Of a stretch of DNA of 64,000 bases, positions 1 through 64,000 are shown one piece after another. Position 1 is the stretch's first letter, and each line of letters begins with the position of its first letter. A program made the translations under genes and the position numbers. This DNA comes from Haliotis rufescens (taxonomy: Eukaryota): assembly GCF_023055435.1 (NCBI RefSeq), contig NW_025964235.1, forward strand, positions 1,178,001-1,242,000, read 5' to 3'. The notes beneath the pieces are model-generated. The model saw nothing but the letters and a program-made list of their open reading frames with translations. It was not told the origin of the DNA and searched no databases.

Positions 1-40
1 ATTTAAGTATGTATGTAAGATAGGTTATCCAAACTGAATA

Positions 41-308
41 GACCCGTGAAGATTCCGGGGTAGAATAGGTCTTCAACAACCCATACTTGCCGTAAAAGGC
101 GACTCTGCTTGTCGTAAAATGCGACTAACGGGATCGGGTGGTCAGGCTCGCTGACTTGGTTGATTCATGTCATCGATCCCAATTGCGTTGATAGATGCTC
201 ATGATATCAATCACTGGATTGTCTGGTCCAGACTCGATTATTTACAGACCGCCGTCATATAGCTGGAATATTGTTGAGTGCGGCGTTAAACAACAAACCA
301 ACCAACCC
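41..308 (+). mobile_element. SINE-like retroposon family B (about 270 bp, (CAAA)n tail)
   Basis: GACCCGTGAAGAT...GTCGTAA..GCGACTAACGGGATCGGGTGGTCAG...GCTGGAATATTG.TGAGTGCGGCGTTAAACAACAAAC; at least 7 copies in the window. Confidence 0.9.
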
Positions 309-1742
309 AATGAACATAGATAGACCAGTCAAACGCACCTGCGTCGTCATGTCACAAGGGTTCCGGTGTAGTCTCTGTCTACCGCCGCTGACAGATAAAT
401 TCAGTCGTATTTACACGACCTATTCTGCTCTGGGCCAGTTGGGGCGATCAGCTGACATGTGTCACAGTATAATGGTAATGCACATTTCAAATGTCACAGG
501 GGAGAATTGACATGCCCGTCACTTCAGTGATTGCTATTCTGGGTTAAACGAGCCTATGCTATACACGTTCCTAGATACGCTATAATCTCTGTGTTGAACT
601 TCAGTCGTATATACTATCATACATTATTCACATTGAACATGTATTGCTTGAATGCTGTTGTTAAGGAAAACAAAGGCTTTAAAATTACTACTCGTTACTG
701 AGAATAAAGATACAAATTAATTTCAAACTGGCAAGATTCAAATATAATTTCAATATCCATCCCCTCCGTCCATTTCTCTTGCTGATGTTGCGGGAATGTT
801 ACTAAAAGCGTCGTAAAACCATATTCACTCACTCATTCATAGCGTATCCAACACAACACATTTTAACCAACTTCGAAATTCCATAAGTGAGACAGCAAAA
901 TGGCGTATGTCCCATTGAGCCACCGACGTGTACACCCTTCCGCTCCCTGATGATATAGTCAATAACATCTGCTCTTACACTACATGTCTCTCCTCTGAAA
1001 AAAACGTAAATTCTTACGTTGATTTCTACCCTTGCTTTTTATAATCTAGAATGGTTTAGTTTCATAAAATACATATATTCCACAAACATGACGAAGAACT
1101 ATCCCCCTCCCCAAAACTGGCTGGGCCTCTTCCCCTTGTCACTGCAGGTCGGGGGGGGGGGGGGGGGGGGGGGTGGCGGCTGTGCAGCGCCTGTGTGCTG
1201 ACATTCGTGTTCCAGACACATGCTTCTCGACTCCATTCCGCTCGTCTCAGACGACGCTTTGCACAACGAACTTCAGGACTTGCCGCGGTTTTGGAGACTT
1301 TCAACAACTTTTTTATGTTGACTTTAAAGGCAAATATTTTATCCCCGATGTGTATGCTAGTGGTTGTTTGTTTACGATCGTTCCGACGAAATAAGTAAGA
1401 TGTTGTCTATACCACATCTCACAATGTAGGTCACCGATCATTCGGGAATGAAAGTGGGAGTTGACGCGCGTTCCTGAAGCTTCGTGATAATTAACGGCCC
1501 TACACGCGTGGAGGTAGACGCACTCGGAATAAGTAGATCATTGCACGAGTCGGTGATTGAGTACAGTGTAACGCCGCAGTGTGCACTATTCCAGCTATAT
1601 CATGGCGGCCAGTATATAATGGACACAAGTTGTCCAATGCTGTCGGGGTACGAAGACACGCTTACAACCCGGTCACAGCGTCTGACCGCATGGTCCAATG
1701 TAATCGCCAGTTAAATACTGTCTCCAACCCGAGTCCCACCGG

Positions 1743-2012
1743 CTAGACTTGCACAAGTCTCTAAGGCAATAATTATTAGTTGAAATCATAATTCTAGATT
1801 ATGCAAATAATAACAGGTTGTCCCTATAAGGGACTGGAGTTCTTACTGTCCACATATATAGACTTGCCTATTAGGTTTGTTTGTTGTTTAACGCCGCACT
1901 CAGCAATATTCCAGCCTATTAGGAGGATATAATTACTACTATCCTTGAATCAAGACTACCCAACGGGTTAAATGTAAGGATAGCTATAGACTCCAAACGT
2001 GTCCATGGGCTA
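1743..2012 (+). mobile_element. Unclassified dispersed repeat family E
   Basis: TAGACTTGC...CTCTAAGGCAATAATTATTAG...TAGACTTGCCTATT; further copies at 10487-10700 and 25779-25985. Confidence 0.75.
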
Positions 2013-4376
2013 TACTCATATTGTACAAAACAGGTTATACTCATTATTCCACGTTGGCTATACCCATTCTACCATACCTACATTGGGGAACTGAATACAT
2101 ATCACACATTTAGATATCCAGCATGGGCTGACTGACGGTAGACCTCACAAGCATTGCCCCGACCCCACTGTTTTGACTGCATGCGACCAACAATGGAATC
2201 GACAGGATCCACGTCTTCTGATTTAGGATAACAGAAGTAACACATTCCTCAAGCATTGCTATGGAATCAAGATTTACTAACTCTTCGTCCCACGGTGAAC
2301 AACTGAAACAGCGGGGACCACGCTTGTCATGGTGATGGTTACAGGCTGATAAAGCTGTGTGGCATGAACTAGATTGCATTGCCTTCTAATCAATCAAATT
2401 TACGCATGTTACTTTTGACATGTTACCAGGAATCGATAGATATAAAACGTGTAATGTCTACCCAACGATTTTACAACAGCCAGGCAGCTTCTTTGATTAG
2501 CATACTTTGCCAATATGTAGGTGCTGTATGTTCTAGTGGCTGCCTTGAACAATGCACCTTAGTAGTTGATACAAACACCGGACCCTCCTTAGCATCCCCA
2601 GCTCGGAGATTGACAAATTACACAAGAACACGTCGACATTGCTCTAAAGAGGCGTCCTAGTTGAGGGTCAGATAGTTAATGGATTTCCCACACCGCCCGG
2701 AATAACCAGCAAACAATCGTCTGCTTGTACACACTGTGTCGTCTGCTGAGAAAACACTGCTAACTGTCGTCTGCTGAGCACATTGTTAAATATTATCTGC
2801 CGGAACCAACAAGTTTGCATGTGCAGCAGGACCTGTCCGACCATCGCATCATGACACATGACTGGCCCCAGAAGGATCAGAATCTCTCCTCACAAAAGTC
2901 TCTCTATCACGTTTATGTATCCGCTCCAGTAGGAGGGATGTTAATTTACTCGTTGGAGTTTATAGTAACATCCTTAAGGAAAGAAAAGATTTTTCGAAAT
3001 AAGCATCTGCTGTTTCAGGAAACCGAGGATTAAGCAATTATGTGTCACGTTTCTGTGCATCGCTGATAAGTTCTCCTGGGAAATCATCGGAGGCGGTTGC
3101 AGCAAAAACAGCTGGTAGTTTTGTTGACATGTCAGTTTCTGGGGGTTGTTCACGACCACTGTCGTCTGCTCTTTCTACAGGATACTATCGTATATTATTG
3201 CCTAGGGGTTGTCCGTTTCTCACGACAGCGGCTTCTGACGTCTGACAATGACAGAGGCTAATGTCATGGTAGTGTCAGAAGACGGACTGTCGTTTGTGTA
3301 TGAAAGGGGACGGAGTCAAGTATATCGTCTGTTGAATCTTTGTTCACCGAACCATGTAATTGGGTCATGCAGACGTATGCAAACCACTCCACACTCACTC
3401 ACTGTTGACAAATATTAGTGGACACACACACCGGGAATCAACTGTGATGGCGAGTTACCCGGACGTGAGCTGGAGGCTTATCCCTGTGGTACAGGTGTGT
3501 CAGGATGTCATACGAAGGGACAGAGACATATCTGACACATTCGTCACGGACACTCATCTCGATTGTTTAGTTTCCGACATAATTATTCATTTTTCTAACT
3601 GCACGCACACAGTACAGTCGAGCAATGTGTTTACAAATTAGAAAAGAATATTATTGAAAGAAAATCTGTGACATTCGCTATAAATCTAACTGGATTATAC
3701 ATGTTGACCAAACCAGTACAGGCGATCACTGTAATGTTTACAATTTCAACAGGATTTACCATTAAAAAAACGAGAAAATCAATATACTCTTAACTCGATT
3801 ATACAGCTTGTTGACAAACCATTTGTCTAGCGTTATCTACACGTGTCAGATTGACTGAGGAGCCACTGATAGTGTCGTCTGCTCAATGGAATAACTACCA
3901 AATAGGTCAATAATTGACAGCGAACGTGGTGGTGTGATTACCGACAGTTTATAACACACGAGGCTGTTGGTAACTCAACTGGCTAAGACACAACTGTTGA
4001 TTTCACCACCATATATATTCCCACCGCCAACTCATAGAGATTAATGTGTTGTCTAGACTATTAACTGCCACGTTCATTCACTGTCACTGCCTCCCAACAA
4101 AGGATACCGTTATCTACATTAAATATTAAAATATCAATTCAAAACCTTCCTTGGAACCCCGCTCAAGAACAAGCACTGCCTCGGGTGAACCTGATACATG
4201 TGTACATCGTATTCAGATGTTGTCGGTGTTGCTCTTTATAGAAAGTATGTTATGTTCATTCTAAGAACTGGTTATATAACACCGTACGACCCTACCAGGA
4301 AGAGGGGACAGAAATCCCCCACGGTAACCCCTAACGCGGTGACCTAGGCAGGTGTAAAACACCTGACGATTCCTAC

Positions 4377-4509
4377 CTGCATAGTTGTCAAACACTGTGG
4401 GTATATACTCCGTGGGGAACTTGTTGGTCGCGTAGCTCATCAACATGCACGTCTTGCCGACAGCGCCGTCGCCAACCACCACACACTTGATAAAATTAGG
4501 CTCCGCCAT
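4377..4509 (-). CDS. Rho-family GTPase gene A, coding exon 1 (canonical Rac/Cdc42/RhoJ-Q-like); remaining exons not found in window
   Basis: [44 protein letters not shown]: intact P-loop GDGAVGKT and switch [10 protein letters not shown]. Ends at a phase-1 donor G|GTAGGA. No DTAGQ exon recognised in 1-4376. Confidence 0.93.
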
Positions 4510-4592
4510 TGCAAACAGTTGCCTCGCTCCGAAGCGAGCAGTTTTCTTCTCCCTTCGTATTGTAGAGCACTTGTCGGTGGCGCTCCGCTACA

Positions 4593-4612
4593 TGACGTCA
4601 TCCGCAGCCAAT
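4593..4612. promoter_or_regulatory. CRE palindrome (TGACGTCA) plus CCAAT box upstream of Rho gene A
   Basis: TGACGTCA at 4593-4600 and AGCCAATC at 4606-4613, 84-105 nt from the ATG. Confidence 0.4.
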
Positions 4613-5187
4613 CGCATACAAAGTAGGCTATATTTAGAAATGGATTGCCAGCCGTGATTCACCTGGGATGGGACAATTTATCCACATCCCGGGTAGCCTT
4701 TTGTGATGTAGAATAATAGTGCTTCTAAATATTAACTGTTTTAATCAGATAAGTCTAACAATATGAATATGAAAAAGATGTGTATTTAGCTCTATACACT
4801 AACAAGCGACTATTGTATCTGGGTGTCAATCATCTCTCCACACTAGTTGCCCTGTGTAATGGTATTTTCCATCGTGGCGGTGATATTGTGGTGTGGTAAT
4901 ATGTCGCAATATGTAAGATTGTCTGATTCAAAGTTTATTTACGTATTTACGCCACAGAGATAACGGGATAGGGATTGTAAGGATTCCTTATCACCATATT
5001 TAGATTGTGATTAAATAGTAGTTTCCGTGAAATGACATAATTATGACTCTACCAGACAACTTCCATGACAGTACACGGTAATGTCAAACCAATACAACAC
5101 ACTGTGTCATATCAAGGGTATGATTATGCGTATACAAGTGTGTGAGTACTGATCACAATGTCCGTGTTGCTCGGGACTAGCTAGTCC

Positions 5188-5399
5188 TGCACCATGACCG
5201 TGGAATATAATTATTTTATGAAAAAAACATAATCTAGAAATGCATACAAAAGCAAGTCTAGCCAGCTCAAGCTAGCTCTATTCCACAGCATAGGGAATTT
5301 TATTTTTATTTTTAGAGTCAAGAAGGATATTGTGTAATATAAGATTTCGGAGACTAAATGTTAGTCTAGGGACTAGCCTGCTGCGAGTGTTATGGTGCA
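5188..5399. mobile_element. MITE-like dispersed repeat (family D)
   Basis: Short TIR TGCACCATGAC / GTTATGGTGCA; second, inverted copy at 49627-49814. Confidence 0.7.
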
Positions 5400-6385
5400 T
5401 GGTTCTTATTGTGTTTCTGTGTCACTGAATTATTGATAGTTTCTGTTTTTACGGAAGCTGCTCACGGACATGTGCGGTATAGTTTCACTGTTCACGAGTT
5501 TCCTCAACACATTTATTTATCCTGGTTTCAAAATGAAACTAATGTGTTTGTTTAATAGATTACAGATTATTTTTCTTTGGACAGAACAGAGCCAAATACA
5601 CAAACGTTTGAGAGGTTGATTCAAAATCTTCAGAGAATTAAATCTGGATTCACTGACAATATTTATCACATTGTATACATTTTTTCGTCATATTCTAAAC
5701 AAATACTGAGTGACGCGACGAGTTGTGTTGGGACGAGCGGACAGTCTCTAATTCTCATGTAAGCAAATCAACATGGCCTCTCGCCAAAGTGGGTCTAGTG
5801 AAAGGTCAGTTAATGGGGTCACATTAACTCTGGCAGGATCACAAGGCCGGTTAATCCCCTGGGGTCAGGTCCTGCCCGGGGGTGGGGGAGATGTACTGTC
5901 CATATCATTGTAGAAAAACATTACGTCAACCCCTCGCCGCTCCAGGTGATACCCCGCATCATGTTGGACAAGCGTCACGTGACACCTTACACTGAAACGT
6001 CGGGAGTAAATCACGTTGCATGTCGAAAGTCCTTTCAGATTTGACGTTTCAATTTGCAGTCAACTATGAATATATGTGTACCTAATGTAGATGTTCTGTT
6101 TGGGGACCAGCTGATGCACAGTTTCAGAAACACTGGGTAGATTTATAATATCATTGCTTCGTGAGAGGCCAATATTTTAATAATGAAGTTAGTTCACGGA
6201 ATTCGTAATGTGAAAAGTTGGATGTATTGCATTGTATTTTAATAAATTGATTTAAGGTTATGTAGTTACATGTGTATATAAAACGTCACCTTCAGCAGTG
6301 ATAGTCAGGAGGTTTTCAGATTTAACTGAAATATTTGATTTCCTGAAGGTTTTCGGCGCCTCCATTAAGATAATTAAGCAAAACA

Positions 6386-6627
6386 GGTTTGTTTGTTGTT
6401 TAACGTCGCACTGATCAATATTCAAGACATATGACAGCGTTCTGTAAATAATCGAGTCATGACCAGATAATCCAGTGAATGACATCCCGCGCATCGAACC
6501 ACGCAATTGGGATACGACGAGATGCATGGTTTAACCAAGTCACCGAGTCTGACCACCCGATCCGTTAGTCGCCTCTTACGACGAGCATAGGTTACTGGAG
6601 ACAATTCTAACCCGGATATAGACGGGT
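6386..6627 (-). mobile_element. Family B copy
   Basis: Reverse-complement homology to 41-308. Confidence 0.88.
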
Positions 6628-6856
6628 CGGTGCGTATACAGAAACATGTTCTCACGCCACGACAAATCCAAGAACGTGGAATCTATACAAAGGGACACTA
6701 CTACATATACAAGATACCTTGAACCGTGACGAAGCAATACCATCTAGAAACCCACCAAACATACTATTATTCGGGAGTGGCTTTAGTTCTAAGTTAACAT
6801 TGTCAGGTAAGCAATCCTTGAATCCCTCGGACAGGTAATCGCAATATTTAATAAAT

Positions 6857-7008
6857 GAGTGAGTGAGTATTTTTTTACGCTGCTTTTAGCAATATTCCAA
6901 CAATATCAGCAGAAATGGGCTTCACACATTGTACCCATGTGGGGAATCGAACCCGGGTCTTCGGTGTGACGAGCGAACGCTTTAACCACCAGGCTACCCG
7001 ACCGCCCC
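6857..7008 (-). mobile_element. SINE family A with TSD
   Basis: Homologous to the 52097 copy. TSD TTTAATAAAT at 6847-6856 and 7009-7018. Confidence 0.92.
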
Positions 7009-7975
7009 TTTAATAAATAATAAGACACAATAAGCACCAGCATTCAATGAACAAGTGCCTCCTCTCCGTGATAAAGACAGATCCTGTTCTCTTTATGTTC
7101 TCATTGCAAGGCCTGTTTAAGGCTCCTCGAACACACGTTAATACTTCACAGATACGTGTCCTAATGCATCACGCAAAACACCTGTAAATAAAAGACGTGC
7201 ATCACCGGTCGCTGTTGTCAAAGTCGACCAAACTTCAAAGAAGACTTAATGGGATGTTTTAATTGTGTTTAAAGTAGCATCATTGTCTGAGCATTATAGT
7301 TACACGCAAGATCAGGAAGCACGAGTATTGCAGTATAGTAGGTCTGGATCTGATACTCCAGCGGTCACGCGTCAGGGATACATTAGCCAAGCCAGGACAA
7401 TCTTGTATCTGTATATCAATAATCCGTGAAGCTCCCGGGGGATGCTGTAGGCTGATGCGGGAGCTCGGTGTGGGGAGCACCCCCCAGACGCACTGGCAAC
7501 GCTCTCACGGTACCCACGCTGGGATATCGACTTTTTGTGTAGTGAATGTCCGCGCATGCTAGTATCACTTGTAACTGGTGGCTGCGAGATCTGGCATCAG
7601 CTGTCGAGAACACTATCAAAGCTTGTATTGTTGTTTCAGGGATTAACCGAATTTAGTGATAAATAACAACGTCAACAGATAGGATGCTGGCAATTGTCTT
7701 TAACAGATTAAAGAATGTCATGTAAAACAATGCTTCAACTGTATTTGTGTACCAAGATCCGGAAAGAAAGATTGTAATCTGAAATGAAACTAAGGTTTGC
7801 ATACACAACGTCCATCAGGGTGTTATAAATGTTATAAAGCACGCGGTTTGTTTACGTGTTATACACGTGACACGTACTCTCCACACATAGTGTTACTACA
7901 CAATATACACAAGGTCAGCCTGGCCAATCAGCTGCTGGTCGAATGGGTGGTAAATATGTCGGACATAATACAACA

Positions 7976-9244
7976 TGGCTCCAGGGTTGTACTGTAGGTC
8001 CAAGGTTGTACTGTGGCTCCAGGGTTGTACTGTGGCTCCGGGTCTATACTGTGGCTCCAGGGTTGTACTGTGGCTCTAGGGTTGTACTGTAGGTCCAAGG
8101 TTGTACTGTGGCTACAGGTTGTACTGTGGCTCCAGGTCTGTACTGTGGCTCCAGGGCTGTACTGTGGCTCCAGGGTTGTAATGTGGCTCCAGTGCTGTAC
8201 TGTGGCTCCATGTTGTACTGTGGCTCCAGGGCTGTACTGTGGCTCCAGGGCTGTACTGTGGCTCCAGGGTTGTAATGTGGTTCCAGGGTTGTACTGTGGG
8301 TCCAAGGTTGTAATGTGGCTCCAGGGCTGTACTGTGGCTCCAGGGCTGTACTGTGGCTCCAGGGTTGTACCGAGGCTCCAGGGTTGTACTGTAGCTCCAA
8401 GGTTGTACTGTGGCTCCAGGGCTATACTGTGGCTCCAGGGCTGTACTGTGGCTCCAGGGTTGTACTGTGGCTCCAGGGCTGTACTGTGGCTCTAGGGCTG
8501 TACTGTGGCTCCAGGGTTGTACCGAGGCTCCAGGGTTGTACCGAGGCTCCAGGGCTGTACTGTGGCTCCATGGTTGTACTGTGGCTCCATGGTTGTACTG
8601 TGGCTCCAGGGCTGTACTGTGGCTCTAGGGTTGTACTGTGGCTCCAGGGCTGTACTGTGGCTCCAGGGTTGTACTGTGGCTCCAGGGCTGTACTGTGGCT
8701 CCAGGTTGTACTGTGGCTCCAGGGTTGTACTGTGGCTCCTGGGTTGTACTGTGGCTCCAGGGCTGTACTGTGGCTCCAGGGTTGTACTGTGGCTCCATGG
8801 TTGTACTGTGGCTCTAGGTTGTACTGTGGCTCCAGGGCTGTACTGTGGCTCCAGGGCTGTACTGTGGCTCCAGGGTTGTACTGTGGCTCCAGGGCTGTAC
8901 TGTGGCTCCAGGTTGTACTGTGGCTCCAGGGTTGTACTGTGGCTCCAGGGTTGTACTGTGGCTCCTGGGTTGTACTGTGGCTCCAGGGCTGTACTGTGGC
9001 TCCAGGGTTGTACTGTGGCTCCATGGTTGTACTGTGGCTCTAGGTTGTACTGTGGCTCCAGGGCTGTACTGTGGCTCCAGGGCTGTACTGTTGCTCCAGG
9101 GTTGTACTGTGGCTCTAGGGCTGTACTGTGGCTCCAGGTTGTACTGTGGCTCCAGGGTTGTACTGTGGCTCCAGGGCTGTACTGTGGTTCCAGGGCTGTA
9201 CTGTGGTTCCAGGGTTGTACTGTGGTTCCAGGGTTGTACTGTGG
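7976..9244. repeat. Minisatellite, 19-bp unit (18-bp variants) CTCCAGGGTTGTACTGTGG
   Basis: Direct inspection; explains ORFs 7928-9304. Confidence 0.97.
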
Positions 9245-10486
9245 AGCAATACTCCACCCTAACAACTTACAATTCTGATTGTAAAGTTGTATAATTACAA
9301 ACACGTGTGTGCGAGAAGCAATCTACTTACAAAATGGCCGTCGAGCTTACGAGTTATATACGGCTGTAGCGTTGGTAGGTATTGCGTTAATATCTAGTTT
9401 CTGAGTCTATAAGACTTATAGGTATGATCGGTTATTAATGCTTTGAAAATATATACACATGCAAATTACATCCATGTCTATAAATACATTTATTCCCAAA
9501 TATAGATAGTTTATCTCCTCCCTACGAGGTCGTTCTGTAAATAAAATTCTTGATTCTTGATTCCTCCAGGATATACTATTATCATTATTATTATTATTCG
9601 GTTATTGGGTTTTATATCACCCATAAAACTCTAAGCCTTAAAAAAACCCACACGCGCGCACGCACGCACGCAGAAAAAATAGTAGTATCATCATTTTAGA
9701 CCTTCCGCTCTCCAGGCAGACGCTCTATCCACTGGACCACGGAGGCGGTCCCATTAGATATGTTAAGAATTGTTATTTGTACACCCCAAAATATTACTTT
9801 CATTATCCCTGTATTAAATTGTACATCTATTTTCCCCTGAAAATGTGTATAGATACTTTTTTTAAGTTTCAATTGCAAAATTGTATTATGAATTATACTG
9901 TGGATCTCATGGTCTTTCTTCAAATACAATGTCTGTCTGTCTGTCCTCCACACAGTTTGGTCATTGGAGGACGTACTGTATTTGATTCGTAATTATAACA
10001 ATAGCTAAGTATTGATGAAAAACCGGACTCATTACCAATGCTGTCAGTTTTGATTTTGTTTCTGCTGTTGACTTAACAGGATAATTGGTCATGTAGCCCT
10101 AAACATTTCCGTGACATAATCAGGATTAATATAGACCACGTTGTTGTGTAATGAAGAGGGGAGGGGGTGGGGGTAGGGATGGAGGGGTGGTGGCTTCGTT
10201 ATTAGCAGTGACCGTCGTGATCCTGTTTTAATATTATTCAAGGTGCCGAAATTCGCTGTTTTCAGTTACGTCCCATATGCATGCCAGGATCCTGTGATAG
10301 TGGGTTTTGGAGTGCTCTGAGCCTGAGAGCAAATCGCTCTAGAGTCATCTCAGTCTGGGCCCATTCCACTCAAGAGTGTTTAAGCCGGGGATTGGGTTTG
10401 CCCTCCAACCCCGGGGGTAGAAGTGTTCACGTGCGTTGTCTGACTAATCAGGCCACCACATCAGCTGACGCCCTCCTCTGGCTGTA

Positions 10487-10700
10487 GTAGACTTGCGGGA
10501 TAAACCTCTAAGGCAATAATAATTAGTCTTAATTATAGTTTCTTGATTATATTAATAACAAGAACACGTTTTCCCCACACGAGACTGGCTTGTATTGTCC
10601 ACTTATCTAGACTTGCCTATTGTGAGGATTGAATAACTATACACCAATGGATTCATATAAAGTACAGGCTTGGAGCAAGGCTATGGCTGTGGCAGAACCC
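10487..10700 (+). mobile_element. Family E copy
   Basis: Homology to the 1743 and 25779 copies. Confidence 0.72.
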
Positions 10701-10706
10701 GCTGTT

Positions 10707-10851
10707 CTAGGGGACTTACTGCCCTCCGTAATGGTAAATTACTATGAAGCATCTGATCTAGGGGACTTACTGCCCTCCGTAATGGTAAATTACCATGAAG
10801 CATCTGATCTAGGGGACTTACTGCCCTTCATAATGATAAATTACTGCGAAG
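10707..10851. repeat. Tandem repeat, 51 bp x about 3
   Basis: CTAGGGGACTTACTGCCC... units start at 10707, 10758 and 10809. Confidence 0.9.
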
Positions 10852-11220
10852 CAAAGGGTTTTAAAATTCTCTACCAGTATTATATTACCGACATGCCTGT
10901 GGCTCATCCCATATAGTCGTGCGATGTGGCGGCAGGCCTTCGGTATGAGGCTGTATACAGTGAAACCTGGTTAGACCGGACACTGTTATTCGGGTACCGC
11001 TGGGAACACATATGTGTATATAAAATGTGTGTCCTCAGTAACCACGGGTTAGTAATCTAGTTAGTTGTCAAATTTGAGATTTAAGTAAACCATCTTATAT
11101 CTACCTGCAAAGATCTTCATCAGACGCAGTGTCGTATTTAATAGTGGCTACTTCATGTGTTCATACCAATCTGTTATCACCATGATTCTGTATGCCCTTA
11201 TGATAATAATCTGTACACCG

Positions 11221-14200
11221 CCTATATAACACATGGGTATATACCTCCCGTAAACGTCCATCTATATAACACATGGGTATATACCTCCTGTATAACGTCC
11301 ATCTATATAACACATGGGTATATACCACGTGTATAACGTCCATCTTTATAACACATGGGTATATACCTCCCGTATAACGTCGATCTATATAACACATGGG
11401 TATATACCTCCTGTATAACGTCCATCTATATAACACATGGGTATATGTCACCAGTATAACGTCTATATAACACATGGGTATATGCCACCTGTATAACGTC
11501 AATCTATATCACACATGGGTATATGCCACCTGTATAACGTCTATATAACACATGGGTATATGTCACCTGTATAACGTCTATATAACACATGGGTATATGT
11601 CACCTGTATAACGTCTATATAACACATGGGTATATGCCACCTGTATAACGTCAATCTATATCACGCATGGGTATATGTCACCTGTATAACGTCTATATAA
11701 CACATGGATATATGTCACCTGTATAACGTCTATATAACACATGGGTATATGTCACCTGTATAACGTCCATCTATATAACACATGGGTATATGTCACCTGT
11801 ATAACGTCTATATAACACATGGGTATATGTCACCTGTATAACGTCTATATAACACATGGGTATATGTCACCTGTATAACGTCCATCTATATAACACATGG
11901 GTATATGTCACCTGTATAACGTCTATATAACACATGGGTATCTGCACCTGTATACCGTCTATATAACACATGGGTATATGTCACCTGTATAACGTCCATC
12001 TATATAACACATGGGTATATGTCACCTGTATAACGTCAACCTATATAACACATGGGTATATGTCACCTGTATAACGTCTATATAACACATGGGTATATGT
12101 CACCTGTATACCGTCTATATAACACATGGGTATATGTCACCTGTATAACGTCCATCTATATAACACATGGGTATATGTCACCTGTATAACGTCTATATAA
12201 CACATGGGTATATGTCACCTGTATACCGTCTATATAACACATGGGTATATGTCACCTGTATAACGTCCATCTATATAACACATGGGTATATGTCACCTGT
12301 ATAACGTCTATATAACACATGGGTATATGTCACCTGTATAACGTCAACCTATATAACACATGGGTATATGTCACCTGTATAACGTCTATATAACACATGG
12401 GTATATGTCACCTGTATACCGTCTATATAACACATGGGTATATGTCACCTGTATACCGTCTATATAACACATGGGTATATGTCACCTGTATAACGCCCAT
12501 CTATATAACACATGGGTATATGTCACCTGTATAACGTCTATATAACACATGGGTATATGTCACCTGTATAACGTCCATCTATATAACACATGGGTATATG
12601 TCACCTGTATAACGTCAACCTATATAACACATGGGTATATGCCACCTGCATAACGTCCATCTATATAACACATGGGTATATGTCACCTGTATAACGTCTA
12701 TATAACACATGGGTATATGTCACCTGCATAACGTCTATATAACACATGGGTATATGTCACCTGTATAACGTCCATCTATATAACACATGGGTATATGTCA
12801 CCTGTATAACGTCAACCTATATAACACATGGGTATATGTCACCTGTATAACGTCTATATAACCCATGGGTATATGTCACCTGTATACCGTCTATATAACA
12901 CATGGGTATATGTCACCTGTATAACGCCCATCTATATAACACATGGGTATATGTCACCTGTATAACGCCCATCTATATAACACATGGGTATATGTCACCT
13001 GTATAACGTCTATATAACACATGGGTATATGTCACCTGTATAACGTCCATCTATATAACACATGGGTATATGTCACCTGTATAACGTCAACCTATATAAC
13101 ACATGGGTATATGCCACCTGCATAACGTCCATCTATATAACACATGGGTATATGTCACCTGTATAACGTCTATATAACCCATGGGTATATGTCACCTGTA
13201 TAACGTCTATATAACACATGGGTATATGTCACCTGTATAACGTCCATCTATATAACACATGGGTATATGTCACCTGTATAACGTCAACCTATATAACACA
13301 TGGGTATATGCCACCTGCATAACGTCCATCTATATAACACATGGGTATATGTCACCTGTATAACGTCTATATAACACATGGGTATATGTCACCTGTATAA
13401 CGTCTATATAACACATTGGTATATGTCACCTGTATAACGTCCATCTATATAACACATGGGTACATGTCACCTGTATAACGTCAACCTATATAACACATGG
13501 GTATATGCCACCTGCATAACGTCCATCTATATAACACATGGGTATATGTCACCTGTATACCGTCCATCTATATAACACACGGGTGTATGTACAACGTCTA
13601 TATAACACATGGGTATATGTCACCTGTATAACGTCAACCTATATAACACATAGGAATATGCTACCTGTATAACGTCCATCTATATAACACATGGGTATAT
13701 GTCACCTATATAACGCCAACCTATATAACACATGGGTATATGTCACCTGTATAACGTCCATCTATATAACACATGGGTATATGTCACCTATATAACGCCA
13801 ACCTATATAACACATGGGTATAAGGTCACCTGTATAACGTCAATCTATAGAACACATGGGTATATGCCACCTGTATACCGTCCATCGATATAACACATGG
13901 GTATATTCCACCTGAATAACGTCCATCTATAGAACACACGGGTATATTCCACCTGTATAACGTCCATCTATAGAACACATGGGTATATGCCACCTGTATA
14001 ACGCCCATCCATACAACACATGGGTATATTCCACCTGTATAACGCCCATCTATATAACACATGGGTATATGCCACCTGTATACCGTCCATCTATAGAACA
14101 CATGGGTATGTCACCTGTATAACGTCCATCTATAGAACACATGGGTATATGCCACCTGTATAACGCCCATCTATATAACACATGGGTATATGCCACCTGT

Positions 14201-14512
14201 ATACCGTCCATCTATAGAACACATGGGTATATTCCACCTGTATAACGCCCATCTATATAACACATGGGTATATGCCACCTGTATACCGTCCATCTATATA
14301 ACACATGGGTATATTCCACCTGTATAACGCCCATCTATAGAACACACGGTTATATGCCACCTGTATAACGTCCATCTATATAACACATGGGTATATTCCA
14401 CCTGTATAACGCCAATTTGTATAAAACATGGGTATCTATATAACACATGGGTATCTATATAACACATGGGTATCTATATAACACATGGGTATCTATATAA
14501 CACATCGGTATA
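11221..14512. repeat. Minisatellite, 37/41-bp unit TATATAACACATGGGTATATGTCACCTGTATAACGTC(CATC)
   Basis: About 3.3 kb array that collapses to a 19-bp sub-unit at the right end. Confidence 0.97.
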
Positions 14513-15827
14513 TGTGTCAGCTGCGGAACTAGGTTCTACAATGTGTGGGAAGCCCTTGCATCTGCTGTTCGTCCGTGTGAACAAGACCCGTGAGAGGAGG
14601 CAGTTACTGGCTTGTGGACAGTCCATCATGGTCACTCACCCCTCGTTCAGGAAATGTCAACTGTTGTATTTATCTTACTTGTCGTTCTTCTTCAACAAAT
14701 ACAAACCAGTCTTCCACTACCGCCATTAGTTGCGGTCTGGTGGATGAGCAAGTCTCCAATTGCCTTCATAATAATCTTCATTGATGCAGGTTCAGTAATT
14801 GATTCAGGCTGACACGGACGTCCAGGAGCCGGCGCTGGTGGAGGGAGATCGATGGTTGCCCGGAGTGTGTGTTGCCCCCATCACTTCATCATCATCCCCG
14901 CTTGACTGAGTCCACCCTGAACACAAGTGTGGCGTGAACATGTATGCCATCTGAGTTAGTGAGTCAGTTGCCATGGAAATGGCTTCTTGTTTGTGGAAAC
15001 ATTGATACTTGTAATCATGTTATTTGTTCGTTTATTTTTGTTGTTGTTTAACGCCGCACTCATCAATATTCCAGCTATTGACGGCACAAGTTTCATTTCA
15101 TATTTATGACAGAGATACATGGCATCACACATGGCGATCTTCACTGAAGTTGACATCAAACGACTTCATGGCGTCACAGCACAATTGTATCCTCGCATCC
15201 ATAGGGTCCCTGTTTTCCTGGTGGGTCACATATTGATGAAAGACACATAGATCCGGCATGGAGTTGACAGACCAAGGAGCACATATACCCACGGACACTC
15301 AGAGCCACGTGTAGCAGGCTTGGACAAAGGGCTTTCTGTAATGCAAAACCCCTAAATAAAGCAAATCTAGATTGTCCAAGGTTCAGTTTCTGAATCTCCC
15401 ATCTCACTGGGGTTCCTTTTAAATTTGAATGGAGTTTATGTTTCTATCAAAATTATATATTTTCAGAAACTAAGCGTTGCATCTGTTGACCAGCTGTGCC
15501 TTGGCGTAATCAGACGCCTTCAGCCAGACCAGACACTACCGCTTTTCTTAATTTAATTTCACGTTGTCACCCATGTGGAGGTAGGTTGTAAAAGTAGCAG
15601 CAACTGCGGCAGAGACAGTTATTGTGGTAGATGTTGTGGTTGTGGTGAAGTAGAGTGAGTAGGGCAGGTTGTAACAGTAGTTGTAGCTTTGACGCCAGGT
15701 TTCCCTCACAATTATACATACATATTCTGTATTATACTGACGCTTCTCTCAGTCCGACGCCGAAGTTAGTGGACATAAATCATCTTAACGCTGCCTACAG
15801 CAGGCAGGGAGTTGGTCGGACATAATG

Positions 15828-17060
15828 TGCGCTCAGTAATACTACCATGTGACGACTGCATGTGAGCGGTAATACTACTATGTGACGACTATCTGTGCTC
15901 AGTAATACTACCATGTGACGACTACGTGTTCTCAGTAATACTACCATGTGACGACTGCGTGTGCTCAGTAATACTACCATGTGACGACTGCGTGTGAGCA
16001 GTAATACTACCATGTGACGACTGCGTGTGAGCAGTAATACTACCATGTGACGACTGCGTGTGAGCGGTAATACTACTATGTGACGACTATCTGTGCTCAG
16101 TAATACTACCATGTGACGACTACGTGTTCTCAGTAATACTACCATGTGACGACTGCGTGTGCTCAGTAATACTACCATGTGACGACTGCGTGTGAGCAGT
16201 AATACTACTATGTGACGACTACGTGTTCTCAGTAATACTACCATGTGACGACTGCGTGTGCTCAGTAATACTACCATGTGACGACTGCGTGTGAGCAGTA
16301 ATACTACTATGTGACGACTACGTGTGCTCAGTAATACTACCATGTGACGACTGCGTGTGAGCAGTAATACTACCATGTGACGACTGCCTGTGTGAGCAGT
16401 AATACTACCATGTGACGACTACGTGTGCTCAGTAATACTACCATGTGACGACTGCGTGTGCTCAGTAATACTACCATGTGACGACTGCGTGTGCTCAGTA
16501 ATATTACTATGTGACGACTGCGTGTGAGCAGTAATACTACCATGTGACGACTGCGTGTGCTCAGAATACTACTATGTGACGACTGCGTGTGAGCAGTAAT
16601 ACTACTATGTGACGACTATCTGTGCTCAGTAATACTACTATGTGACGACTGCGTGTGCTCAGTAATACTATATACTATGTGACGACTACGTGTGAGCAGT
16701 AATACTACTATGTGACGACTACGTGTGAGCAGTAATACTACCATGTGACGACTGCGTGTGCTCAGTAATACTACTATGTGACGACTGCGTGTGCTCAGTA
16801 ATACTACCATGTGACGACTGCGTGTGCTCAGTATTACTATTATGTGACGACTGCGTGTGAGCAGTAATACTACCATGTGATGACTGCGTGTGAGCAGTAA
16901 CACTACCATGTGACGACTGCGTGTGAGCAGTAATACTACCATGTGACGACTGCGTCTGAGCAGTAATACTACCATGTGACGACTGCGTGTGAGCAGTAAC
17001 ACTACCATGTGACGACTGCGTGTGAGCAGTAATACTATTTTATCACGACTGCCTGTGTGA
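15828..17060. repeat. Minisatellite, 33-bp unit CAGTAATACTACCATGTGACGACTGCGTGTGCT
   Basis: Direct inspection. Confidence 0.97.
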
Positions 17061-17249
17061 GCGGTATACGAAACACGCGTTCCAACAAACCCAATCATGT
17101 CTCTTGTTTTTCACTGATTTTGTAAAAGGCAGCTTTAAATGCACCGATTTCTAAATAAAATCATGAATCGTCCTACCAGTCTAAGAATTACAAAACGCCC
17201 TCGTCGTTGATGCCCATGTCTAAACCAGCTGGGACATATTCATTACTTA

Positions 17250-17977
17250 AGCCCCATTCACATGGACACTTTTACTTACGTGAGTATATATACTTACATA
17301 AGTAAGTTTACTTATGGTGGCATGTGAACGCATTTGCTTACGTGAGTAAATATACTCCAGGAGTAAAGAGACATGAGTAAAAGTATATTTGCTACACCTG
17401 ATGAGGTCTAGTAAAAGTATATTTACTCAAAAGTATAAATGCTCCTGGAGTATTTCTGGTCATGTGAACAGATACTCTATTGTTCTAAACTCCGCAGAGG
17501 AGGCACGCCAGTAAATTGTTATGGCCACCTTGTGATCCAGCTCCAATGGTTCCCTCACATACATTTCCTGTGCAGGAAAATACGGCAGTGGTTCCTTGCA
17601 AAGAACATAAAATTATTCTCGTGTCATGCGAAAGTTATCGATCCACAGTTTATCATCAAATGATCGTTTGACGACATTGTTTCACCAGTGTTTAGAACGT
17701 TCTCTCTTCCACAGTTCTCTTTCCTGGCATAATCCTAAGACTAATCCCATACTAAGAAAGTATGGAAAGTCTCTCTTTCGCCTCTGGTTGACTATCTTCG
17801 ACAGCGACATGGCCTCAAATGATAAAAGTCCACAATTTATTTGTGAAATGATGTTTAATTCTGCCTTGCATAAACTTCATGTGAACGCAATGTAAATATA
17901 CTTTTGCTTACATGAGTAAATATACTCCATGAATAAATTTGCATACATGAGTAAATTTTGTCCATGTGAATGGGGCT
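17250..17977 (-). mobile_element. Non-autonomous PIF/Harbinger DNA transposon with decayed transposase fragment
   Basis: 19-bp TIRs AGCCCCATTCACATGGACA / TGTCCATGTGAATGGGGCT and TTA TSD on both sides. Minus-strand relic RELWKRERSKHW*NNVVKRSFDDKLWIDNFRMTRE*FYVLCKEP...HKVAITIYW matches the Harbinger transposase N-terminal NFRM motif. Confidence 0.9.
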
Positions 17978-18063
17978 TTACTCTCGACATTGTAGCGTCT
18001 TCCTTAAGTATAAACAGGACCTCGGGAAATCTTTACAGGTTTCAGTATCATTGAACAAAATTA

Positions 18064-18233
18064 CAGTCAGCTACGTTTATAACGAAAACGCGTATTACGA
18101 ACTGACTGATATAACGAACTTAATTTTATTCCCGGCCATTTGTTGTATATATGCTGTATATATGCTTGTGACGAACTACGGTTATAACTAAAATTAGTGG
18201 TTCCTTTGTGTTCGTTATAACCGTAGTTTACTG
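18064..18233. mobile_element. Tc1/mariner (pogo/Tigger-type) MITE
   Basis: TA|CAGTCAGCTACGTTTATAACGAA ... TTCGTTATAACCGTAGTTTACTG|TA: imperfect 23-bp TIRs with TA TSD. Confidence 0.82.
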
Positions 18234-18491
18234 TATATAAAAACAGAATTTAGAGCCGTCTTTTGGTGTCGCAGGAGATAACATGCTGTATAACCGTGAG
18301 ATTTGAAGAAAACAACTCTCTAAACCAAGCAGTACAAACAAGGTCCAAATATTCATACCTTGTTTATGCTCTAATCATGCGTCACATTGAGATGACCTGA
18401 AGTAGGTTTGTTTATTTCTTTTGGATGACATACCACATGCATTACCACTGTAATGAAATATTGTCAGCCTGGCGTTAACATCGGATTGAAA

Positions 18492-18724
18492 TGTTTGTTT
18501 GGTGTTTAACGCCGCACTCAGCAATGTTCCAGCTATATGACGGCGGTCTGTAAATAATCGAGTCTGGACCGGGTAAGCCAGTGGTTGACATCATGAGCAT
18601 CGATCTAAATAATTTGAACAGATCGGCATGCATCAACCAAGTCAGTGAGTCTGACCACGTGACCTGACTCCGTCCGGATTTGTTACTGAAGACCAATTCT
18701 AACCCTGGAATTCACGTGGTCTCT
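18492..18724 (-). mobile_element. Family B copy
   Basis: Reverse-complement homology to 41-308. Confidence 0.85.
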
Positions 18725-18979
18725 CAATAGGTACACGCAATTTCCTTTTCAATGTAAACGTTTGCAAACACGCGGCAGTTCACAGTGTTAAAACAACGAA
18801 AGAACAAGGCGAGCAACTTAGGTTTACATGTCGGCATGTGCAAATAGTTCAAGTTCAAAACTTAATTCATTATCAAGGGTTTCGTTTCGTTGACGTTGCA
18901 ACGCGTGTGATCGAAGTGAAGCCTGGAAGTAGGTGTTTCGGAGAGCATCCCCTTGTCTTCAGCTTGTGTAATAACAACT

Positions 18980-19108
18980 TGAGTGAGTGAGTTGGGTTTT
19001 ACGACGCTTCTAACAATATTCCAACATTATCACGGCGGAGGACACCACACATGGGCTTCACATAGTGTAGCCTTGCAGGGAATATAACCCGGGCCGCCCC
19101 AGTGACAA
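18980..19108 (-). mobile_element. SINE family A, degenerate and 5'-truncated
   Basis: GAGTGAGTGAG tail plus GGGCTTCACA body. Confidence 0.8.
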
Positions 19109-19719
19109 CTAGAGAGTAAGAAAGGCTGCTGACTTATCGCATCTCGAGTCTACGCTATAGTTACTCCCTGAGAAGACAACGTCGCCACATTTTGTCATTG
19201 TGCATTATACGTTGTCAACCAATCTCAACGGATATTTTGTGTGATGTACATAGGCTCACACACAGGGTACATCACACCATTAGCCCCGAGGGATGGGCTG
19301 ACAACCAATTTATCTCACTGGCATTCATTCATACAGACCCGGAATATATGTCCGACGTTTCTCTTAGTAAAACGCTTTGATTCAGCCATTTGGACAGCTA
19401 GCAGACGACGCAAACGAACCCAGTTACTTCCCTTTACCCAATGCAGCGGACAAATATCGGCTCTTTTCAGCTCAACGATACTTATGCGAGAATAGCAAGT
19501 TACCCAAGGTGTGTTACGATTGATTTCTCAGCGAGGTAAATGAGCGGGCTACATGGAAAATAATTGCTTTTATCTGTCACTCAACTACGTCATGGTGGTG
19601 TATGTGAATCGGATTGGCATCTACTTTCAATACATATTATACATCTTATCCATATTTGACTTAATACCTTATGATCGGCACTTTATTTAAGCGAGTTTAA
19701 CTTTTATCTAAACTTTTTT

Positions 19720-20101
19720 AGGTTCTAAACACGTGAATGAGCTTTAATCTGAATCAAATGCAACATATACACATCCCCATAATCTAAAAATGTTTAGAAT
19801 ATAAACACGTTTAAACTTTTAACATTCTTCAACTCTAAACATGTTTAGATTATGGGGATGTTGTATATATGTGGCGTTTAAGGCTGTGCCACGATAGCTC
19901 ATTCATGTGTTTAGACCCTAAACATGTTTACATGTGCACACTAAATGTGTATTCCGTATATGATTTTAACACATTCCTAAACATGTTTACATGTGCACAC
20001 TAAATGTGTATTCCGCATATGATTTTAACACATTCCTAAACATGTTTAGATCTAAACATGTCTTGTATGTGTGACCATTCTAAACACATTTGTTACAGTG
20101 T
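19720..20101. repeat. Palindromic / subterminal-repeat element (CTAAACATGTTTAG motifs), probable DNA transposon remnant
   Basis: Inverted arms at about 19720-19800 and 19835-19920, then a short tandem duplication at 19918-20045. Confidence 0.6.
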
Positions 20102-20379
20102 ATCTAGCAGTTATATGTAACTTGTGATTCTAGTATTACGAAGCTGAGTTTCCCCTATATTTACCCTCCAATAGAGCGGCGTCGGTCTTGTGAAGCGCGA
20201 TGCAAATATTTGGTTGTGGACTCACTCTCGCGTTCACACTGACCCCGTTTAGCAAGCGTTTGTCAGTCATCAACACCCTGTTGTTTAACGTTCAGAATTT
20301 CAGTACAAGTCCACATTATTGAAAAATAACAAGAATGCAATTGAACGGACGAACGATTACGCGTTATACAAAAAGCCGT

Positions 20380-20672
20380 TACAGATGGTACTTGTTGTTA
20401 CCCTGCCTGGCGCTCGGCATCAAGGTGATAAAACAAGGGCGAGGAGTCAGCATACTCTGTCTGAGTGGGGTGTTCATGTTAAACTGCGGCGTGGTACCCC
20501 AGTGGGCTAACACTCTAAAACCAGCCTTAGTCCGGAATTGAACAACACACACACATATTAGCCATCCTTACAGTTGGTACTGTGCGCCTTCCCCGCCCGA
20601 CCACGCACGCTGACATCGTGAATACCTGCACTCATCTTGAACGCGACGTTTAGCTCCCCTTCCACCTCACCT
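20380..20672 (+). mobile_element. SINE family C copy, 5'-truncated
   Basis: GATGGTACTTGTTGTTACCCTGCCTGGCGCTCGGCAT...GAGTCAGCATACTCTGTCTGAGTGGGG. Confidence 0.75.
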
Positions 20673-21355
20673 CATAACGTGTACGAGATCACCGAGTTGC
20701 TAGACCTTTTGTCGTTACCCAGTTGTCCCGGCATAGAACTCTCTACGTGCAGAAAAACAATTTTCTTAAAAACACCACCAACATAAAATATTTAAATATA
20801 GACAATGTAAGCTAATTTTCCTCATTCTGAACGCCGTTTGTAATACACTCGGGGGAATCAGCGCTTAAATCGGATATTTCGAATTGATCTTCCAGCACCG
20901 ATTGTACCCAGTGATACACATATGATGACATTATATTTTTAAGGTACAATGTCTTGATACATGTCCAGTCACAAACTGGCCTGGGTGAAGAGGAATAAGG
21001 TCACATAGTGTCAGCTTATGATGCCGGGGAAAGTACCCATGTTACGCATCACATGGATTCTGGTGAGTAAGGGACACAACTCTGTACAGACAGTTTTGAA
21101 GCATCTGCACCCGAGTTGGTTTCCTGGCCGGGGAGAACTCAACACAGCTGTCTCGAGGTTCCAAAAGCACTGCCAACTTGACACCAGTACTACAGTCAGG
21201 TATAAGGGCGACTCTGAGGACCAAATGAATTAACCCGTTGTTGCCTACAATACTTTATGTTAAACGAGTATAGTCAGCCATCTATACGCAACATGCCTCA
21301 CTAACAGGGCAAAATACTATGTAGCATGCATATCGGACGGTGGGAAGGTTGACAT

Positions 21356-23065
21356 AAATATATATCAATCTATTGGTGGGTAAACACGCCCTACATATGT
21401 ATCTATCTGTAGGTGGGTAAACACGCCCTAAATAAATATCGATCTGTACGTGGATAAAAACGCCCTAAATATATATCAATCTGTAGGTGGGTAAGCAGGC
21501 ACTAACTACATATGGATCTGTAGGTGGGTAAACACGCCCTAAATATGTATCGATCTGTAGGTGGGTAAACACGCCCTGAATATGTTTCGATCTGTAGGTG
21601 AGGCACGCCCTTAATATGAATCGATCTGTAGGTGGTAAACACGCCCTAAATATATATCGATCTGTAGGTGGGTAAACACGCCTTAAATATATATCGATCT
21701 GTAGGTGGGTAAACACGCCCTAAATATATATCGATCTGTAGGTGAGGCACGCCCTTAATATGAATCGATCTGTAGGTGGTAAACACGCCCTAAATATATA
21801 TCGATCTGTAGATGGGTAAACACGCCCTAAATATATATCGATCTGTAGGTGAGGCACGCCCTAAATATATATCGATCTGTAGGTGGTAAACATGCCCTAA
21901 ATATATATCGATCTGTAGGTGGGTAACCACGCCCTACATATATATCGATCTGTAGGTGAGGCACGCCATTAATATGAATCGATCTGTAGGTGGGTAAACA
22001 TGCCCTAAATATATATCGATCTGTAGGTGGGTAAACACGCCCTACATATATATCGATCTGTAGGTGAGGCACGCACTAAATATGAATCGATCTGTAGGTG
22101 GGTAAACATGCCCTAAATATATATCGATCTGTAGGTGGGTAACCACGCCCTACATATATATCGATCTGTAGGTGAGGCACGCACTAAATATGAATCGATC
22201 TGTAGGTGGGTAAACACGCCCTATATATGTTTCGATCTGTAGGTGGTAAACACGGCCTAAATATATATCGATCTGTAGGTGGGTAAACACGCCCTTAATA
22301 TATATCGATCTGTAGGTGGGTAAACACGCCCTACATATATATCGATCTGTAGGTGAGGCACGCACTAAATATGAATCGATCTGTAGGTGGGTAAACACAC
22401 ACTAAATATGTATCGTTCTGTAGGTGGGTAAACACGCCCTAAATATATATCGATCTGTAGGTGGGTAAACACGCCCTAAATATATATATCGATCTGTAGG
22501 TGGGTAAACACGCCCTAAATATGTATCGATCTGTAGGTGGGTAAACACGCCCTAAATATGTATCGATCTGTAGGTGGGTAAACACGCCCTGAATATATAT
22601 CGATCTGTAGGTGGGTAAACACACACTAAATATATATCGATCTGTAGGTGGGTAAACAAGCCCTACATATATATCGATCTGTAGGTGGGTAACACGCCCT
22701 AAATATATATCGATCTGTAGGTGGGTAAACACGCCCTAAATATATATCGATCTGTAGGTGGGTAAACACGCCCTTAATATGTAACGATCTGTAGGTGGGT
22801 AAACACACTAAATATATCGATATGTAGGTTGGTAAACACACTAAATATATCGATCTGTAGGTGGGTAAACACCCTAAATATATATCGATCTGTAGGTGGG
22901 TAAACACCCTAAATATATATCGATCTGTAGGTGGGTAAACACACACTAAATATATTGATAATAGGTCGGTTAACACGCCCTAAATATATATATATTTGTA
23001 GAAAGGTTATCTCGCCCAATATATATATATATCGGTCTGTAGGTAGAATTACAGACCCTAAATAT
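21356..23065. repeat. Minisatellite, about 37-bp unit AAATATATATCGATCTGTAGGTGGGTAAACACGCCCT, followed by (CT)n
   Basis: Direct inspection. Confidence 0.97.
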
Positions 23066-23560
23066 CTCTCTCTCTCTCTCTCTCTCTCTCTCCAAATAAC
23101 AGATAACAGACTTAATGTATCATATTTATGATAAAGCGAAGGGTTTCACATACAACACTATACATTTTTCCGATAACGTGAAATAAAACATTGGGTTTAT
23201 CTAATATCATATATACTTCACATGGAAGGATAAACCCTCGTCACAAACTTTGTTTTCATCGCAATGTAATATATGTCTCGAACATGTACAGGACAATTCA
23301 AACATATTCATGACTATACGTGAGCGGCCTTTCCGGCCCTCTAGGGTGACTTCCTGTCTCCGCCGTGATGTCAGCGGGCGCAGAGCATCAGGAAACGTCC
23401 AATTCAAGTGACAGTATATTCTAGCATTGTGTCACACCGCGCCCAGTGTCTGACAGACATAGTTGTCCATATGAGATCCGTGTTTGTGGCACATATTGGT
23501 GTCAGTTGTGCGCGTGTTCGTCCCGATATTGGTCCGTGTTGGTAGAGTAGCCCGGATGTC

Positions 23561-24545
23561 CCTGGAGGTCGGGCTGGTTCCTGGTGTATCCGGTCGGATC
23601 TGGGAGGTCGGGTTGGTCTTTGATGCATCTGGTCGGATCTGGGAGGGTCGGGCTGGTCTTTGATGCATCTGGTCGGATCTGGGAGGGTCGGGCTGGTCTC
23701 TTCGCTGATGCATCAGGTCGGATCTTGGAGGGTCGGGCTGGTCTCTGATGTATCAGGTCGGCTCTTGGAGGTCGGGCTGGTCTCTGATGCATCTGGTCGG
23801 ATCTTGGAGATTAGGCTGGTCTCTGATGCATCTGGTCGGATATGGGAGGTGGGGCTGGTCTCTAATGTATCAGGTCGGCTCTTGGAGGTCGGGCTGGTCT
23901 CTGATGCATCTGGTCGGATCTTGGAGATTAGGCTGGTCTCTGATGCATCTGGTCGGATATGGGAGGTGGGGCTGGTCTCTGATGCATCTGGTCGGATCTT
24001 GGAGGTGGGGCTGGTCCCTGATGCATCTGGTCGGATATGGGATGTGGGGCTGGTCTCTGATGCATCTGGTCGGATATGGGATGTGGGGCTGGTTCCTGGT
24101 GTATCAGGTCGGATATGGGAGGTGGGACTGGTCCCTGATGCATCTGGTCGGATATGGGATGTCGGGCTGGTCTCTGATGCATCTGGTCGGATATGGGATG
24201 TGGGGCTGGTTCCTGGTGTATCAGGTCGGATCTGGGAGGTCGGGCTGGTCTCTGATGCATCTGGTCGGATATGGGATGTGGGGCTGGTTCCTGGTGTATC
24301 AGGTCGGATATGGGAGGTGGGGCTGGTCCCTGATGCATCTGGTCGGATATGGGATGTCGGGCTGGTCTCTGATGCATCTGGTCGGATATGGGATGTGGGG
24401 CTGGTCTCTGATGCATCAGGTCGGATCTGAGATGTGGGGCTGGTTCCTGGTGTATCAGGTCGGATCTGGGATGTGGGGCTGGTCTCTGATGCATCAGGTC
24501 GGATCTGGGAGGTGGGGTTGGTCTCTGATGCATCAGGTCGGATCC
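23561..24545. repeat. Minisatellite, 39-bp unit GATGCATCTGGTCGGATATGGGATGTGGGGCTGGTCTCT
   Basis: Direct inspection. Confidence 0.96.
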
Positions 24546-25778
24546 GACCAGGTCAGTATGATCAACGCGGCCTCTAGACCAGGTTCGTGGTCATCTTGGA
24601 CTCCATGGAGCTCGTACAATAGAAGCAAGGATATGGCTTAAACGTAACCGTCTAGTCCACATCGTGATATCCCATGTGTGCCTATATCCTAAACAGTGCA
24701 ATATATACACATGATCAGACGTCTACCCTTGACATTATTCTGACTGCTGGGCCAAACACAACATTGTAGGGTAAGAGATCCTGGTGGTGGTCTAGCTGCC
24801 GCGAGTAGCATACACCATGAACAAGCTGGTAGTTGTATCACTATATTCCAACCCAGTTGTACACATAGGTCACCAGACCAGCAGGAACACCTAATTTCGA
24901 GGCAAGATTCTGAATAACACAATCAATTTGATGATGCTCTCAGGTAAGTACTATTCTATATTCTACCCGAAAGCACCCTCGACTATCGAGTGTATAAAAT
25001 CGTCATTCTATACTCACCGCCAAAAGTAACGCGAATAACATACATGTCGGTTAAAATATGAAGAACGAATCATAATTCAAGAGATATTAGATTGGTTCAA
25101 TGCACCATCGAACATACTAGTACTGGTATGTTGTGTGAACCGACACTCATGTACGCATCACATGTGACGTCATAGATCCATGACTTGAGATGCACCATTT
25201 GACTCGTGCAGGATTAGTGTCTAAAGTTTGTAATTTACGTGCAGCATATCGTGATAAGAATGAAGATCGTCTGTGGTAACACTTGACTGACTGTTAGTTT
25301 TGTCATTAAGTGGTACACATTGGAAACATCTCAACGAACAAACTTCTCTATATGTTTCTATTGTTCGCGTTTCTTTTGGCGGTGAGTATATTATTTATCA
25401 CAAAAGAATAAAAAAATATAATTCCCTAGATAACTGAGGATGACCCGGAGTGGCAAACACGTGGATGACAGAACGGTTTGCAATACACAACTGTGACGAG
25501 TACTAACGACACCTACAATCTCACCAGTGTCATGTAAAGTAGATGTTCTGGCAGGATGAGATATCAAGTCCACCAAAATAGTTCAGGTGCCATTTCAACC
25601 ACTCCTGTTCGCATTGTTACGAAATAGTTTTGACATTTAATTTTAATACAGTGTTACATATACTCCTTGTATCAATAGGATCCATACAGACATCACGGTA
25701 CGGTATTGGTAACGCACCACGCAGTATCACGATACACCGACAATCGGTGAATCGTCACAGCCTTGGGCGGCATAGACG

Positions 25779-25985
25779 TAGACTTGCTCAGCTCTCTAAG
25801 GTAATAATTATTAGCTTAAATCATAATTTCTAGATTATGTAAATAATACCAAGTTGTCCCTATAAGAGACTGTTTGTACTGTCCACAAATCTAGACTTGC
25901 CTATTAGAAGGATAGAACTCCCACACATCCATGGGCTTTTCGTTCAATACAGCCTTGGAGCAAGGCTATCATTGGGTCGAAACCT
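25779..25985 (+). mobile_element. Family E copy (3' UTR region of Rho gene B)
   Basis: Homology to the 1743 and 10487 copies. Confidence 0.75.
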
Positions 25986-26081
25986 CGCTCGCAAGGAGCC
26001 AGACATGACCAGTAATTCAGACCAGTATAAACTCAGCACCTTGACACAGCCGTCGACTTGACAGATGAGTTACAACGTCGA

Positions 26082-26471
26082 CTATGATACCACACAACTC
26101 TTTTTCTTGGTATCCACGGGAACGTACTTGTCCATATACGCGAGAGCCGCGCTTTCAAACACTCTCCGTAGTCCCACACAGCTCTTGGCCGAGCACTCCA
26201 CGTAGCCGAACGCGCCCAGTTCCTCCGCCTTCCGCATCCCTTCCTCGACAGGGATGGACCGACTCTTGGGGTCAGCGTCCTTGGTAATGGTGTTCCTGGC
26301 GTCCGTCTTTGTGCCCACGAGGAGGAAGGGGGCAGTGGGGGAGTAGTCCCGGATCTCTGGCACCCAGTGGTGCTCCACGCGATCCAGGGAGGACGGGTTG
26401 GTGACGTCATAGCACACCAAGTATACGTCAGTGTTGTGGCATACCTTCTCCCGCAGCTTCTGGTACTCGTC
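26082..26471 (-). CDS. Atypical Rho-family GTPase gene B, exon 3 (terminal)
   Basis: Acceptor TTTGCAG|GAC. DEYQKLR...NTDVYLVCYDV...WVPEIR...LLVGTKTD (G4)...YVECSAK (G5)...KKKSCVVS* (polybasic region plus CaaX). Confidence 0.93.
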   Translation of the reverse strand, partial: DEYQKLREKVCHNTDVYLVCYDVTNPSSLDRVEHHWVPEIRDYSPTAPFLLVGTKTDARNTITKDADPKSRSIPVEEGMRKAEELGAFGYVECSAKSCVGLRRVFESAALAYMDKYVPVDTKKKSCVVS

Positions 26472-26714
26472 CTGCAAACGTGGACCATAGCAGTTATTAT
26501 AAATATTTATCACACGCATATGGTATCACTTTTAGAATACATTCAAAGTCTTACCTAGGAGTGAGTGAGGGAGTCAGTTGGGTAGACAATATTACAGTTA
26601 TATCACGGCGTGTCAGCCTAATGCGGAAGGGAAGTTCAAAGAACCGCAGACGTTTACCATTTAAATTGGTGAAAGCCACAAGGACCGATCTAGTGCTGCC
26701 GACACATGGGTGCG

Positions 26715-27997
26715 GAAGAGTCTGTCACGAACCCGCTTCTGTGGAATCTGTGACGAACCCGCCCATGGAGGATGTGACCAACCCGCCCCTGAGGAATCTG
26801 TGACCAACCCGCTTCTGAGGAATCTGTCACGAACCCGCCCATGGAAGAATCTGTGACCAACCCGCCCCTGGGGAATCTGTGACCAACCCCGCTCCTGAGG
26901 AATCTGTGACCAACCCGCTTCTGAGGAATCTGTCACGAACCCGCCCATGGAGGAATCTGTGACCAACCCGCCCCTGGGGAATCTGTGACGAACCCGCTTC
27001 TAAGGAATCTGACACGAACCCCTCCTGAGTAATCTGTGACGAACCCACCTATGAGGAATCTGCGGCGAACCCACCTATGCGGAATCTGCGGCGAACCCGC
27101 TCCTGAGGAATCTGTGTTGAACACACCCCTGAGGAATCTGTGGCGAACCCGCCTATGAGGAATCCGTGACGAACCCACCCATGAGGAATCTGTGGCGAAC
27201 CCGCCTATGAGGAATCCGTGACGAACCCGCCCCTGAGGAAACTGTGGCGAACACACCCCTGAGGAATCCCTGGCGAACCCACCCATGAGGAATCTGTGGC
27301 GAACCCGCCTATGAGGAATCTGTGGCGAACCCGCCCCTGAGGAAACTGTGGCGAACACACCCCTGAGGAATCCCTGGCGAACCCGCCCCTGAGGAATCCG
27401 TGACGAACCCGCCCCTGAGGAATCCGTGACGAACCCGCCCCTGAGGAATCTGTGGCGAACCCGCCCCTGAGGAAACTGTGGCGAACACACCCCTGAGGAA
27501 TCCGTGACGAACACACCCATGAGGAATCTGTGGCGAACCCACCCATGAGGAATCTGTGACGAACCCACCCATGAGGAATCTGTGGCGAACCCACCCATGA
27601 GGAATCTGTGGCGAACCCACCCATGAGGAATCTGTGGCGAACCCACCCATGAGGAATCCGTGACGAACCCGCCCCTGAGGAAACTGTGGCGAACACACCC
27701 CTGAGGAATCCCTGGCGAACCCGCCCCTGAGGAATCCGTGACGAACCCGCCTCTGAGGAATCTGTGGCGAACCCGCCTGTGAGGAATCTGTGACCAACCC
27801 ACCCATGAGGAATCCCTGGCGAACCCACCCATAAGGAATCTGCGGCGAACCCGCTCCTGAGGAAACTGTGGCGAACCCACCCCTAAAGGAATCTGTGGCG
27901 AACCCGCCTTTGAGGAATCTGTGGCGAACCCGCCTCTGAGGAATCTGTGGCGAACCCGCCTGTGAGGAATCTGTGGCGAACCCGCCTGTGAGGAATC
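26715..27997. repeat. Minisatellite, 26-bp unit GAGGAATCTGTGGCGAACCCGCCCCT (intron 2 of Rho gene B)
   Basis: Direct inspection. Confidence 0.97.
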
Positions 27998-29279
27998 CCA
28001 TAGCTTTATCCCAAGGCCACCCTCATCACATAGCTTCATCCTCAGTCCACCCCATGACAACTCAATGAGACTGTTTCTTATATCATGGCATATAGCACGT
28101 TAATGCAATAAATATAAAAAAATAAACTCCAACTGCTTGAACATTTACACCTTGACGATCAAGCGTCAGTTATATTCCTACAGCGTCTTTCTGGACATAA
28201 ACGAAGTTTCAGTGAAGTCTATGTGGGAGCCTCTATTCCATGTGTTACGCAGAGATATGTATTGACGTGAACTCCCTGTTCACCGCGGAACGACCGTCAA
28301 GAAATATGCTGCTGTTCAACTCGGGCGTCAGCTTATTTTCTTAAAGGGGACAACTGTTATTTCAAGCGTCCTATATCCTAGCGAGACAACACTCCTTCAA
28401 GTCTGCCATGGAGGGGTTGTATAGGTTGCCGAGTGGTCGATACGTTGGCATGCCCTGCCTGTGACCTGGGTTTGATTTCCATCATTGGAAAAACAGCGAC
28501 TCACTCACTCACTCACTCTGCCGAGGGGCAAGCTCCGCCTTATAGACCCTCACACCAACAACTCTGTTACTCAACCAAAGTGCACGTGATTGACAGGCCG
28601 TGTTGCCCACCTGTCGTGCAGCCATCGAGGCCGTGTATAAGTGACGATGGCATGTAAATGAGGGACTAGACTAGACTACGGCCTGTCATCAATCTCCACA
28701 ACATCATCACTGTGCAATAGCATGACACATTACCAGCATACCGCCGCGTTCTCACCCACAGTCACCAATACCTGATTGACACGGGTTGTAACACCCGTCA
28801 GCCGCTAACGAGCTGTTGTAAACTTGACTGCTAACTCGTAAAAGGTACTGTAGAATGCCTTTGAAATTCCGTACACACAAACACATATATTTGCACCTTA
28901 TATAGCACATGTGTTTATGTTGCCTCTGTTGTGTATTGATATCTCAGGGTTTGGGACTTGATTTGGTTATGAATTATTCAGATTCCGGTGGGCCGTGCCT
29001 GAGTTTGTTTACTTGGTGCAGTATGTTGATACGTTATGACGTACAGCAGGTATCATAAACCTTGAATCGACTGGCTAAATAAACTCTGTGCACTGGACAT
29101 TCCGGCACGGTGTATGTAGACAGGAATTTGTTGTGGTAGTCAGTTTAAACATGCAATAATTTCAAGCAGTCTGTACATGCCTTTGATCTAGGTCGTCGAA
29201 TGAAAGGGGAGATAACTGAGACAGATGAACATGTCCGCCGTGCGAGGCGGGCTGATGAATGCGCTCATGACGACATCGC

Positions 29280-29455
29280 AGCTGTTCAGGTAATTGATTC
29301 TGGCATCAATGGTTCACGAAGTGTTTATGAAATACTAAAGCTGGGTATATTTTTTAAGTACACTACGTGTGATATTGTCCGGATTCCAGCGCATGTTGGG
29401 CTGTATGGAAATGAGATGGCAGACCCAAAATCCAAATCTGGCTTGCAAAATCCTT
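29280..29455 (+). pseudogene. Relic RNase H domain of a non-LTR retrotransposon
   Basis: IVRIPAHVGLYGNEMADPKSKSG matches the W-[IV]-P-[AS]-H-x-G-x-x-G-N-E-x-A-D-x-x-A-K RNase H C-terminal motif. Confidence 0.75.
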
Positions 29456-29509
29456 ACGTAATAATATCTGATTTCAGACCCGAACCAAACGATTTCGACT
29501 TCATTTTAA

Positions 29510-29670
29510 TGAGTGAGAATGGTTTTACGCCTCTTTAGCAATATTCAAGCAATATAACGGCGGGGAACACCAGAAATGGGCTTCAAACATTGTACCCATG
29601 TGGGGAATCGAACCCGGGTCTTCGGCGTGACGAGCGAACGCTTTAACCACTGGGCTACCCCACCGCCCCG
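29510..29670 (-). mobile_element. SINE family A
   Basis: Near-identical to the reverse complement of the 52097 copy. Confidence 0.92.
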
Positions 29671-31467
29671 ACAGGAATATGAAAGAATCGGGTTCCCTTA
29701 ACTTCTTTTGAGTAGTATATACCGTACCCATCCAGGTGTTAATCAGGACTATATCACTGATATGTCCGAAGTTTCACTGCATCAATGGCTACTTGACGAG
29801 TAGCTAGACTTTTACCTCGACATGCTGAGTGGGTGGCCAAGTGGGCCGAGTGTTCGCTTATCCTGCTTACCTCTGAGTTTGTATACCCCACGTGGGAAAA
29901 TTTATATGGATTTGTTTCTGTCCTGGGAGAAGCCGTCGGACTGTTAAGGTGGGGACACTAATTTACTTATTCACTCAATTATGAAATTTGAGCAGCTAAT
30001 CAAGTTTCACATGGTATTCACATCCCGTTCAATGTTTGACCACGCTCTCTGCGCTGTTGGCGTCAAACAACCAACGTGTTTGATTGGCGTGCGTCACAAC
30101 TCGCATAGATGTTTATAATACAACAACACTGTTTGAACCGAATAAAAAATAACAAATGTATCATTGAAACGTGCATGATCCCAGCACAGTCAGCGGTTAT
30201 CGCTCCTCTCGTCGTGTTTCCAATTACATGTATTTTCGTGAACTTTCAAATACGTCGGGTGGACATGATTGGCGCGTTCGATGCTGAAGGGGAGGGTGGA
30301 GGACGCGCGCGTGTGTGTGTATCTGTGTGTGTGCGTTCGTATGTGTGTCTGTGTGTGTGTCGTATGTTCATAATTTAACCAGTGAAATACGTTACATTTT
30401 TATATAACCGAGGAAAACCATGCAGACAAAGCGTTTGCCTTGCCCCAAGTCGCTACTGAATGATAAATCCGCGGATGATCATTTCCACATAGACTTGTGC
30501 AAGTCTAGTCAACATGTTCTTGTATGTCAACAAGTTACGCTTCTCACGGGACAATGTTGCCGTTGTACAGTCCACAGCTTTAGATACCAGAGTGAGTGAG
30601 TATGGTTTTACGCCGCCTTTAGCTAACGCGCGAGGAAGGTATAAGTGTTTAGGTGCCACGACTGATATAATTCAATAACATGATAGTAACCGAAATGATA
30701 TAAATCGTAATCAAATATAATGAAAATGAAATATCGACGTTAATCGTTCGAGACAAGCGAACTACCGATGATAAACCATAACGCCCTTCATATCGTGGTG
30801 AAAGGGACATCGTCTCAAACGATAAGTACACTTTATGTATAACTCGACAAATAGCTATAAATAAACCTTTCCTTGAACTGAAAATGATGGTATCCATTGT
30901 TGTCAGTATATTCAATAACAAGTTGTTTGCCATCGCTCCTCGAAATGACAGATAGCGTTATGAAATAAATGCGCCCGTTATTTAAAAAAACCCTATCAAT
31001 TACTGGTGTCTGCGTATCGTGATTCCTTAAACTTCCTAAGTGCAGACAAAAGGTGGGGTTAGATCTTTCCCCCATTAGTCTATCGCAAGAGGCGGTTTAG
31101 TGTGGGCGTTGCTGATGATATCAATCACTGGTTTGTCTGTTTGAGACTCGACTGTTTACAGGCGGCCGTCATATTGCCAACATGAAACAAACAACATGTT
31201 ATTTAGGCCCAGTCACGCCTTTGACATGGGGTTCGGGGGAGTATGGACAGGGATGAGTGTTGTGACGTTGTCATAGTAACCATGAAGTGTTCATTCACAT
31301 TACTGAAGGTTTCGGTTGCTGCTGTCTCTACCGGAAGGAAATGTTAGACTAGAAAACGGATTACTGATAAATATATTCAAAAAATCACTGCGTAAACAGA
31401 ATGCGGAAGTGGTGTAATCACCACTATACTGTTATGCCTCATTCGTCACAGACCAGGGGTAACAAGC

Positions 31468-34097
31468 TATACTATGGTATATACCATGGATACCCTGGTA
31501 TATTCAATGGATGCACTGTTATATACTATGGATACCCTGTTATATGCTATGGATACCCTGTTATATACTATGGATACCCTATTATAGGCTCTGGATACCC
31601 TGGTATATTCAATGGATACCCTGTTATATTCTATTGATACCCTGTTATATGCTATGGATACCCTGTTATATGCTATGGATACCCTATTATAGGCTCTGGA
31701 TACCCTGGTATATTCAATGGATACCCTGTTATATACTATTAAACCTTTTATATGCTATGGATACCCTGTTATATACTATGGACACCCTGTTATATGCTAT
31801 GGATACCCTGGTATATGCTATGGATACCCTGCTATATACTATGGATACCCTGTTATATAATATGGATAACCTGCCATTTACTGGGAAAGATTTCACTAAT
31901 GATACCCTGCCATATATGATGAATATCCTGCTATATGTTATGGGTACCCAGCTATATACTATGGATATCCTGCTATATACTATGGATACCCTGATGTCTA
32001 CTATGGATACCCTGATATATACTACGGATACCCTGCTATATACTATGGATACCCTGTTCTATGCTATGGATACCCTGCTATATACTCTGGATTCCCTGCT
32101 ATATACTATGGATACCCTGATATATACTATGGATACCCTGCTATATACTATGGATACCCTGATGTCTACTATGGATACCCTGATATATACTACGGATACC
32201 CTGCTAGTTACTATGGATACCCTGCTATATGTTATGGATACCCTGCTATATACTCTTGATTCCATGCTATATACTATACACTGATATATAATATGGATAC
32301 GCTGATATATATACTACGGATACTCTGGTGTATACTGGGGATACCCTGCTATATACTATGGATGCCCTGACATTTACTGGGAAAGATTTCACTAATGATA
32401 TCCTGCCAAATATGATGAATATCCTGCTATATGCTATGGATACCCTGTTATATACCAACGGACACCCTGCTATACACAACGGACACCCTGTTATACACAA
32501 CGGACAACCTGCTTTACACAACGGACACCCTGTTATACACAACGGACACCCTGTTATACACAACGGACACCCTGTTATACACAACGGACACCCTGTTATA
32601 CACAACGGACAACCTGCTTTACACAACGGACACCCTGCTATACACAACGGACACCCTGTTATACACTACGGACACCCTGTTATACACTACGGACACCCTG
32701 TTATACACAACGGACACCCTGTTATACACAACAGACACCCTGTTATACACAACGGACACCCTGCTATACACAACGGACACCCTGTTATACACAACGGACA
32801 CCCTGTTATACACAACGGACAACCTGCTTTACACAACGGACACCCTGTTATACACAACGGACACCCTGCTATACACAACGGACACCCTGCTATACACAAC
32901 GGACACCCTGCTATACACAACGGACACCATGTTATACACTACGGACACCCTGTTATACACAACGGACACCCTGTTATACACAACGGACACCCTGTTATAC
33001 ACAACGGACACCCTGTTATACACAACGGACACCCTGTTATACACAACGGACACCATGTTATACACAACGGACACCCTGTTATACACTACGGACACCCTGC
33101 TATAAACAACGGACACCCTGCTATACACAACGGACACCCTGTTTTACACTACGGACAACCTGCTTTACACAACGGACACCCTGTTATACACAACGGACAC
33201 CCTGTTATACACAACGGACACCCTGTTATACACAACGGACACCCTGTTATACACTACGGACACCCTGCTATACACAACGGACACCCTGTTATACACAACG
33301 GACACCCTGTTATACACAACGGACAACCTGCTTTACACAACGGACACCCTGTTATACACAACGGACACCCTGTTATACACAACGGACACCCTGTTATACA
33401 CAACGGACACCCTGTTATACACTACGGACACCCTGTTATACACATTGGACACTCTGTTATACACAACGGACACCCTGTTATACACAACGGACACCCTGCT
33501 ATACACAACGGACACCCTGTTATACACAACGGACACCCTGTTATACACAACGGACAACCTGCTTTACACAACGGACACCCTGTTATACACAACGGACACC
33601 CTGTTATACACAACGGACACCCTGTTATACACAACGGACACCCTGTTATACACTACGGACACCCTGTTATACACATTGGACACTCTGTTATACACAACGG
33701 ACACCCTGTTATACACAACGGACACCCTGTTATACACAACGGACACCCTGTTATACACAACGGACACCCTGTTATACACTACGGACACCCTGTTATACAC
33801 AACGGACACCCTGTTATACACAACGGACACCCTGCTATACACAACGGACACCCTGCTATACACAACGGACACCCTGTTATACACAACGGACACCCTGTTA
33901 TACACAACGGACACCCTGTTATACACAACGGACACCCTGCTATACACAACGGACACCCTGTTATACACAACGGACACCCTGTTATACACTACGGACACCC
34001 TGCTATAAACAACGGACACCCTGCTATACACAACGGACACCCTGTTTTACACTACGGACACCCTGTTATACACAACGGACACCCTGCTACACACAAC
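31468..34097. repeat. Compound 21-bp minisatellite (CTATGGATACCCTGTTATATA changing to CAACGGACACCCTGTTATACA), intron 2 of Rho gene B
   Basis: Two related unit types with a switch near 32455; ends a few nt from the exon 2 donor. Confidence 0.97.
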
Positions 34098-34101
34098 CTA
34101 C

Positions 34102-34187
34102 CAGTCCAACTGTGTCCACCAGATTCAGGGAAACGGAAGTCCCCTCATATTCAAACTTGACCGGCTCCCGAGTCACGTGGGCAAACT
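34102..34187 (-). CDS. Atypical Rho-family GTPase gene B, exon 2
   Basis: Acceptor TATTTCAG|, 86 nt, (E)FAHVTREPVKFEYEGTSVSLNLVDTVGL, donor |GTAGGT. Phases 1 and 0 join exons 1 and 3 in frame. G3 motif is DTVGL. Confidence 0.88.
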
Positions 34188-34686
34188 CTGAAATACAGAT
34201 ATTTATACAATGACAAGTAGGATGAATTGCCAAACTGTCAATCAATGTGTCGCCTTCCAATAGCCGCGTCTGAAGAACGGGTCTAGCGGCCGTGAGACAG
34301 ACACACTCGTGACTCTCTCCAGATTAAGTCCAAAAAGGATATTCAATTATTTTCATTTATAGACAGTTTTTCGAGGCGATAAACAACCCTGATATATTGG
34401 TATATGAAAATATGAAAGAAATTAGATCACCTGTATTAAACTACCTTTAATACGCCCCATGTATGGATGCGGTAACTGCTCGCTCATACTTTTGCATGAC
34501 TTTTCATTAGGTTTAGAAAGAAGGTATTTCGCTGTGTGTGGGCGTGGCTGCATTCGCATGTGACACTGTATGATAAATTGGCTTGCATGCGCAGTTTCTA
34601 AAGTTAATTCAGTGAGTAATGTAACGCCTTAAATATTATAATTAAAAAATGACATTATATGACATTCAATTCTGTATTGTAAATAA

Positions 34687-35000
34687 CCGTCTCAGTGGTT
34701 TAGTGGAGAGAGCGTCTGCTCGGAGAGAGGAGATCCCTAGCCGCTTCTAGTCAAACCAAAAGATGGTACTTGTTGTTACACTACCTGGATATCGGCATTA
34801 AGGAGCAAAAACAAGGACAGGTCGGCTGGGAGTCAGTATTATGTGCCTGAGTGGGGTATTCATGTTAAAATGTGGCGTGGTATCTCCGTGGGCTGAGACT
34901 GGCATTAGTCCGGACTAGTGCAAGCGGCTTCGCACACATCCATACACGCCGCTCGCTATATAAGTTTAAGAACGTGACGTTACTCCCTATTTCATTTCAC
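34687..35000 (+). mobile_element. SINE family C copy
   Basis: Homologous to 57110-57465. Confidence 0.8.
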
Positions 35001-37135
35001 GGTAAATAGGACAATTAGGAACAAGTATAATTTGCATAAGGCTCGCATTTTGGACTTGTTCCTCATTTTATATTCCTACTTACCCCAACGATGTGTAAAC
35101 ATTAATCTCTTTATACATAACAATTACATAAAAGAAACATTTTCTTGTGAATAGAACCTGGATTATGTTTTAGATTTGTCAAGTTCCTAAATCCGAAGCC
35201 GAGAACAAGCTATAACGTGGCTAGGACTGTGGTTCTGTTTGTGTTACCAAATACTTTATTAAAGTTTCACACACACGTCTCATATTTCACTTAGAAATTA
35301 ACTGCCATTTCCTCGAAGTATGTCGGTAACAAGGCACCATTGTCCTTACAAAATGACATCCTGTTTTGCATATCGCCCTATCATTAAAAACTCAGGAATG
35401 CTTTGGGTCACGTGTTTATGTAATTGGCTCTATGTTCCGTGGTGCACGCGACAGTTTCCAGCTGGGTGCGAGTGCCACGCGCCACAGACAACCTAGGCCA
35501 GCCGTGTTTGGAAGATAAGGAGACGTCCCCCGATGTGTGGAGCTTCCTTTGCTGCAAGCCCCCACAACAGGTGGCCTTCGCCGGAAACAACTGTCGTCTG
35601 TTGTCACCCAAATTGGCGGGAATGCTATCAGATCGCTAAATGGAACGCTCTCTGTGTTATCCCTAATATTGATTGAGGTCGTCGGGTAATAAATTGTTAT
35701 CCAACAGGAAATCGTTTTCAATCTGCAGCTGCGTTAGATGACGCAACATGTGACAGGTAATTAGATGACAAGTGGCACCTCGGAATACACAAACAACAGA
35801 TGAACTTATTTACATCTTGTGTTGTCACTGAGCGATGATTTTAACGGAGTACAAGGAAATTCCGTATCTAATCTGTCAGCTTAATCTCATGATGATAAAT
35901 AAAGTTGTTTCCTGTTTTTAGAGGACTTTTTTTGATAATGCAACAAAAATATGTTGAATCAACACCTATTTACATTTGTCGAAACTCTTATCGTGTTACA
36001 TTCTGCTGTGCGTCAAGCCATGCATGTGTTAACAGACTTATCTGCCCTAGACACTGCTGTGATATGCACACCACATAATATGCCCATTATGTATGAACAA
36101 TATGACAGTTTGTTACAAAACCTGTTACTCATGCAGCGGGGTTTATCCGATTCGGTGTTATTAGGCCGTGTTACATGAGCTGGTCGACCAATAGCACTTC
36201 ACGCTATTAGCATTCCTATAGGCACAGAGGAAATACTAGGCAATGGTGGTCACACTTAGATCCAGTTGCTATGGGAAAGACCTGGTTCTCCACTGGTCAC
36301 GGATTGTCACCACGTGTAGGGTGTTATAATATATATTTCCTAAACATAAAACAATAGTAAAACATGCCACGTGGTATGCAGGATTAATGCAACATGTCAA
36401 CGAGTGCCTCGTTTGCAGCTGAACGATACAACGTGAGTGTTTTTGTACCTATAAACAATGGCTTTTCAACAAGTGACACTTTAACTTTTGACACAATCAA
36501 CAGCATAATGAATAAATCGTATATTTTAATAGGCAAGATGGGGCCGCCAGAGATCTATAGTGCAGACGTGTTAACGCAGATATAAAACTGCCATAAGATT
36601 ACGTAGATACAAATAAATCAATATAGAGGTGTTGTGATATTTATCAGTCAATACCTCCCCACATGGCCCTCCGACAAGCTGTGCCAGCCTTTATCCTACT
36701 TCACTAGCTTTGATCTTATTACTATTCACAATACGTCTGCAGTTGTACCTATATGCTAATGAATGTTTGCAGACGGGGAAGTTTATAAAGCGTTACATTT
36801 TTCTGACGGGATTTTTCTCCGCTGAGTTATTGATGCGTGTTTTGTATATAATTATGTGGACCTGTTTATGGCGTGTATCACGCTAGGCGCGGCTTCCTTA
36901 ATGACTGGTATACTTAAGAGAGCTTAACTCAGCATGTTTCTACTGCCTGTATATGTTGACAGAAAGGGTCAATTAATATTTTGTATGATAGTTTTAAGTA
37001 ATTACCTATCGATAGTACATATTTAACTATTAACTATACGACATTGTCAAAGGGGGCTTTGAATAATGATAAACGTTGAGGAAACATGTAGAAAGTAAGA
37101 TGGTTAAATCTTGAGAAAGAAGTGTAGAAACTTAC

Positions 37136-37271
37136 CGTTGTGCCAGTCCATAGATCCTGGGAGGTAGGACTCCGGGTATTTTCCTGTCAGAAAAGTAAGC
37201 ATGAGGCATGTTTTGCCCACTCCCCCGTCCCCCACCGCCGTGCACGTGACCGTGTACTGCTTGCCTGCCAT
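37136..37271 (-). CDS. Atypical Rho-family GTPase gene B, exon 1
   Basis: Manual translation MAGKQYTVTCTAVGDGGVGKTCLMLTFLTGKYPESYLPGSMDWHN with P-loop GDGGVGKT. Phase-1 donor G|GTAAGT at the same position as gene A. Not in the ORF track. Confidence 0.92.
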
Positions 37272-37475
37272 CCCCTCTGTCCGTGTCCCAGGCTAGCGTG
37301 TGAGTGACTGAGGCTTGTGCCGTGACGCAGTCTCGCGATACTCCCGGCGCTGGGCGGTGTGACGCGACTACAGTTGGGCTGCGAGATGGAGTTGGGGTCC
37401 AGGCAGAGAGTGTGTGTTGTCATACAGTGGGGCTAGGATCTGGGGAGTCTCGTCAGCTGTACTACCGTATGCCTT

Positions 37476-37482
37476 TTTTATA
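37476..37482 (-). promoter_or_regulatory. Candidate TATA box of Rho gene B
   Basis: Minus strand GGTTATAAAAAAGG about 205 nt upstream of the ATG. CCAAT motifs at about 37501 and 37607. Confidence 0.5.
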
Positions 37483-38309
37483 ACCACAGCTCAGCTGTTT
37501 CCAATAATCCTTTTATTGAGTTTTTAAGACCTTTGCTCATCCAACTAAACTTTTTGTTGAATCGATCCTCTATTAGAGTTCACAGAACCCATCTTTTGAG
37601 AATAACCAATCACCTTTGCTGGCAGAAACCACTTTTTTTTAAATAATCTTTTAAAATAAACAAGCGTTACCTTCACTAGATACGCTGTTTTCGGCTTTGA
37701 AATATGTGTCTCCTCACTCCTCACTGTTACAGGGTCTATATCTCATGATACATGGGTAATATGTTTCCGTGGTAAAGACGGTCGTGCGGGAGGCAGGGGT
37801 GGGTGGGTGGGGGATCTGTAGAGAGAGAGAGGGGGGGGGGGGGGGGGGGGGGGCAGTTGGATGATGATGGGGACACACGGTATCAACATCACCGAGCCGC
37901 ACACATCCACCAGAGTTTCCGTCGACGTCATCACCCACAGCGAGAAGGTTGAAGCTTTGGCGCGACTCGTTACAAATATTTGTTGTTGCCACAATGGGGA
38001 ATTGTTAGGCATGCATTACCATAACCCCTGTCTCCTCCTTCAACTGCTAATGGATATTGGGCAGCATTTCACCCGCACTTGTAGCTGTGTTTGAACAAAG
38101 GGGAAGGTTTAATGCATTGTACCCTTTTCGTGAGACAATTTGTACCAAGACGGGCGCTGAGTTTAATACGGAGACAAACACAACCAAGTGCCCTCTGTAA
38201 GATCTCACACAACGTCTATGTCCCCGGGATAAGCGGGGAGGCTTCTCACCACCCTCTCACTCGCAAACAACTGGATTAACATTCCAGTCACAGCACATAG
38301 AACAATGTT

Positions 38310-38313
<4 letters not shown>

Positions 38314-38376
<63 letters not shown>
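38314..38376. repeat. (CA)n microsatellite
   Basis: Direct inspection. Confidence 0.97.
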
Positions 38377-38377
<1 letters not shown>

Positions 38378-39286
38378 CGTGAATCACATCTACATGTATC
38401 CTGATTGAGATAGTACAGTATCGCCACTGATATCCATCCCAGTGTTTTTCAATAAAAACGACCACGCCCCCTTTTACAAGAAAGTGGTGTCAACACGAGG
38501 GACTGTGTTTGGTTGGTACACATGCGCCCTATTCAAGTTTATGACGCGAGTACCTGCGGCCTGGGAAAGTTGAACGAGTTGAAGAGTGTCGAGAGACATA
38601 CATACAGATACGCTGACAGAAAGAAACAGGTTGAAAAAAGTTTGTTTGTACACAACATGCGTGGGGAGAGGTTTTCCCAAAATAGATTCTGCAATATTCC
38701 TGATGGGAATGAGAGGCGAGGACAGCTTGTGAATGTCGCGAACCTTACTAAAACAATGCCTCTTAATGAGAGTTTGAAGAGGAAGGATGTCATTTATAAA
38801 CTGCTAAGCCGGTATAATGAGACGGAATGAAAGGCGATTTAATTTGAACGAAACGTCACAACACTGAATACGGCCCAGGAGATTAAAGTCGGCATGAAGG
38901 GATTATACGACGCTTACAACATAATATTGGCGGACATTGTCATACTCGGGTTAAGTACTCATACAGATCCTAAAATCCGTTTATGTCAGTTTTTATTGAA
39001 GTAATTATTTTGACCTAAGAGTTAAGTAGCGAGCGTAGGATAACTAAGCAGGGAGCCGAGCAGCATGTTGCTATACTGACATCTAAACACCATCATCCGT
39101 GTAAGCAGACTCTGTACCCTCATCTTGTTCTCATGTATACACTGTAGGGCGGAGTACCCCAGACACATCACAGCGGCAGGGAGGGGCGTAGATAGGCCCT
39201 AGAGAAGGCTAAGTCCAATACCGCTGCAAGACATGTGTTGGTAAAGATTGTAAACTGAATGAAACTAAGTGATGGCTTCATATTTG

Positions 39287-40935
39287 TCATCCCGCCGTGA
39301 TATACCTGTCATACCGTCGGGATATATGTCATGCCGTCATGATATATCTGTCATACCGTCGGGATATACCTGTTATACCGTCGTGATATATGTCATGCCG
39401 CCATGATATATCTGTCATACCGTCGTGATATACCTGTTATACCGTCGTGATATATGTCATGCCGTCATGATATATCTGTCATACCGTCGGGATATACCTG
39501 TTATACCGTCGTGATATATGTCATGCCGCCATGATATATCTGTCATACCGTCGTGATATACCTGTTATACCGTCGTGATATATGTCATGCCGTCATGATA
39601 TATCTGTCATACCGTCGTGATATACCTGTCATACAGCCATGATATACCTGTCATACAGCCGTGATATATCTGTCATACCGTCGCGATATATTTGTCATAC
39701 CGCCGTGATATACCTGTCATACAGCCGTGATATATCTGTCATACCGTCGTGATATATCTGTCATACCGTCGTGATATATCTGTCATACTGTCGTGATATA
39801 TATGTCATACCGTCGTGATATACCTGTCATACCGTCGTGATATACCTGTCATACAGCCATGATATACCTGTCATACAGCCGTGATATATCTGTCATACCG
39901 TCGTGATATACCTGTCATACAGCCATGATATATCTGTCATACCGTCGTGGTATATATCTGTCATACCGTCGTGATATACCTGTCATACCGTCGTGGTTTA
40001 TATCTGTCATACCGTCGTGATATAACTGTCATACCGTCGTGATATACCTGTCATACAGCCATGATTTACCTGTCATACAGCCGTGATATATGTCATACAG
40101 CCATGATATACCTGTCATACTGTCGTGATATATCTGTCATACCGTCGTGATATACCTGTCATACCGTCGTGATATACCTGTCATACAGCCATGATATACC
40201 TGTCATACCGCCGTGATATTTCTGTCATACCTTCGTGATATACCTCTCATACATTCGTGATATACCTGCCATACCGTCGTGATATACCTGTCATACCGCC
40301 GTGATATACCTGTCATACAACTGTGATATACCTGTCATACCGTTGTGATATATCTCTCATACCGCCGTGCTATATCCTTCGGACAGTCGTGGTATACCTG
40401 TCATACAACCATGATATAACTGTCATACCACCGTGATATATGTGTCATACCGCTGTGAAATATCTGTCGGACACCTGTGATATGAACACCCAATGCCATT
40501 TCAAAAGTGGTCAAATGTAACAAATGTTATATTTGGGATAACACTTTGTAAGTAAAGTACAGATTCTAGTACTGTTTTTGGTTGAGTCCCGTCTAGGATT
40601 CGAACCCTAACTGCCAGACTAGTGAGGCACCTAATCGCCAGCACACAAAGCCAGCGATCTAACCCACTCAGGCGATTACCACCAACTAATCTGTGGTTAG
40701 GTGCCTCACTCTGGCTGTGTTGGTTCGAATCCCGGCCGGGACTCAACCCAAAACAGGTACGAGAATCTGTACTTTACTAAGTGTTGTCCCAAATATAACA
40801 TTTGTTACAGCTGTGGTATTTTTGTCATACCGTCGTGATGGAACTATCGGACGGTCGTGCTATATCTGTCATACCGCTGTAATATATATCAGTCCTGCTA
40901 TATCTATCATACCGTCGTATCTGTCCCTGATATAT
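39287..40935. repeat. Minisatellite, 22-bp unit GATATACCTGTCATACCGTCGT, interrupted at about 40490-40810 by an insertion
   Basis: Direct inspection; degenerate units resume after 40810. Confidence 0.95.
40516..40809. mobile_element. Foldback element with two inverted tRNA-B-box-containing arms
   Basis: TGTAACAAATGTTATATTTGGGA ... TCCCAAATATAACATTTGTTACA, with GGATTCGAACC / GGTTCGAATCC in the arms. Related pieces at 60300-60560 and 60900-61130. Confidence 0.75.
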
Positions 40936-41046
40936 TAGTCATGTCTCTCAAATGCAGGTGATGACTGTAACACAACACAGGTCGTTCACTCATCACGTGT
41001 AAAGAACAAATACAGAAGGCAGAAACCCTTCATGGTTTAATCATAG

Positions 41047-42596
41047 ACGATACTAAAACAGGTGACAGTGACGTCGATACTGACACAGGTGACAGTGACG
41101 TCGATACTAAAACATGTTACAGTGACGTCGATACTAAAACATGTTACAGGGACGTCGATACTAAAACATGTTACAATGACGTCGATACTAGCACAGGTGA
41201 CAATGACGTCGATACTAAAACAGGTGGCAATGACGTCGATACTAAAACAGGTGACAGTGACGTCGATACTGATACAGGTGACAGTGACGTCGATACTAAA
41301 ACGGGTGACAGTGACGTCGATACTAAAACATGTTACAGTGACGTCGATACTAAAACAGGTGACAGTGACGTCGATACTAAAACATGTTACAGTGATGTCG
41401 ATACTAAAACAGATGACAGTGACGTCGATACTAAAACAGATGACAGTGACGTCGATACTAGCACAGGTGACAGTGGCGTCGATACTAGCACAGGTGACAG
41501 TGACGTCGATACTAAAACATGTTACAGTGACGTCGATACTAAAACAGATGACAGTGACGTCGATACTAGCACAGGTGACAGTGACGTCGATACTAGCACA
41601 GGTGACAGTGACGTCGATACTAAAACATGTTACAGTGACGTCGATACTAAAACAGATGACAGTGACGTCGATACTAAAACAGATGACAGTGACGTCGATA
41701 CTAGCACAGGTTACAGTGACGTCGATACTGGGACAGGTGGCAGTGACGTCGATACTAGCACAGGTGACAGTGACGTCGATACTAAAACAGATGACAGTGA
41801 CGTCGATACTAAAACAGATGACAGTGACGTCGATACCAAAACAGGTGACAGTGACGTCGATACTAGCACATGTTACAGTGACGTCGATACTAGCACAGAT
41901 GACAGTGACGTCGATACTAGCACAGGTGACAGTGACGTCGATAGTAAAACAGATGACAGTGACGTCGATACTAGCACATGTTACAGTGACGTCGATACTA
42001 GCACAGGTGGCAGTGACGTCGATACTAAAACAGATGACAGTGACGTCGATACCAAAACAGGTGACAGTGACGTCGATACTAAAACAGGTGACAGTGACGT
42101 CGATACTAGCACATGTTAGAGTGACGTCGATACTAGCACAGATGACAGTGACGTCGATACTAGCACAGGTGACAGTGACGTCGATAGTAAAACAGATGAC
42201 AGTGACGTCGATACTAGCACATGTTACAGTGACGTCGATACTAGCACAGGTGGCAGTGACGTCGATACTAACACAGGTGACAGTGACGTCGATACAAACA
42301 CAAGTGACAGTGACGTCGATACTGGGACAGGTGACAGTGACGTCGATACTGACACAGGTGACAGTGACGTCGATACACACACAGGTGACAGTGACGTCGA
42401 TACTGGGACGGGTGACAGTGATGTCGATACTGATACAGGTTACAGTGACATCGATACAAACACAGGTGACAGTGACGTCGATACTGGGACGGGTGACAGT
42501 GACGTCGATACTAACACAGGTGACAGTGACGTCGATACTGATACAAGTTACATCGATACTGACAGGTTACAATGACGTCGATACTGACGCAGGTTA
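41047..42596. repeat. Minisatellite, 27-bp unit GACGTCGATACTAAAACAGGTGACAGT
   Basis: Direct inspection. Confidence 0.97.
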
Positions 42597-43105
42597 CCGA
42601 GTCGTCGGCGTCACACCAGATAAAAATACACTTGATAAAATCAATGCGTAAGACCTATTTTGCAACATTTTGGAACAATGTTTCAACTTGTTGCATTTTG
42701 AATGTTTGTTTGATGAAGGGTATCTAATACCATATATATATAATAAACCGTAAACTGCTGCAGTCCAGCATTACATGCAAAAGGTTGATACATTGTACTT
42801 CGGATATTACGAACTGGTGTTAGGAATTCATTTATACCGAAGTGATCTACAATGAAGGTTCAGTTTGAAACAGAGGGAGCTCCTGGAAGCAAATCCAGCT
42901 CCTCATCCTGGAAGCAGGCCCAGACACAGATCCTGGAAGCCAATCCAGACACCGATCCTCAATCATCTAATTGTATTTACACGTCATTGACCTTGCAGCG
43001 GCAGGGTCGTGGGGTCAACTTCCTCCTTACCAGGAAGGGCTGTTGAATGTCACTATTTTATGTGTCGTTTCTTGATAATGTAACAGAATCAGTGGACAAT
43101 CTATT

Positions 43106-43528
43106 TCATAGTATCACACATCTACAACAGTCTTTCTCTGGCACATTGTGACCTCCACCAACGCGGCTTTTCTTTGTCATACAAGCTGCGTGCGCTGCTG
43201 TGAGAAACACCGACCTGACGCCATCGTTATTGAGAGATGAACACTCCACATAGTCCACGACCTTCAATTCACGTGCCAACCTCTGACCTTCCTCGTGGAG
43301 CACGGGCTTTTTACCGATCTCTGCTAAGCCCGACTTGACGACAGAATTGTTCCGGAGGTCAAGTTTGGTGCCAACGACAATTATTGGGATCTCAGGCTGG
43401 GCAGACCGGATTTCCGGCATCCATTTTTCCCGCACATTTTCAAAGGATTCTGGACAGGAAATGTCGAAGCAGACGACAAACACGTCAGTGGTCATGTACT
43501 CCAGCAACCGTAGAGACAAGGAGCTGTC
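43106..43528 (-). CDS. Atypical Rho-family GTPase gene C, exon 3 (terminal)
   Basis: Acceptor TCTTTTGTAG|GAC. TDVFVVCFDI...SFENVREKWMPEIR...VVGTKLDLR (G4), Rho insert, YVECSSL (G5), ending DCCRCVIL* (CaaX). Confidence 0.93.
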   Translation of the reverse strand, partial: DSSLSLRLLEYMTTDVFVVCFDISCPESFENVREKWMPEIRSAQPEIPIIVVGTKLDLRNNSVVKSGLAEIGKKPVLHEEGQRLARELKVVDYVECSSLNNDGVRSVFLTAAHAACMTKKSRVGGGHNVPEKDCCRCVIL

Positions 43529-44226
43529 CTACAAAAGACAAGAAACCCGATACAGCAAAGGATGCTACATAATCTGTATCATTTACTTAAAGAATATAAA
43601 TATAAATTGCGTTTCCCAAAAGAATATCATTTTTAAAAGAACAATGATCATATGTCGAGGGTATCCTTGGTCGGGGTCAGATTACGTCCCCAGAACCTAG
43701 TGCTTGCCCTAAGAGCAGACTAAATTGGGGATTGGTTGGTCAGGGTCTGTAGCTTGATCCGTTGATCATGTTATCCAACAGCGGGCTGTCTGGCCCTGAC
43801 TCAAATATTTACAGGGCGTCGTAATATAGCTTGGATGACGCGGTTTAAAACAACATTCACCAAGGGCGCCAATTTGGGTGGCAGGCAGCCCACGGATGAT
43901 GTCACTAAGAGTAAGTGCGTGTCGTGAGAGAGGGGCCTATCCTTCATGTAATGTAATATCATATGTTTTCTTGAAGAGTTTTAAAAAAGTCATCTGCGTC
44001 TTACTTTTCTTTTTCAAAATAAACAAAGGCATGTGAGGATTTTGAGCTGTGCAGGCGAGTGAAACTGACACTCGCTCTCAGACACAGATCTAACGTGTTG
44101 GCGTTCGGGACCATGACGACTTCAGCTAACGGGTCAACCATTCTATATAACCAACAGCACCCTGCAAATCTAAGGCTCGATTTGGGGTTTATGACAAGGG
44201 GTTGAGGGGATGTCCGTGGCACTCAC

Positions 44227-44315
44227 CAGTCCCAGCGTGTCGGTGAAGTCCAGATCGTAACGTTGTCCGTCCACCTGGATGTTGGGGTAGGTGCTCTGGT
44301 TGAAACCGGTTCCAG
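44227..44315 (-). CDS. Atypical Rho-family GTPase gene C, exon 2
   Basis: Acceptor TTCTTGTTCCAG|, 89 nt, (A)GTGFNQSTYPNIQVDGQRYDLDFTDTLGL, donor |GTGAGT. In frame with both flanking exons. Confidence 0.9.
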
Positions 44316-46053
44316 CTGGAACAAGAAACGGAAGTGTCATATAAGGGTATATCAGCTGTTGAATTGAGGCACTCGTCACCACTCTCATATGTCCGTAACT
44401 TATAGGAGGGGGGCCTTCGGCTTGTCCCGGAATGGCACGTGTTGGTCACGAATGGAAATGTAAAACTTCATCGGTTTGAGGAGAGTGAAAGTTGGGGCCT
44501 ACATATTACATATATTGAACGTGTATTCATTAGTTTTGAAGGATTATTGATATCTATTGCAACTGTGAAGATAAGTTCCCGTAGAAACATCCTTTATCAT
44601 GTTTATACAGGTATATATATCAGATAGCTACGCTGTAAATCGCAAAGAACGATGAAGAACGAAGCGTGGTTTATTTCGCGATAAAACATTGTTCTCTCAT
44701 GACGTCATTTTTGGAGATTTGATTATGCGCTCGCAACTTGATGACGTCATATATTGGACGACATTTTTGAGAGGGAAGTATCAAGTGAGTTGTTCCCAAT
44801 AGATGTAGTTGGGGTAAGCAGATAAGCGTCGAACGACCGCATGCAGAAGTGGGAGAGGCATGGTAATCGGTATAAGGAGAAAAGGTACAGATAATCGACG
44901 TGAGGATTTTGAGAATATGCGGAAAATACCAATACCAAACCCGCCTGTTCATAAAATGGACTTGTCCGACATTGCGGAGGTCGGATTCTATTCAGGGAGT
45001 CATCATTTTTAAAATACGGGTACATCTTTTTAAAGCTTGTACATTTTATGACCTGACTGTACTGTTCGCCCCTCATGGTTTATTGTCCCCGCAGTGTTTT
45101 ATTGTACGATATCCAGCTTCCCACGATTCACCATAACGTGATCTGTTATCATGTAATACAAAATAAACGTTCTCTATAAGCATTTTCGTATGTCGGTGAT
45201 GATTAAATCATGTACAATGTGATGTTTTCAAAAAAACATTTTTGTTGAGAATTCTGAATCGACACATACAATTTAAGTCTAGAAGAAAAAAAAACTTCAC
45301 AAAAGTTATAGGTTCAAATGTGCCTAACAAGGGATTGCACGTAAGTTTTCAAAACCAAAATGATGTTTTTATATAACAACGCTCGAGCCCGATGCGTTGA
45401 TGTTTGCTCTCCCAAACACTGATGTCTTTGTTTTCAAATTCTAAGGACATCAAAATTGTAAAATGGTGGAGAATCTGGTTTTGTGGAAACCCTAACTGCT
45501 TGATCTGATGTGGAATATGCCGCAGTTGTAATTGTTCTAGCCAAAGTAAACAAGGCGGGCTCGGCCGACTACAGTGGAAATGTCACAGCATCGGCGGGCG
45601 GCTGTCAATTGAGAAGGCCAGAGGGACATTATAGCACAACATATTAACATATCATTTGATGTCGGTGGTTAATAACCGTTAATGTACAGAGTGACCCACT
45701 ACATAATCACACTGGTTTAATATCAGCTGTTTTGGGGAATTGGATAACTGTTATACAAGCAACGTGATGGATCGACGCCTCTGTCATCCGTCTGCCATAT
45801 GAGATATGCTTGCGAGAGGCAGCTTGCTGATTGTGTGGTAGCAAGGCAAAGGGAAACGGTCGAGTAGCTTCTAAATGGGACATTCTAGTGGTGTGCATCA
45901 CACATCAACACACGTGATGTAACATCCGGGCAGGAGAGGAATATGGTAAACTATCGTCTTCATTCAACACATGCTCGCCCAGGGTCGCACTTGTTCGGAT
46001 ATAACGAACCCAGGACTGGTCCTGGTAAACTTGTATGGAAGGTCTCATACTAA

Positions 46054-47053
46054 TGCCATATACCATAGCCATATACCACAGTCATATACCATAGCCATAT
46101 ACCATAGCCATAAACCACAGTCATACACTATAGCGATATACCATAGTCATATACCATGGTCATACACCACAGTCATACACCACAGTCATATACCATAGCC
46201 ATATACCATAGTCATATACCATAGCGACATACCATAGCCATATACCATAGTCATATATCATGGTCATATACCATAGCGACATACCATAGCCATATACCAT
46301 AGTTATATACCATAGCAATATACCATAGTCATACACCATAGTCATAAACCATAGTCATATACCATACCGATATACCATAGTCATAAACTATAGTCATATA
46401 CCATAGACATACACTATAGTCATATACCATAGCAATATACCATAGTCATATACCATAGTCATATACCATAGTCATACATCATAGTCATACACCATAGTCA
46501 TATACCATAGTCATATACCATAGTCATATACCATACCGATATACCATAGTCATATACCATAGTCATACACCATAGTCATACACCATAGTCATATACCATA
46601 GTCATATACCATGGTCATACACCATAGGCATACACCATAGTCAAATACCATAGTCATATACCATGGTCATACACCATAGTAATACACTATACTCATATAC
46701 CATAGCCATATACCATAGCAATATACCATAGCTATATACCATAGTCATACACCATAGCCATATACCATAGTTATTCACAATAGCCATATACCATACTTAT
46801 ACATCATAGTCATACACCATTGTCATATACCATAGACACACACCACAGTCATACATTATAGCCATAAACCACAGTCATACACCATAGCCATATACCATAG
46901 CCATAAACCACAGTCATACACCATAGCCATATACCATAGCCATATACCATAGTCATATACCATAGCCATACACCATAGCCATAAACCATAGTCACACACC
47001 ATAGCCATATCCCACAGTCATTCGTTAACCACAGGCATATATCATAGCCATAA
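46054..47053. repeat. Minisatellite, 13-bp unit CCATAGTCATATA (intron 1 of Rho gene C)
   Basis: Direct inspection. Confidence 0.96.
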
Positions 47054-47226
47054 AATTGTCGTGAGGTCATCGAACCGTGACATCATATAACACACCGAAC
47101 ATCAGGGTTGATAGTACAGCTTGTGTATGATACAGCAGACGTATACGTTTATGATTGGACAACAGAACTGCACCCGACAGAGAGAGGGTTCAGGCCAAAT
47201 GAGTCACCACATATTTGCTTCTTGCA

Positions 47227-47616
47227 ACTGATGGAATACCAAATCAAACTGGGTATCCGTCTACATACGCATAGTGTCTAGACATCCCAAACTGGGTGCG
47301 TTTCACTCAGTGACATAACATATTAGACCAAGGACCGAGCTACTGATGGCATACCACGTCAGACTGGGTATCCGTCTACATACGCATAGGGGCTAGACAG
47401 CCTTAGACTGGGTACGCGTCTACTCAGTGACTTAAGACATTACACCAAGGACCGAGCTACTGATGACATGCCACTTCAGACTGGGTATCCGTCTACATAC
47501 GCATAGGGTCTAGACAGCCTTAGACTGGGTACGCGTCTACTCAGTGACTTAAGACATTACACCAAGGACCGAGCAACAGATGGCATACCCATCAGACTGG
47601 GTATCCGTCTACTCAC
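47227..47616. repeat. Tandem repeat, about 116 bp x 3.3, starting at the exon 1 donor of Rho gene C
   Basis: ACTGGGTATCCGTCTAC at 47248, 47363, 47480 and 47596. Confidence 0.92.
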
Positions 47617-47770
47617 CAAGATGCCACTCGAACGACGCCGGGACGCATGCTGGGTACTTCTTAGTGACGTAAGTCAGCAACAAACACGTCTTGCCCACTT
47701 GACTGTCTCCCACCACGGTCACCTTCAAGGTCCTGTGTTTGCTAACTCTCCGCTTGCCAGAGCTTGACAT
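47617..47770 (-). CDS. Atypical Rho-family GTPase gene C, exon 1
   Basis: Manual translation MSSSGKRRVSKHRTLKVTVVGDSQVGKTCLLLTYVTKKYPACVPASFEWHL. Phase-1 donor G|GTGAGT. A possible acceptor (TTGCCAG|ACAATG) just before the ATG suggests an upstream non-coding exon. Confidence 0.92.
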
Positions 47771-48719
47771 TGTCTGGCAATTGTAGATGAAAAGAGTTTT
47801 GATGAACCTCGTGTGCTCTTAACGCTCTAAATGCAGTGAAAGAGCTTCCTTTCATTCAAAGCTCAGAATGAACAGAATATCTCGGGCGACTGAACGCTGT
47901 CTCTACCCCGCTCCGTGCAGATATCACAGTTAGGGTGTAATGGACAGGTACTTTTGTGCAGGACATCAGTGTAAGATCCGTTGTAATTGAATGTTCGACT
48001 TTGGTCGCTTGTTGATAGGAAAATAATGGTATTGTTTTGCAAGTTATAGTGACTGGTTGTGACATTCCACAGAAGTAACGCTAAATAGCCGGCAATAGGA
48101 AGCCGGTATCCGCGAGTCACTTGCAAGAACACTGGTCCCGCGCATTCCTTATATGGCACAACACTCACGATTGCACGGACACGCCTCTGTACGCAGGGCT
48201 TAACTGGTACAGCCCCGACAACCGTGGTACAGGGCATGCTGCAAGCGGGGATGAAGATGCAGGCAGATCATGACATCATGACAGTTAGTCATGACGAAAC
48301 ATATATATAAATGCGATAGAATTTTTCTGATACCACTTACACCATTACTACATGTTAAAATGTCTGTAATAAAAAATAAATGGTCAGATATGTTATACAG
48401 ATCATTGTATTTTGTCAAAGACCTGGCTCTGGTTATTTTTGTATATCATCTAAGGAAAACTTTGGTATTAAAGTGATATATTTAACGAACACTCCAATCC
48501 CTTATCGCTGTATATGAAGAGGCGTAGCTACTCCAGCGCTTAATTCGGAAATTTGACATAAACACACTTGGGGTCTATTGAAACACGACACACCAGGCTG
48601 ACTTTTGGGATGAGACCTGCTTGTCGCGCCGAGGTCCTCCCAGCTCATAGACCGCGGTGTGTAGCGGGGCCAATTACTTGAAAACACAAGTGCAGTACAG
48701 CCTAGCCAAACAAACACAT

Positions 48720-48854
48720 TACAGTGGCTTGGTTGTATGAGCGAATCTAATATTCCTTACATGGGTACAATGTGTGAAGCCCATTTCTGGTGTTCCCCGC
48801 CGTGATATTGCTGGAATATTGCTAAAAGCGGCGTAAAACCATACTCACTCACTC
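48720..48854 (+). mobile_element. SINE family A, degenerate head
   Basis: ATGGGTACAATGTGTGAAGCCCATTTCTGG...CTCACTCACT. Confidence 0.87.
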
Positions 48855-48917
48855 TTTATTTGAAACAAGGGGTACTGAACATCTTAGACTTGAAGTCTTA
48901 GTATCCCCAGCAACGTG

Positions 48918-49110
48918 GGTTTGTTTGTTGTGTAACGCTGCACACAGCAATATCACGGCGGTCTGTAAATATTCGAGTCTGGACCAGACATTCCAGTGAT
49001 TGATATCACGAGCATCGATTTATGCAATTGGGATACGATGACGTACATCGACCATGTCAGCGAGTCTGACCACCCGATCCCGTTATCACCTCTTACGTAG
49101 CAACGTGGGT
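48918..49110 (-). mobile_element. Family B copy (5'-truncated)
   Basis: Reverse-complement homology to 41-308. Confidence 0.85.
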
Positions 49111-49227
49111 GTGAGTGAGTTAGGATTAGCGCCGTTTTGAATTGAATATACACTAGTTCTGTCGTGTAAGCTCAGTGTGGAGGAAGGACCGTGTAATATC
49201 AATGTAGGTCAACAGAGTGAGTGATGA

Positions 49228-49365
49228 TGTGAGCGAGTATGGTTTTACGCCGCTTTTAGCAATATTCCAGCAATATGACGGCTGGTGACACCGGACATGG
49301 TCTTCACACCCAGGTCTTCGGCGTGAGGAGCAAAGACTTCAACTACTCGGCTAACCCAACGCCGC
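49228..49365 (-). mobile_element. SINE family A, internally deleted
   Basis: TATGGTTTTACGCCGCTTTTAGCAATATTCCAGC...GTCTTCGGCGTGAGGAGC. Confidence 0.8.
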
Positions 49366-49626
49366 ACAGTTCGTTAGAAGTTTACCGCTGTGGTGCAACT
49401 CGAGAAGAAGGGTATGGTGTTGACAAACTAAAGATCATAGCCTGGGCCAATCTGGCATTCGAACCCACGATCACAGCATTCGGCCAAGCAACGAATTGTG
49501 GCGCCTTAGACGACTGGTCAGGTGGTTCCCTCCTCCCTACCGTGTGTTGTTATGATGCATCGGTAGCATCTGAATGGGGAGGACAACTCTTTGTATACTT
49601 CATACTTCTTGATATACAGATATTCT

Positions 49627-49814
49627 TAGACTAACATTTAGTCTCTGAAATCTTATATTACACAATATCCTTCTTGACTCTAAAAATAAAATAAATTCCC
49701 TATGCTGATTTGTGGAATAGAGCTAGCTTGAGCTGGCTAGACTTGCTTTTGTATGCATTTCTAGATTATTATTTTTTCATAAAACAAATATATTCCACGG
49801 TCATGGTGCAGGAC
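49627..49814. mobile_element. Family D copy (inverted, truncated)
   Basis: Reverse complement of about 5184-5368. Confidence 0.75.
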
Positions 49815-50029
49815 TCAGATATCCTGTACAGATGGTTTTCGGGTATGAAGGGCCAGAGCGCGACGTACCACGTGGTAACTCCGTGTTGGGTATTCCAGAC
49901 ATTGTCTTTCCACTTCCTTGTTTTCCACTCACAAGAATGTTATCTCACTACCCTGCCTGGCCGTCCGCACGTCAGGCTGAAGTTCCGTGTTCCACTCATG
50001 GCCAGCACATTCCTGAGGTTCACCGTCGT

Positions 50030-50820
50030 GATACTGCTGGAATAATGTTTGAATACTGCGGGAATATTGCTGGAATAATGTTTGAATACTGCGGGAATAT
50101 TGCTGGAATATTGTGGAATACTGCGGGAAAACTGCTGGGATATTGTGGAATACTGCGGGAAAACTGCTGGAATATTGTGGAAAACTGCTGGACTATTGCT
50201 AGAATACTGTTGGGAAGTGCTGGAATAATTTTGGATTTTTTGTAATGGTGCTGGTTACGTATTGTAATGCTGCTTGAATATTGATGAATAGTACTGGAAT
50301 ATTGATGGATAGTACTGGAATATTGATGGATGGTACTGGAATATTGATGAATAGTACTGGAATATTGATGAATAGTACTGGGATATTGATGGATTGAGCT
50401 GAAATAGTTCTGGAATATTGATGGATAGTGCTGAAATAGTACTGGAATATTGATGAATAGTGCTTGAATATTGATGAAAAGCACTGGAATATTGATGGAT
50501 AGCACTGGAATATTGATGGATAGTGCTGGAATAGTACTAGAATATTGATGGATAGTGCTGGAATATTGATGGATAGTACTGGAATATTGATGGATAGTGC
50601 TGGAATAGTTCTGGAATATTGATGGATAGTGCTGGAATATTGATGGATACTGCTGGAATATTGATGAATAGTGCTGGAATATTGATGAATAGTATTGGAA
50701 TATTGATGAATAGTATTGGAATATTGATGGATAGTGCTGGAATAGTTCTGGAATATTGATGGATAGTGCTGGAATATAGATGGATAGTGCTGGAATATTG
50801 ATGGATAGTGCTGGAATAGT
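50030..50820. repeat. Minisatellite, mostly 21-bp unit CTGGAATATTGATGGATAGTG
   Basis: Direct inspection; degenerate left portion. Confidence 0.93.
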
Positions 50821-51820
50821 GTCATATGCACCGTAAAACTATATTTATTCTTGTTATGTCTGCTATGTGGGGAATGCGTGTGCAGATCTTAATGAAGATG
50901 GTGTTTTCCTGTGGTGTATGTCAGAAGGCATCCTGTTAGTACGCACAATCTCCATGTAAAATGAATGTATTGTAGCATGTCTTTGATATACGTTAATAAA
51001 CTCCACAGGGTTCCATCTAGTCCAGACTTGACTATTTACCACACTCCCGACACATCAGGAGATCGGGCTGTTACAGTGTGTGACCTGGCCGACTCATTGT
51101 CTCCATGTCGGTTTAAACACTCGGCGTTTGTCTGAAACTTGTGTATATAACCATGTCGCGTGTATTAGAGGATATACGGTAATGCTGAAAGTTGTGTGCA
51201 TAAGAGATGTTGACGCAAATATTTCATACTCAAAGGAAACTGTGTTTCAGATTAAATTTTATCACCGAGATTCATATCCGTGCAGTATCACAGTAGGGGC
51301 ATGTCGGCATGTTTAGTTCTAAACATGGCAAGGAGGAAACGACTGTTGTTTCCTCTCCACCGAGTCATACGTGACAGCGTTCTGCGAAGTACATCAAACG
51401 TCTCCCACACTGACATCACCCCCACAGCTGGACGCCGGCATACAGTGTGTGACGCATCTACAACTATGCATCTATAAACAGACCACATACATGTGTCAGA
51501 GAGACTATTGGTTAGGATTATTTTTTGTAAAGTTAAAATTTAATGAGGGAATGAGATACTTGCGTATTTCACCCGCATTGTTTAGTTTATTGACAGGTTC
51601 TGCATATTGACATGTCAACATAGAGGATAGTTACGCAGAGCAGTATCTGTTCGATGTTATGCACACTTACACATGCTCTGTCAAAGTCAGGATGTTCCTC
51701 AACTGAGCTTTTCGGACGGTATACTGATATGACAAGGAGAACGAGAACGTGTTCATTGTGTACCCTCGATAGAGTTGAAGATGAGTATCATGTTCTGCTT
51801 GTATGTCTTCTCTATTCTCA

Positions 51821-51969
51821 GTGAGTGAATGAGTTTAGTTTTACGCCGCTTTTAGCAATATCCTAGCAATATTCTAGCGGGGGACACCAGAAATGGGCTT
51901 CACACATTGTACCCATGTCGGGAATCGAACCCGGGTCTTCGGCGTAACCACTAGGCTACCCCCACACCG

Positions 51970-51972
<3 letters not shown>
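51821..51972 (-). mobile_element. SINE family A (small internal deletion)
   Basis: Reverse complement of the 52097 copy. Confidence 0.9.

Positions 51973-52037
<65 letters not shown>
51972..52037. repeat. (CT)n microsatellite
   Basis: Direct inspection. Confidence 0.97.
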
Positions 52038-52040
<3 letters not shown>

Positions 52041-52096
52041 AATAAACATGCTGTGCCCCTGTCTCCCAAACATGGACATGTTTATTAAAATTAGTG

Positions 52097-52260
52097 GGGG
52101 CGGTCGGGTAGCCTAGTGGTTAAAGCGTTCGCTCGTCACGCCGAAGACCCGGGTTCGATTCCCGAAATGGGTACAATGTGTGAAGCCCATTTCTGGTGTC
52201 CCCCCGCCGTGATATTGCTGGAATATTGCTAAAAGCGGCGTAAAACCATACTCACTCACT
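52097..52260 (+). mobile_element. tRNA-derived SINE family A, full length with TSD
   Basis: A box TAGCCTAGTGG, B box GGTTCGATTCC, (CACT)n tail. TSD AAAATTAGTG at 52087-52096 and 52261-52270. Confidence 0.93.
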
Positions 52261-52756
52261 AAAATTAGTGTATTAGAACTTTATCAAAGATTGACATATT
52301 TTTATATTTGAATTAAGTACTAGACGCAGTGTTCATGAGAATCTTTAATGTTATCTTTTGCAAAGCGAATAAATGCAACAAAAACCTGAGATACTGAAGA
52401 ATTGAAATCCTTAATTTTATATCCCAACCTACCCCAGCCTGGGTTCACAGGGTCAAGGGGTGGGCTGATAGGGACATATCACATATTCCATTGGTTTGTG
52501 GCATATGAAAACACAAAAGTAATACCATTCATGTGAAATTCATACCTGTGATTAAAACTGCCAAGACGAACCCCTCCTTTGTTGTCTCACCTGACGTCTC
52601 TACCTGGTTCTCATTTTTTCTTTTCCTGTTTCGAACATTTTTAATTAATTGAGATGATAAAACCAGGTAGTTTACATGACGCGTTAAAGCATCTGATACT
52701 TTGATCAGAAACAGAGCTTCCCACAACAGAGATATGAAGTCTGTTATGAGATATGA

Positions 52757-52990
52757 GACCCGTGAAGATCCGGGGTAGAATAGGTCTTCAGCAACCCATG
52801 CTTGCCGTAAAAGGCGACTATGCTAGTCGTAAGAAGCGACTAATGGGTTCGGGTGGTCAGGCTCGCTGACTTGGTTGATGCATGTCATCGTATTCCAATT
52901 GCGTGGATCGATGCTCATGATATCAATCACTGGATTGTCTGGTCCAGATTGCTGAGTGCGGCCTCAAACAACAAACAAACAAAAACAAAA
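52757..52990 (+). mobile_element. Family B copy (internal deletion)
   Basis: Homology to 41-308. Confidence 0.88.
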
Positions 52991-53533
52991 CCATGTTATA
53001 TGCAAGTTCACAAAGACTGTAGTCAGTCAAAACAGAATATGGAGCATACAGAGACGTAAGCTTGGCTGCCTTTTCTAGAATAACAGAAATCTCCTCCCAA
53101 TCTAAAATGATTCTGTCAGTGTCAAGTACTTGCTGTGGAATGAAAACCGTGGTGACTAGGTCTCCCCCGACCAGTTTCCTTGTCTGTAATGTTAGTGTAG
53201 GAAAAGTCTATAGATTATAAGGATGCGTGGAGAACAATATCCGTCAGTTTGCGAGGAACCCTTTTCCAGGACTACCAAAGTCTTCAAGCAGGTCCAAAAT
53301 CTGTTCCCTGGATTCTGAAACTATAGATTTGTTTGAGATTAGCATCAGGTTTCTTAACAATTGCAACGTTTATCTACATGAACAATTCACAATTTTGTCA
53401 ATTTAATTCATTCAATCAATGTGGGGCACATTCGGACAGTGTCCCAACCGGCCGCATCACTGCCGCCCCAATGTGCCCCAGGGACCATTCTTGTTATTTG
53501 ATGCTTCTATTTCACTGCTTGTTGACCACGTCA

Positions 53534-55775
53534 CGTCTCTCAATGTGCTCAGTCTCTCAATGTGCCCTGTCTCTCAATGTGCTCCGTCTCTCAATGCGCC
53601 CTGTCTCTCAATGTGCTCCGTCTCTCAATGTGCCCAGTCTCTCAATGTGCCCCGTCTCTCAATGTGCCCCGTTTCTCAATGCGCCCTGTCTCTCAATGCG
53701 CCCCGTCTCTCAATGTGCCCCGTCTCCCAATGTGCCCCGTTTCTCAATGCGCCCTGTCTCTCAATGTGCCCCGTCTCTCAATGTGCCCCGTTTCTCAATG
53801 TGCCCCGTTTCTCAATGTGCCCCGTCTCTCAATGTGCCCCGTTTCTGAATGTCCTCCGTCTCTCAATGTGCCCTGTTTCTCAATGCGCCCCGTTTCTCAA
53901 TGCGCCCCATTTCTCAATGTGCCCCGTTTCTCAATGTGCCCCGTCTCTCAATGTGCCCCGTCTCCCAATGTGCCCCGTTTCTCAATGTGCTCCGTCTCTC
54001 AATGTGCCCCGTTTCTCAATGTGCCCCGTCTCTCAATGTGCCCCGTTTCTCAATGCGCCCCGTCTCCCAATGTGCCCCGTCTCTCAATGTGCCCAGTCTC
54101 TCAATGTGCTCCGTCTCTCAATGTGCCCAGTCTCTCAATGTGCCCCGTCTCTCAATGTGCCCCGTTTCTCAATGCGCCCTGTCTCTCAATGTGCCCCGTC
54201 TCTCAATGCGCCCAGTCTCTCAATGTGCCCCGTCTCTCAATGTGCCCCGTTTCTCAATGCGCCCTGTCTCTCAATGCGCCCCGTCTCTCAATGTGCCCCG
54301 TCTCCCAATGTGCCCCGTTTCTCAATGCGCCCTGTCTCTCAATGTGCCCCGTTTCTCAATGTGCCCCGTTTCTCATTGTGCCCCGTCTCTCAATGTGCCC
54401 CATCTCTCAATGTGCCCCGTTTCTGAATGTGCCCCGTCTCTCAATGTGCCCCGTTTCTCAATGCGCCCCGTTTCTCAATGCGCCCCATTTCTCAATGTGC
54501 CCCGTTTCTCAATGTGCCCCGTTTCTCAATGTGCCCCGTCTCTCAATGTGCCCCGTCTCCCAATGTGCCCCGTTTCTCAATGTGCTCCGTCTCTCAATGT
54601 GCCCCGTTTCTCAATGTGCCCCGTCTCTCAATGTGCCCCGTTTCTCAATGCGCCCTGTCTCCCAATGTGCCCCGTCTCTCAATGCGCCCTGTCTCTTAAT
54701 GCGCCCTGTCTCTCAATGAGCCCCGTCTCCCAATGTGCCCCGTCTCTCAATGTGCCCCGTCTCTCAATGCGCCCTGTCTCTCAATGCGCCATGTCTCTCA
54801 ATGTGCCCGTTTTCTCAATGTGCCCTGAATCTCAATGCGCCCTGTCTCTCAATGCGCCATGTCTCTCAATGCGCCCCGTCTCTCAATGCGCCCCGTTTCT
54901 CAATGTGCCCCGTTTCTCAATGTGCCCCGTTTCTCAATGCGCCCCGTCTCTCAATGCGCCCCGTCTCTCAATATGCCCCGTCTCCCAATGTGCCCCGTCT
55001 CTCAATGCGCCCCGTCTCTCAATGTGCCCCGTTTCTCAATGTGCCCTGTATCCCAATGTGCCCCGTCTCTCAATGCGCCCTGTCTCTCAATGCGCCATGT
55101 CTCTCAATGTGCCCTGTCCCTCAATGTGCCCCGTCTCTCAATGTGCCGCGTTTCTCAATGTGCCGCGTTTCTCAATGCGCCCTGTCTCTCAATGTGCCGC
55201 GTTTCTCAATGTGCCCCGTCTCTCAATGTGCCGCGTTTCTCAATGTGCCCCGTCTCTCAATGTGCCCCGTCTCTCAATGTGCCGCGTTTCTCAATGTGCC
55301 GCGTTTCTCAATGCGCCCTGTCTCTCAATGTGCCGCGTTTCTCAATGTGCCGCGTTTCTCAATGTGCCCCGTCTCTCAATGTGCCGCGTTTCTCAATGTG
55401 CCCCGTCTCTCAATGTGCCCCGTCTCTCAATGTGCCGCGTTTCTCAATGTGCCGCGTTTCTCAATGCGCCCTGTTCTCAATGTGCCCCGTCTCTCAATGT
55501 GCCGCGTTTCTCAATGCGCCCTGTCTCTCAATGTGCCCCGTCTCTCAATGTGCCGCGTTTCTCAATGTGCCGCGTTTCTCAATGCGCCCTGTCTCTCAAT
55601 GTGCCGCGTTTCTCAATGTGCCGCGTTTCTCAATGTGCCCCGTCTCTCAATGTGCCGCGTTTCTCAATGCGCCCTGTCTCTCAATGTGCCCTGTCTCTAA
55701 ATGCGCCCTGTCTCTCAATTTGCCCCGTTTCTCAATTTGCCCCGTCTCTCAATGTGCCCCGTGTCCAAATGCGCT
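53534..55775. repeat. Minisatellite, 17-bp unit CAATGTGCCCCGTCTCT
   Basis: About 2.2 kb; explains ORFs 53333-55827. Confidence 0.97.
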
Positions 55776-56283
55776 CTGGTTTATTTGTATCATGTACATC
55801 TGTACAAAAGAAATTTATGTAACATGAGGCAGTCTATTACTGAACAGTGTATATACATTGTGCTGTAGGCCTGTGGATCCTAAACAGTGTTGAAATAGAG
55901 AGGATGAGACTAGACTATACTCACGTAGCTGTAAAAACTCTGGCAGCAGTAACCATGGCAATACTGTTAAAAATAATATCGATTAAACAATAATGATTCT
56001 GATGATGAGTGATGAAAGAAAGAAAACTGAATATTTTTACCATGAAGACAATACAATGTGAATTAATTTGCAAATTATAATCTGATATGATGATGAAAAT
56101 ATTTTACTAATACAAAGTGCAAGGCCGTAGTTAACCCGAGTTACCTTTCCCAGCCCTAATGAATACGACTTTATGCTGATCGGTAAACATATCTGTTGAA
56201 TGGTTTTGTCGCACCCTCGTTTCGTAGTGTGGTCGTCATCTAAGCAAGAGTTGGGAAGAGTTACCTCCCTTAGAGTTTTCAAG

Positions 56284-56343
56284 ATGGGTAGCCTGACAGA
56301 AGTTCTTGAGTGTTTGTCTGTGTTTTTAAAGACAGTGCTGCAG
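56284..56343 (+). CDS. MBIP: MBIP exon 1 (predicted start)
   Basis: AAGATGG start context, MGSLTEVLECLSVFLKTVLQ, donor CAG|GTTTGA. Phase 0 matches exon 2. The N-terminus is poorly conserved, so this exon is less certain. Confidence 0.6.
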
Positions 56344-56845
56344 GTTTGAAAGTGAAACGTTATGTGAATGAGGCAGTTTAGTTTGTAAATTGTCTTTGAT
56401 ACGGTGATCGTTTTAATGACAGATGTAAGAAATCTGTAAACATCAGCTACAATTTACCTCTTTGCCCCAACAGTAACACTAGCTGAGTAGCTCTCGTAAT
56501 ACATCTTTCATTATACTGTTACAAATATATATCGACACTGATTTTACTCTCTTTTTGGTATATTGCCTTCATATATCGTGAACATTGGGCCACTATTTAC
56601 AGCTGGTAGTATCTCTCTAAGACCACGCGATATAAAAGTCCATGCTACAGGGTTAGAAACTAACAGTTTTCGTCCACTAGTCCTTATAATGATAACATAT
56701 AGCAAAACCCTTAAAAAGGGCAAATTTCTACAAGTCCTTATGATAGCTTTACCAGTTTGGCAAGGACTATAGGACTAGTGCCAATTTCTAACGCTGTGCT
56801 ATTTACCACAAGTGGTTGACAGAACGTTACCCTTTCTGCTTCCAG

Positions 56846-56959
56846 CCTGACGTCAGTGATGACTTTGACTTGAAGAGTTTGTTGAAGGTGTCCCGAGACC
56901 CACGCTTGTCCGTGGAGGATGTACTGCAGTCTGTGGGGAAGCTCGTGGGCCAGTTGCAG
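56846..56959 (+). CDS. MBIP: MBIP exon 2
   Basis: CTTTCTGCTTCCAG| PDVSDDFDLKSLLKVSRDPRLSVEDVLQSVGKLVGQLQ |GTATTG; open 114-nt phase 0-0 exon. Confidence 0.72.
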
Positions 56960-57109
56960 GTATTGCTTACATGTTCGACAAGGTCTTGATCATCAAAGGC
57001 TCTGTACACAAACTCTGCAGGACAGGGTAGAGCTGGTGGGCTGGTTGAAGTTGAGAATCATTTCTATTCACATGTATATTGTGTACCACAAATAACATGA
57101 TCAAGACGT

Positions 57110-57465
57110 GGATGTGAGGTGAATTGGGTTTTAATGTCGCATCCAAGATTATTGCACTTATATCATGTGATATAGTGATGTGCATGCATGTGTGTATGTG
57201 TGTGTGTGTGTGCGTGTGCACATGCGTGCTTGCTCTAGTACGGACTGATACTAAGATACCATGCTGTAGTTTAATTTGAATACCCCACTCAGACACAGTA
57301 TACTGACTCCGAGCCGACCAGTCCTTGTTTTAGCCCCTTAAATTTGAGCGCCAGGGAGGGTAACAAGTACCACCTTTTAACATCTTTGATATGACGTAGC
57401 CGGGGATCAAATGCCGGACCTTCAGCTCTCCTGGCGGACTCTCTACCACCAGACCACGGAGGCAG
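57110..57465 (-). mobile_element. tRNA-derived SINE family C (MetaSINE-like central domain)
   Basis: tRNA-like head, central GGTACTTGTTACCCTCCCTGGCGCTC...GACTGGTCGGCTCGGAGTCAGTATA..GTGTCTGAGTGGGG. Resemblance to the Meta domain is from memory and not searched. Confidence 0.78.
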
Positions 57466-57896
57466 TCCATGACAGACCTGGCAGACTCTCTACCACCACA
57501 CCACGGAGGCAGTCCATGACAGACCTGGCAGACTCTCTACCACCAGACCACGGAGGCAGTCCATGACAGACCTGGCGGACTCTCTACTACTAGACCACGG
57601 AGGCAGTCCATGACAGACCTGGCAGACTCTCTACCACCAGACCACGGAGGCAGTCCATGACAGACCTGGCAGACTCTCTACCACCAGACCACGGAGGCGG
57701 TCCATGACAGACCTGGCAGACTCTCTACCACCAGACCACGGAGGCAGTCCATGACAGACCTGGCGGACTCTCTACCACCAGACCACGGAGGCAGTCCATG
57801 ACAGACCTGGCGGACTCTCTACCACCAGACCACGGAGGCAGTCCATGACAGACCTGGCAGACTCTCTACCACCAGACCACGGAGGCTGTCCATGAC
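57430..57896. repeat. Minisatellite, 47 bp x about 10, derived from a SINE 5' head (MBIP intron 2)
   Basis: Unit CTCTCTACCACCAGACCACGGAGGCAGTCCATGACAGACCTGGCGGA; continuous with the head of the adjacent SINE. Confidence 0.95.
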
Positions 57897-58391
57897 ATGT
57901 ACAGGTGACACTACCTGAGATGGAGTCATTTGTATGAGTGACTGTCAATTGACCACAGATTGAAATAAAACAATATCCCATGATTCTGCGTCCAGGTTTT
58001 TCTGTTTCTTGGTTTTTGGCAACAGGCTCATGGGTTTACCAAAGTAGTAGATGTCAAAGACCAGCATCACTTCAGGTTTTTCTCTTGCGTCAACCTGACA
58101 TGTTTGGATGTTCAAAACAGTATTAAACCATACTCACTTATATGTACGATCTTTATATATAATGTTCCATCACTGAAATGACTGACTCGACTTAAACAAA
58201 AGTTACATTATATACATGCTTGAGTGAAACCAATGGCCTGAGGACGCTATGCAATGTAAATGATGATCATTCAAAGTTGTCAGTTATTGGCTCCTATCAA
58301 TATTTACCATATGGTGCAACACTCATATTGTCGCACAAGGTTTTACAAAGCATTGAATTGATACCTCTTTTAAGTTTGACTTCATTTTCAG

Positions 58392-58703
58392 ACACTCCAT
58401 GTACAACTCGCAAACAAGATAAAGCAGGATAAAGAAGATAGAACAGAGGAGGCAAACAAAGACATGGAAATAGAAGTCTCACGAGGAACAGCAACCTTGG
58501 AAAGTCCAGTTCTAGTGTCGGATCCTGCTGCAGGAACTACACTTACAGATCCACCTGTTGTTTCCATGGTTACAGGCACTGGCTCGGATATGTCAGAATC
58601 AGTCCCTCTGTCAAAGAGTGAATGTAGAAAGACTGACGTACTGTCTGTAAATGTAACAACGATCAGCCCCCTTAATGTGCAGATCAAGGCATCCAGGGCA
58701 GAA
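58392..58703 (+). CDS. MBIP: MBIP exon 3
   Basis: TTCATTTTCAG| TLHVQLANK...low-complexity linker...VQIKASRAE |GTTTGT. VQIKA..E precedes the conserved MBIP domain. Confidence 0.82.
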
Positions 58704-59009
58704 GTTTGTGTTCTGCACTTCAATATTGTCGCCATCTGTTTCATGTGGTTTCACTCTGTAATCACTTAATATGACTCTGACTTTCTGATTTAAACATAAT
58801 ACGGATTATTCCCAAGGACAGATGTCTTATAAATAGATGCAAATGTTTTTTAGCAAACACATTTTATATGAATACATGACACTTTTTTATGGATAGCAAC
58901 TTCTTTAATTCTCTGTGCGGCGTTTCAGAGCTACTTCTTGCCCCTTCATCAGGTGAACATGGTGAATACATTTTATATCTAACACAGCGTTTGTGTCTAC
59001 TTCTTAAGA

Positions 59010-59320
59010 AGTTGATGAGCAGGTACAGGTGTTGATGAGCAGGGAGTCTCCCTGTACAGCTGTTGATGAGCAGGGAGTCTCCCTGTACAGCTGTTTATGA
59101 GCAGGGAGTCTCACTGTACAGCTGTTCATGAGCAGGGAGTCTCCCTGTACAGCTGTTGATGAGCAGGGAGTCTCACTGTACAGCTGTTGATGAGCAGGGA
59201 GTCTCACTGTACAGCTGTTGATGAGCAGGGAGTCTCACTGTACAGCTGTTGATGAGCAGGGAGTCTCACTGTACAGCTGTTCATGAGCAGGGAGTCTCCC
59301 TGTACAGCTGTTAATAAGCT
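59010..59320. repeat. Minisatellite, 31-bp unit GAGCAGGGAGTCTCACTGTACAGCTGTTGAT (end of MBIP intron 3)
   Basis: About 9 units ending about 30 nt before the exon 4 acceptor. Confidence 0.95.
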
Positions 59321-59345
59321 GAGTGTGTCCTTCTGTTGAGCCCAG

Positions 59346-59442
59346 GTTGAGAGGAGGATGTGTGCGTTCATCGAGAAGAAGCAGAGCGAGGTGAACCAGC
59401 AGAATAACCGGGAGTTCTGTAGTGTCATCCGCTTTGAGACAG
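59346..59442 (+). CDS. MBIP: MBIP exon 4
   Basis: VERRMCAFIEKKQSEVNQQNNREFCSVIRFET matches the MBIP signature IDRRISAFIERKQAEINENNVREFC; donor G|GTCAGC. Confidence 0.93.
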
Positions 59443-59727
59443 GTCAGCCATTCAAAGTTGTCCTTTCATGCAACATCCGACTCTCAGAAAACATGCTAAC
59501 GAATCCATTACAAAATGTTATGATGTTGATTGTGTTCAACAATCAACAGTGGTCAGATTCGCTTGTCTCCCCTGATCTGTTCAGGATAGTGTGTCATGCT
59601 AGGTATTGTGCCCTTCATATATTGTTCCTCTACACACCAGTTGTTCATGTGCATTATACACCTTCATGCTATGTAAAATAATTCTTCACAGTGTGATGTA
59701 AGATGGACTAAATATTCTCAATGGCAT

Positions 59728-59960
59728 CCCGTGAACCCATGAAAATTCCGGCTACAATTGGTAATCAGCAACCCATGCTTGTTGTAAGAGACGACTTAGG
59801 GAAGAGGGTAGTTGACTCACTGACTTGCTTGATGCATGTCATGGCATCCCAATTGCGAAGATCGATGCTCATGATGTCAGTTACCAGATTGTCTTGATTA
59901 TTTACAAAACGCTCTCATGTAGAGTGAATATTGCCGAGTGCATCATTAAGCAACAAACAT
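59728..59960 (+). mobile_element. Family B copy, degenerate (MBIP intron 4)
   Basis: Homology to 41-308. Confidence 0.8.
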
Positions 59961-60007
59961 ACAATGGCATCTATCGTCAGTTTTTTCCTTGTCTTCCTGT
60001 ATTGTAG

Positions 60008-60229
60008 AGGTTGAGTCTTCTTGTGCCAGGACGGATGCTGTGTTTGTGCCACGTGCAGGGTGCAAGAGTCACATCAAGATATCTCGAGTTGTCAATCCAT
60101 ATGGACCACAGACAAGACTAAGGCCAGAAGGACCCCGACACAGACTGGATGTGAACCTGAAGTCCCAGTCATGTGGCCTTGATGAAAGGATAAAGAATGT
60201 TGAAGCTCACTTAAATTTACCGTCAACAG
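60008..60229 (+). CDS. MBIP: MBIP exon 5
   Basis: SCARTDAVFVPRAGCKSHIKISRVVNPYGPQT...LDERIKNVEAHL: hallmark MBIP motifs (SCARTDA, SHxKxSRVVNxYGPQT, ERxxNxEAHL). Confidence 0.95.
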
Positions 60230-60606
60230 GTAGTAATAATTAATTAGTTAATTTATTATTGCATGCAGTTCTATCTGTTATCACTGATAACTGCACTACT
60301 TGTTATATTTGGGATTACACCTCCTTAATAGTACACCAACACTTCCACAAGAACTGATGTCTGGCAACTGGTACTTATGATCATATACTTTGTTACATTT
60401 GACCATTTTCTAATAGGCATTGTGTATTCATAGCTTTCGGCCATGGGAGCCAATTTAATCGTTTCCCATATTTGTGGAAGCATCGCTGGCTGTGTGAGTT
60501 CGCTCAGTGACTTGGCCATCTTCCCGAGACAAGGGAGTAAACTGACTCCAGTAAAAGTCCAGTTCCCACCTTTGCCAAACTAGGCTGGAATTTTGTGGCT
60601 CAATCA

Positions 60607-60760
60607 TTTGTTTGTTGTTTAACGCCACACTCAGCAATATTCCAGTATATGACGGCGGTCTGTAAATAATCAAGTCTGGGTCAGACAATCCTGTGAATGA
60701 CATCATGAGCATCGATCCACACAATTCGGATCGATGACATGCATCAACAAAGTCAGCGCT
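60607..60760 (-). mobile_element. Family B copy, 5'-truncated (MBIP intron 5)
   Basis: Reverse-complement homology to the 3' half of 41-308. Confidence 0.85.
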
Positions 60761-61218
60761 AGCCTACAATCATAGCGCCACTAGTGGCTGTTATGAGCTC
60801 TGTCTCTCTCCTGTTGTTTATGAACCGGATGCAATTTTGTTTCACAAGCTTGATATGACTATGCATGGACTCCAGCCGAAATAAAACTCCATAATGCCAG
60901 CGTAGTTTGGCAAGGGTGAAAACTGGACTTTCATTGTCAGTTAGCTTCCTTGCGTCAGGAAGATGTGACTTTGTGTGCTGGCAGTTAGATGCCTTAATCT
61001 AAGAAGTGTGGGTTCGAATCTTGGATGTGACCAAAAGTAATAGAATTTGTACTTTACTATTAAGAAAGTGTAATCCCAAGTATAACATTTTCACATTTGA
61101 CCACTTTCTAAAAGGCATTGAATATTCATGATAATTGTACAGTTGTACAATTGAGTAGTTAGTTATTTCGATGGAATGTTATACTGTATATCTCTTTCAC
61201 TATATTTTAATTATTTAG

Positions 61219-61313
61219 ATGGATCCAAGTCGGATGTTTACAACAGACTGAAAGCACTGGAAGACAGAATATTATTCCTTGAAGGATTGTCTCCAGAATA
61301 TTTTCAAAATGTT
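61219..61313 (+). CDS. MBIP: MBIP exon 6
   Basis: (D)GSKSDVYNRLKALEDRILFLEGLSPEYFQNV |GTAAGT; conserved MBIP leucine-zipper and LEGxSPEYF motif. Confidence 0.95.
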
Positions 61314-61739
61314 GTAAGTCTCTTTTAACCTATCCACTAATGACCCAAGTTCTTTATACAGTGTTATGAGGATGCATTACATATTATTCCAGAACTGGCA
61401 GGAACAGTTCTGTGTTTACAGTTAGGTTACGGAGCGTAGAGAGATCTAGGGTCACTCTGGATGGTGAGGCAGTGTCACTGTGTTAGTAACGTTAGAATAA
61501 TCAGTAACTGATAGATTTATATACATCATAAGTTTGAGTAACCAAGTAGACAAAGTGAGATTTTATTTGAATGTCATGATTCATACTTATTGTAGTATAC
61601 ATGTGCAGTGATGTACGCCCTGGCCTAGCTACTAACCCATTGGATGTTTTGGATCCGATAATTCCACACACAGCCCACTACAATTATATAAACCCACATA
61701 GCTGGTATATGATTAATCCCTGGTGTTTATCACACACAG

Positions 61740-61796
61740 CCAGGGCCAAAAAGACAGAAAGTAGAAGCCCCTGCTATGGAGAAAGACCCGCTTCAG
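61740..61796 (+). CDS. MBIP: MBIP exon 7 (contains NLS-like PKRQKV)
   Basis: ACACAG| PGPKRQKVEAPAMEKDPLQ |GTAGGC; phase 0-0, 57 nt. Confidence 0.75.
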
Positions 61797-62578
61797 GTAG
61801 GCCTTGGTGCAACAACTACTGATGGCTTCTACACCTTTTCAATGGAGTCAGTGCAATTTGTGTACCTAATGAAAAGTTCAAATTTGACTTAAAGCTTTGT
61901 TATAATTCAGACCATTTTGGAGGTGAAAGATGAATGGTAGTAAGACTTAGACAGGATTAGGATTGACTTCTCGATTGACTTATGTTTTCTTCAATGCAGC
62001 GTTTGGTTAGATACTAGTTCCTTCATAAAGCAAGCAATACCACATTTTGATATGAACTCTAGTACTTTGATCAATCAAGCTACAAGTATCTGTACCAAAA
62101 CCATTTGAAATAAAATTTAATATAATACAAATATGCTGAACTCCAGAACCAATGATAAGTGAAGCCTGACTGCATTGCTTCGGAATGCCACTGATATTGC
62201 CGTAAATCTCCAATGTGGTTCATAGTGCAACACATACTCTCAAGTTTTCTTGTCTTCTGTATACACACAGTCTTGTTTATCTGTGTAGTTCTGGCTGAGT
62301 GTTATAATTACTATAGTCACTACAATCACAGATCATTGAAATAATAAACTCCTCCTCATTAACTCAGGTCTTTTACTCCGATATGATACCTCTGTGTGAC
62401 AATCTGAGGACACCCACTGGAGGTCACGTCACCCTCACTGAACTGTGACTGCCCAAACTAGTTGAAGGGTGCATAGGATCTGACCTTGAAGATATTCACA
62501 CAGGTGTCATATCGGAGTAGTAGATCTGATTTTAATGAGATTATAATCAAATATGATGATCTGTTTGGATATTTTCAG

Positions 62579-62668
62579 GAAATGAGTTTGCAAGATATAG
62601 ATGATAGAATACAAGCCCTCCAGTCGTCCCTGAAGATGAAGAGAGCTGGTACAGGATGGCTGCATTAA
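62579..62668 (+). CDS. MBIP: MBIP exon 8 (terminal)
   Basis: ATTTTCAG| EMSLQDIDDRIQALQSSLKMKRAGTGWLH*; resembles the C-terminal MBIP coiled coil (SLxELDxKIxAL). Confidence 0.85.
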   Translation, partial: EMSLQDIDDRIQALQSSLKMKRAGTGWLH

Positions 62669-63167
62669 CACAGCAGCAGCATCACCACCACAACATGGTG
62701 GCCAACGCTCATGTACCTCCTTGTTTTGTTATTGATGGATAAACATTCATACAAATTGACTGTTGTGTTTTCTGCCATGCACATTGTCATAAGAGAAAAA
62801 ACTATTTTGTTTTCGTTTTGGAGATATTTGAGTAATTGTCACTTGCATACATGACTACTGAGGGGTTGAGCCAGGGATTCTTATTAAAACAAACAATTGT
62901 TCCAGGCAATGCTGAAAAATAACATCTTAAAATAATAAGTTTGGGGGCGTTGTGTAAAACTCACAGCTGAGTCTCAGTACCCCTTACCATATCTGTCACT
63001 ATTTTGACCAGATGTGTTTAACTGGATGTGTCAAATTCCTGGTTGTCTCAAACTCAATTTATAGCCCCGAGAGTAAACATAAGGTACAACTTTCACTGAT
63101 AAGTCAAACTCAGAATGCAAATTAGCACGACTTTCAGATTGTATCAAGTATAAATGACCCAAACATA

Positions 63168-63184
63168 AATAAAGCATAAATAAA
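63168..63184 (+). terminator. Candidate MBIP polyadenylation signals (two AATAAA)
   Basis: AATAAA at 63168 and 63179, about 500 nt after the stop codon. Confidence 0.4.
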
Positions 63185-64000
63185 GATTGGACCAAAACAT
63201 AATATGACTTGAAACATCAAAGACAGGAAACAGCTGACTTGCTCCCATAAGTAGGTGACTTGACTGGGCAATGCACTAAGTCAGTAACTTATTGATAGCA
63301 GTAACACTTTCAACCAGGAAGCACTGGGGACCATGTGAACATTTGCTTACTGTTGTCTGATGGATAGATCAGACCTTAAAAAGGTCGAGTTGGATGTGGT
63401 AAACTATTTCTCTCATCCCCCAAGAGTTCGAGGCATGGGAGTTCAACTGTGTATTTGAAACTTGTCATGACTAACAGAGTTATCTCCCTTGCTTTTCCCG
63501 AAAGTACTTTCAGATTGCCGTATATTTGATTTGTTAGCAGGGTAAAGGCGGAATTGTAAAGACTTTGTGAGTGGTATTTTGTTGTATTTTTGTCACATCA
63601 ACACTGATCAGATCTGATTGTGCCCCTACTATATGAACTCAGTCATTGTTTATTAAAGCATGATAAAACAATATTATCAAAGGTTATTTTGCAAGGTATA
63701 CTTCTGCTAGGAAATCTGTGACAGGTTTGTAATTTGGGGTCATGAAATGATATTTTTCGGAGAATATTTTATTTAATGCAGTCATGCAATGCAATTCACT
63801 GTGCACAGTTCCAGGTTTCGCCTCGGCTATGATTCTAGGTGAGCAGTGTTTGTAGGGTTCCATACCAGTGTAAATATATTTCAGCAAGGAGGTGTGTTGA
63901 AGCCTGCATGGCTTTTCCTCCCACATTAACTTGGCAACCTGTGACTACAAAAAACTGTTGTTCAAAGCGGCATCAACCTAACTGATTCACTCGCCAGTGT

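What the first reader, a model, noticed from the sequence alone, without database searches (positions are those of the whole stretch)
26082..47770. Two intact tandem Rho paralogues that naturally carry Q61L: a candidate undescribed GTPase-dead subfamily
Seen: spliced genes B and C are open and full length, keep G1 (GKT), G4 (TKxD), G5 (ECSA/ECSS) and a CaaX box, but read DTVGL and DTLGL instead of DTAGQ. Gene C also has the P-loop GDSQVGKT (G12S). Established: Q61L is the classic hydrolysis-dead mutation of Ras/Rac/Cdc42. The known natural GTPase-deficient Rho proteins (Rnd1-3, RhoH, RhoBTB) alter positions 12/59/61, but Rnd and RhoH use Ser or Asn at 61, not Leu. Inference: B and C are very divergent from each other yet share Leu61, which points to a conserved, independently evolved constitutively GTP-bound (or pseudo-GTPase) clade regulated by expression or localisation rather than GEF/GAP cycling.
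Basis: partly seen in the sequence, partly recalled or inferred. Interest (0 to 1): 0.82.

Follow-up and report, generated by a model that had tools for sequence, protein, structure and literature searches.

The report
Molluscan Rho proteins with broken switch
Two neighbouring abalone genes encode real, expressed Rho-type signalling proteins that keep their nucleotide-binding pocket but have lost the two residues that make such proteins act as timed on/off switches, and they belong to an old, apparently undescribed mollusc-wide subfamily.

Summary
Genes B (window 37271-26082, minus strand) and C (47770-43106, minus strand) are intact three-exon Rho genes with GT-AG introns. They read DTVGL and DTLGL where Rho proteins read DTAGQ. 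Their translations equal the Haliotis rufescens RefSeq proteins XP_046364302.1 and XP_046364300.2, which are annotated only as 'cdc42 homolog' or 'cdc42-like'. Transcript contigs from four runs join both of C's junctions exactly.

B and C do belong to a conserved clade. B-type orthologues occur in vetigastropods, a neomphaline, caenogastropods and heterobranchs. C-type occurs in Haliotis and Gigantopelta. A bivalve sister group is also present. The clade has 99/97 support inside the Rac/Cdc42 group, outside the RhoA-like sequences sampled, RhoU/V and Cdc42 proper.

Leu61 is not the hallmark. Position 61 reads L, M, T or Q across 16 members. The constant features are:
- loss of Thr35 (Gly, Ala or Ser);
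- a 9-17 residue insert after switch I;
- unchanged nucleotide-binding residues.

The Leu in B and C is most simply inherited, not independently evolved.

The likely function is a prenylated, nucleotide-binding Rho that does not cycle. This is inferred and has no biochemical test. I rate it a new variant of a known kind, of moderate interest.

The parts
37136..37271 (-). Gene B exon 1: ATG, P-loop GDGGVGKT, degenerate switch I (YLPGSMDWHN). A phase-1 intron follows.
   Evidence: DNA read; frame and junctions; Pfam Ras E 4.3e-6; identical to RefSeq P0265.
37155..37157 (-). Gene B codon 39 (Gly), the position of Thr35 in Ras/Cdc42.
   Evidence: Alignment to Cdc42.
34102..34187 (-). Gene B exon 2: the 9-residue insert (EFAHVTREP...), beta2-beta3, and the ending DTVGL.
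   Evidence: acceptor tatttcag|AG, donor CTG|gtaggt.
34102..34104 (-). Gene B codon 74, CTG (Leu), at the Gln61 position. It is the last codon of exon 2.
26082..26471 (-). Gene B exon 3: DEYQKLR..., G4 TKTD, a Rho insert 3 residues shorter than in Cdc42, G5 ECSAK, CaaX CVVS, stop.
   Evidence: Pfam Ras E 5.5e-20; 92% identical to the H. asinina orthologue.
47617..47770 (-). Gene C exon 1: ATG, P-loop GDSQVGKT (Ser12, Gln13), switch I CVPASFEWHL. A phase-1 intron follows.
   Evidence: the junction 47617->44315 is seen in transcript contigs.
47636..47638 (-). Gene C codon 45 (Ala), the position of Thr35.
44227..44315 (-). Gene C exon 2: the 10-residue insert, beta2-beta3, and the ending DTLGL.
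   Evidence: both flanking junctions are seen in contigs of 4 runs.
44227..44229 (-). Gene C codon 81, CTG (Leu), at the Gln61 position. It is the last codon of exon 2.
   Evidence: no variant here in any of the 4 runs.
43106..43528 (-). Gene C exon 3: DSSLSLR..., G4 TKLD, full-length Rho insert, G5 ECSSL, CaaX CVIL, stop.
   Evidence: Pfam Ras E 4e-20; 89% identical to H. asinina.
42900..43105 (-). Gene C 3' UTR. It is covered by the same transcript contigs and runs on beyond 42900.
   Evidence: table 8.
47771..47900 (-). Gene C 5' UTR. It is contiguous with exon 1 in the transcript contigs.
   Evidence: table 8.
4377..4509 (-). Context: exon 1 of gene A, the canonical tandem neighbour ([18 protein letters not shown]). 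Its phase-1 intron lies after codon 41, as in B and C. The rest of the gene lies outside the window.
   Evidence: its last exon is at C457:1158505-1158900.

Best explanation
B and C are two functional tandem paralogues in Haliotis rufescens. They belong to an old molluscan subfamily of atypical Rho GTPases that arose inside the Rac/Cdc42 group.

Shown:
- The genes are intact.
- C is transcribed and spliced as modelled.
- Orthologues of B span the major gastropod groups.
- C-type occurs in Haliotis and Gigantopelta.
- A bivalve group is sister to both.
- Every member keeps the residues that hold the guanine nucleotide and Mg2+ (P-loop GxxxxGK[T/S], Asp57, Gly60, xKxD, SA[K/L]) and a C-terminal CaaX box.
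- Every member has lost Thr35 and carries an insert after switch I.
- Positions 12 and 61 vary freely (G/S/V at 12; L/M/T/Q at 61).

Inferred:
- The proteins are prenylated and membrane-anchored. From the established rule for the last CaaX residue, I predict farnesyl for B (CVVS) and geranylgeranyl for C (CVIL).
- They bind guanine nucleotide but do not run the normal GTPase cycle. Without Gln61 they cannot position the attacking water. Without Thr35 switch I cannot close on the gamma-phosphate and Mg2+.
- They would then act as non-cycling Rho proteins, either locked in the GTP form or blind to nucleotide state.
- Their output would be set by expression, lipid anchoring and turnover, and would go through a remodelled effector face. 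That face is the S-x-[D/E]-W-H segment plus a short predicted helix, in place of the canonical CRIB/GAP/GEF-binding switch I.
For: - Gene structure and frames.
- Identity with RefSeq models. The same models exist in four Haliotis species.
- Spliced transcripts of C in 4 runs from 3 studies. No intronless genomic copy of B or C exists.
- Orthologues: Gigantopelta, Batillaria, Babylonia, Nucella, Elysia, Biomphalaria and Mactra.
- Several B-type orthologues are complete ORFs on 1.0-2.2 kb Logan/JGI contigs. I take these to be spliced transcripts.
- Careful ML tree: B 100/99, C 100/98, bivalve X 100/100, B+C+X 99/97, inside the Rac/Cdc42 group at 100/100.
- The grouping survives when only the columns after residue 61 are used (88 SH-aLRT).
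- Key-site table: 16 of 16 keep G10, G15, K16, T/S17, D57, G60, K116, D118 and S158; 0 of 16 keep T35.
- AF2 model of B: pLDDT 89.3, pTM 0.87. Its best structural matches are Cdc42, Rac1 and RhoA, with TM about 0.88-0.90.
- Variants of C between related abalones: 4 synonymous and 3 non-synonymous over about 154 S and 509 N sites. The crude pN/pS is about 0.23.
- Established knowledge: Gly12 and Gln61 are needed for hydrolysis, and Rnd and RhoH, which lack them, are GTPase-deficient (PMC8305018).
Against: - No biochemical data exist. Bound nucleotide and hydrolysis are inferred from residues only.
- Two B-type orthologues keep or regained Gln61. The bivalve group has Thr61, as in Rap, which is a working switch served by a GAP that supplies the catalytic residue (my knowledge). 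So a non-Gln at 61 does not prove a dead enzyme.
- B keeps Gly12.
- The pN/pS figure rests on 7 differences.
- B, C and X all sit on long branches, so part of the support for joining them could be long-branch attraction. The shared insert and intron positions argue against that.
- No Rnd, RhoH, RhoBTB or RhoD/F reference sequence was available for the tree.
Confidence: 0.6

Rival explanations
1. B and C are still working switches. A dedicated GAP supplies the catalytic residue in trans, as RapGAP does for Rap, which naturally has Thr61. The remodelled switch I still senses GTP through other contacts. The clade would then be a regulated Rho branch with private GEFs and GAPs.
For: - Position 61 is Thr in the bivalve members and Gln in two heterobranch members.
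- All nucleotide-binding residues and Gly60 are kept.
- B keeps Gly12.
- The RapGAP mechanism is cited from my own knowledge.
Against: - Thr35 is lost in 16 of 16 members. Rap, Rnd and RhoH retain it (my knowledge).
- Positions 12 and 61 vary among close relatives (G/S/V and L/M/T/Q). That looks like relaxed constraint, not a tuned catalytic site.
- Two members carry Val12.
Confidence: 0.17
2. B and C are nucleotide-free or GDP-only pseudoGTPases. Their G domain would be purely a structural scaffold, for example a decoy for GDI, GEFs or prenyl-binding chaperones, with the nucleotide playing no part.
For: - Loss of the Mg2+/gamma-phosphate ligand Thr35 and a rebuilt switch I.
- B's Rho insert is shortened by 3 residues.
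Against: G10, G15, K16, T/S17, D57, G60, K116, D118 and S158 are invariant across gastropods and bivalves. That is hard to explain if no nucleotide is bound.
Confidence: 0.15
3. B and C are decaying duplicates, pseudogenes in the making, of the canonical neighbour gene A. The odd residues would simply be neutral damage.
For: - They lie in tandem with a canonical paralogue.
- They evolve faster than Cdc42: B is 94% and C 91% identical between H. rufescens and H. asinina.
Against: - The frames are open in four Haliotis species and in other gastropod orders.
- C is transcribed and correctly spliced.
- Nucleotide-binding motifs and the CaaX box are conserved across the clade.
- Synonymous differences exceed non-synonymous ones per site.
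Confidence: 0.03
4. The Leu is an artefact of a wrongly placed splice junction, and the real mRNA encodes Gln61. An in-frame CAG sits just upstream of exon 3 in B.
For: The frame upstream of B's exon 3 reads ...LQ|DEY, because the acceptor is ttgcag.
Against: - That CAG is the acceptor AG itself.
- For C, transcript contigs show the exact CTG|GAC junction in 4 runs.
- For B, the RefSeq models of four Haliotis species and of Gigantopelta use the same junction.
- Contiguous B-type ORFs from other gastropods read G[L/M/T/Q]DEY.
Confidence: 0.02

Closest known systems
Rnd1-3 (RhoE) and RhoH, the classical GTPase-deficient Rho proteins
   Same: - Rho fold with a CaaX end.
- Natural loss of Gln61, and in C also of Gly12. 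C's P-loop GDSQVGKT resembles Rnd3's GDSQCGKT (recalled from memory).
- Expected to be regulated by expression and localisation, not by GEF/GAP cycling (PMC8305018).
   Different: - Rnd and RhoH keep Thr35 and a canonical switch I, and use Ser or Asn at 61 (my knowledge). This clade loses Thr35, has an insert after switch I, and reads L/M/T/Q at 61.
- The clade sits inside the Rac/Cdc42 group, apart from the RhoA-like sequences sampled. By my own knowledge Rnd is allied to RhoA.
- Rnd and RhoH are not among the 60 best PDB sequence matches.
- No Rnd or RhoH sequence was in the tree.
Cdc42 / TC10 (RhoQ/J) / Rac
   Same: - Best sequence matches in the PDB: Cdc42 141-149 bits, TC10 140, RhoG 145, Rac1 135-139.
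- Best structural matches.
- RefSeq names the proteins 'cdc42 homolog'.
- Same three-exon structure as the canonical neighbour gene A.
   Different: - Only about 40-45% identity.
- Thr35, Gln61 and the effector loop YVPTVFDNY are replaced.
- A 9-10 residue insert is present.
- G4 is TKxD, not Cdc42's TQxD.
- The clade lies outside the Cdc42 clade and the A-type/TC10 clade in the tree.
Engineered or oncogenic Q61L and G12V mutants of Ras, Rac and Cdc42
   Same: - The same residues occur naturally: Leu61 in 9 of 16 members and Val12 in Babylonia and Nucella.
- The top PDB sequence hit of B is 1nf3_A; the printed alignment of that chain reads Leu at the Gln61 position.
   Different: Those mutants keep Thr35 and a normal switch I, so they are locked 'on' towards normal effectors. 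Here the effector face itself is rebuilt.
Ruditapes philippinarum A-type paralogues (P0226, P0291, P0350)
   Same: Gly35 in all three, Ala12, and Leu, Met or Gln at 61.
   Different: They have no insert. They nest inside the canonical A-type/TC10-like clade (100/96 and 100/99). I read them as a separate, recent and convergent loss in one clam lineage.

Membership tests
Rho family of Ras-like small GTPases | G domain with motifs G1-G5 | tested here: met
   Pfam PF00071 matches every exon searched. G1, G3 (DTxG), G4 (TKxD) and G5 (ECSA/ECSS) were read directly. The AF2 model matches Cdc42, Rac and RhoA at TM 0.88-0.90.
Rho family of Ras-like small GTPases | Rho insert between G4 and G5 | tested here: met
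   The insert is present at full length in C and is 3 residues shorter in B in alignments to Cdc42. In the model it has lower confidence (pLDDT 74-81).
Rho family of Ras-like small GTPases | C-terminal CaaX prenylation box | tested here: met
   CVVS in B and CVIL in C. It is conserved in all 16 clade members. Prenylation itself was not tested.
Canonical Cdc42 (the RefSeq name) | Thr35, Gln61, effector loop YVPTVFDNY, G4 TQxD, and membership of the Cdc42 clade | tested here: not met
   All four sequence features differ. The clade lies outside the Cdc42 clade in the tree.
Rnd subfamily | Substitutions at positions 12 and 61 | tested here: inconclusive
   C has Ser12 and Leu61. B keeps Gly12 and has Leu61. 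Both positions vary within the clade.
Rnd subfamily | Phylogenetic affinity to RhoA/B/C, with a canonical switch I that keeps the Thr | tested here: not met
   The clade is inside the Rac/Cdc42 group (100/100), apart from the RhoA-like rows. Thr35 is lost. Rnd is not among the 60 best PDB matches. Caveats: no Rnd sequence was in the tree, and the link of Rnd to RhoA is my own knowledge.
RhoH | Vertebrate haematopoietic Rho with Asn61 and Ser12 | not tested
   No RhoH sequence was available by reference. RhoH is reported as vertebrate-specific (PMC4669188). An ESM Atlas RhoH cluster appeared among generic Rho hits at a score of 0.97, which does not discriminate.
RhoU/V (Wrch/Chp) | Membership of the RhoU/V clade | tested here: not met
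   The RhoU/V rows and the abalone's own RhoU-like gene form a separate clade (100/98).
Nucleotide-binding but catalytically inactive pseudoGTPase (functional class) | Binds GTP or GDP but has no hydrolysis | not testable with these tools
   This is predicted from the conserved G1, G4 and G5 motifs together with lost Thr35 and Gln61. It needs recombinant protein.

The most novel reading that the evidence does not exclude
A Rho subfamily shared by gastropods and bivalves gave up both the gamma-phosphate sensor (Thr35) and the catalytic Gln61. It also inserted a short helix where switch I meets beta2, yet kept nucleotide binding and prenylation. That would make it a new class of lipid-anchored Rho pseudo-switch with a private effector interface. 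The same loss of Thr35, Gly12 and Gln61 has re-evolved independently in clam paralogues of the canonical neighbour gene. This hints at a recurrent adaptive route, not decay.
Probability: 0.4. Interest if true: 0.7.

Novelty: new variant of a known kind. Interest (0 to 1): 0.55.

Why it matters
Atypical, non-cycling Rho proteins such as Rnd, RhoH and RhoBTB are known almost only from vertebrates, and by my knowledge those keep Thr35. This clade would be an invertebrate counterpart that arose separately from the Rac/Cdc42 side.

It offers a natural experiment on what a small GTPase can do once both its timer (Gln61, and sometimes Gly12) and its state sensor (Thr35) are gone while the nucleotide pocket stays under constraint. 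Within the clade, position 61 reads L, M, T or Q and position 12 reads G, S or V. A convergent case exists in Ruditapes. Together these give ready-made comparative material.

There is also a practical point. Automated annotation calls these proteins 'cdc42 homolog', 'Rac1' or even 'Ras association domain-containing protein 2'. That would mislead pathway inference in abalone and other mollusc transcriptome studies.

Tried and rejected
- **Alternative splice sites that would restore Gln61:** rejected. The upstream CAG in B is the acceptor AG itself, and C's junction is seen in RNA contigs.
- **Pseudogene or retrocopy:** rejected. The frames are open in many species, and the genome holds no intronless copy.
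- **The bivalve 'Rnd' of Li et al. 2015 as the same clade:** rejected. That protein is reported without a CaaX box and at 8.9-22.6% similarity (PMC4669188).
- **The look-up of encoding contigs:** I could fetch no orthologous CDS, so I could not compute a proper dN/dS. Only the 7 variants seen in gene C's RNA contigs were classified.
- **Read laying and the look-up of sequencing runs:** each was capped at one call.
- **ESM Atlas:** it returned only generic Rho clusters.
- **Papers:** the pseudoGTPase review PMC7544640 is not held, and PMC13236570 had nothing on residues 35 or 61.
- I re-ran it using locus coordinates only.
- **Joined models:** the joined spliced proteins were never sent to a search tool. 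Searches used single exons by reference or database ids identical to the models. Exons were joined only inside local scripts, to check frames and compare with RefSeq.

Full report
**What is in the window**

The window is C457:1178001-1242000 of a 1.33-Gb genome. Three Rho-family genes lie on the minus strand.

- Gene C has exons 47617-47770, 44227-44315 and 43106-43528.
- Gene B has exons 37136-37271, 34102-34187 and 26082-26471.
- Gene A has its first exon at 4377-4509. Its last exon lies outside the window, at C457:1158505-1158900.

All four introns of B and C are GT-AG. B encodes 203 residues and C encodes 221.

In both genes the codon at the Gln61 position is CTG and is the last codon of exon 2. 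It is followed at once by a strong donor (CTG|gtaggt in B, CTG|gtgagt in C), and exon 3 begins GAC. In B the in-frame 'LQ' just upstream of exon 3 is only the acceptor ttgcag.

**Independent support for the models**

I searched exon by exon, by reference. These searches returned RefSeq proteins of Haliotis.

The locally joined translations are letter-for-letter identical to H. rufescens XP_046364302.1 (P0265, 'cdc42 homolog') and XP_046364300.2 (P0268, 'cell division control protein 42-like'). So the window is red abalone, and both genes are already annotated with this exact structure. The joined models were never sent to a search tool; the database ids were used instead.

For gene C, one transcript contig in each of four runs joins the exons exactly. 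The runs carry three organism labels and come from three studies. The contigs join 43527/8 to 44226/7 and 44315 to 47617, with CT..AC intron ends on the plus strand. They extend into both UTRs, and none shows a variant at the Leu codon 44227-44229. The genome holds no intronless copy of B or C, so these contigs come from spliced RNA.

Its support is threefold:
- identical models in four Haliotis species and in Gigantopelta;
- complete B-type ORFs on 1.0-2.2 kb Logan and JGI contigs from other gastropods, which I take to be spliced transcripts;
- canonical splice signals.

**What the proteins are**

Both are closest to Cdc42 in the PDB (141 and 149 bits). TC10, RhoG, Rac1, RhoU and RhoA/B follow only a little lower. 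Rnd and RhoH are not among the best 60 matches.

B and C are 40% identical to each other. Besides Leu61, both lack Thr35 (Gly39 in B, Ala45 in C). Both replace the effector loop YVPTVFDNY by xPGSMDWH or xPASFEWH. Both carry 9-10 extra residues right after it.

An AlphaFold2 model of B is confident (pLDDT 89.3, pTM 0.87). It shows a normal Rho fold, with TM 0.88-0.90 to Cdc42, Rac1 and RhoA. The insert forms a short helix (residues 45-51) ahead of beta2.

**Relatives**

*B-type proteins* occur in:
- H. rufescens, H. asinina, H. cracherodii and H. rubra;
- Gigantopelta aegis (Neomphalina);
- Batillaria, Babylonia and Nucella (Caenogastropoda);
- Elysia and Biomphalaria (Heterobranchia);
- several unnamed transcript contigs.

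*C-type proteins* occur in the four Haliotis species and in Gigantopelta. In Gigantopelta the B and C accession numbers are consecutive, so the tandem pair appears to be conserved.

A bivalve pair groups with them. It consists of Mactra antiquata KAL4237469.1 and a Logan transcript.

In a careful ML tree of 57 Rho sequences (LG+C20+F+G4 by PMSF) the supports are:

| Clade | Support (UFBoot/SH-aLRT) |
|---|---|
| B | 100/99 |
| C | 100/98 |
| Bivalve pair (X) | 100/100 |
| B+C | 89/73 |
| B+C+X | 99/97 |
| Rac/Cdc42 supergroup containing them | 100/100 |

The clade lies outside the RhoA-like rows, the RhoU/V clade (100/98), Cdc42 proper and the clade of gene A. Gene A groups with canonical bivalve proteins and a TC10-like sequence.

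Using only the columns after residue 61, B, C and X still group (88 SH-aLRT). This leaves out switch I, the insert and position 61. The insert columns were filled in only 16 of 57 rows, so I infer they fell under the 30% filter in both trees.

A, B and C share both intron positions and phases: phase 1 after codon 41 and phase 0 after codon 61. This fits an origin by tandem duplication. The insert starts exactly at the exon 1/2 boundary, so an upstream shift of the acceptor is a plausible origin. That is inference.

**What is conserved and what is not (Cdc42 numbering, 16 clade members)**

| Position | State in the 16 members |
|---|---|
| Gly10, Gly15, Lys16, Thr/Ser17, Asp57, Gly60, Lys116, Asp118, Ser158 | invariant |
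| CaaX cysteine | invariant |
| Thr35 | never Thr: Gly 11, Ala 3, Ser 2 |
| 61 | Leu 9, Met 2, Thr 3, Gln 2 |
| 12 | Gly 7, Ser 7, Val 2 |
| Insert after switch I | +9 in B, +10 in C, +14 to +17 in bivalves |

The clade therefore shows constraint on the nucleotide pocket and on lipid anchoring. It shows none on the two classical catalytic positions, and switch I is replaced wholesale.

Leu61 is the commonest state and most parsimoniously ancestral for B+C. It is not a fixed signature. The two Gln61 heterobranch sequences are best read as one-step reversions or retentions.

Between related abalones, gene C shows 4 synonymous and 3 non-synonymous differences. The crude pN/pS is about 0.23, and the counts are too small for a test.

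**Mechanism**

Established knowledge says Gln61 and Gly12 are needed for hydrolysis. Rho proteins that lack them (Rnd, RhoH) are GTPase-deficient and stay GTP-bound (PMC8305018). Thr35 couples switch I to Mg2+ and the gamma-phosphate (my knowledge of Ras-family structures).

From this and the conservation pattern, I infer that B and C bind guanine nucleotide, are prenylated and do not cycle. Whether they behave as permanently 'on' proteins or as proteins blind to nucleotide state cannot be decided here. In either case the canonical effector, GAP and GEF surface is gone, so private partners are expected.

A minority alternative is a Rap-like arrangement in which a dedicated GAP supplies the catalytic residue.

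**Comparison and novelty**

The clade works like Rnd and RhoH but is not a member of either:
- it loses Thr35 and gains an insert;
- it sits on the Rac/Cdc42 side of the tree;
- it is restricted, so far, to molluscs.

[quoted passage not shown] Its 'Rnd' has no CaaX box and under 23% similarity, so it is not this clade (PMC4669188). Other literature searches found no description.

Natural Leu61 is not unique to the clade. Three Ruditapes paralogues of the canonical A-type gene have Gly35 and Ala12, with Leu, Met or Gln at 61, and no insert. They nest inside the A-type clade, which I read as a convergent event. Leu61 also occurs in Rho paralogues of the fungi Dentiscutata and Blyttiomyces and in one ENA fusion model.

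**Limits**

- No Rnd, RhoH, RhoBTB, RhoD/F or verified Mtl/MIG-2 sequence could be put in the tree.
- The taxon range beyond gastropods and bivalves is unknown.
- All functional statements are inference.

**Verdict**

These are real genes of an undescribed but already annotated atypical Rho subfamily. Its hallmark is a lost Thr35 plus an insert, with Leu61 as a frequent but not defining state.

Noticed in passing
window 4377-4509 (-) and C457:1158505-1158900: Gene A is the third tandem Rho gene. It is canonical ([18 protein letters not shown]). Its first exon is 93% identical, and its last exon 64%, to a Dreissena protein. It groups with a bivalve-wide Cdc42/TC10-like paralogue (100/96). Exon 2, with the expected DTAGQ, was not located.
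   Followed up: partly
P0226, P0291, P0350 (Ruditapes philippinarum): Clam paralogues of the canonical A-type gene have independently lost Thr35 (Gly) and Gly12 (Ala), and read Leu, Met or Gln at 61, without the insert. P0291 and P0350 list the same longest-contig length (534,256 bp), so they may share a contig. This looks like convergence with the B/C clade.
   Followed up: partly
P0277 (Babylonia areolata), P0281 (Nucella lapillus): These B-type orthologues naturally read GDVGVGKT. They carry Val at position 12, the classic oncogenic G12V state, together with Leu61.
   Followed up: no
window 44403-45237 (intron 1 of gene C): Very many short RNA-run contigs map here at 90-95% identity, with summed word depths up to about 10,000, many variants and many loose ends. 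The stretch behaves like a dispersed, transcribed repeat and not like part of gene C.
   Followed up: no
window 22002-23044, 23564-24544, 26721-27997, 31478-34097, 39285-40468, 41048-42539, 46057-47021, 47227-47612: Eight large minisatellite arrays, with periods of 13-117 bp and up to 125 copies, fill the introns and spacers of the Rho cluster. One ends 5 bases from the donor of gene B's exon 2. Another (47227-47612) ends 5 bases from the donor of gene C's exon 1. They produce long spurious ORFs.
   Followed up: partly
G000 C68:10.02-10.22 Mb; C445:198-218 kb; C223:51.2-51.5 Mb: The abalone genome holds further Rho/Ras-like arrays. About ten RhoA-like last exons lie on C68, two of them with an in-frame TAG in the match. 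Three Rho-like copies lie on C445. About nine more distant copies lie on C223.
   Followed up: no
P0121 (Elysia marginata GFS14474.1), P0286 (Biomphalaria pfeifferi): These B-type orthologues are misnamed in public records, as 'Ras association domain-containing protein 2' and 'ras-related protein Rac1, partial'.
   Followed up: no
P0113, P0116, P0118, P0119: Other Rho paralogues lack Gln61. Leu61 occurs in Dentiscutata erythropus, Blyttiomyces sp. and an unnamed ENA three-domain model that also has a Lys61 domain. Val61 occurs in a Batillaria RhoA-like protein. All of them keep Thr35.
   Followed up: no

Follow-up and report, generated by a model that had tools for sequence, protein, structure and literature searches.

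The window (the whole 64,000-nucleotide stretch of Haliotis rufescens DNA that was analysed) contains two intact three-exon genes, which we call B and C, near a Tc10-type gene, A (Table 1). Exons 2 and 3 of gene A lie to the left of the window. The switch I strings of all three genes are on the minus strand, as quoted in a preliminary description of this locus. The interval given in that description does run from exon 1 of B to exon 1 of C, but the genes extend across 26082-37271 (B) and 43106-47770 (C). Their proteins are 203 and 221 amino acids long and end in CaaX boxes.

Table 1. Positions of genes A, B and C and of their notable features in the window
Feature	Position	Strand	Remarks
Gene A exon 1	4377..4509	-	Tc10-type paralogue, canonical switch I
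Gene A switch I string	4422-4378	-	16 protein letters not shown
Gene B exon 1	37136..37271	-	start, P-loop GDGGVGKT, switch I
Gene B switch I	37181-37137	-	KYPESYLPGSMDWHN
Gene B T35G codon	37157-37155	-	in exon 1
Gene B W39-H40	37145-37140	-	in exon 1
Gene B exon 2 (86 nt)	34102..34187	-	beta2/beta3, G3 DTVGL (A59V, Q61L)
Gene B 9-residue insertion	34187-34162	-	EFAHVTREP, in exon 2
Gene B exon 3	26082..26471	-	switch II DEYQKLREKVC, G4 TKTD, G5 ECSAK, stop
Gene B tail S-CVVS	26099-26085	-	in exon 3
Gene C exon 1	47617..47770	-	start, P-loop GDSQVGKT (G12S), switch I
Gene C switch I	47659-47618	-	KYPACVPASFEWHL; one residue shorter
Gene C T35A codon	47638-47636	-	in exon 1
Gene C W39-H40	47626-47621	-	in exon 1
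Gene C exon 2 (89 nt)	44227..44315	-	GT-AG borders; beta2/beta3, G3 DTLGL (A59L, Q61L)
Gene C extra residues, ~10	44315-44287	-	5' end of exon 2
Gene C exon 3	43106..43528	-	rebuilt switch II DSSLSLRLLEY, intact G4 TKLD, G5 ECSSL
Gene C tail	exon 3	-	DCCRCVIL, then stop; CaaX with X=Leu, two upstream Cys

Our model of gene C is letter-for-letter identical to RefSeq XP_046364300.2, and its splicing rests on that model, on the GT-AG borders and on agreement with orthologues. For gene B, the joint 34187/37136 was found in 4 of 4 sequencing runs (from four studies; their status as RNA is guessed by the search tool, and none of the runs listed is recorded as RNA), and in 3 of these runs loose read ends at exon 2 continue into exon 3. 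Gene A had been described as canonical, but it is not a canonical Cdc42 or Rac: its first exon, compared by eye, matches an oyster gene labelled Tc10, and it carries R66S. (Mollusc Tc10 is reportedly dealt with by Li et al. 2015.)

B and C match PF00071 at 2e-32, and only Ras/Roc families were matched. The best PDB sequence matches of the family are to Cdc42, its fold matches Cdc42, RhoA and Rac, and the ESM Atlas yielded only generic Rho clusters. The structural model of C (pLDDT 86.6) has a Rho fold with the insert helix at residues 143-151, and it superimposes on S. pombe Rho1 with Z = 27.6 and an rmsd of 1.5 Å over 174 residues. In this model, a helix runs across FEWHLA and β2 is reduced to residues 63-66. 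In the model of B, pLDDT is below 50 over residues 36-52, so the shape of switch I and of the adjoining insertion is not placed. Judged by their best-matching solved relatives, their predicted fold, their G motifs and, in C, the insert helix, B and C are Rho family small GTPases. Their sequences put them outside classical Cdc42, Rac and Tc10: both the effector loop with Thr35 (Thr-Val-Phe-Asp-Asn/His-Tyr) and DTAGQ are absent.

A, B and C share their intron positions: the first intron interrupts the sequence one base beyond codon 41, and the second directly follows codon 61. Because these positions match, the register of switch I is supported, and the changes listed for B and C in the preliminary description (T35G or T35A, V36S, N39W, Y40H and F28Y) are real; the strings were found as quoted. 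We also considered placing Thr35 of C in exon 2 (within TGFNQ), and rejected this on two grounds: A, B and C are brought into line by intron 1, and the motif is absent from the C protein of Gigantopelta.

Exon 2 measures 59 nt in A-type genes but is longer in B (86 nt) and in C (89 nt), which implies a net insertion of nine residues starting at intron 1. Its length is identical in 22/22 gastropod sequences (rows of our alignment). A shorter splice form that would skip the insertion was considered and rejected, as neither exon 2 has an in-frame internal AG in its first 45 nt. The E, H and T of the B insertion are invariant in all 17 B rows. Between genera, the whole insertion of B is 63% identical, which is about average (60% overall), and its first six residues are 77% identical, in a stretch that we picked after seeing the data. 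The combination of an insertion of at least 6 residues with a bulky residue 59 occurs in none of the 265 other G1-G3 pairs that we compared. The preliminary description had missed the insertion, as well as A59V/L, F/W56V/T, G12S in C and the changed switch II.

The family comprises 37 rows: 17 of B, from vetigastropods to pulmonates; 5 of C, from Haliotis and Gigantopelta; and 15 that are bivalve-type. Thr35 is replaced in all of them (by Gly in 17, Ala in 5, Ser in 12 and Glu in 3); the 12 with Ser, as in human RhoF, are bivalve-type. Position 59 is V, L, I, F or Y in 37/37 rows and Ala in none, and position 56 is V, I, T or S in 37/37, so that Trp/Phe56 is lost. G1, G4, G5 and DxxG with Asp57 and Gly60 are retained (G5 is ECSSL in Haliotis C). 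Positions 12, 59 and 61 are all changed in the C and bivalve-type rows; B retains Gly12 in 17/17 rows and Gln61 in 6/17. A CaaX box is present in 36/37 rows. The conserved new surfaces of B are the E-[FY]-x-H-[LV]-T of the insertion, DEYxKLRE in switch II (which is 76% identical between genera, versus 60% for B overall), and a Ser-Cys-x-x-Ser tail. Could B and C nevertheless be decaying duplicates without a function? They are only 39-46% identical to their canonical relatives in the abalone genome, as decay might produce. But their reading frames are open, their introns are GT-AG, the joint of B was found in all four runs, and orthologues in both gastropods and bivalves carry invariant new motifs. 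This conservation across classes refutes decay, which we consider hardly credible.

In our trees, which included no identified Rnd or RhoH sequence, 19 rows representing B, C and the bivalve type form one clade (support 100/99, or 95/83 without columns 28-61), and the RhoU clade is separate from it (100/100). B and C would be gastropod co-orthologues of one bivalve gene; a search of the abalone genome for a separate bivalve-type gene found none (the best match of P0295 is 43% identical). B and C are sisters in the best tree at only 79/51, and we did not accept this grouping: without columns 28-61, B instead joins the bivalve rows at 80/37.

The trees allow the clade to group with gene A (p-AU 0.23, not rejected). 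The three-exon Tc10 and RhoU genes of molluscs have their introns where the family does (41+1 and 61), but they lack the insertion and retain Thr35, Ala59 and Gln61; the protein trees neither group the family with them nor reject such a grouping. The probable origin of the insertion is a lengthening of exon 2 at its 5' end, in a three-exon ancestor of the Tc10/RhoU type. Unlike the family, RhoU and RhoV have no canonical CaaX box. The two are apart in the best trees, but grouping the clade with RhoBTB is not rejected either (p-AU 0.131, with a rough, long-branched model of abalone RhoBTB). According to an excerpt of PMC4931677, switch I of RhoBTB1 and RhoBTB2 is followed by some 10 additional residues. 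The family also has extra residues there, a similarity that need not mean a common origin. Abalone RhoBTB shares the bulky residue 59 (DTFG) but keeps the Thr. Furthermore, B and C differ from RhoBTB in having no BTB domains, in having a CaaX box, in their introns, and in lacking both the 6-residue insertion before switch I and the 2-residue deletion in switch II (as defined in the same excerpt of PMC4931677).

Rnd1-3 and RhoH resemble the family in their Rho fold and few GDI contacts, and they resemble C and the bivalve-type rows in having substitutions at positions 12, 59 and 61. They are not known to have an insertion of the B/C type. B differs from them in keeping Gly12 throughout and Gln61 in some rows. 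RGK proteins, a Ras branch with a DxWE-type G3, also have no known equivalent of Thr35; in contrast, our family is Rho-type and keeps DxxG. RGK proteins and other pseudoGTPases offer a further parallel, as part of PMC11733253 describes small G domains reported not to change conformation with nucleotide. In Table 2 of PMC8253491, Thr35-Val36 is retained by Rnd1, Rnd2 and RhoH, unlike in this family, and all the human Rho proteins tabulated in that paper, including atypical ones, have Thr or Ser at position 35. Of the 11 GDI-contact residues in the same table, B keeps 3 and C keeps 4, while abalone Cdc42 keeps all 11.

With modest confidence, we favor the view that B and C belong to a gastropod-bivalve Rho subfamily that is likely non-switching, likely uncoupled from CRIB effectors and RhoGDI and likely to signal through its own partners; prenylation and binding of guanine nucleotide are predicted for both. 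The gene structure, the clade, the residue pattern and the Rho fold of the models are established; as read from the sequences, this is likely an old, mollusc-wide, atypical Rho subfamily with the role of a membrane-bound adaptor. Nucleotide should still load, with G1, Asp57, Gly60, G4 and G5 retained. In the absence of a Thr35 that reads the γ-phosphate, and given the bulky residue 59 (joined in Haliotis by Leu61), both hydrolysis and the closing of switch I would be weak. CRIB peptides pair with the β2 edge strand, and Pro at 41/42 would shorten that strand. According to excerpts of PMC6678527, Cdc42 no longer binds CRIB when Y40 is changed, and Cdc42 Q61L no longer evokes the actin response once T35A is added.

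B would bind a partner through E-[FY]-x-H-[LV]-T and DEYxKLRE, and C through its VPASFEWHLAG segment. One partner common to B and C is unlikely because their insertions, switch II regions and lipid tails are all unlike. Both would be controlled via expression and location. The preliminary description had also proposed effector uncoupling with a new partner, which fits our data, but the W-H motif by which that partner would recognise the proteins is present in only 5/17 B and 0/15 bivalve-type rows, although it is conserved in 5/5 C rows (the other B rows have G-H, G-L or G-F in 11 cases and W-N in one). Nor is F28Y a trait of the family: Tyr28, a feature of RhoU and RhoV (PMC10903452), is found in abalone B and C, but Phe is present in 9/17 B and 13/15 bivalve-type rows. 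These counts rule out both as hallmarks of the family, and those for W-H partly refute the preliminary description on its own terms. As a separate observation against non-switching, the universal Gly12 of B and its Gln61 in 6/17 rows imply that hydrolysis may survive in some members. The Ser35 of the 12 bivalve-type rows likewise counts against it.

Within the insertion, a Thr or Ser is nearly invariant in every subgroup, at a place peculiar to that subgroup, and is a candidate stand-in for Thr35. If this hydroxyl residue replaced Thr35, then the switch would be relocated and the proteins would still cycle, with a new effector surface. A Thr lies 19 residues before Asp57 in 17/17 B rows, which is also the spacing in Arf and G-alpha, and a Thr lies 17 residues before Asp57 in 5/5 C rows; in 14/15 bivalve-type rows, a Ser or Thr lies 20 residues before it. 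The retention of Gly12 and, in part, of Gln61 in B would fit as well. But the register differs from one subgroup to the next and is never the canonical 22; counted in the Rho register, the Thr of B would be three residues too close to β2; the bulky residue 59 is universal; and the models do not place the loop. We consider relocation unlikely.

The preliminary description had suggested GAP traps, and more generally B and C might modulate gene A by sequestering GAPs or GEFs. Leu61 in abalone B and C, the tandem position beside gene A, and the retention in B of an acidic pair like E62/D63 and of Tyr64, Leu67 and Arg68 are all compatible with such a sink. However, a trap should retain its switch surfaces, and positions 35-40, 56, 59, 66 and 69-72 are changed. 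Contacts with GAPs and GEFs include switch positions that are changed in B and C. Trapping via Q61L is poorly supported, as both switches are rebuilt and 6/17 B orthologues retain Gln61; the newly fixed residues are maintained across gastropods; and tandem duplication alone would give adjacency. This makes a decoy improbable. Thr35, Asn39 and Gln61, known sites at which bacterial enzymes modify Rho proteins, are all changed in abalone B and C, and the abalone genome has many divergent Rho paralogues, so B and C might instead serve in immunity, by escaping or baiting Rho-modifying enzymes. But the family is low-copy and well conserved (B is 94-95% identical among abalones), unlike an arms-race gene, and the modification sites simply coincide with switch residues. 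We regard an immune role as very doubtful. A 'cdc42 homolog' is up-regulated in abalone haemocytes according to part of PMC11250055, where it is not assignable to a particular gene.

The S-C-x-x-S tail occurs in 16/16 of the B rows that have a CaaX box; among 121 canonical rows, X is Ser in 3 and Ser precedes the Cys in 6. The invariant tail of B suggests farnesylation, and by analogy it might possibly allow extraction by 14-3-3 after phosphorylation of the Ser, as for Rnd3. An excerpt of PMC3690454 gives a precedent in Ser240-Cys241 of Rnd3, which, like B, has a CaaX box with X=Ser and a Ser beside the Cys. Our literature search, which was limited in scope, found no description of this Rho subfamily. 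A bolder proposal, which we put forward only tentatively and think somewhat doubtful, is that this subfamily evolved in molluscs and falls outside the published nine-subfamily scheme, that its switch I was rebuilt from an exonised insert, with either the metal-binding Thr moved there or a nucleotide-independent adaptor as the outcome, and that the Rnd3-like farnesyl/phospho-Ser 14-3-3 regulation of B arose independently.

Without canonical Thr35 since before the gastropod-bivalve split, the family offers a natural test of signalling without canonical switching, which part of PMC11733253 presents as an open question for small GTPases. Members from Aplysia, Lymnaea, Biomphalaria, mussels and clams are labelled Cdc42, Rac or RHO in databases, and expression studies may misread them as a canonical switch.

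Genes B and C, the two Rho-type genes that lack Thr35, represent a real and old variant within the atypical Rho class, apparently not described before, with functions that we infer from sequence. Scanning the window in six frames, we identified Rho-type P-loops at 4473, 37232 and 47710, all three on the minus strand, and recognised no gene beyond A, B and C. The protein of gene C is identical to XP_046364300.2 (RefSeq, Haliotis rufescens), while XP_046364302.1, which equals the gene B protein in length, sits in B's cluster. The joint between exons 1 and 2 of B is present in contigs from all four runs examined (putatively RNA runs, from four studies), and the loose ends of B contigs run into exon 3 in all three runs with loose ends displayed. 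In each of the four runs, contigs cover a short high-copy repeat in intron 1 of B (34760-34900) very deeply. The whole window has 24 tandem-repeat rows, which contain most of the long open frames.

Gene models in the window (window positions)
Gene	Exons	Strand	Protein
C	47617-47770, 44227-44315, 43106-43528	minus	221 aa
B	37136-37271, 34102-34187, 26082-26471	minus	203 aa
A	begins at 4509, runs on left of window	minus	

The switch I residues given for A, B and C in the preliminary description were correct, and their register is fixed because the three genes have introns in common after codon 41+1 and codon 61. Gene A had been called canonical, which does not hold fully: its exon 3 (L012) encodes R66S and a switch II that reads EEYTSLRMLSY. 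Relative to A-type genes, the 5' end of exon 2 is extended by 27 nt in B and 30 nt in C, which adds nine residues (net) to each protein between switch I and beta2. In B and C alike, residue 59 is bulky, residue 56 is small, residue 61 is Leu and switch II is altered, and C has Ser12; G1, Asp57, Gly60, G4 and G5 are retained. Both predicted models have the Rho G-domain fold. The C model places FEWHLA in a helix and shortens beta2 to four residues; residues 36-52 of the B model have no defined shape.

Sequence searches gave 37 family rows with a complete N-terminal half. (We omitted the partial rows P0005, P0007, P0130 and P0269-P0271, as well as P0303, a Mytilus model without its middle.) The matches listed were 120 of 592 in one search and the best 150 in another, which makes the range a minimum. 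The 37 rows comprised 17 B-type rows (four Haliotis, Gigantopelta, Batillaria, ten heterobranchs and one further row), five C-type rows (four Haliotis and Gigantopelta) and 15 bivalve-type rows (Mactra, Mercenaria, Dreissena, Mya and eleven further rows, three of them similar to a named Mytilus model). The family signature was found in none of 265 other G1-G3 pairs and in no named non-mollusc row among the matches listed; limpets, oysters, scallops and cephalopods did not appear by name among these matches, which does not imply absence from those groups. In each abalone and in Gigantopelta, B and C are on equally long contigs, consistent with a conserved linkage.

Thr35 is replaced, and positions 56 and 59 are altered, in all 37 rows. 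Trp39-His40 is present in 5/5 C, 5/17 B and 0/15 bivalve-type rows, and Tyr28 in 5/5, 7/17 and 2/15. Gln61 is retained in six of the 17 B rows. Residues that are both new and invariant in B comprise Gly35; three positions of E-[FY]-x-H-[LV]-T (E, H and T); and D62, E63, Y64, L67, R68 and C72. Between 11 genera, B identity is 77% in the first six residues of the insert (a window picked post hoc) and 63% in all nine; it is 54% in switch I, 76% in G3/switch II and 60% in the whole domain. S-C-x-x-S ends B in all 16 rows that have a CaaX box, which is missing from the Lymnaea model. The X is Ser in 15/15 bivalve-type rows and Leu in C; Ser would predict farnesylation and Leu geranylgeranylation.

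According to the accessible part of PMC6678527, Tyr40 changes abolish CRIB binding and Cdc42 Q61L/T35A loses its actin effects; a Tyr40 change combined with Q61L/T35A-type changes occurs naturally in B and C. Of the 11 GDI contacts tabulated in PMC8253491, three are retained in B, four in C, eight in A and all 11 in abalone Cdc42. These mutant data and contact counts suggest that B and C would load nucleotide, hydrolyse it poorly and be uncoupled from CRIB effectors and GDI, and that their conserved new surfaces may serve partners specific to them, probably not the same for B as for C. Rnd and RhoH would be functional analogues (PMC13236570 and PMC3690454, accessible parts). The strongest rival explanation is that the threonine has been relocated to the insert. 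The proposal that B and C are decoys that trap GAPs and so tune gene A is weak, since both switches are rebuilt here and a trap would be expected to preserve them.

After removal of four rows with long branches and four that were redundant, a tree of the other 48 of 56, built without the insertion columns, unites B, C and the bivalve type in a single clade (support 100/99, or 95/83 once positions 28-61 are also dropped); SH-aLRT for this clade is 96 in a quick tree of all 56 rows. Placing gene A (p-AU 0.23) or RhoBTB (p-AU 0.13) as its sister is not rejected. The intron positions of B and C are those of A, RhoU and three other modelled three-exon abalone genes, and differ from those of Cdc42, Rac, Mig, RhoA and RhoBTB. 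The matching introns and the adjacency to A suggest that a Tc10-type gene was duplicated in tandem. The Tc10 label is that of PMC4669188: comparison by eye matches the first exon of A to the oyster Tc10 sequence of its supplement 2, and the paper assigns three exons to Tc10; in our trees, A falls apart from the vertebrate-type TC10 rows. P0235, a Ruditapes philippinarum protein with PGGWDNY and DTSGL (T35G, Q61L) and without the insertion, clusters with gene A (94/93, 88/91), which suggests that Thr35 was lost a second time, independently, in a gene of Tc10 type.

We found no description of this family in the literature searched, which did not extend to Boureux 2007, subscription papers or all supplements. 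A bivalve survey (PMC4669188) and PMC7600811 list nine Rho subfamilies, none of them matching, and the parts of PMC4669188 covered here mention some oyster Rhos with incomplete G1-G3 loops, without detail.

The abalone genome (G000) has a large Rho expansion (contigs C68, C212, C223, C334, C445 and C588; loci L021-L060), with 43 matches to C exon 3 and with tandem clusters of RhoA-like, Cdc42-like, Rac-like and three-exon genes. A further atypical gene of three-exon type (L054-L056, G000:C588:562001-592000) has PSVFDNHA in switch I (T35S, Y40H) and an odd switch II and G5; its exon 2 was not found. Of two RhoA-cluster paralogues (L046 and L047, G000:C68:10163001-10177000), the modelled one has DTGGS at G3 (A59G, Q61S) and is possibly GTPase-deficient. 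Recent tandem copies (L058-L060, G000:C223:51.41-51.47 Mb) have YEATVFDNY in switch I and an altered G3 (DTAG, DTVG, DNSA), and one has an in-frame stop. Finally, match scores are identical on G000:C75 and G000:C212:3011137-3015297, which suggests that a Cdc42-like gene has a second copy, either a duplicate or a haplotype.
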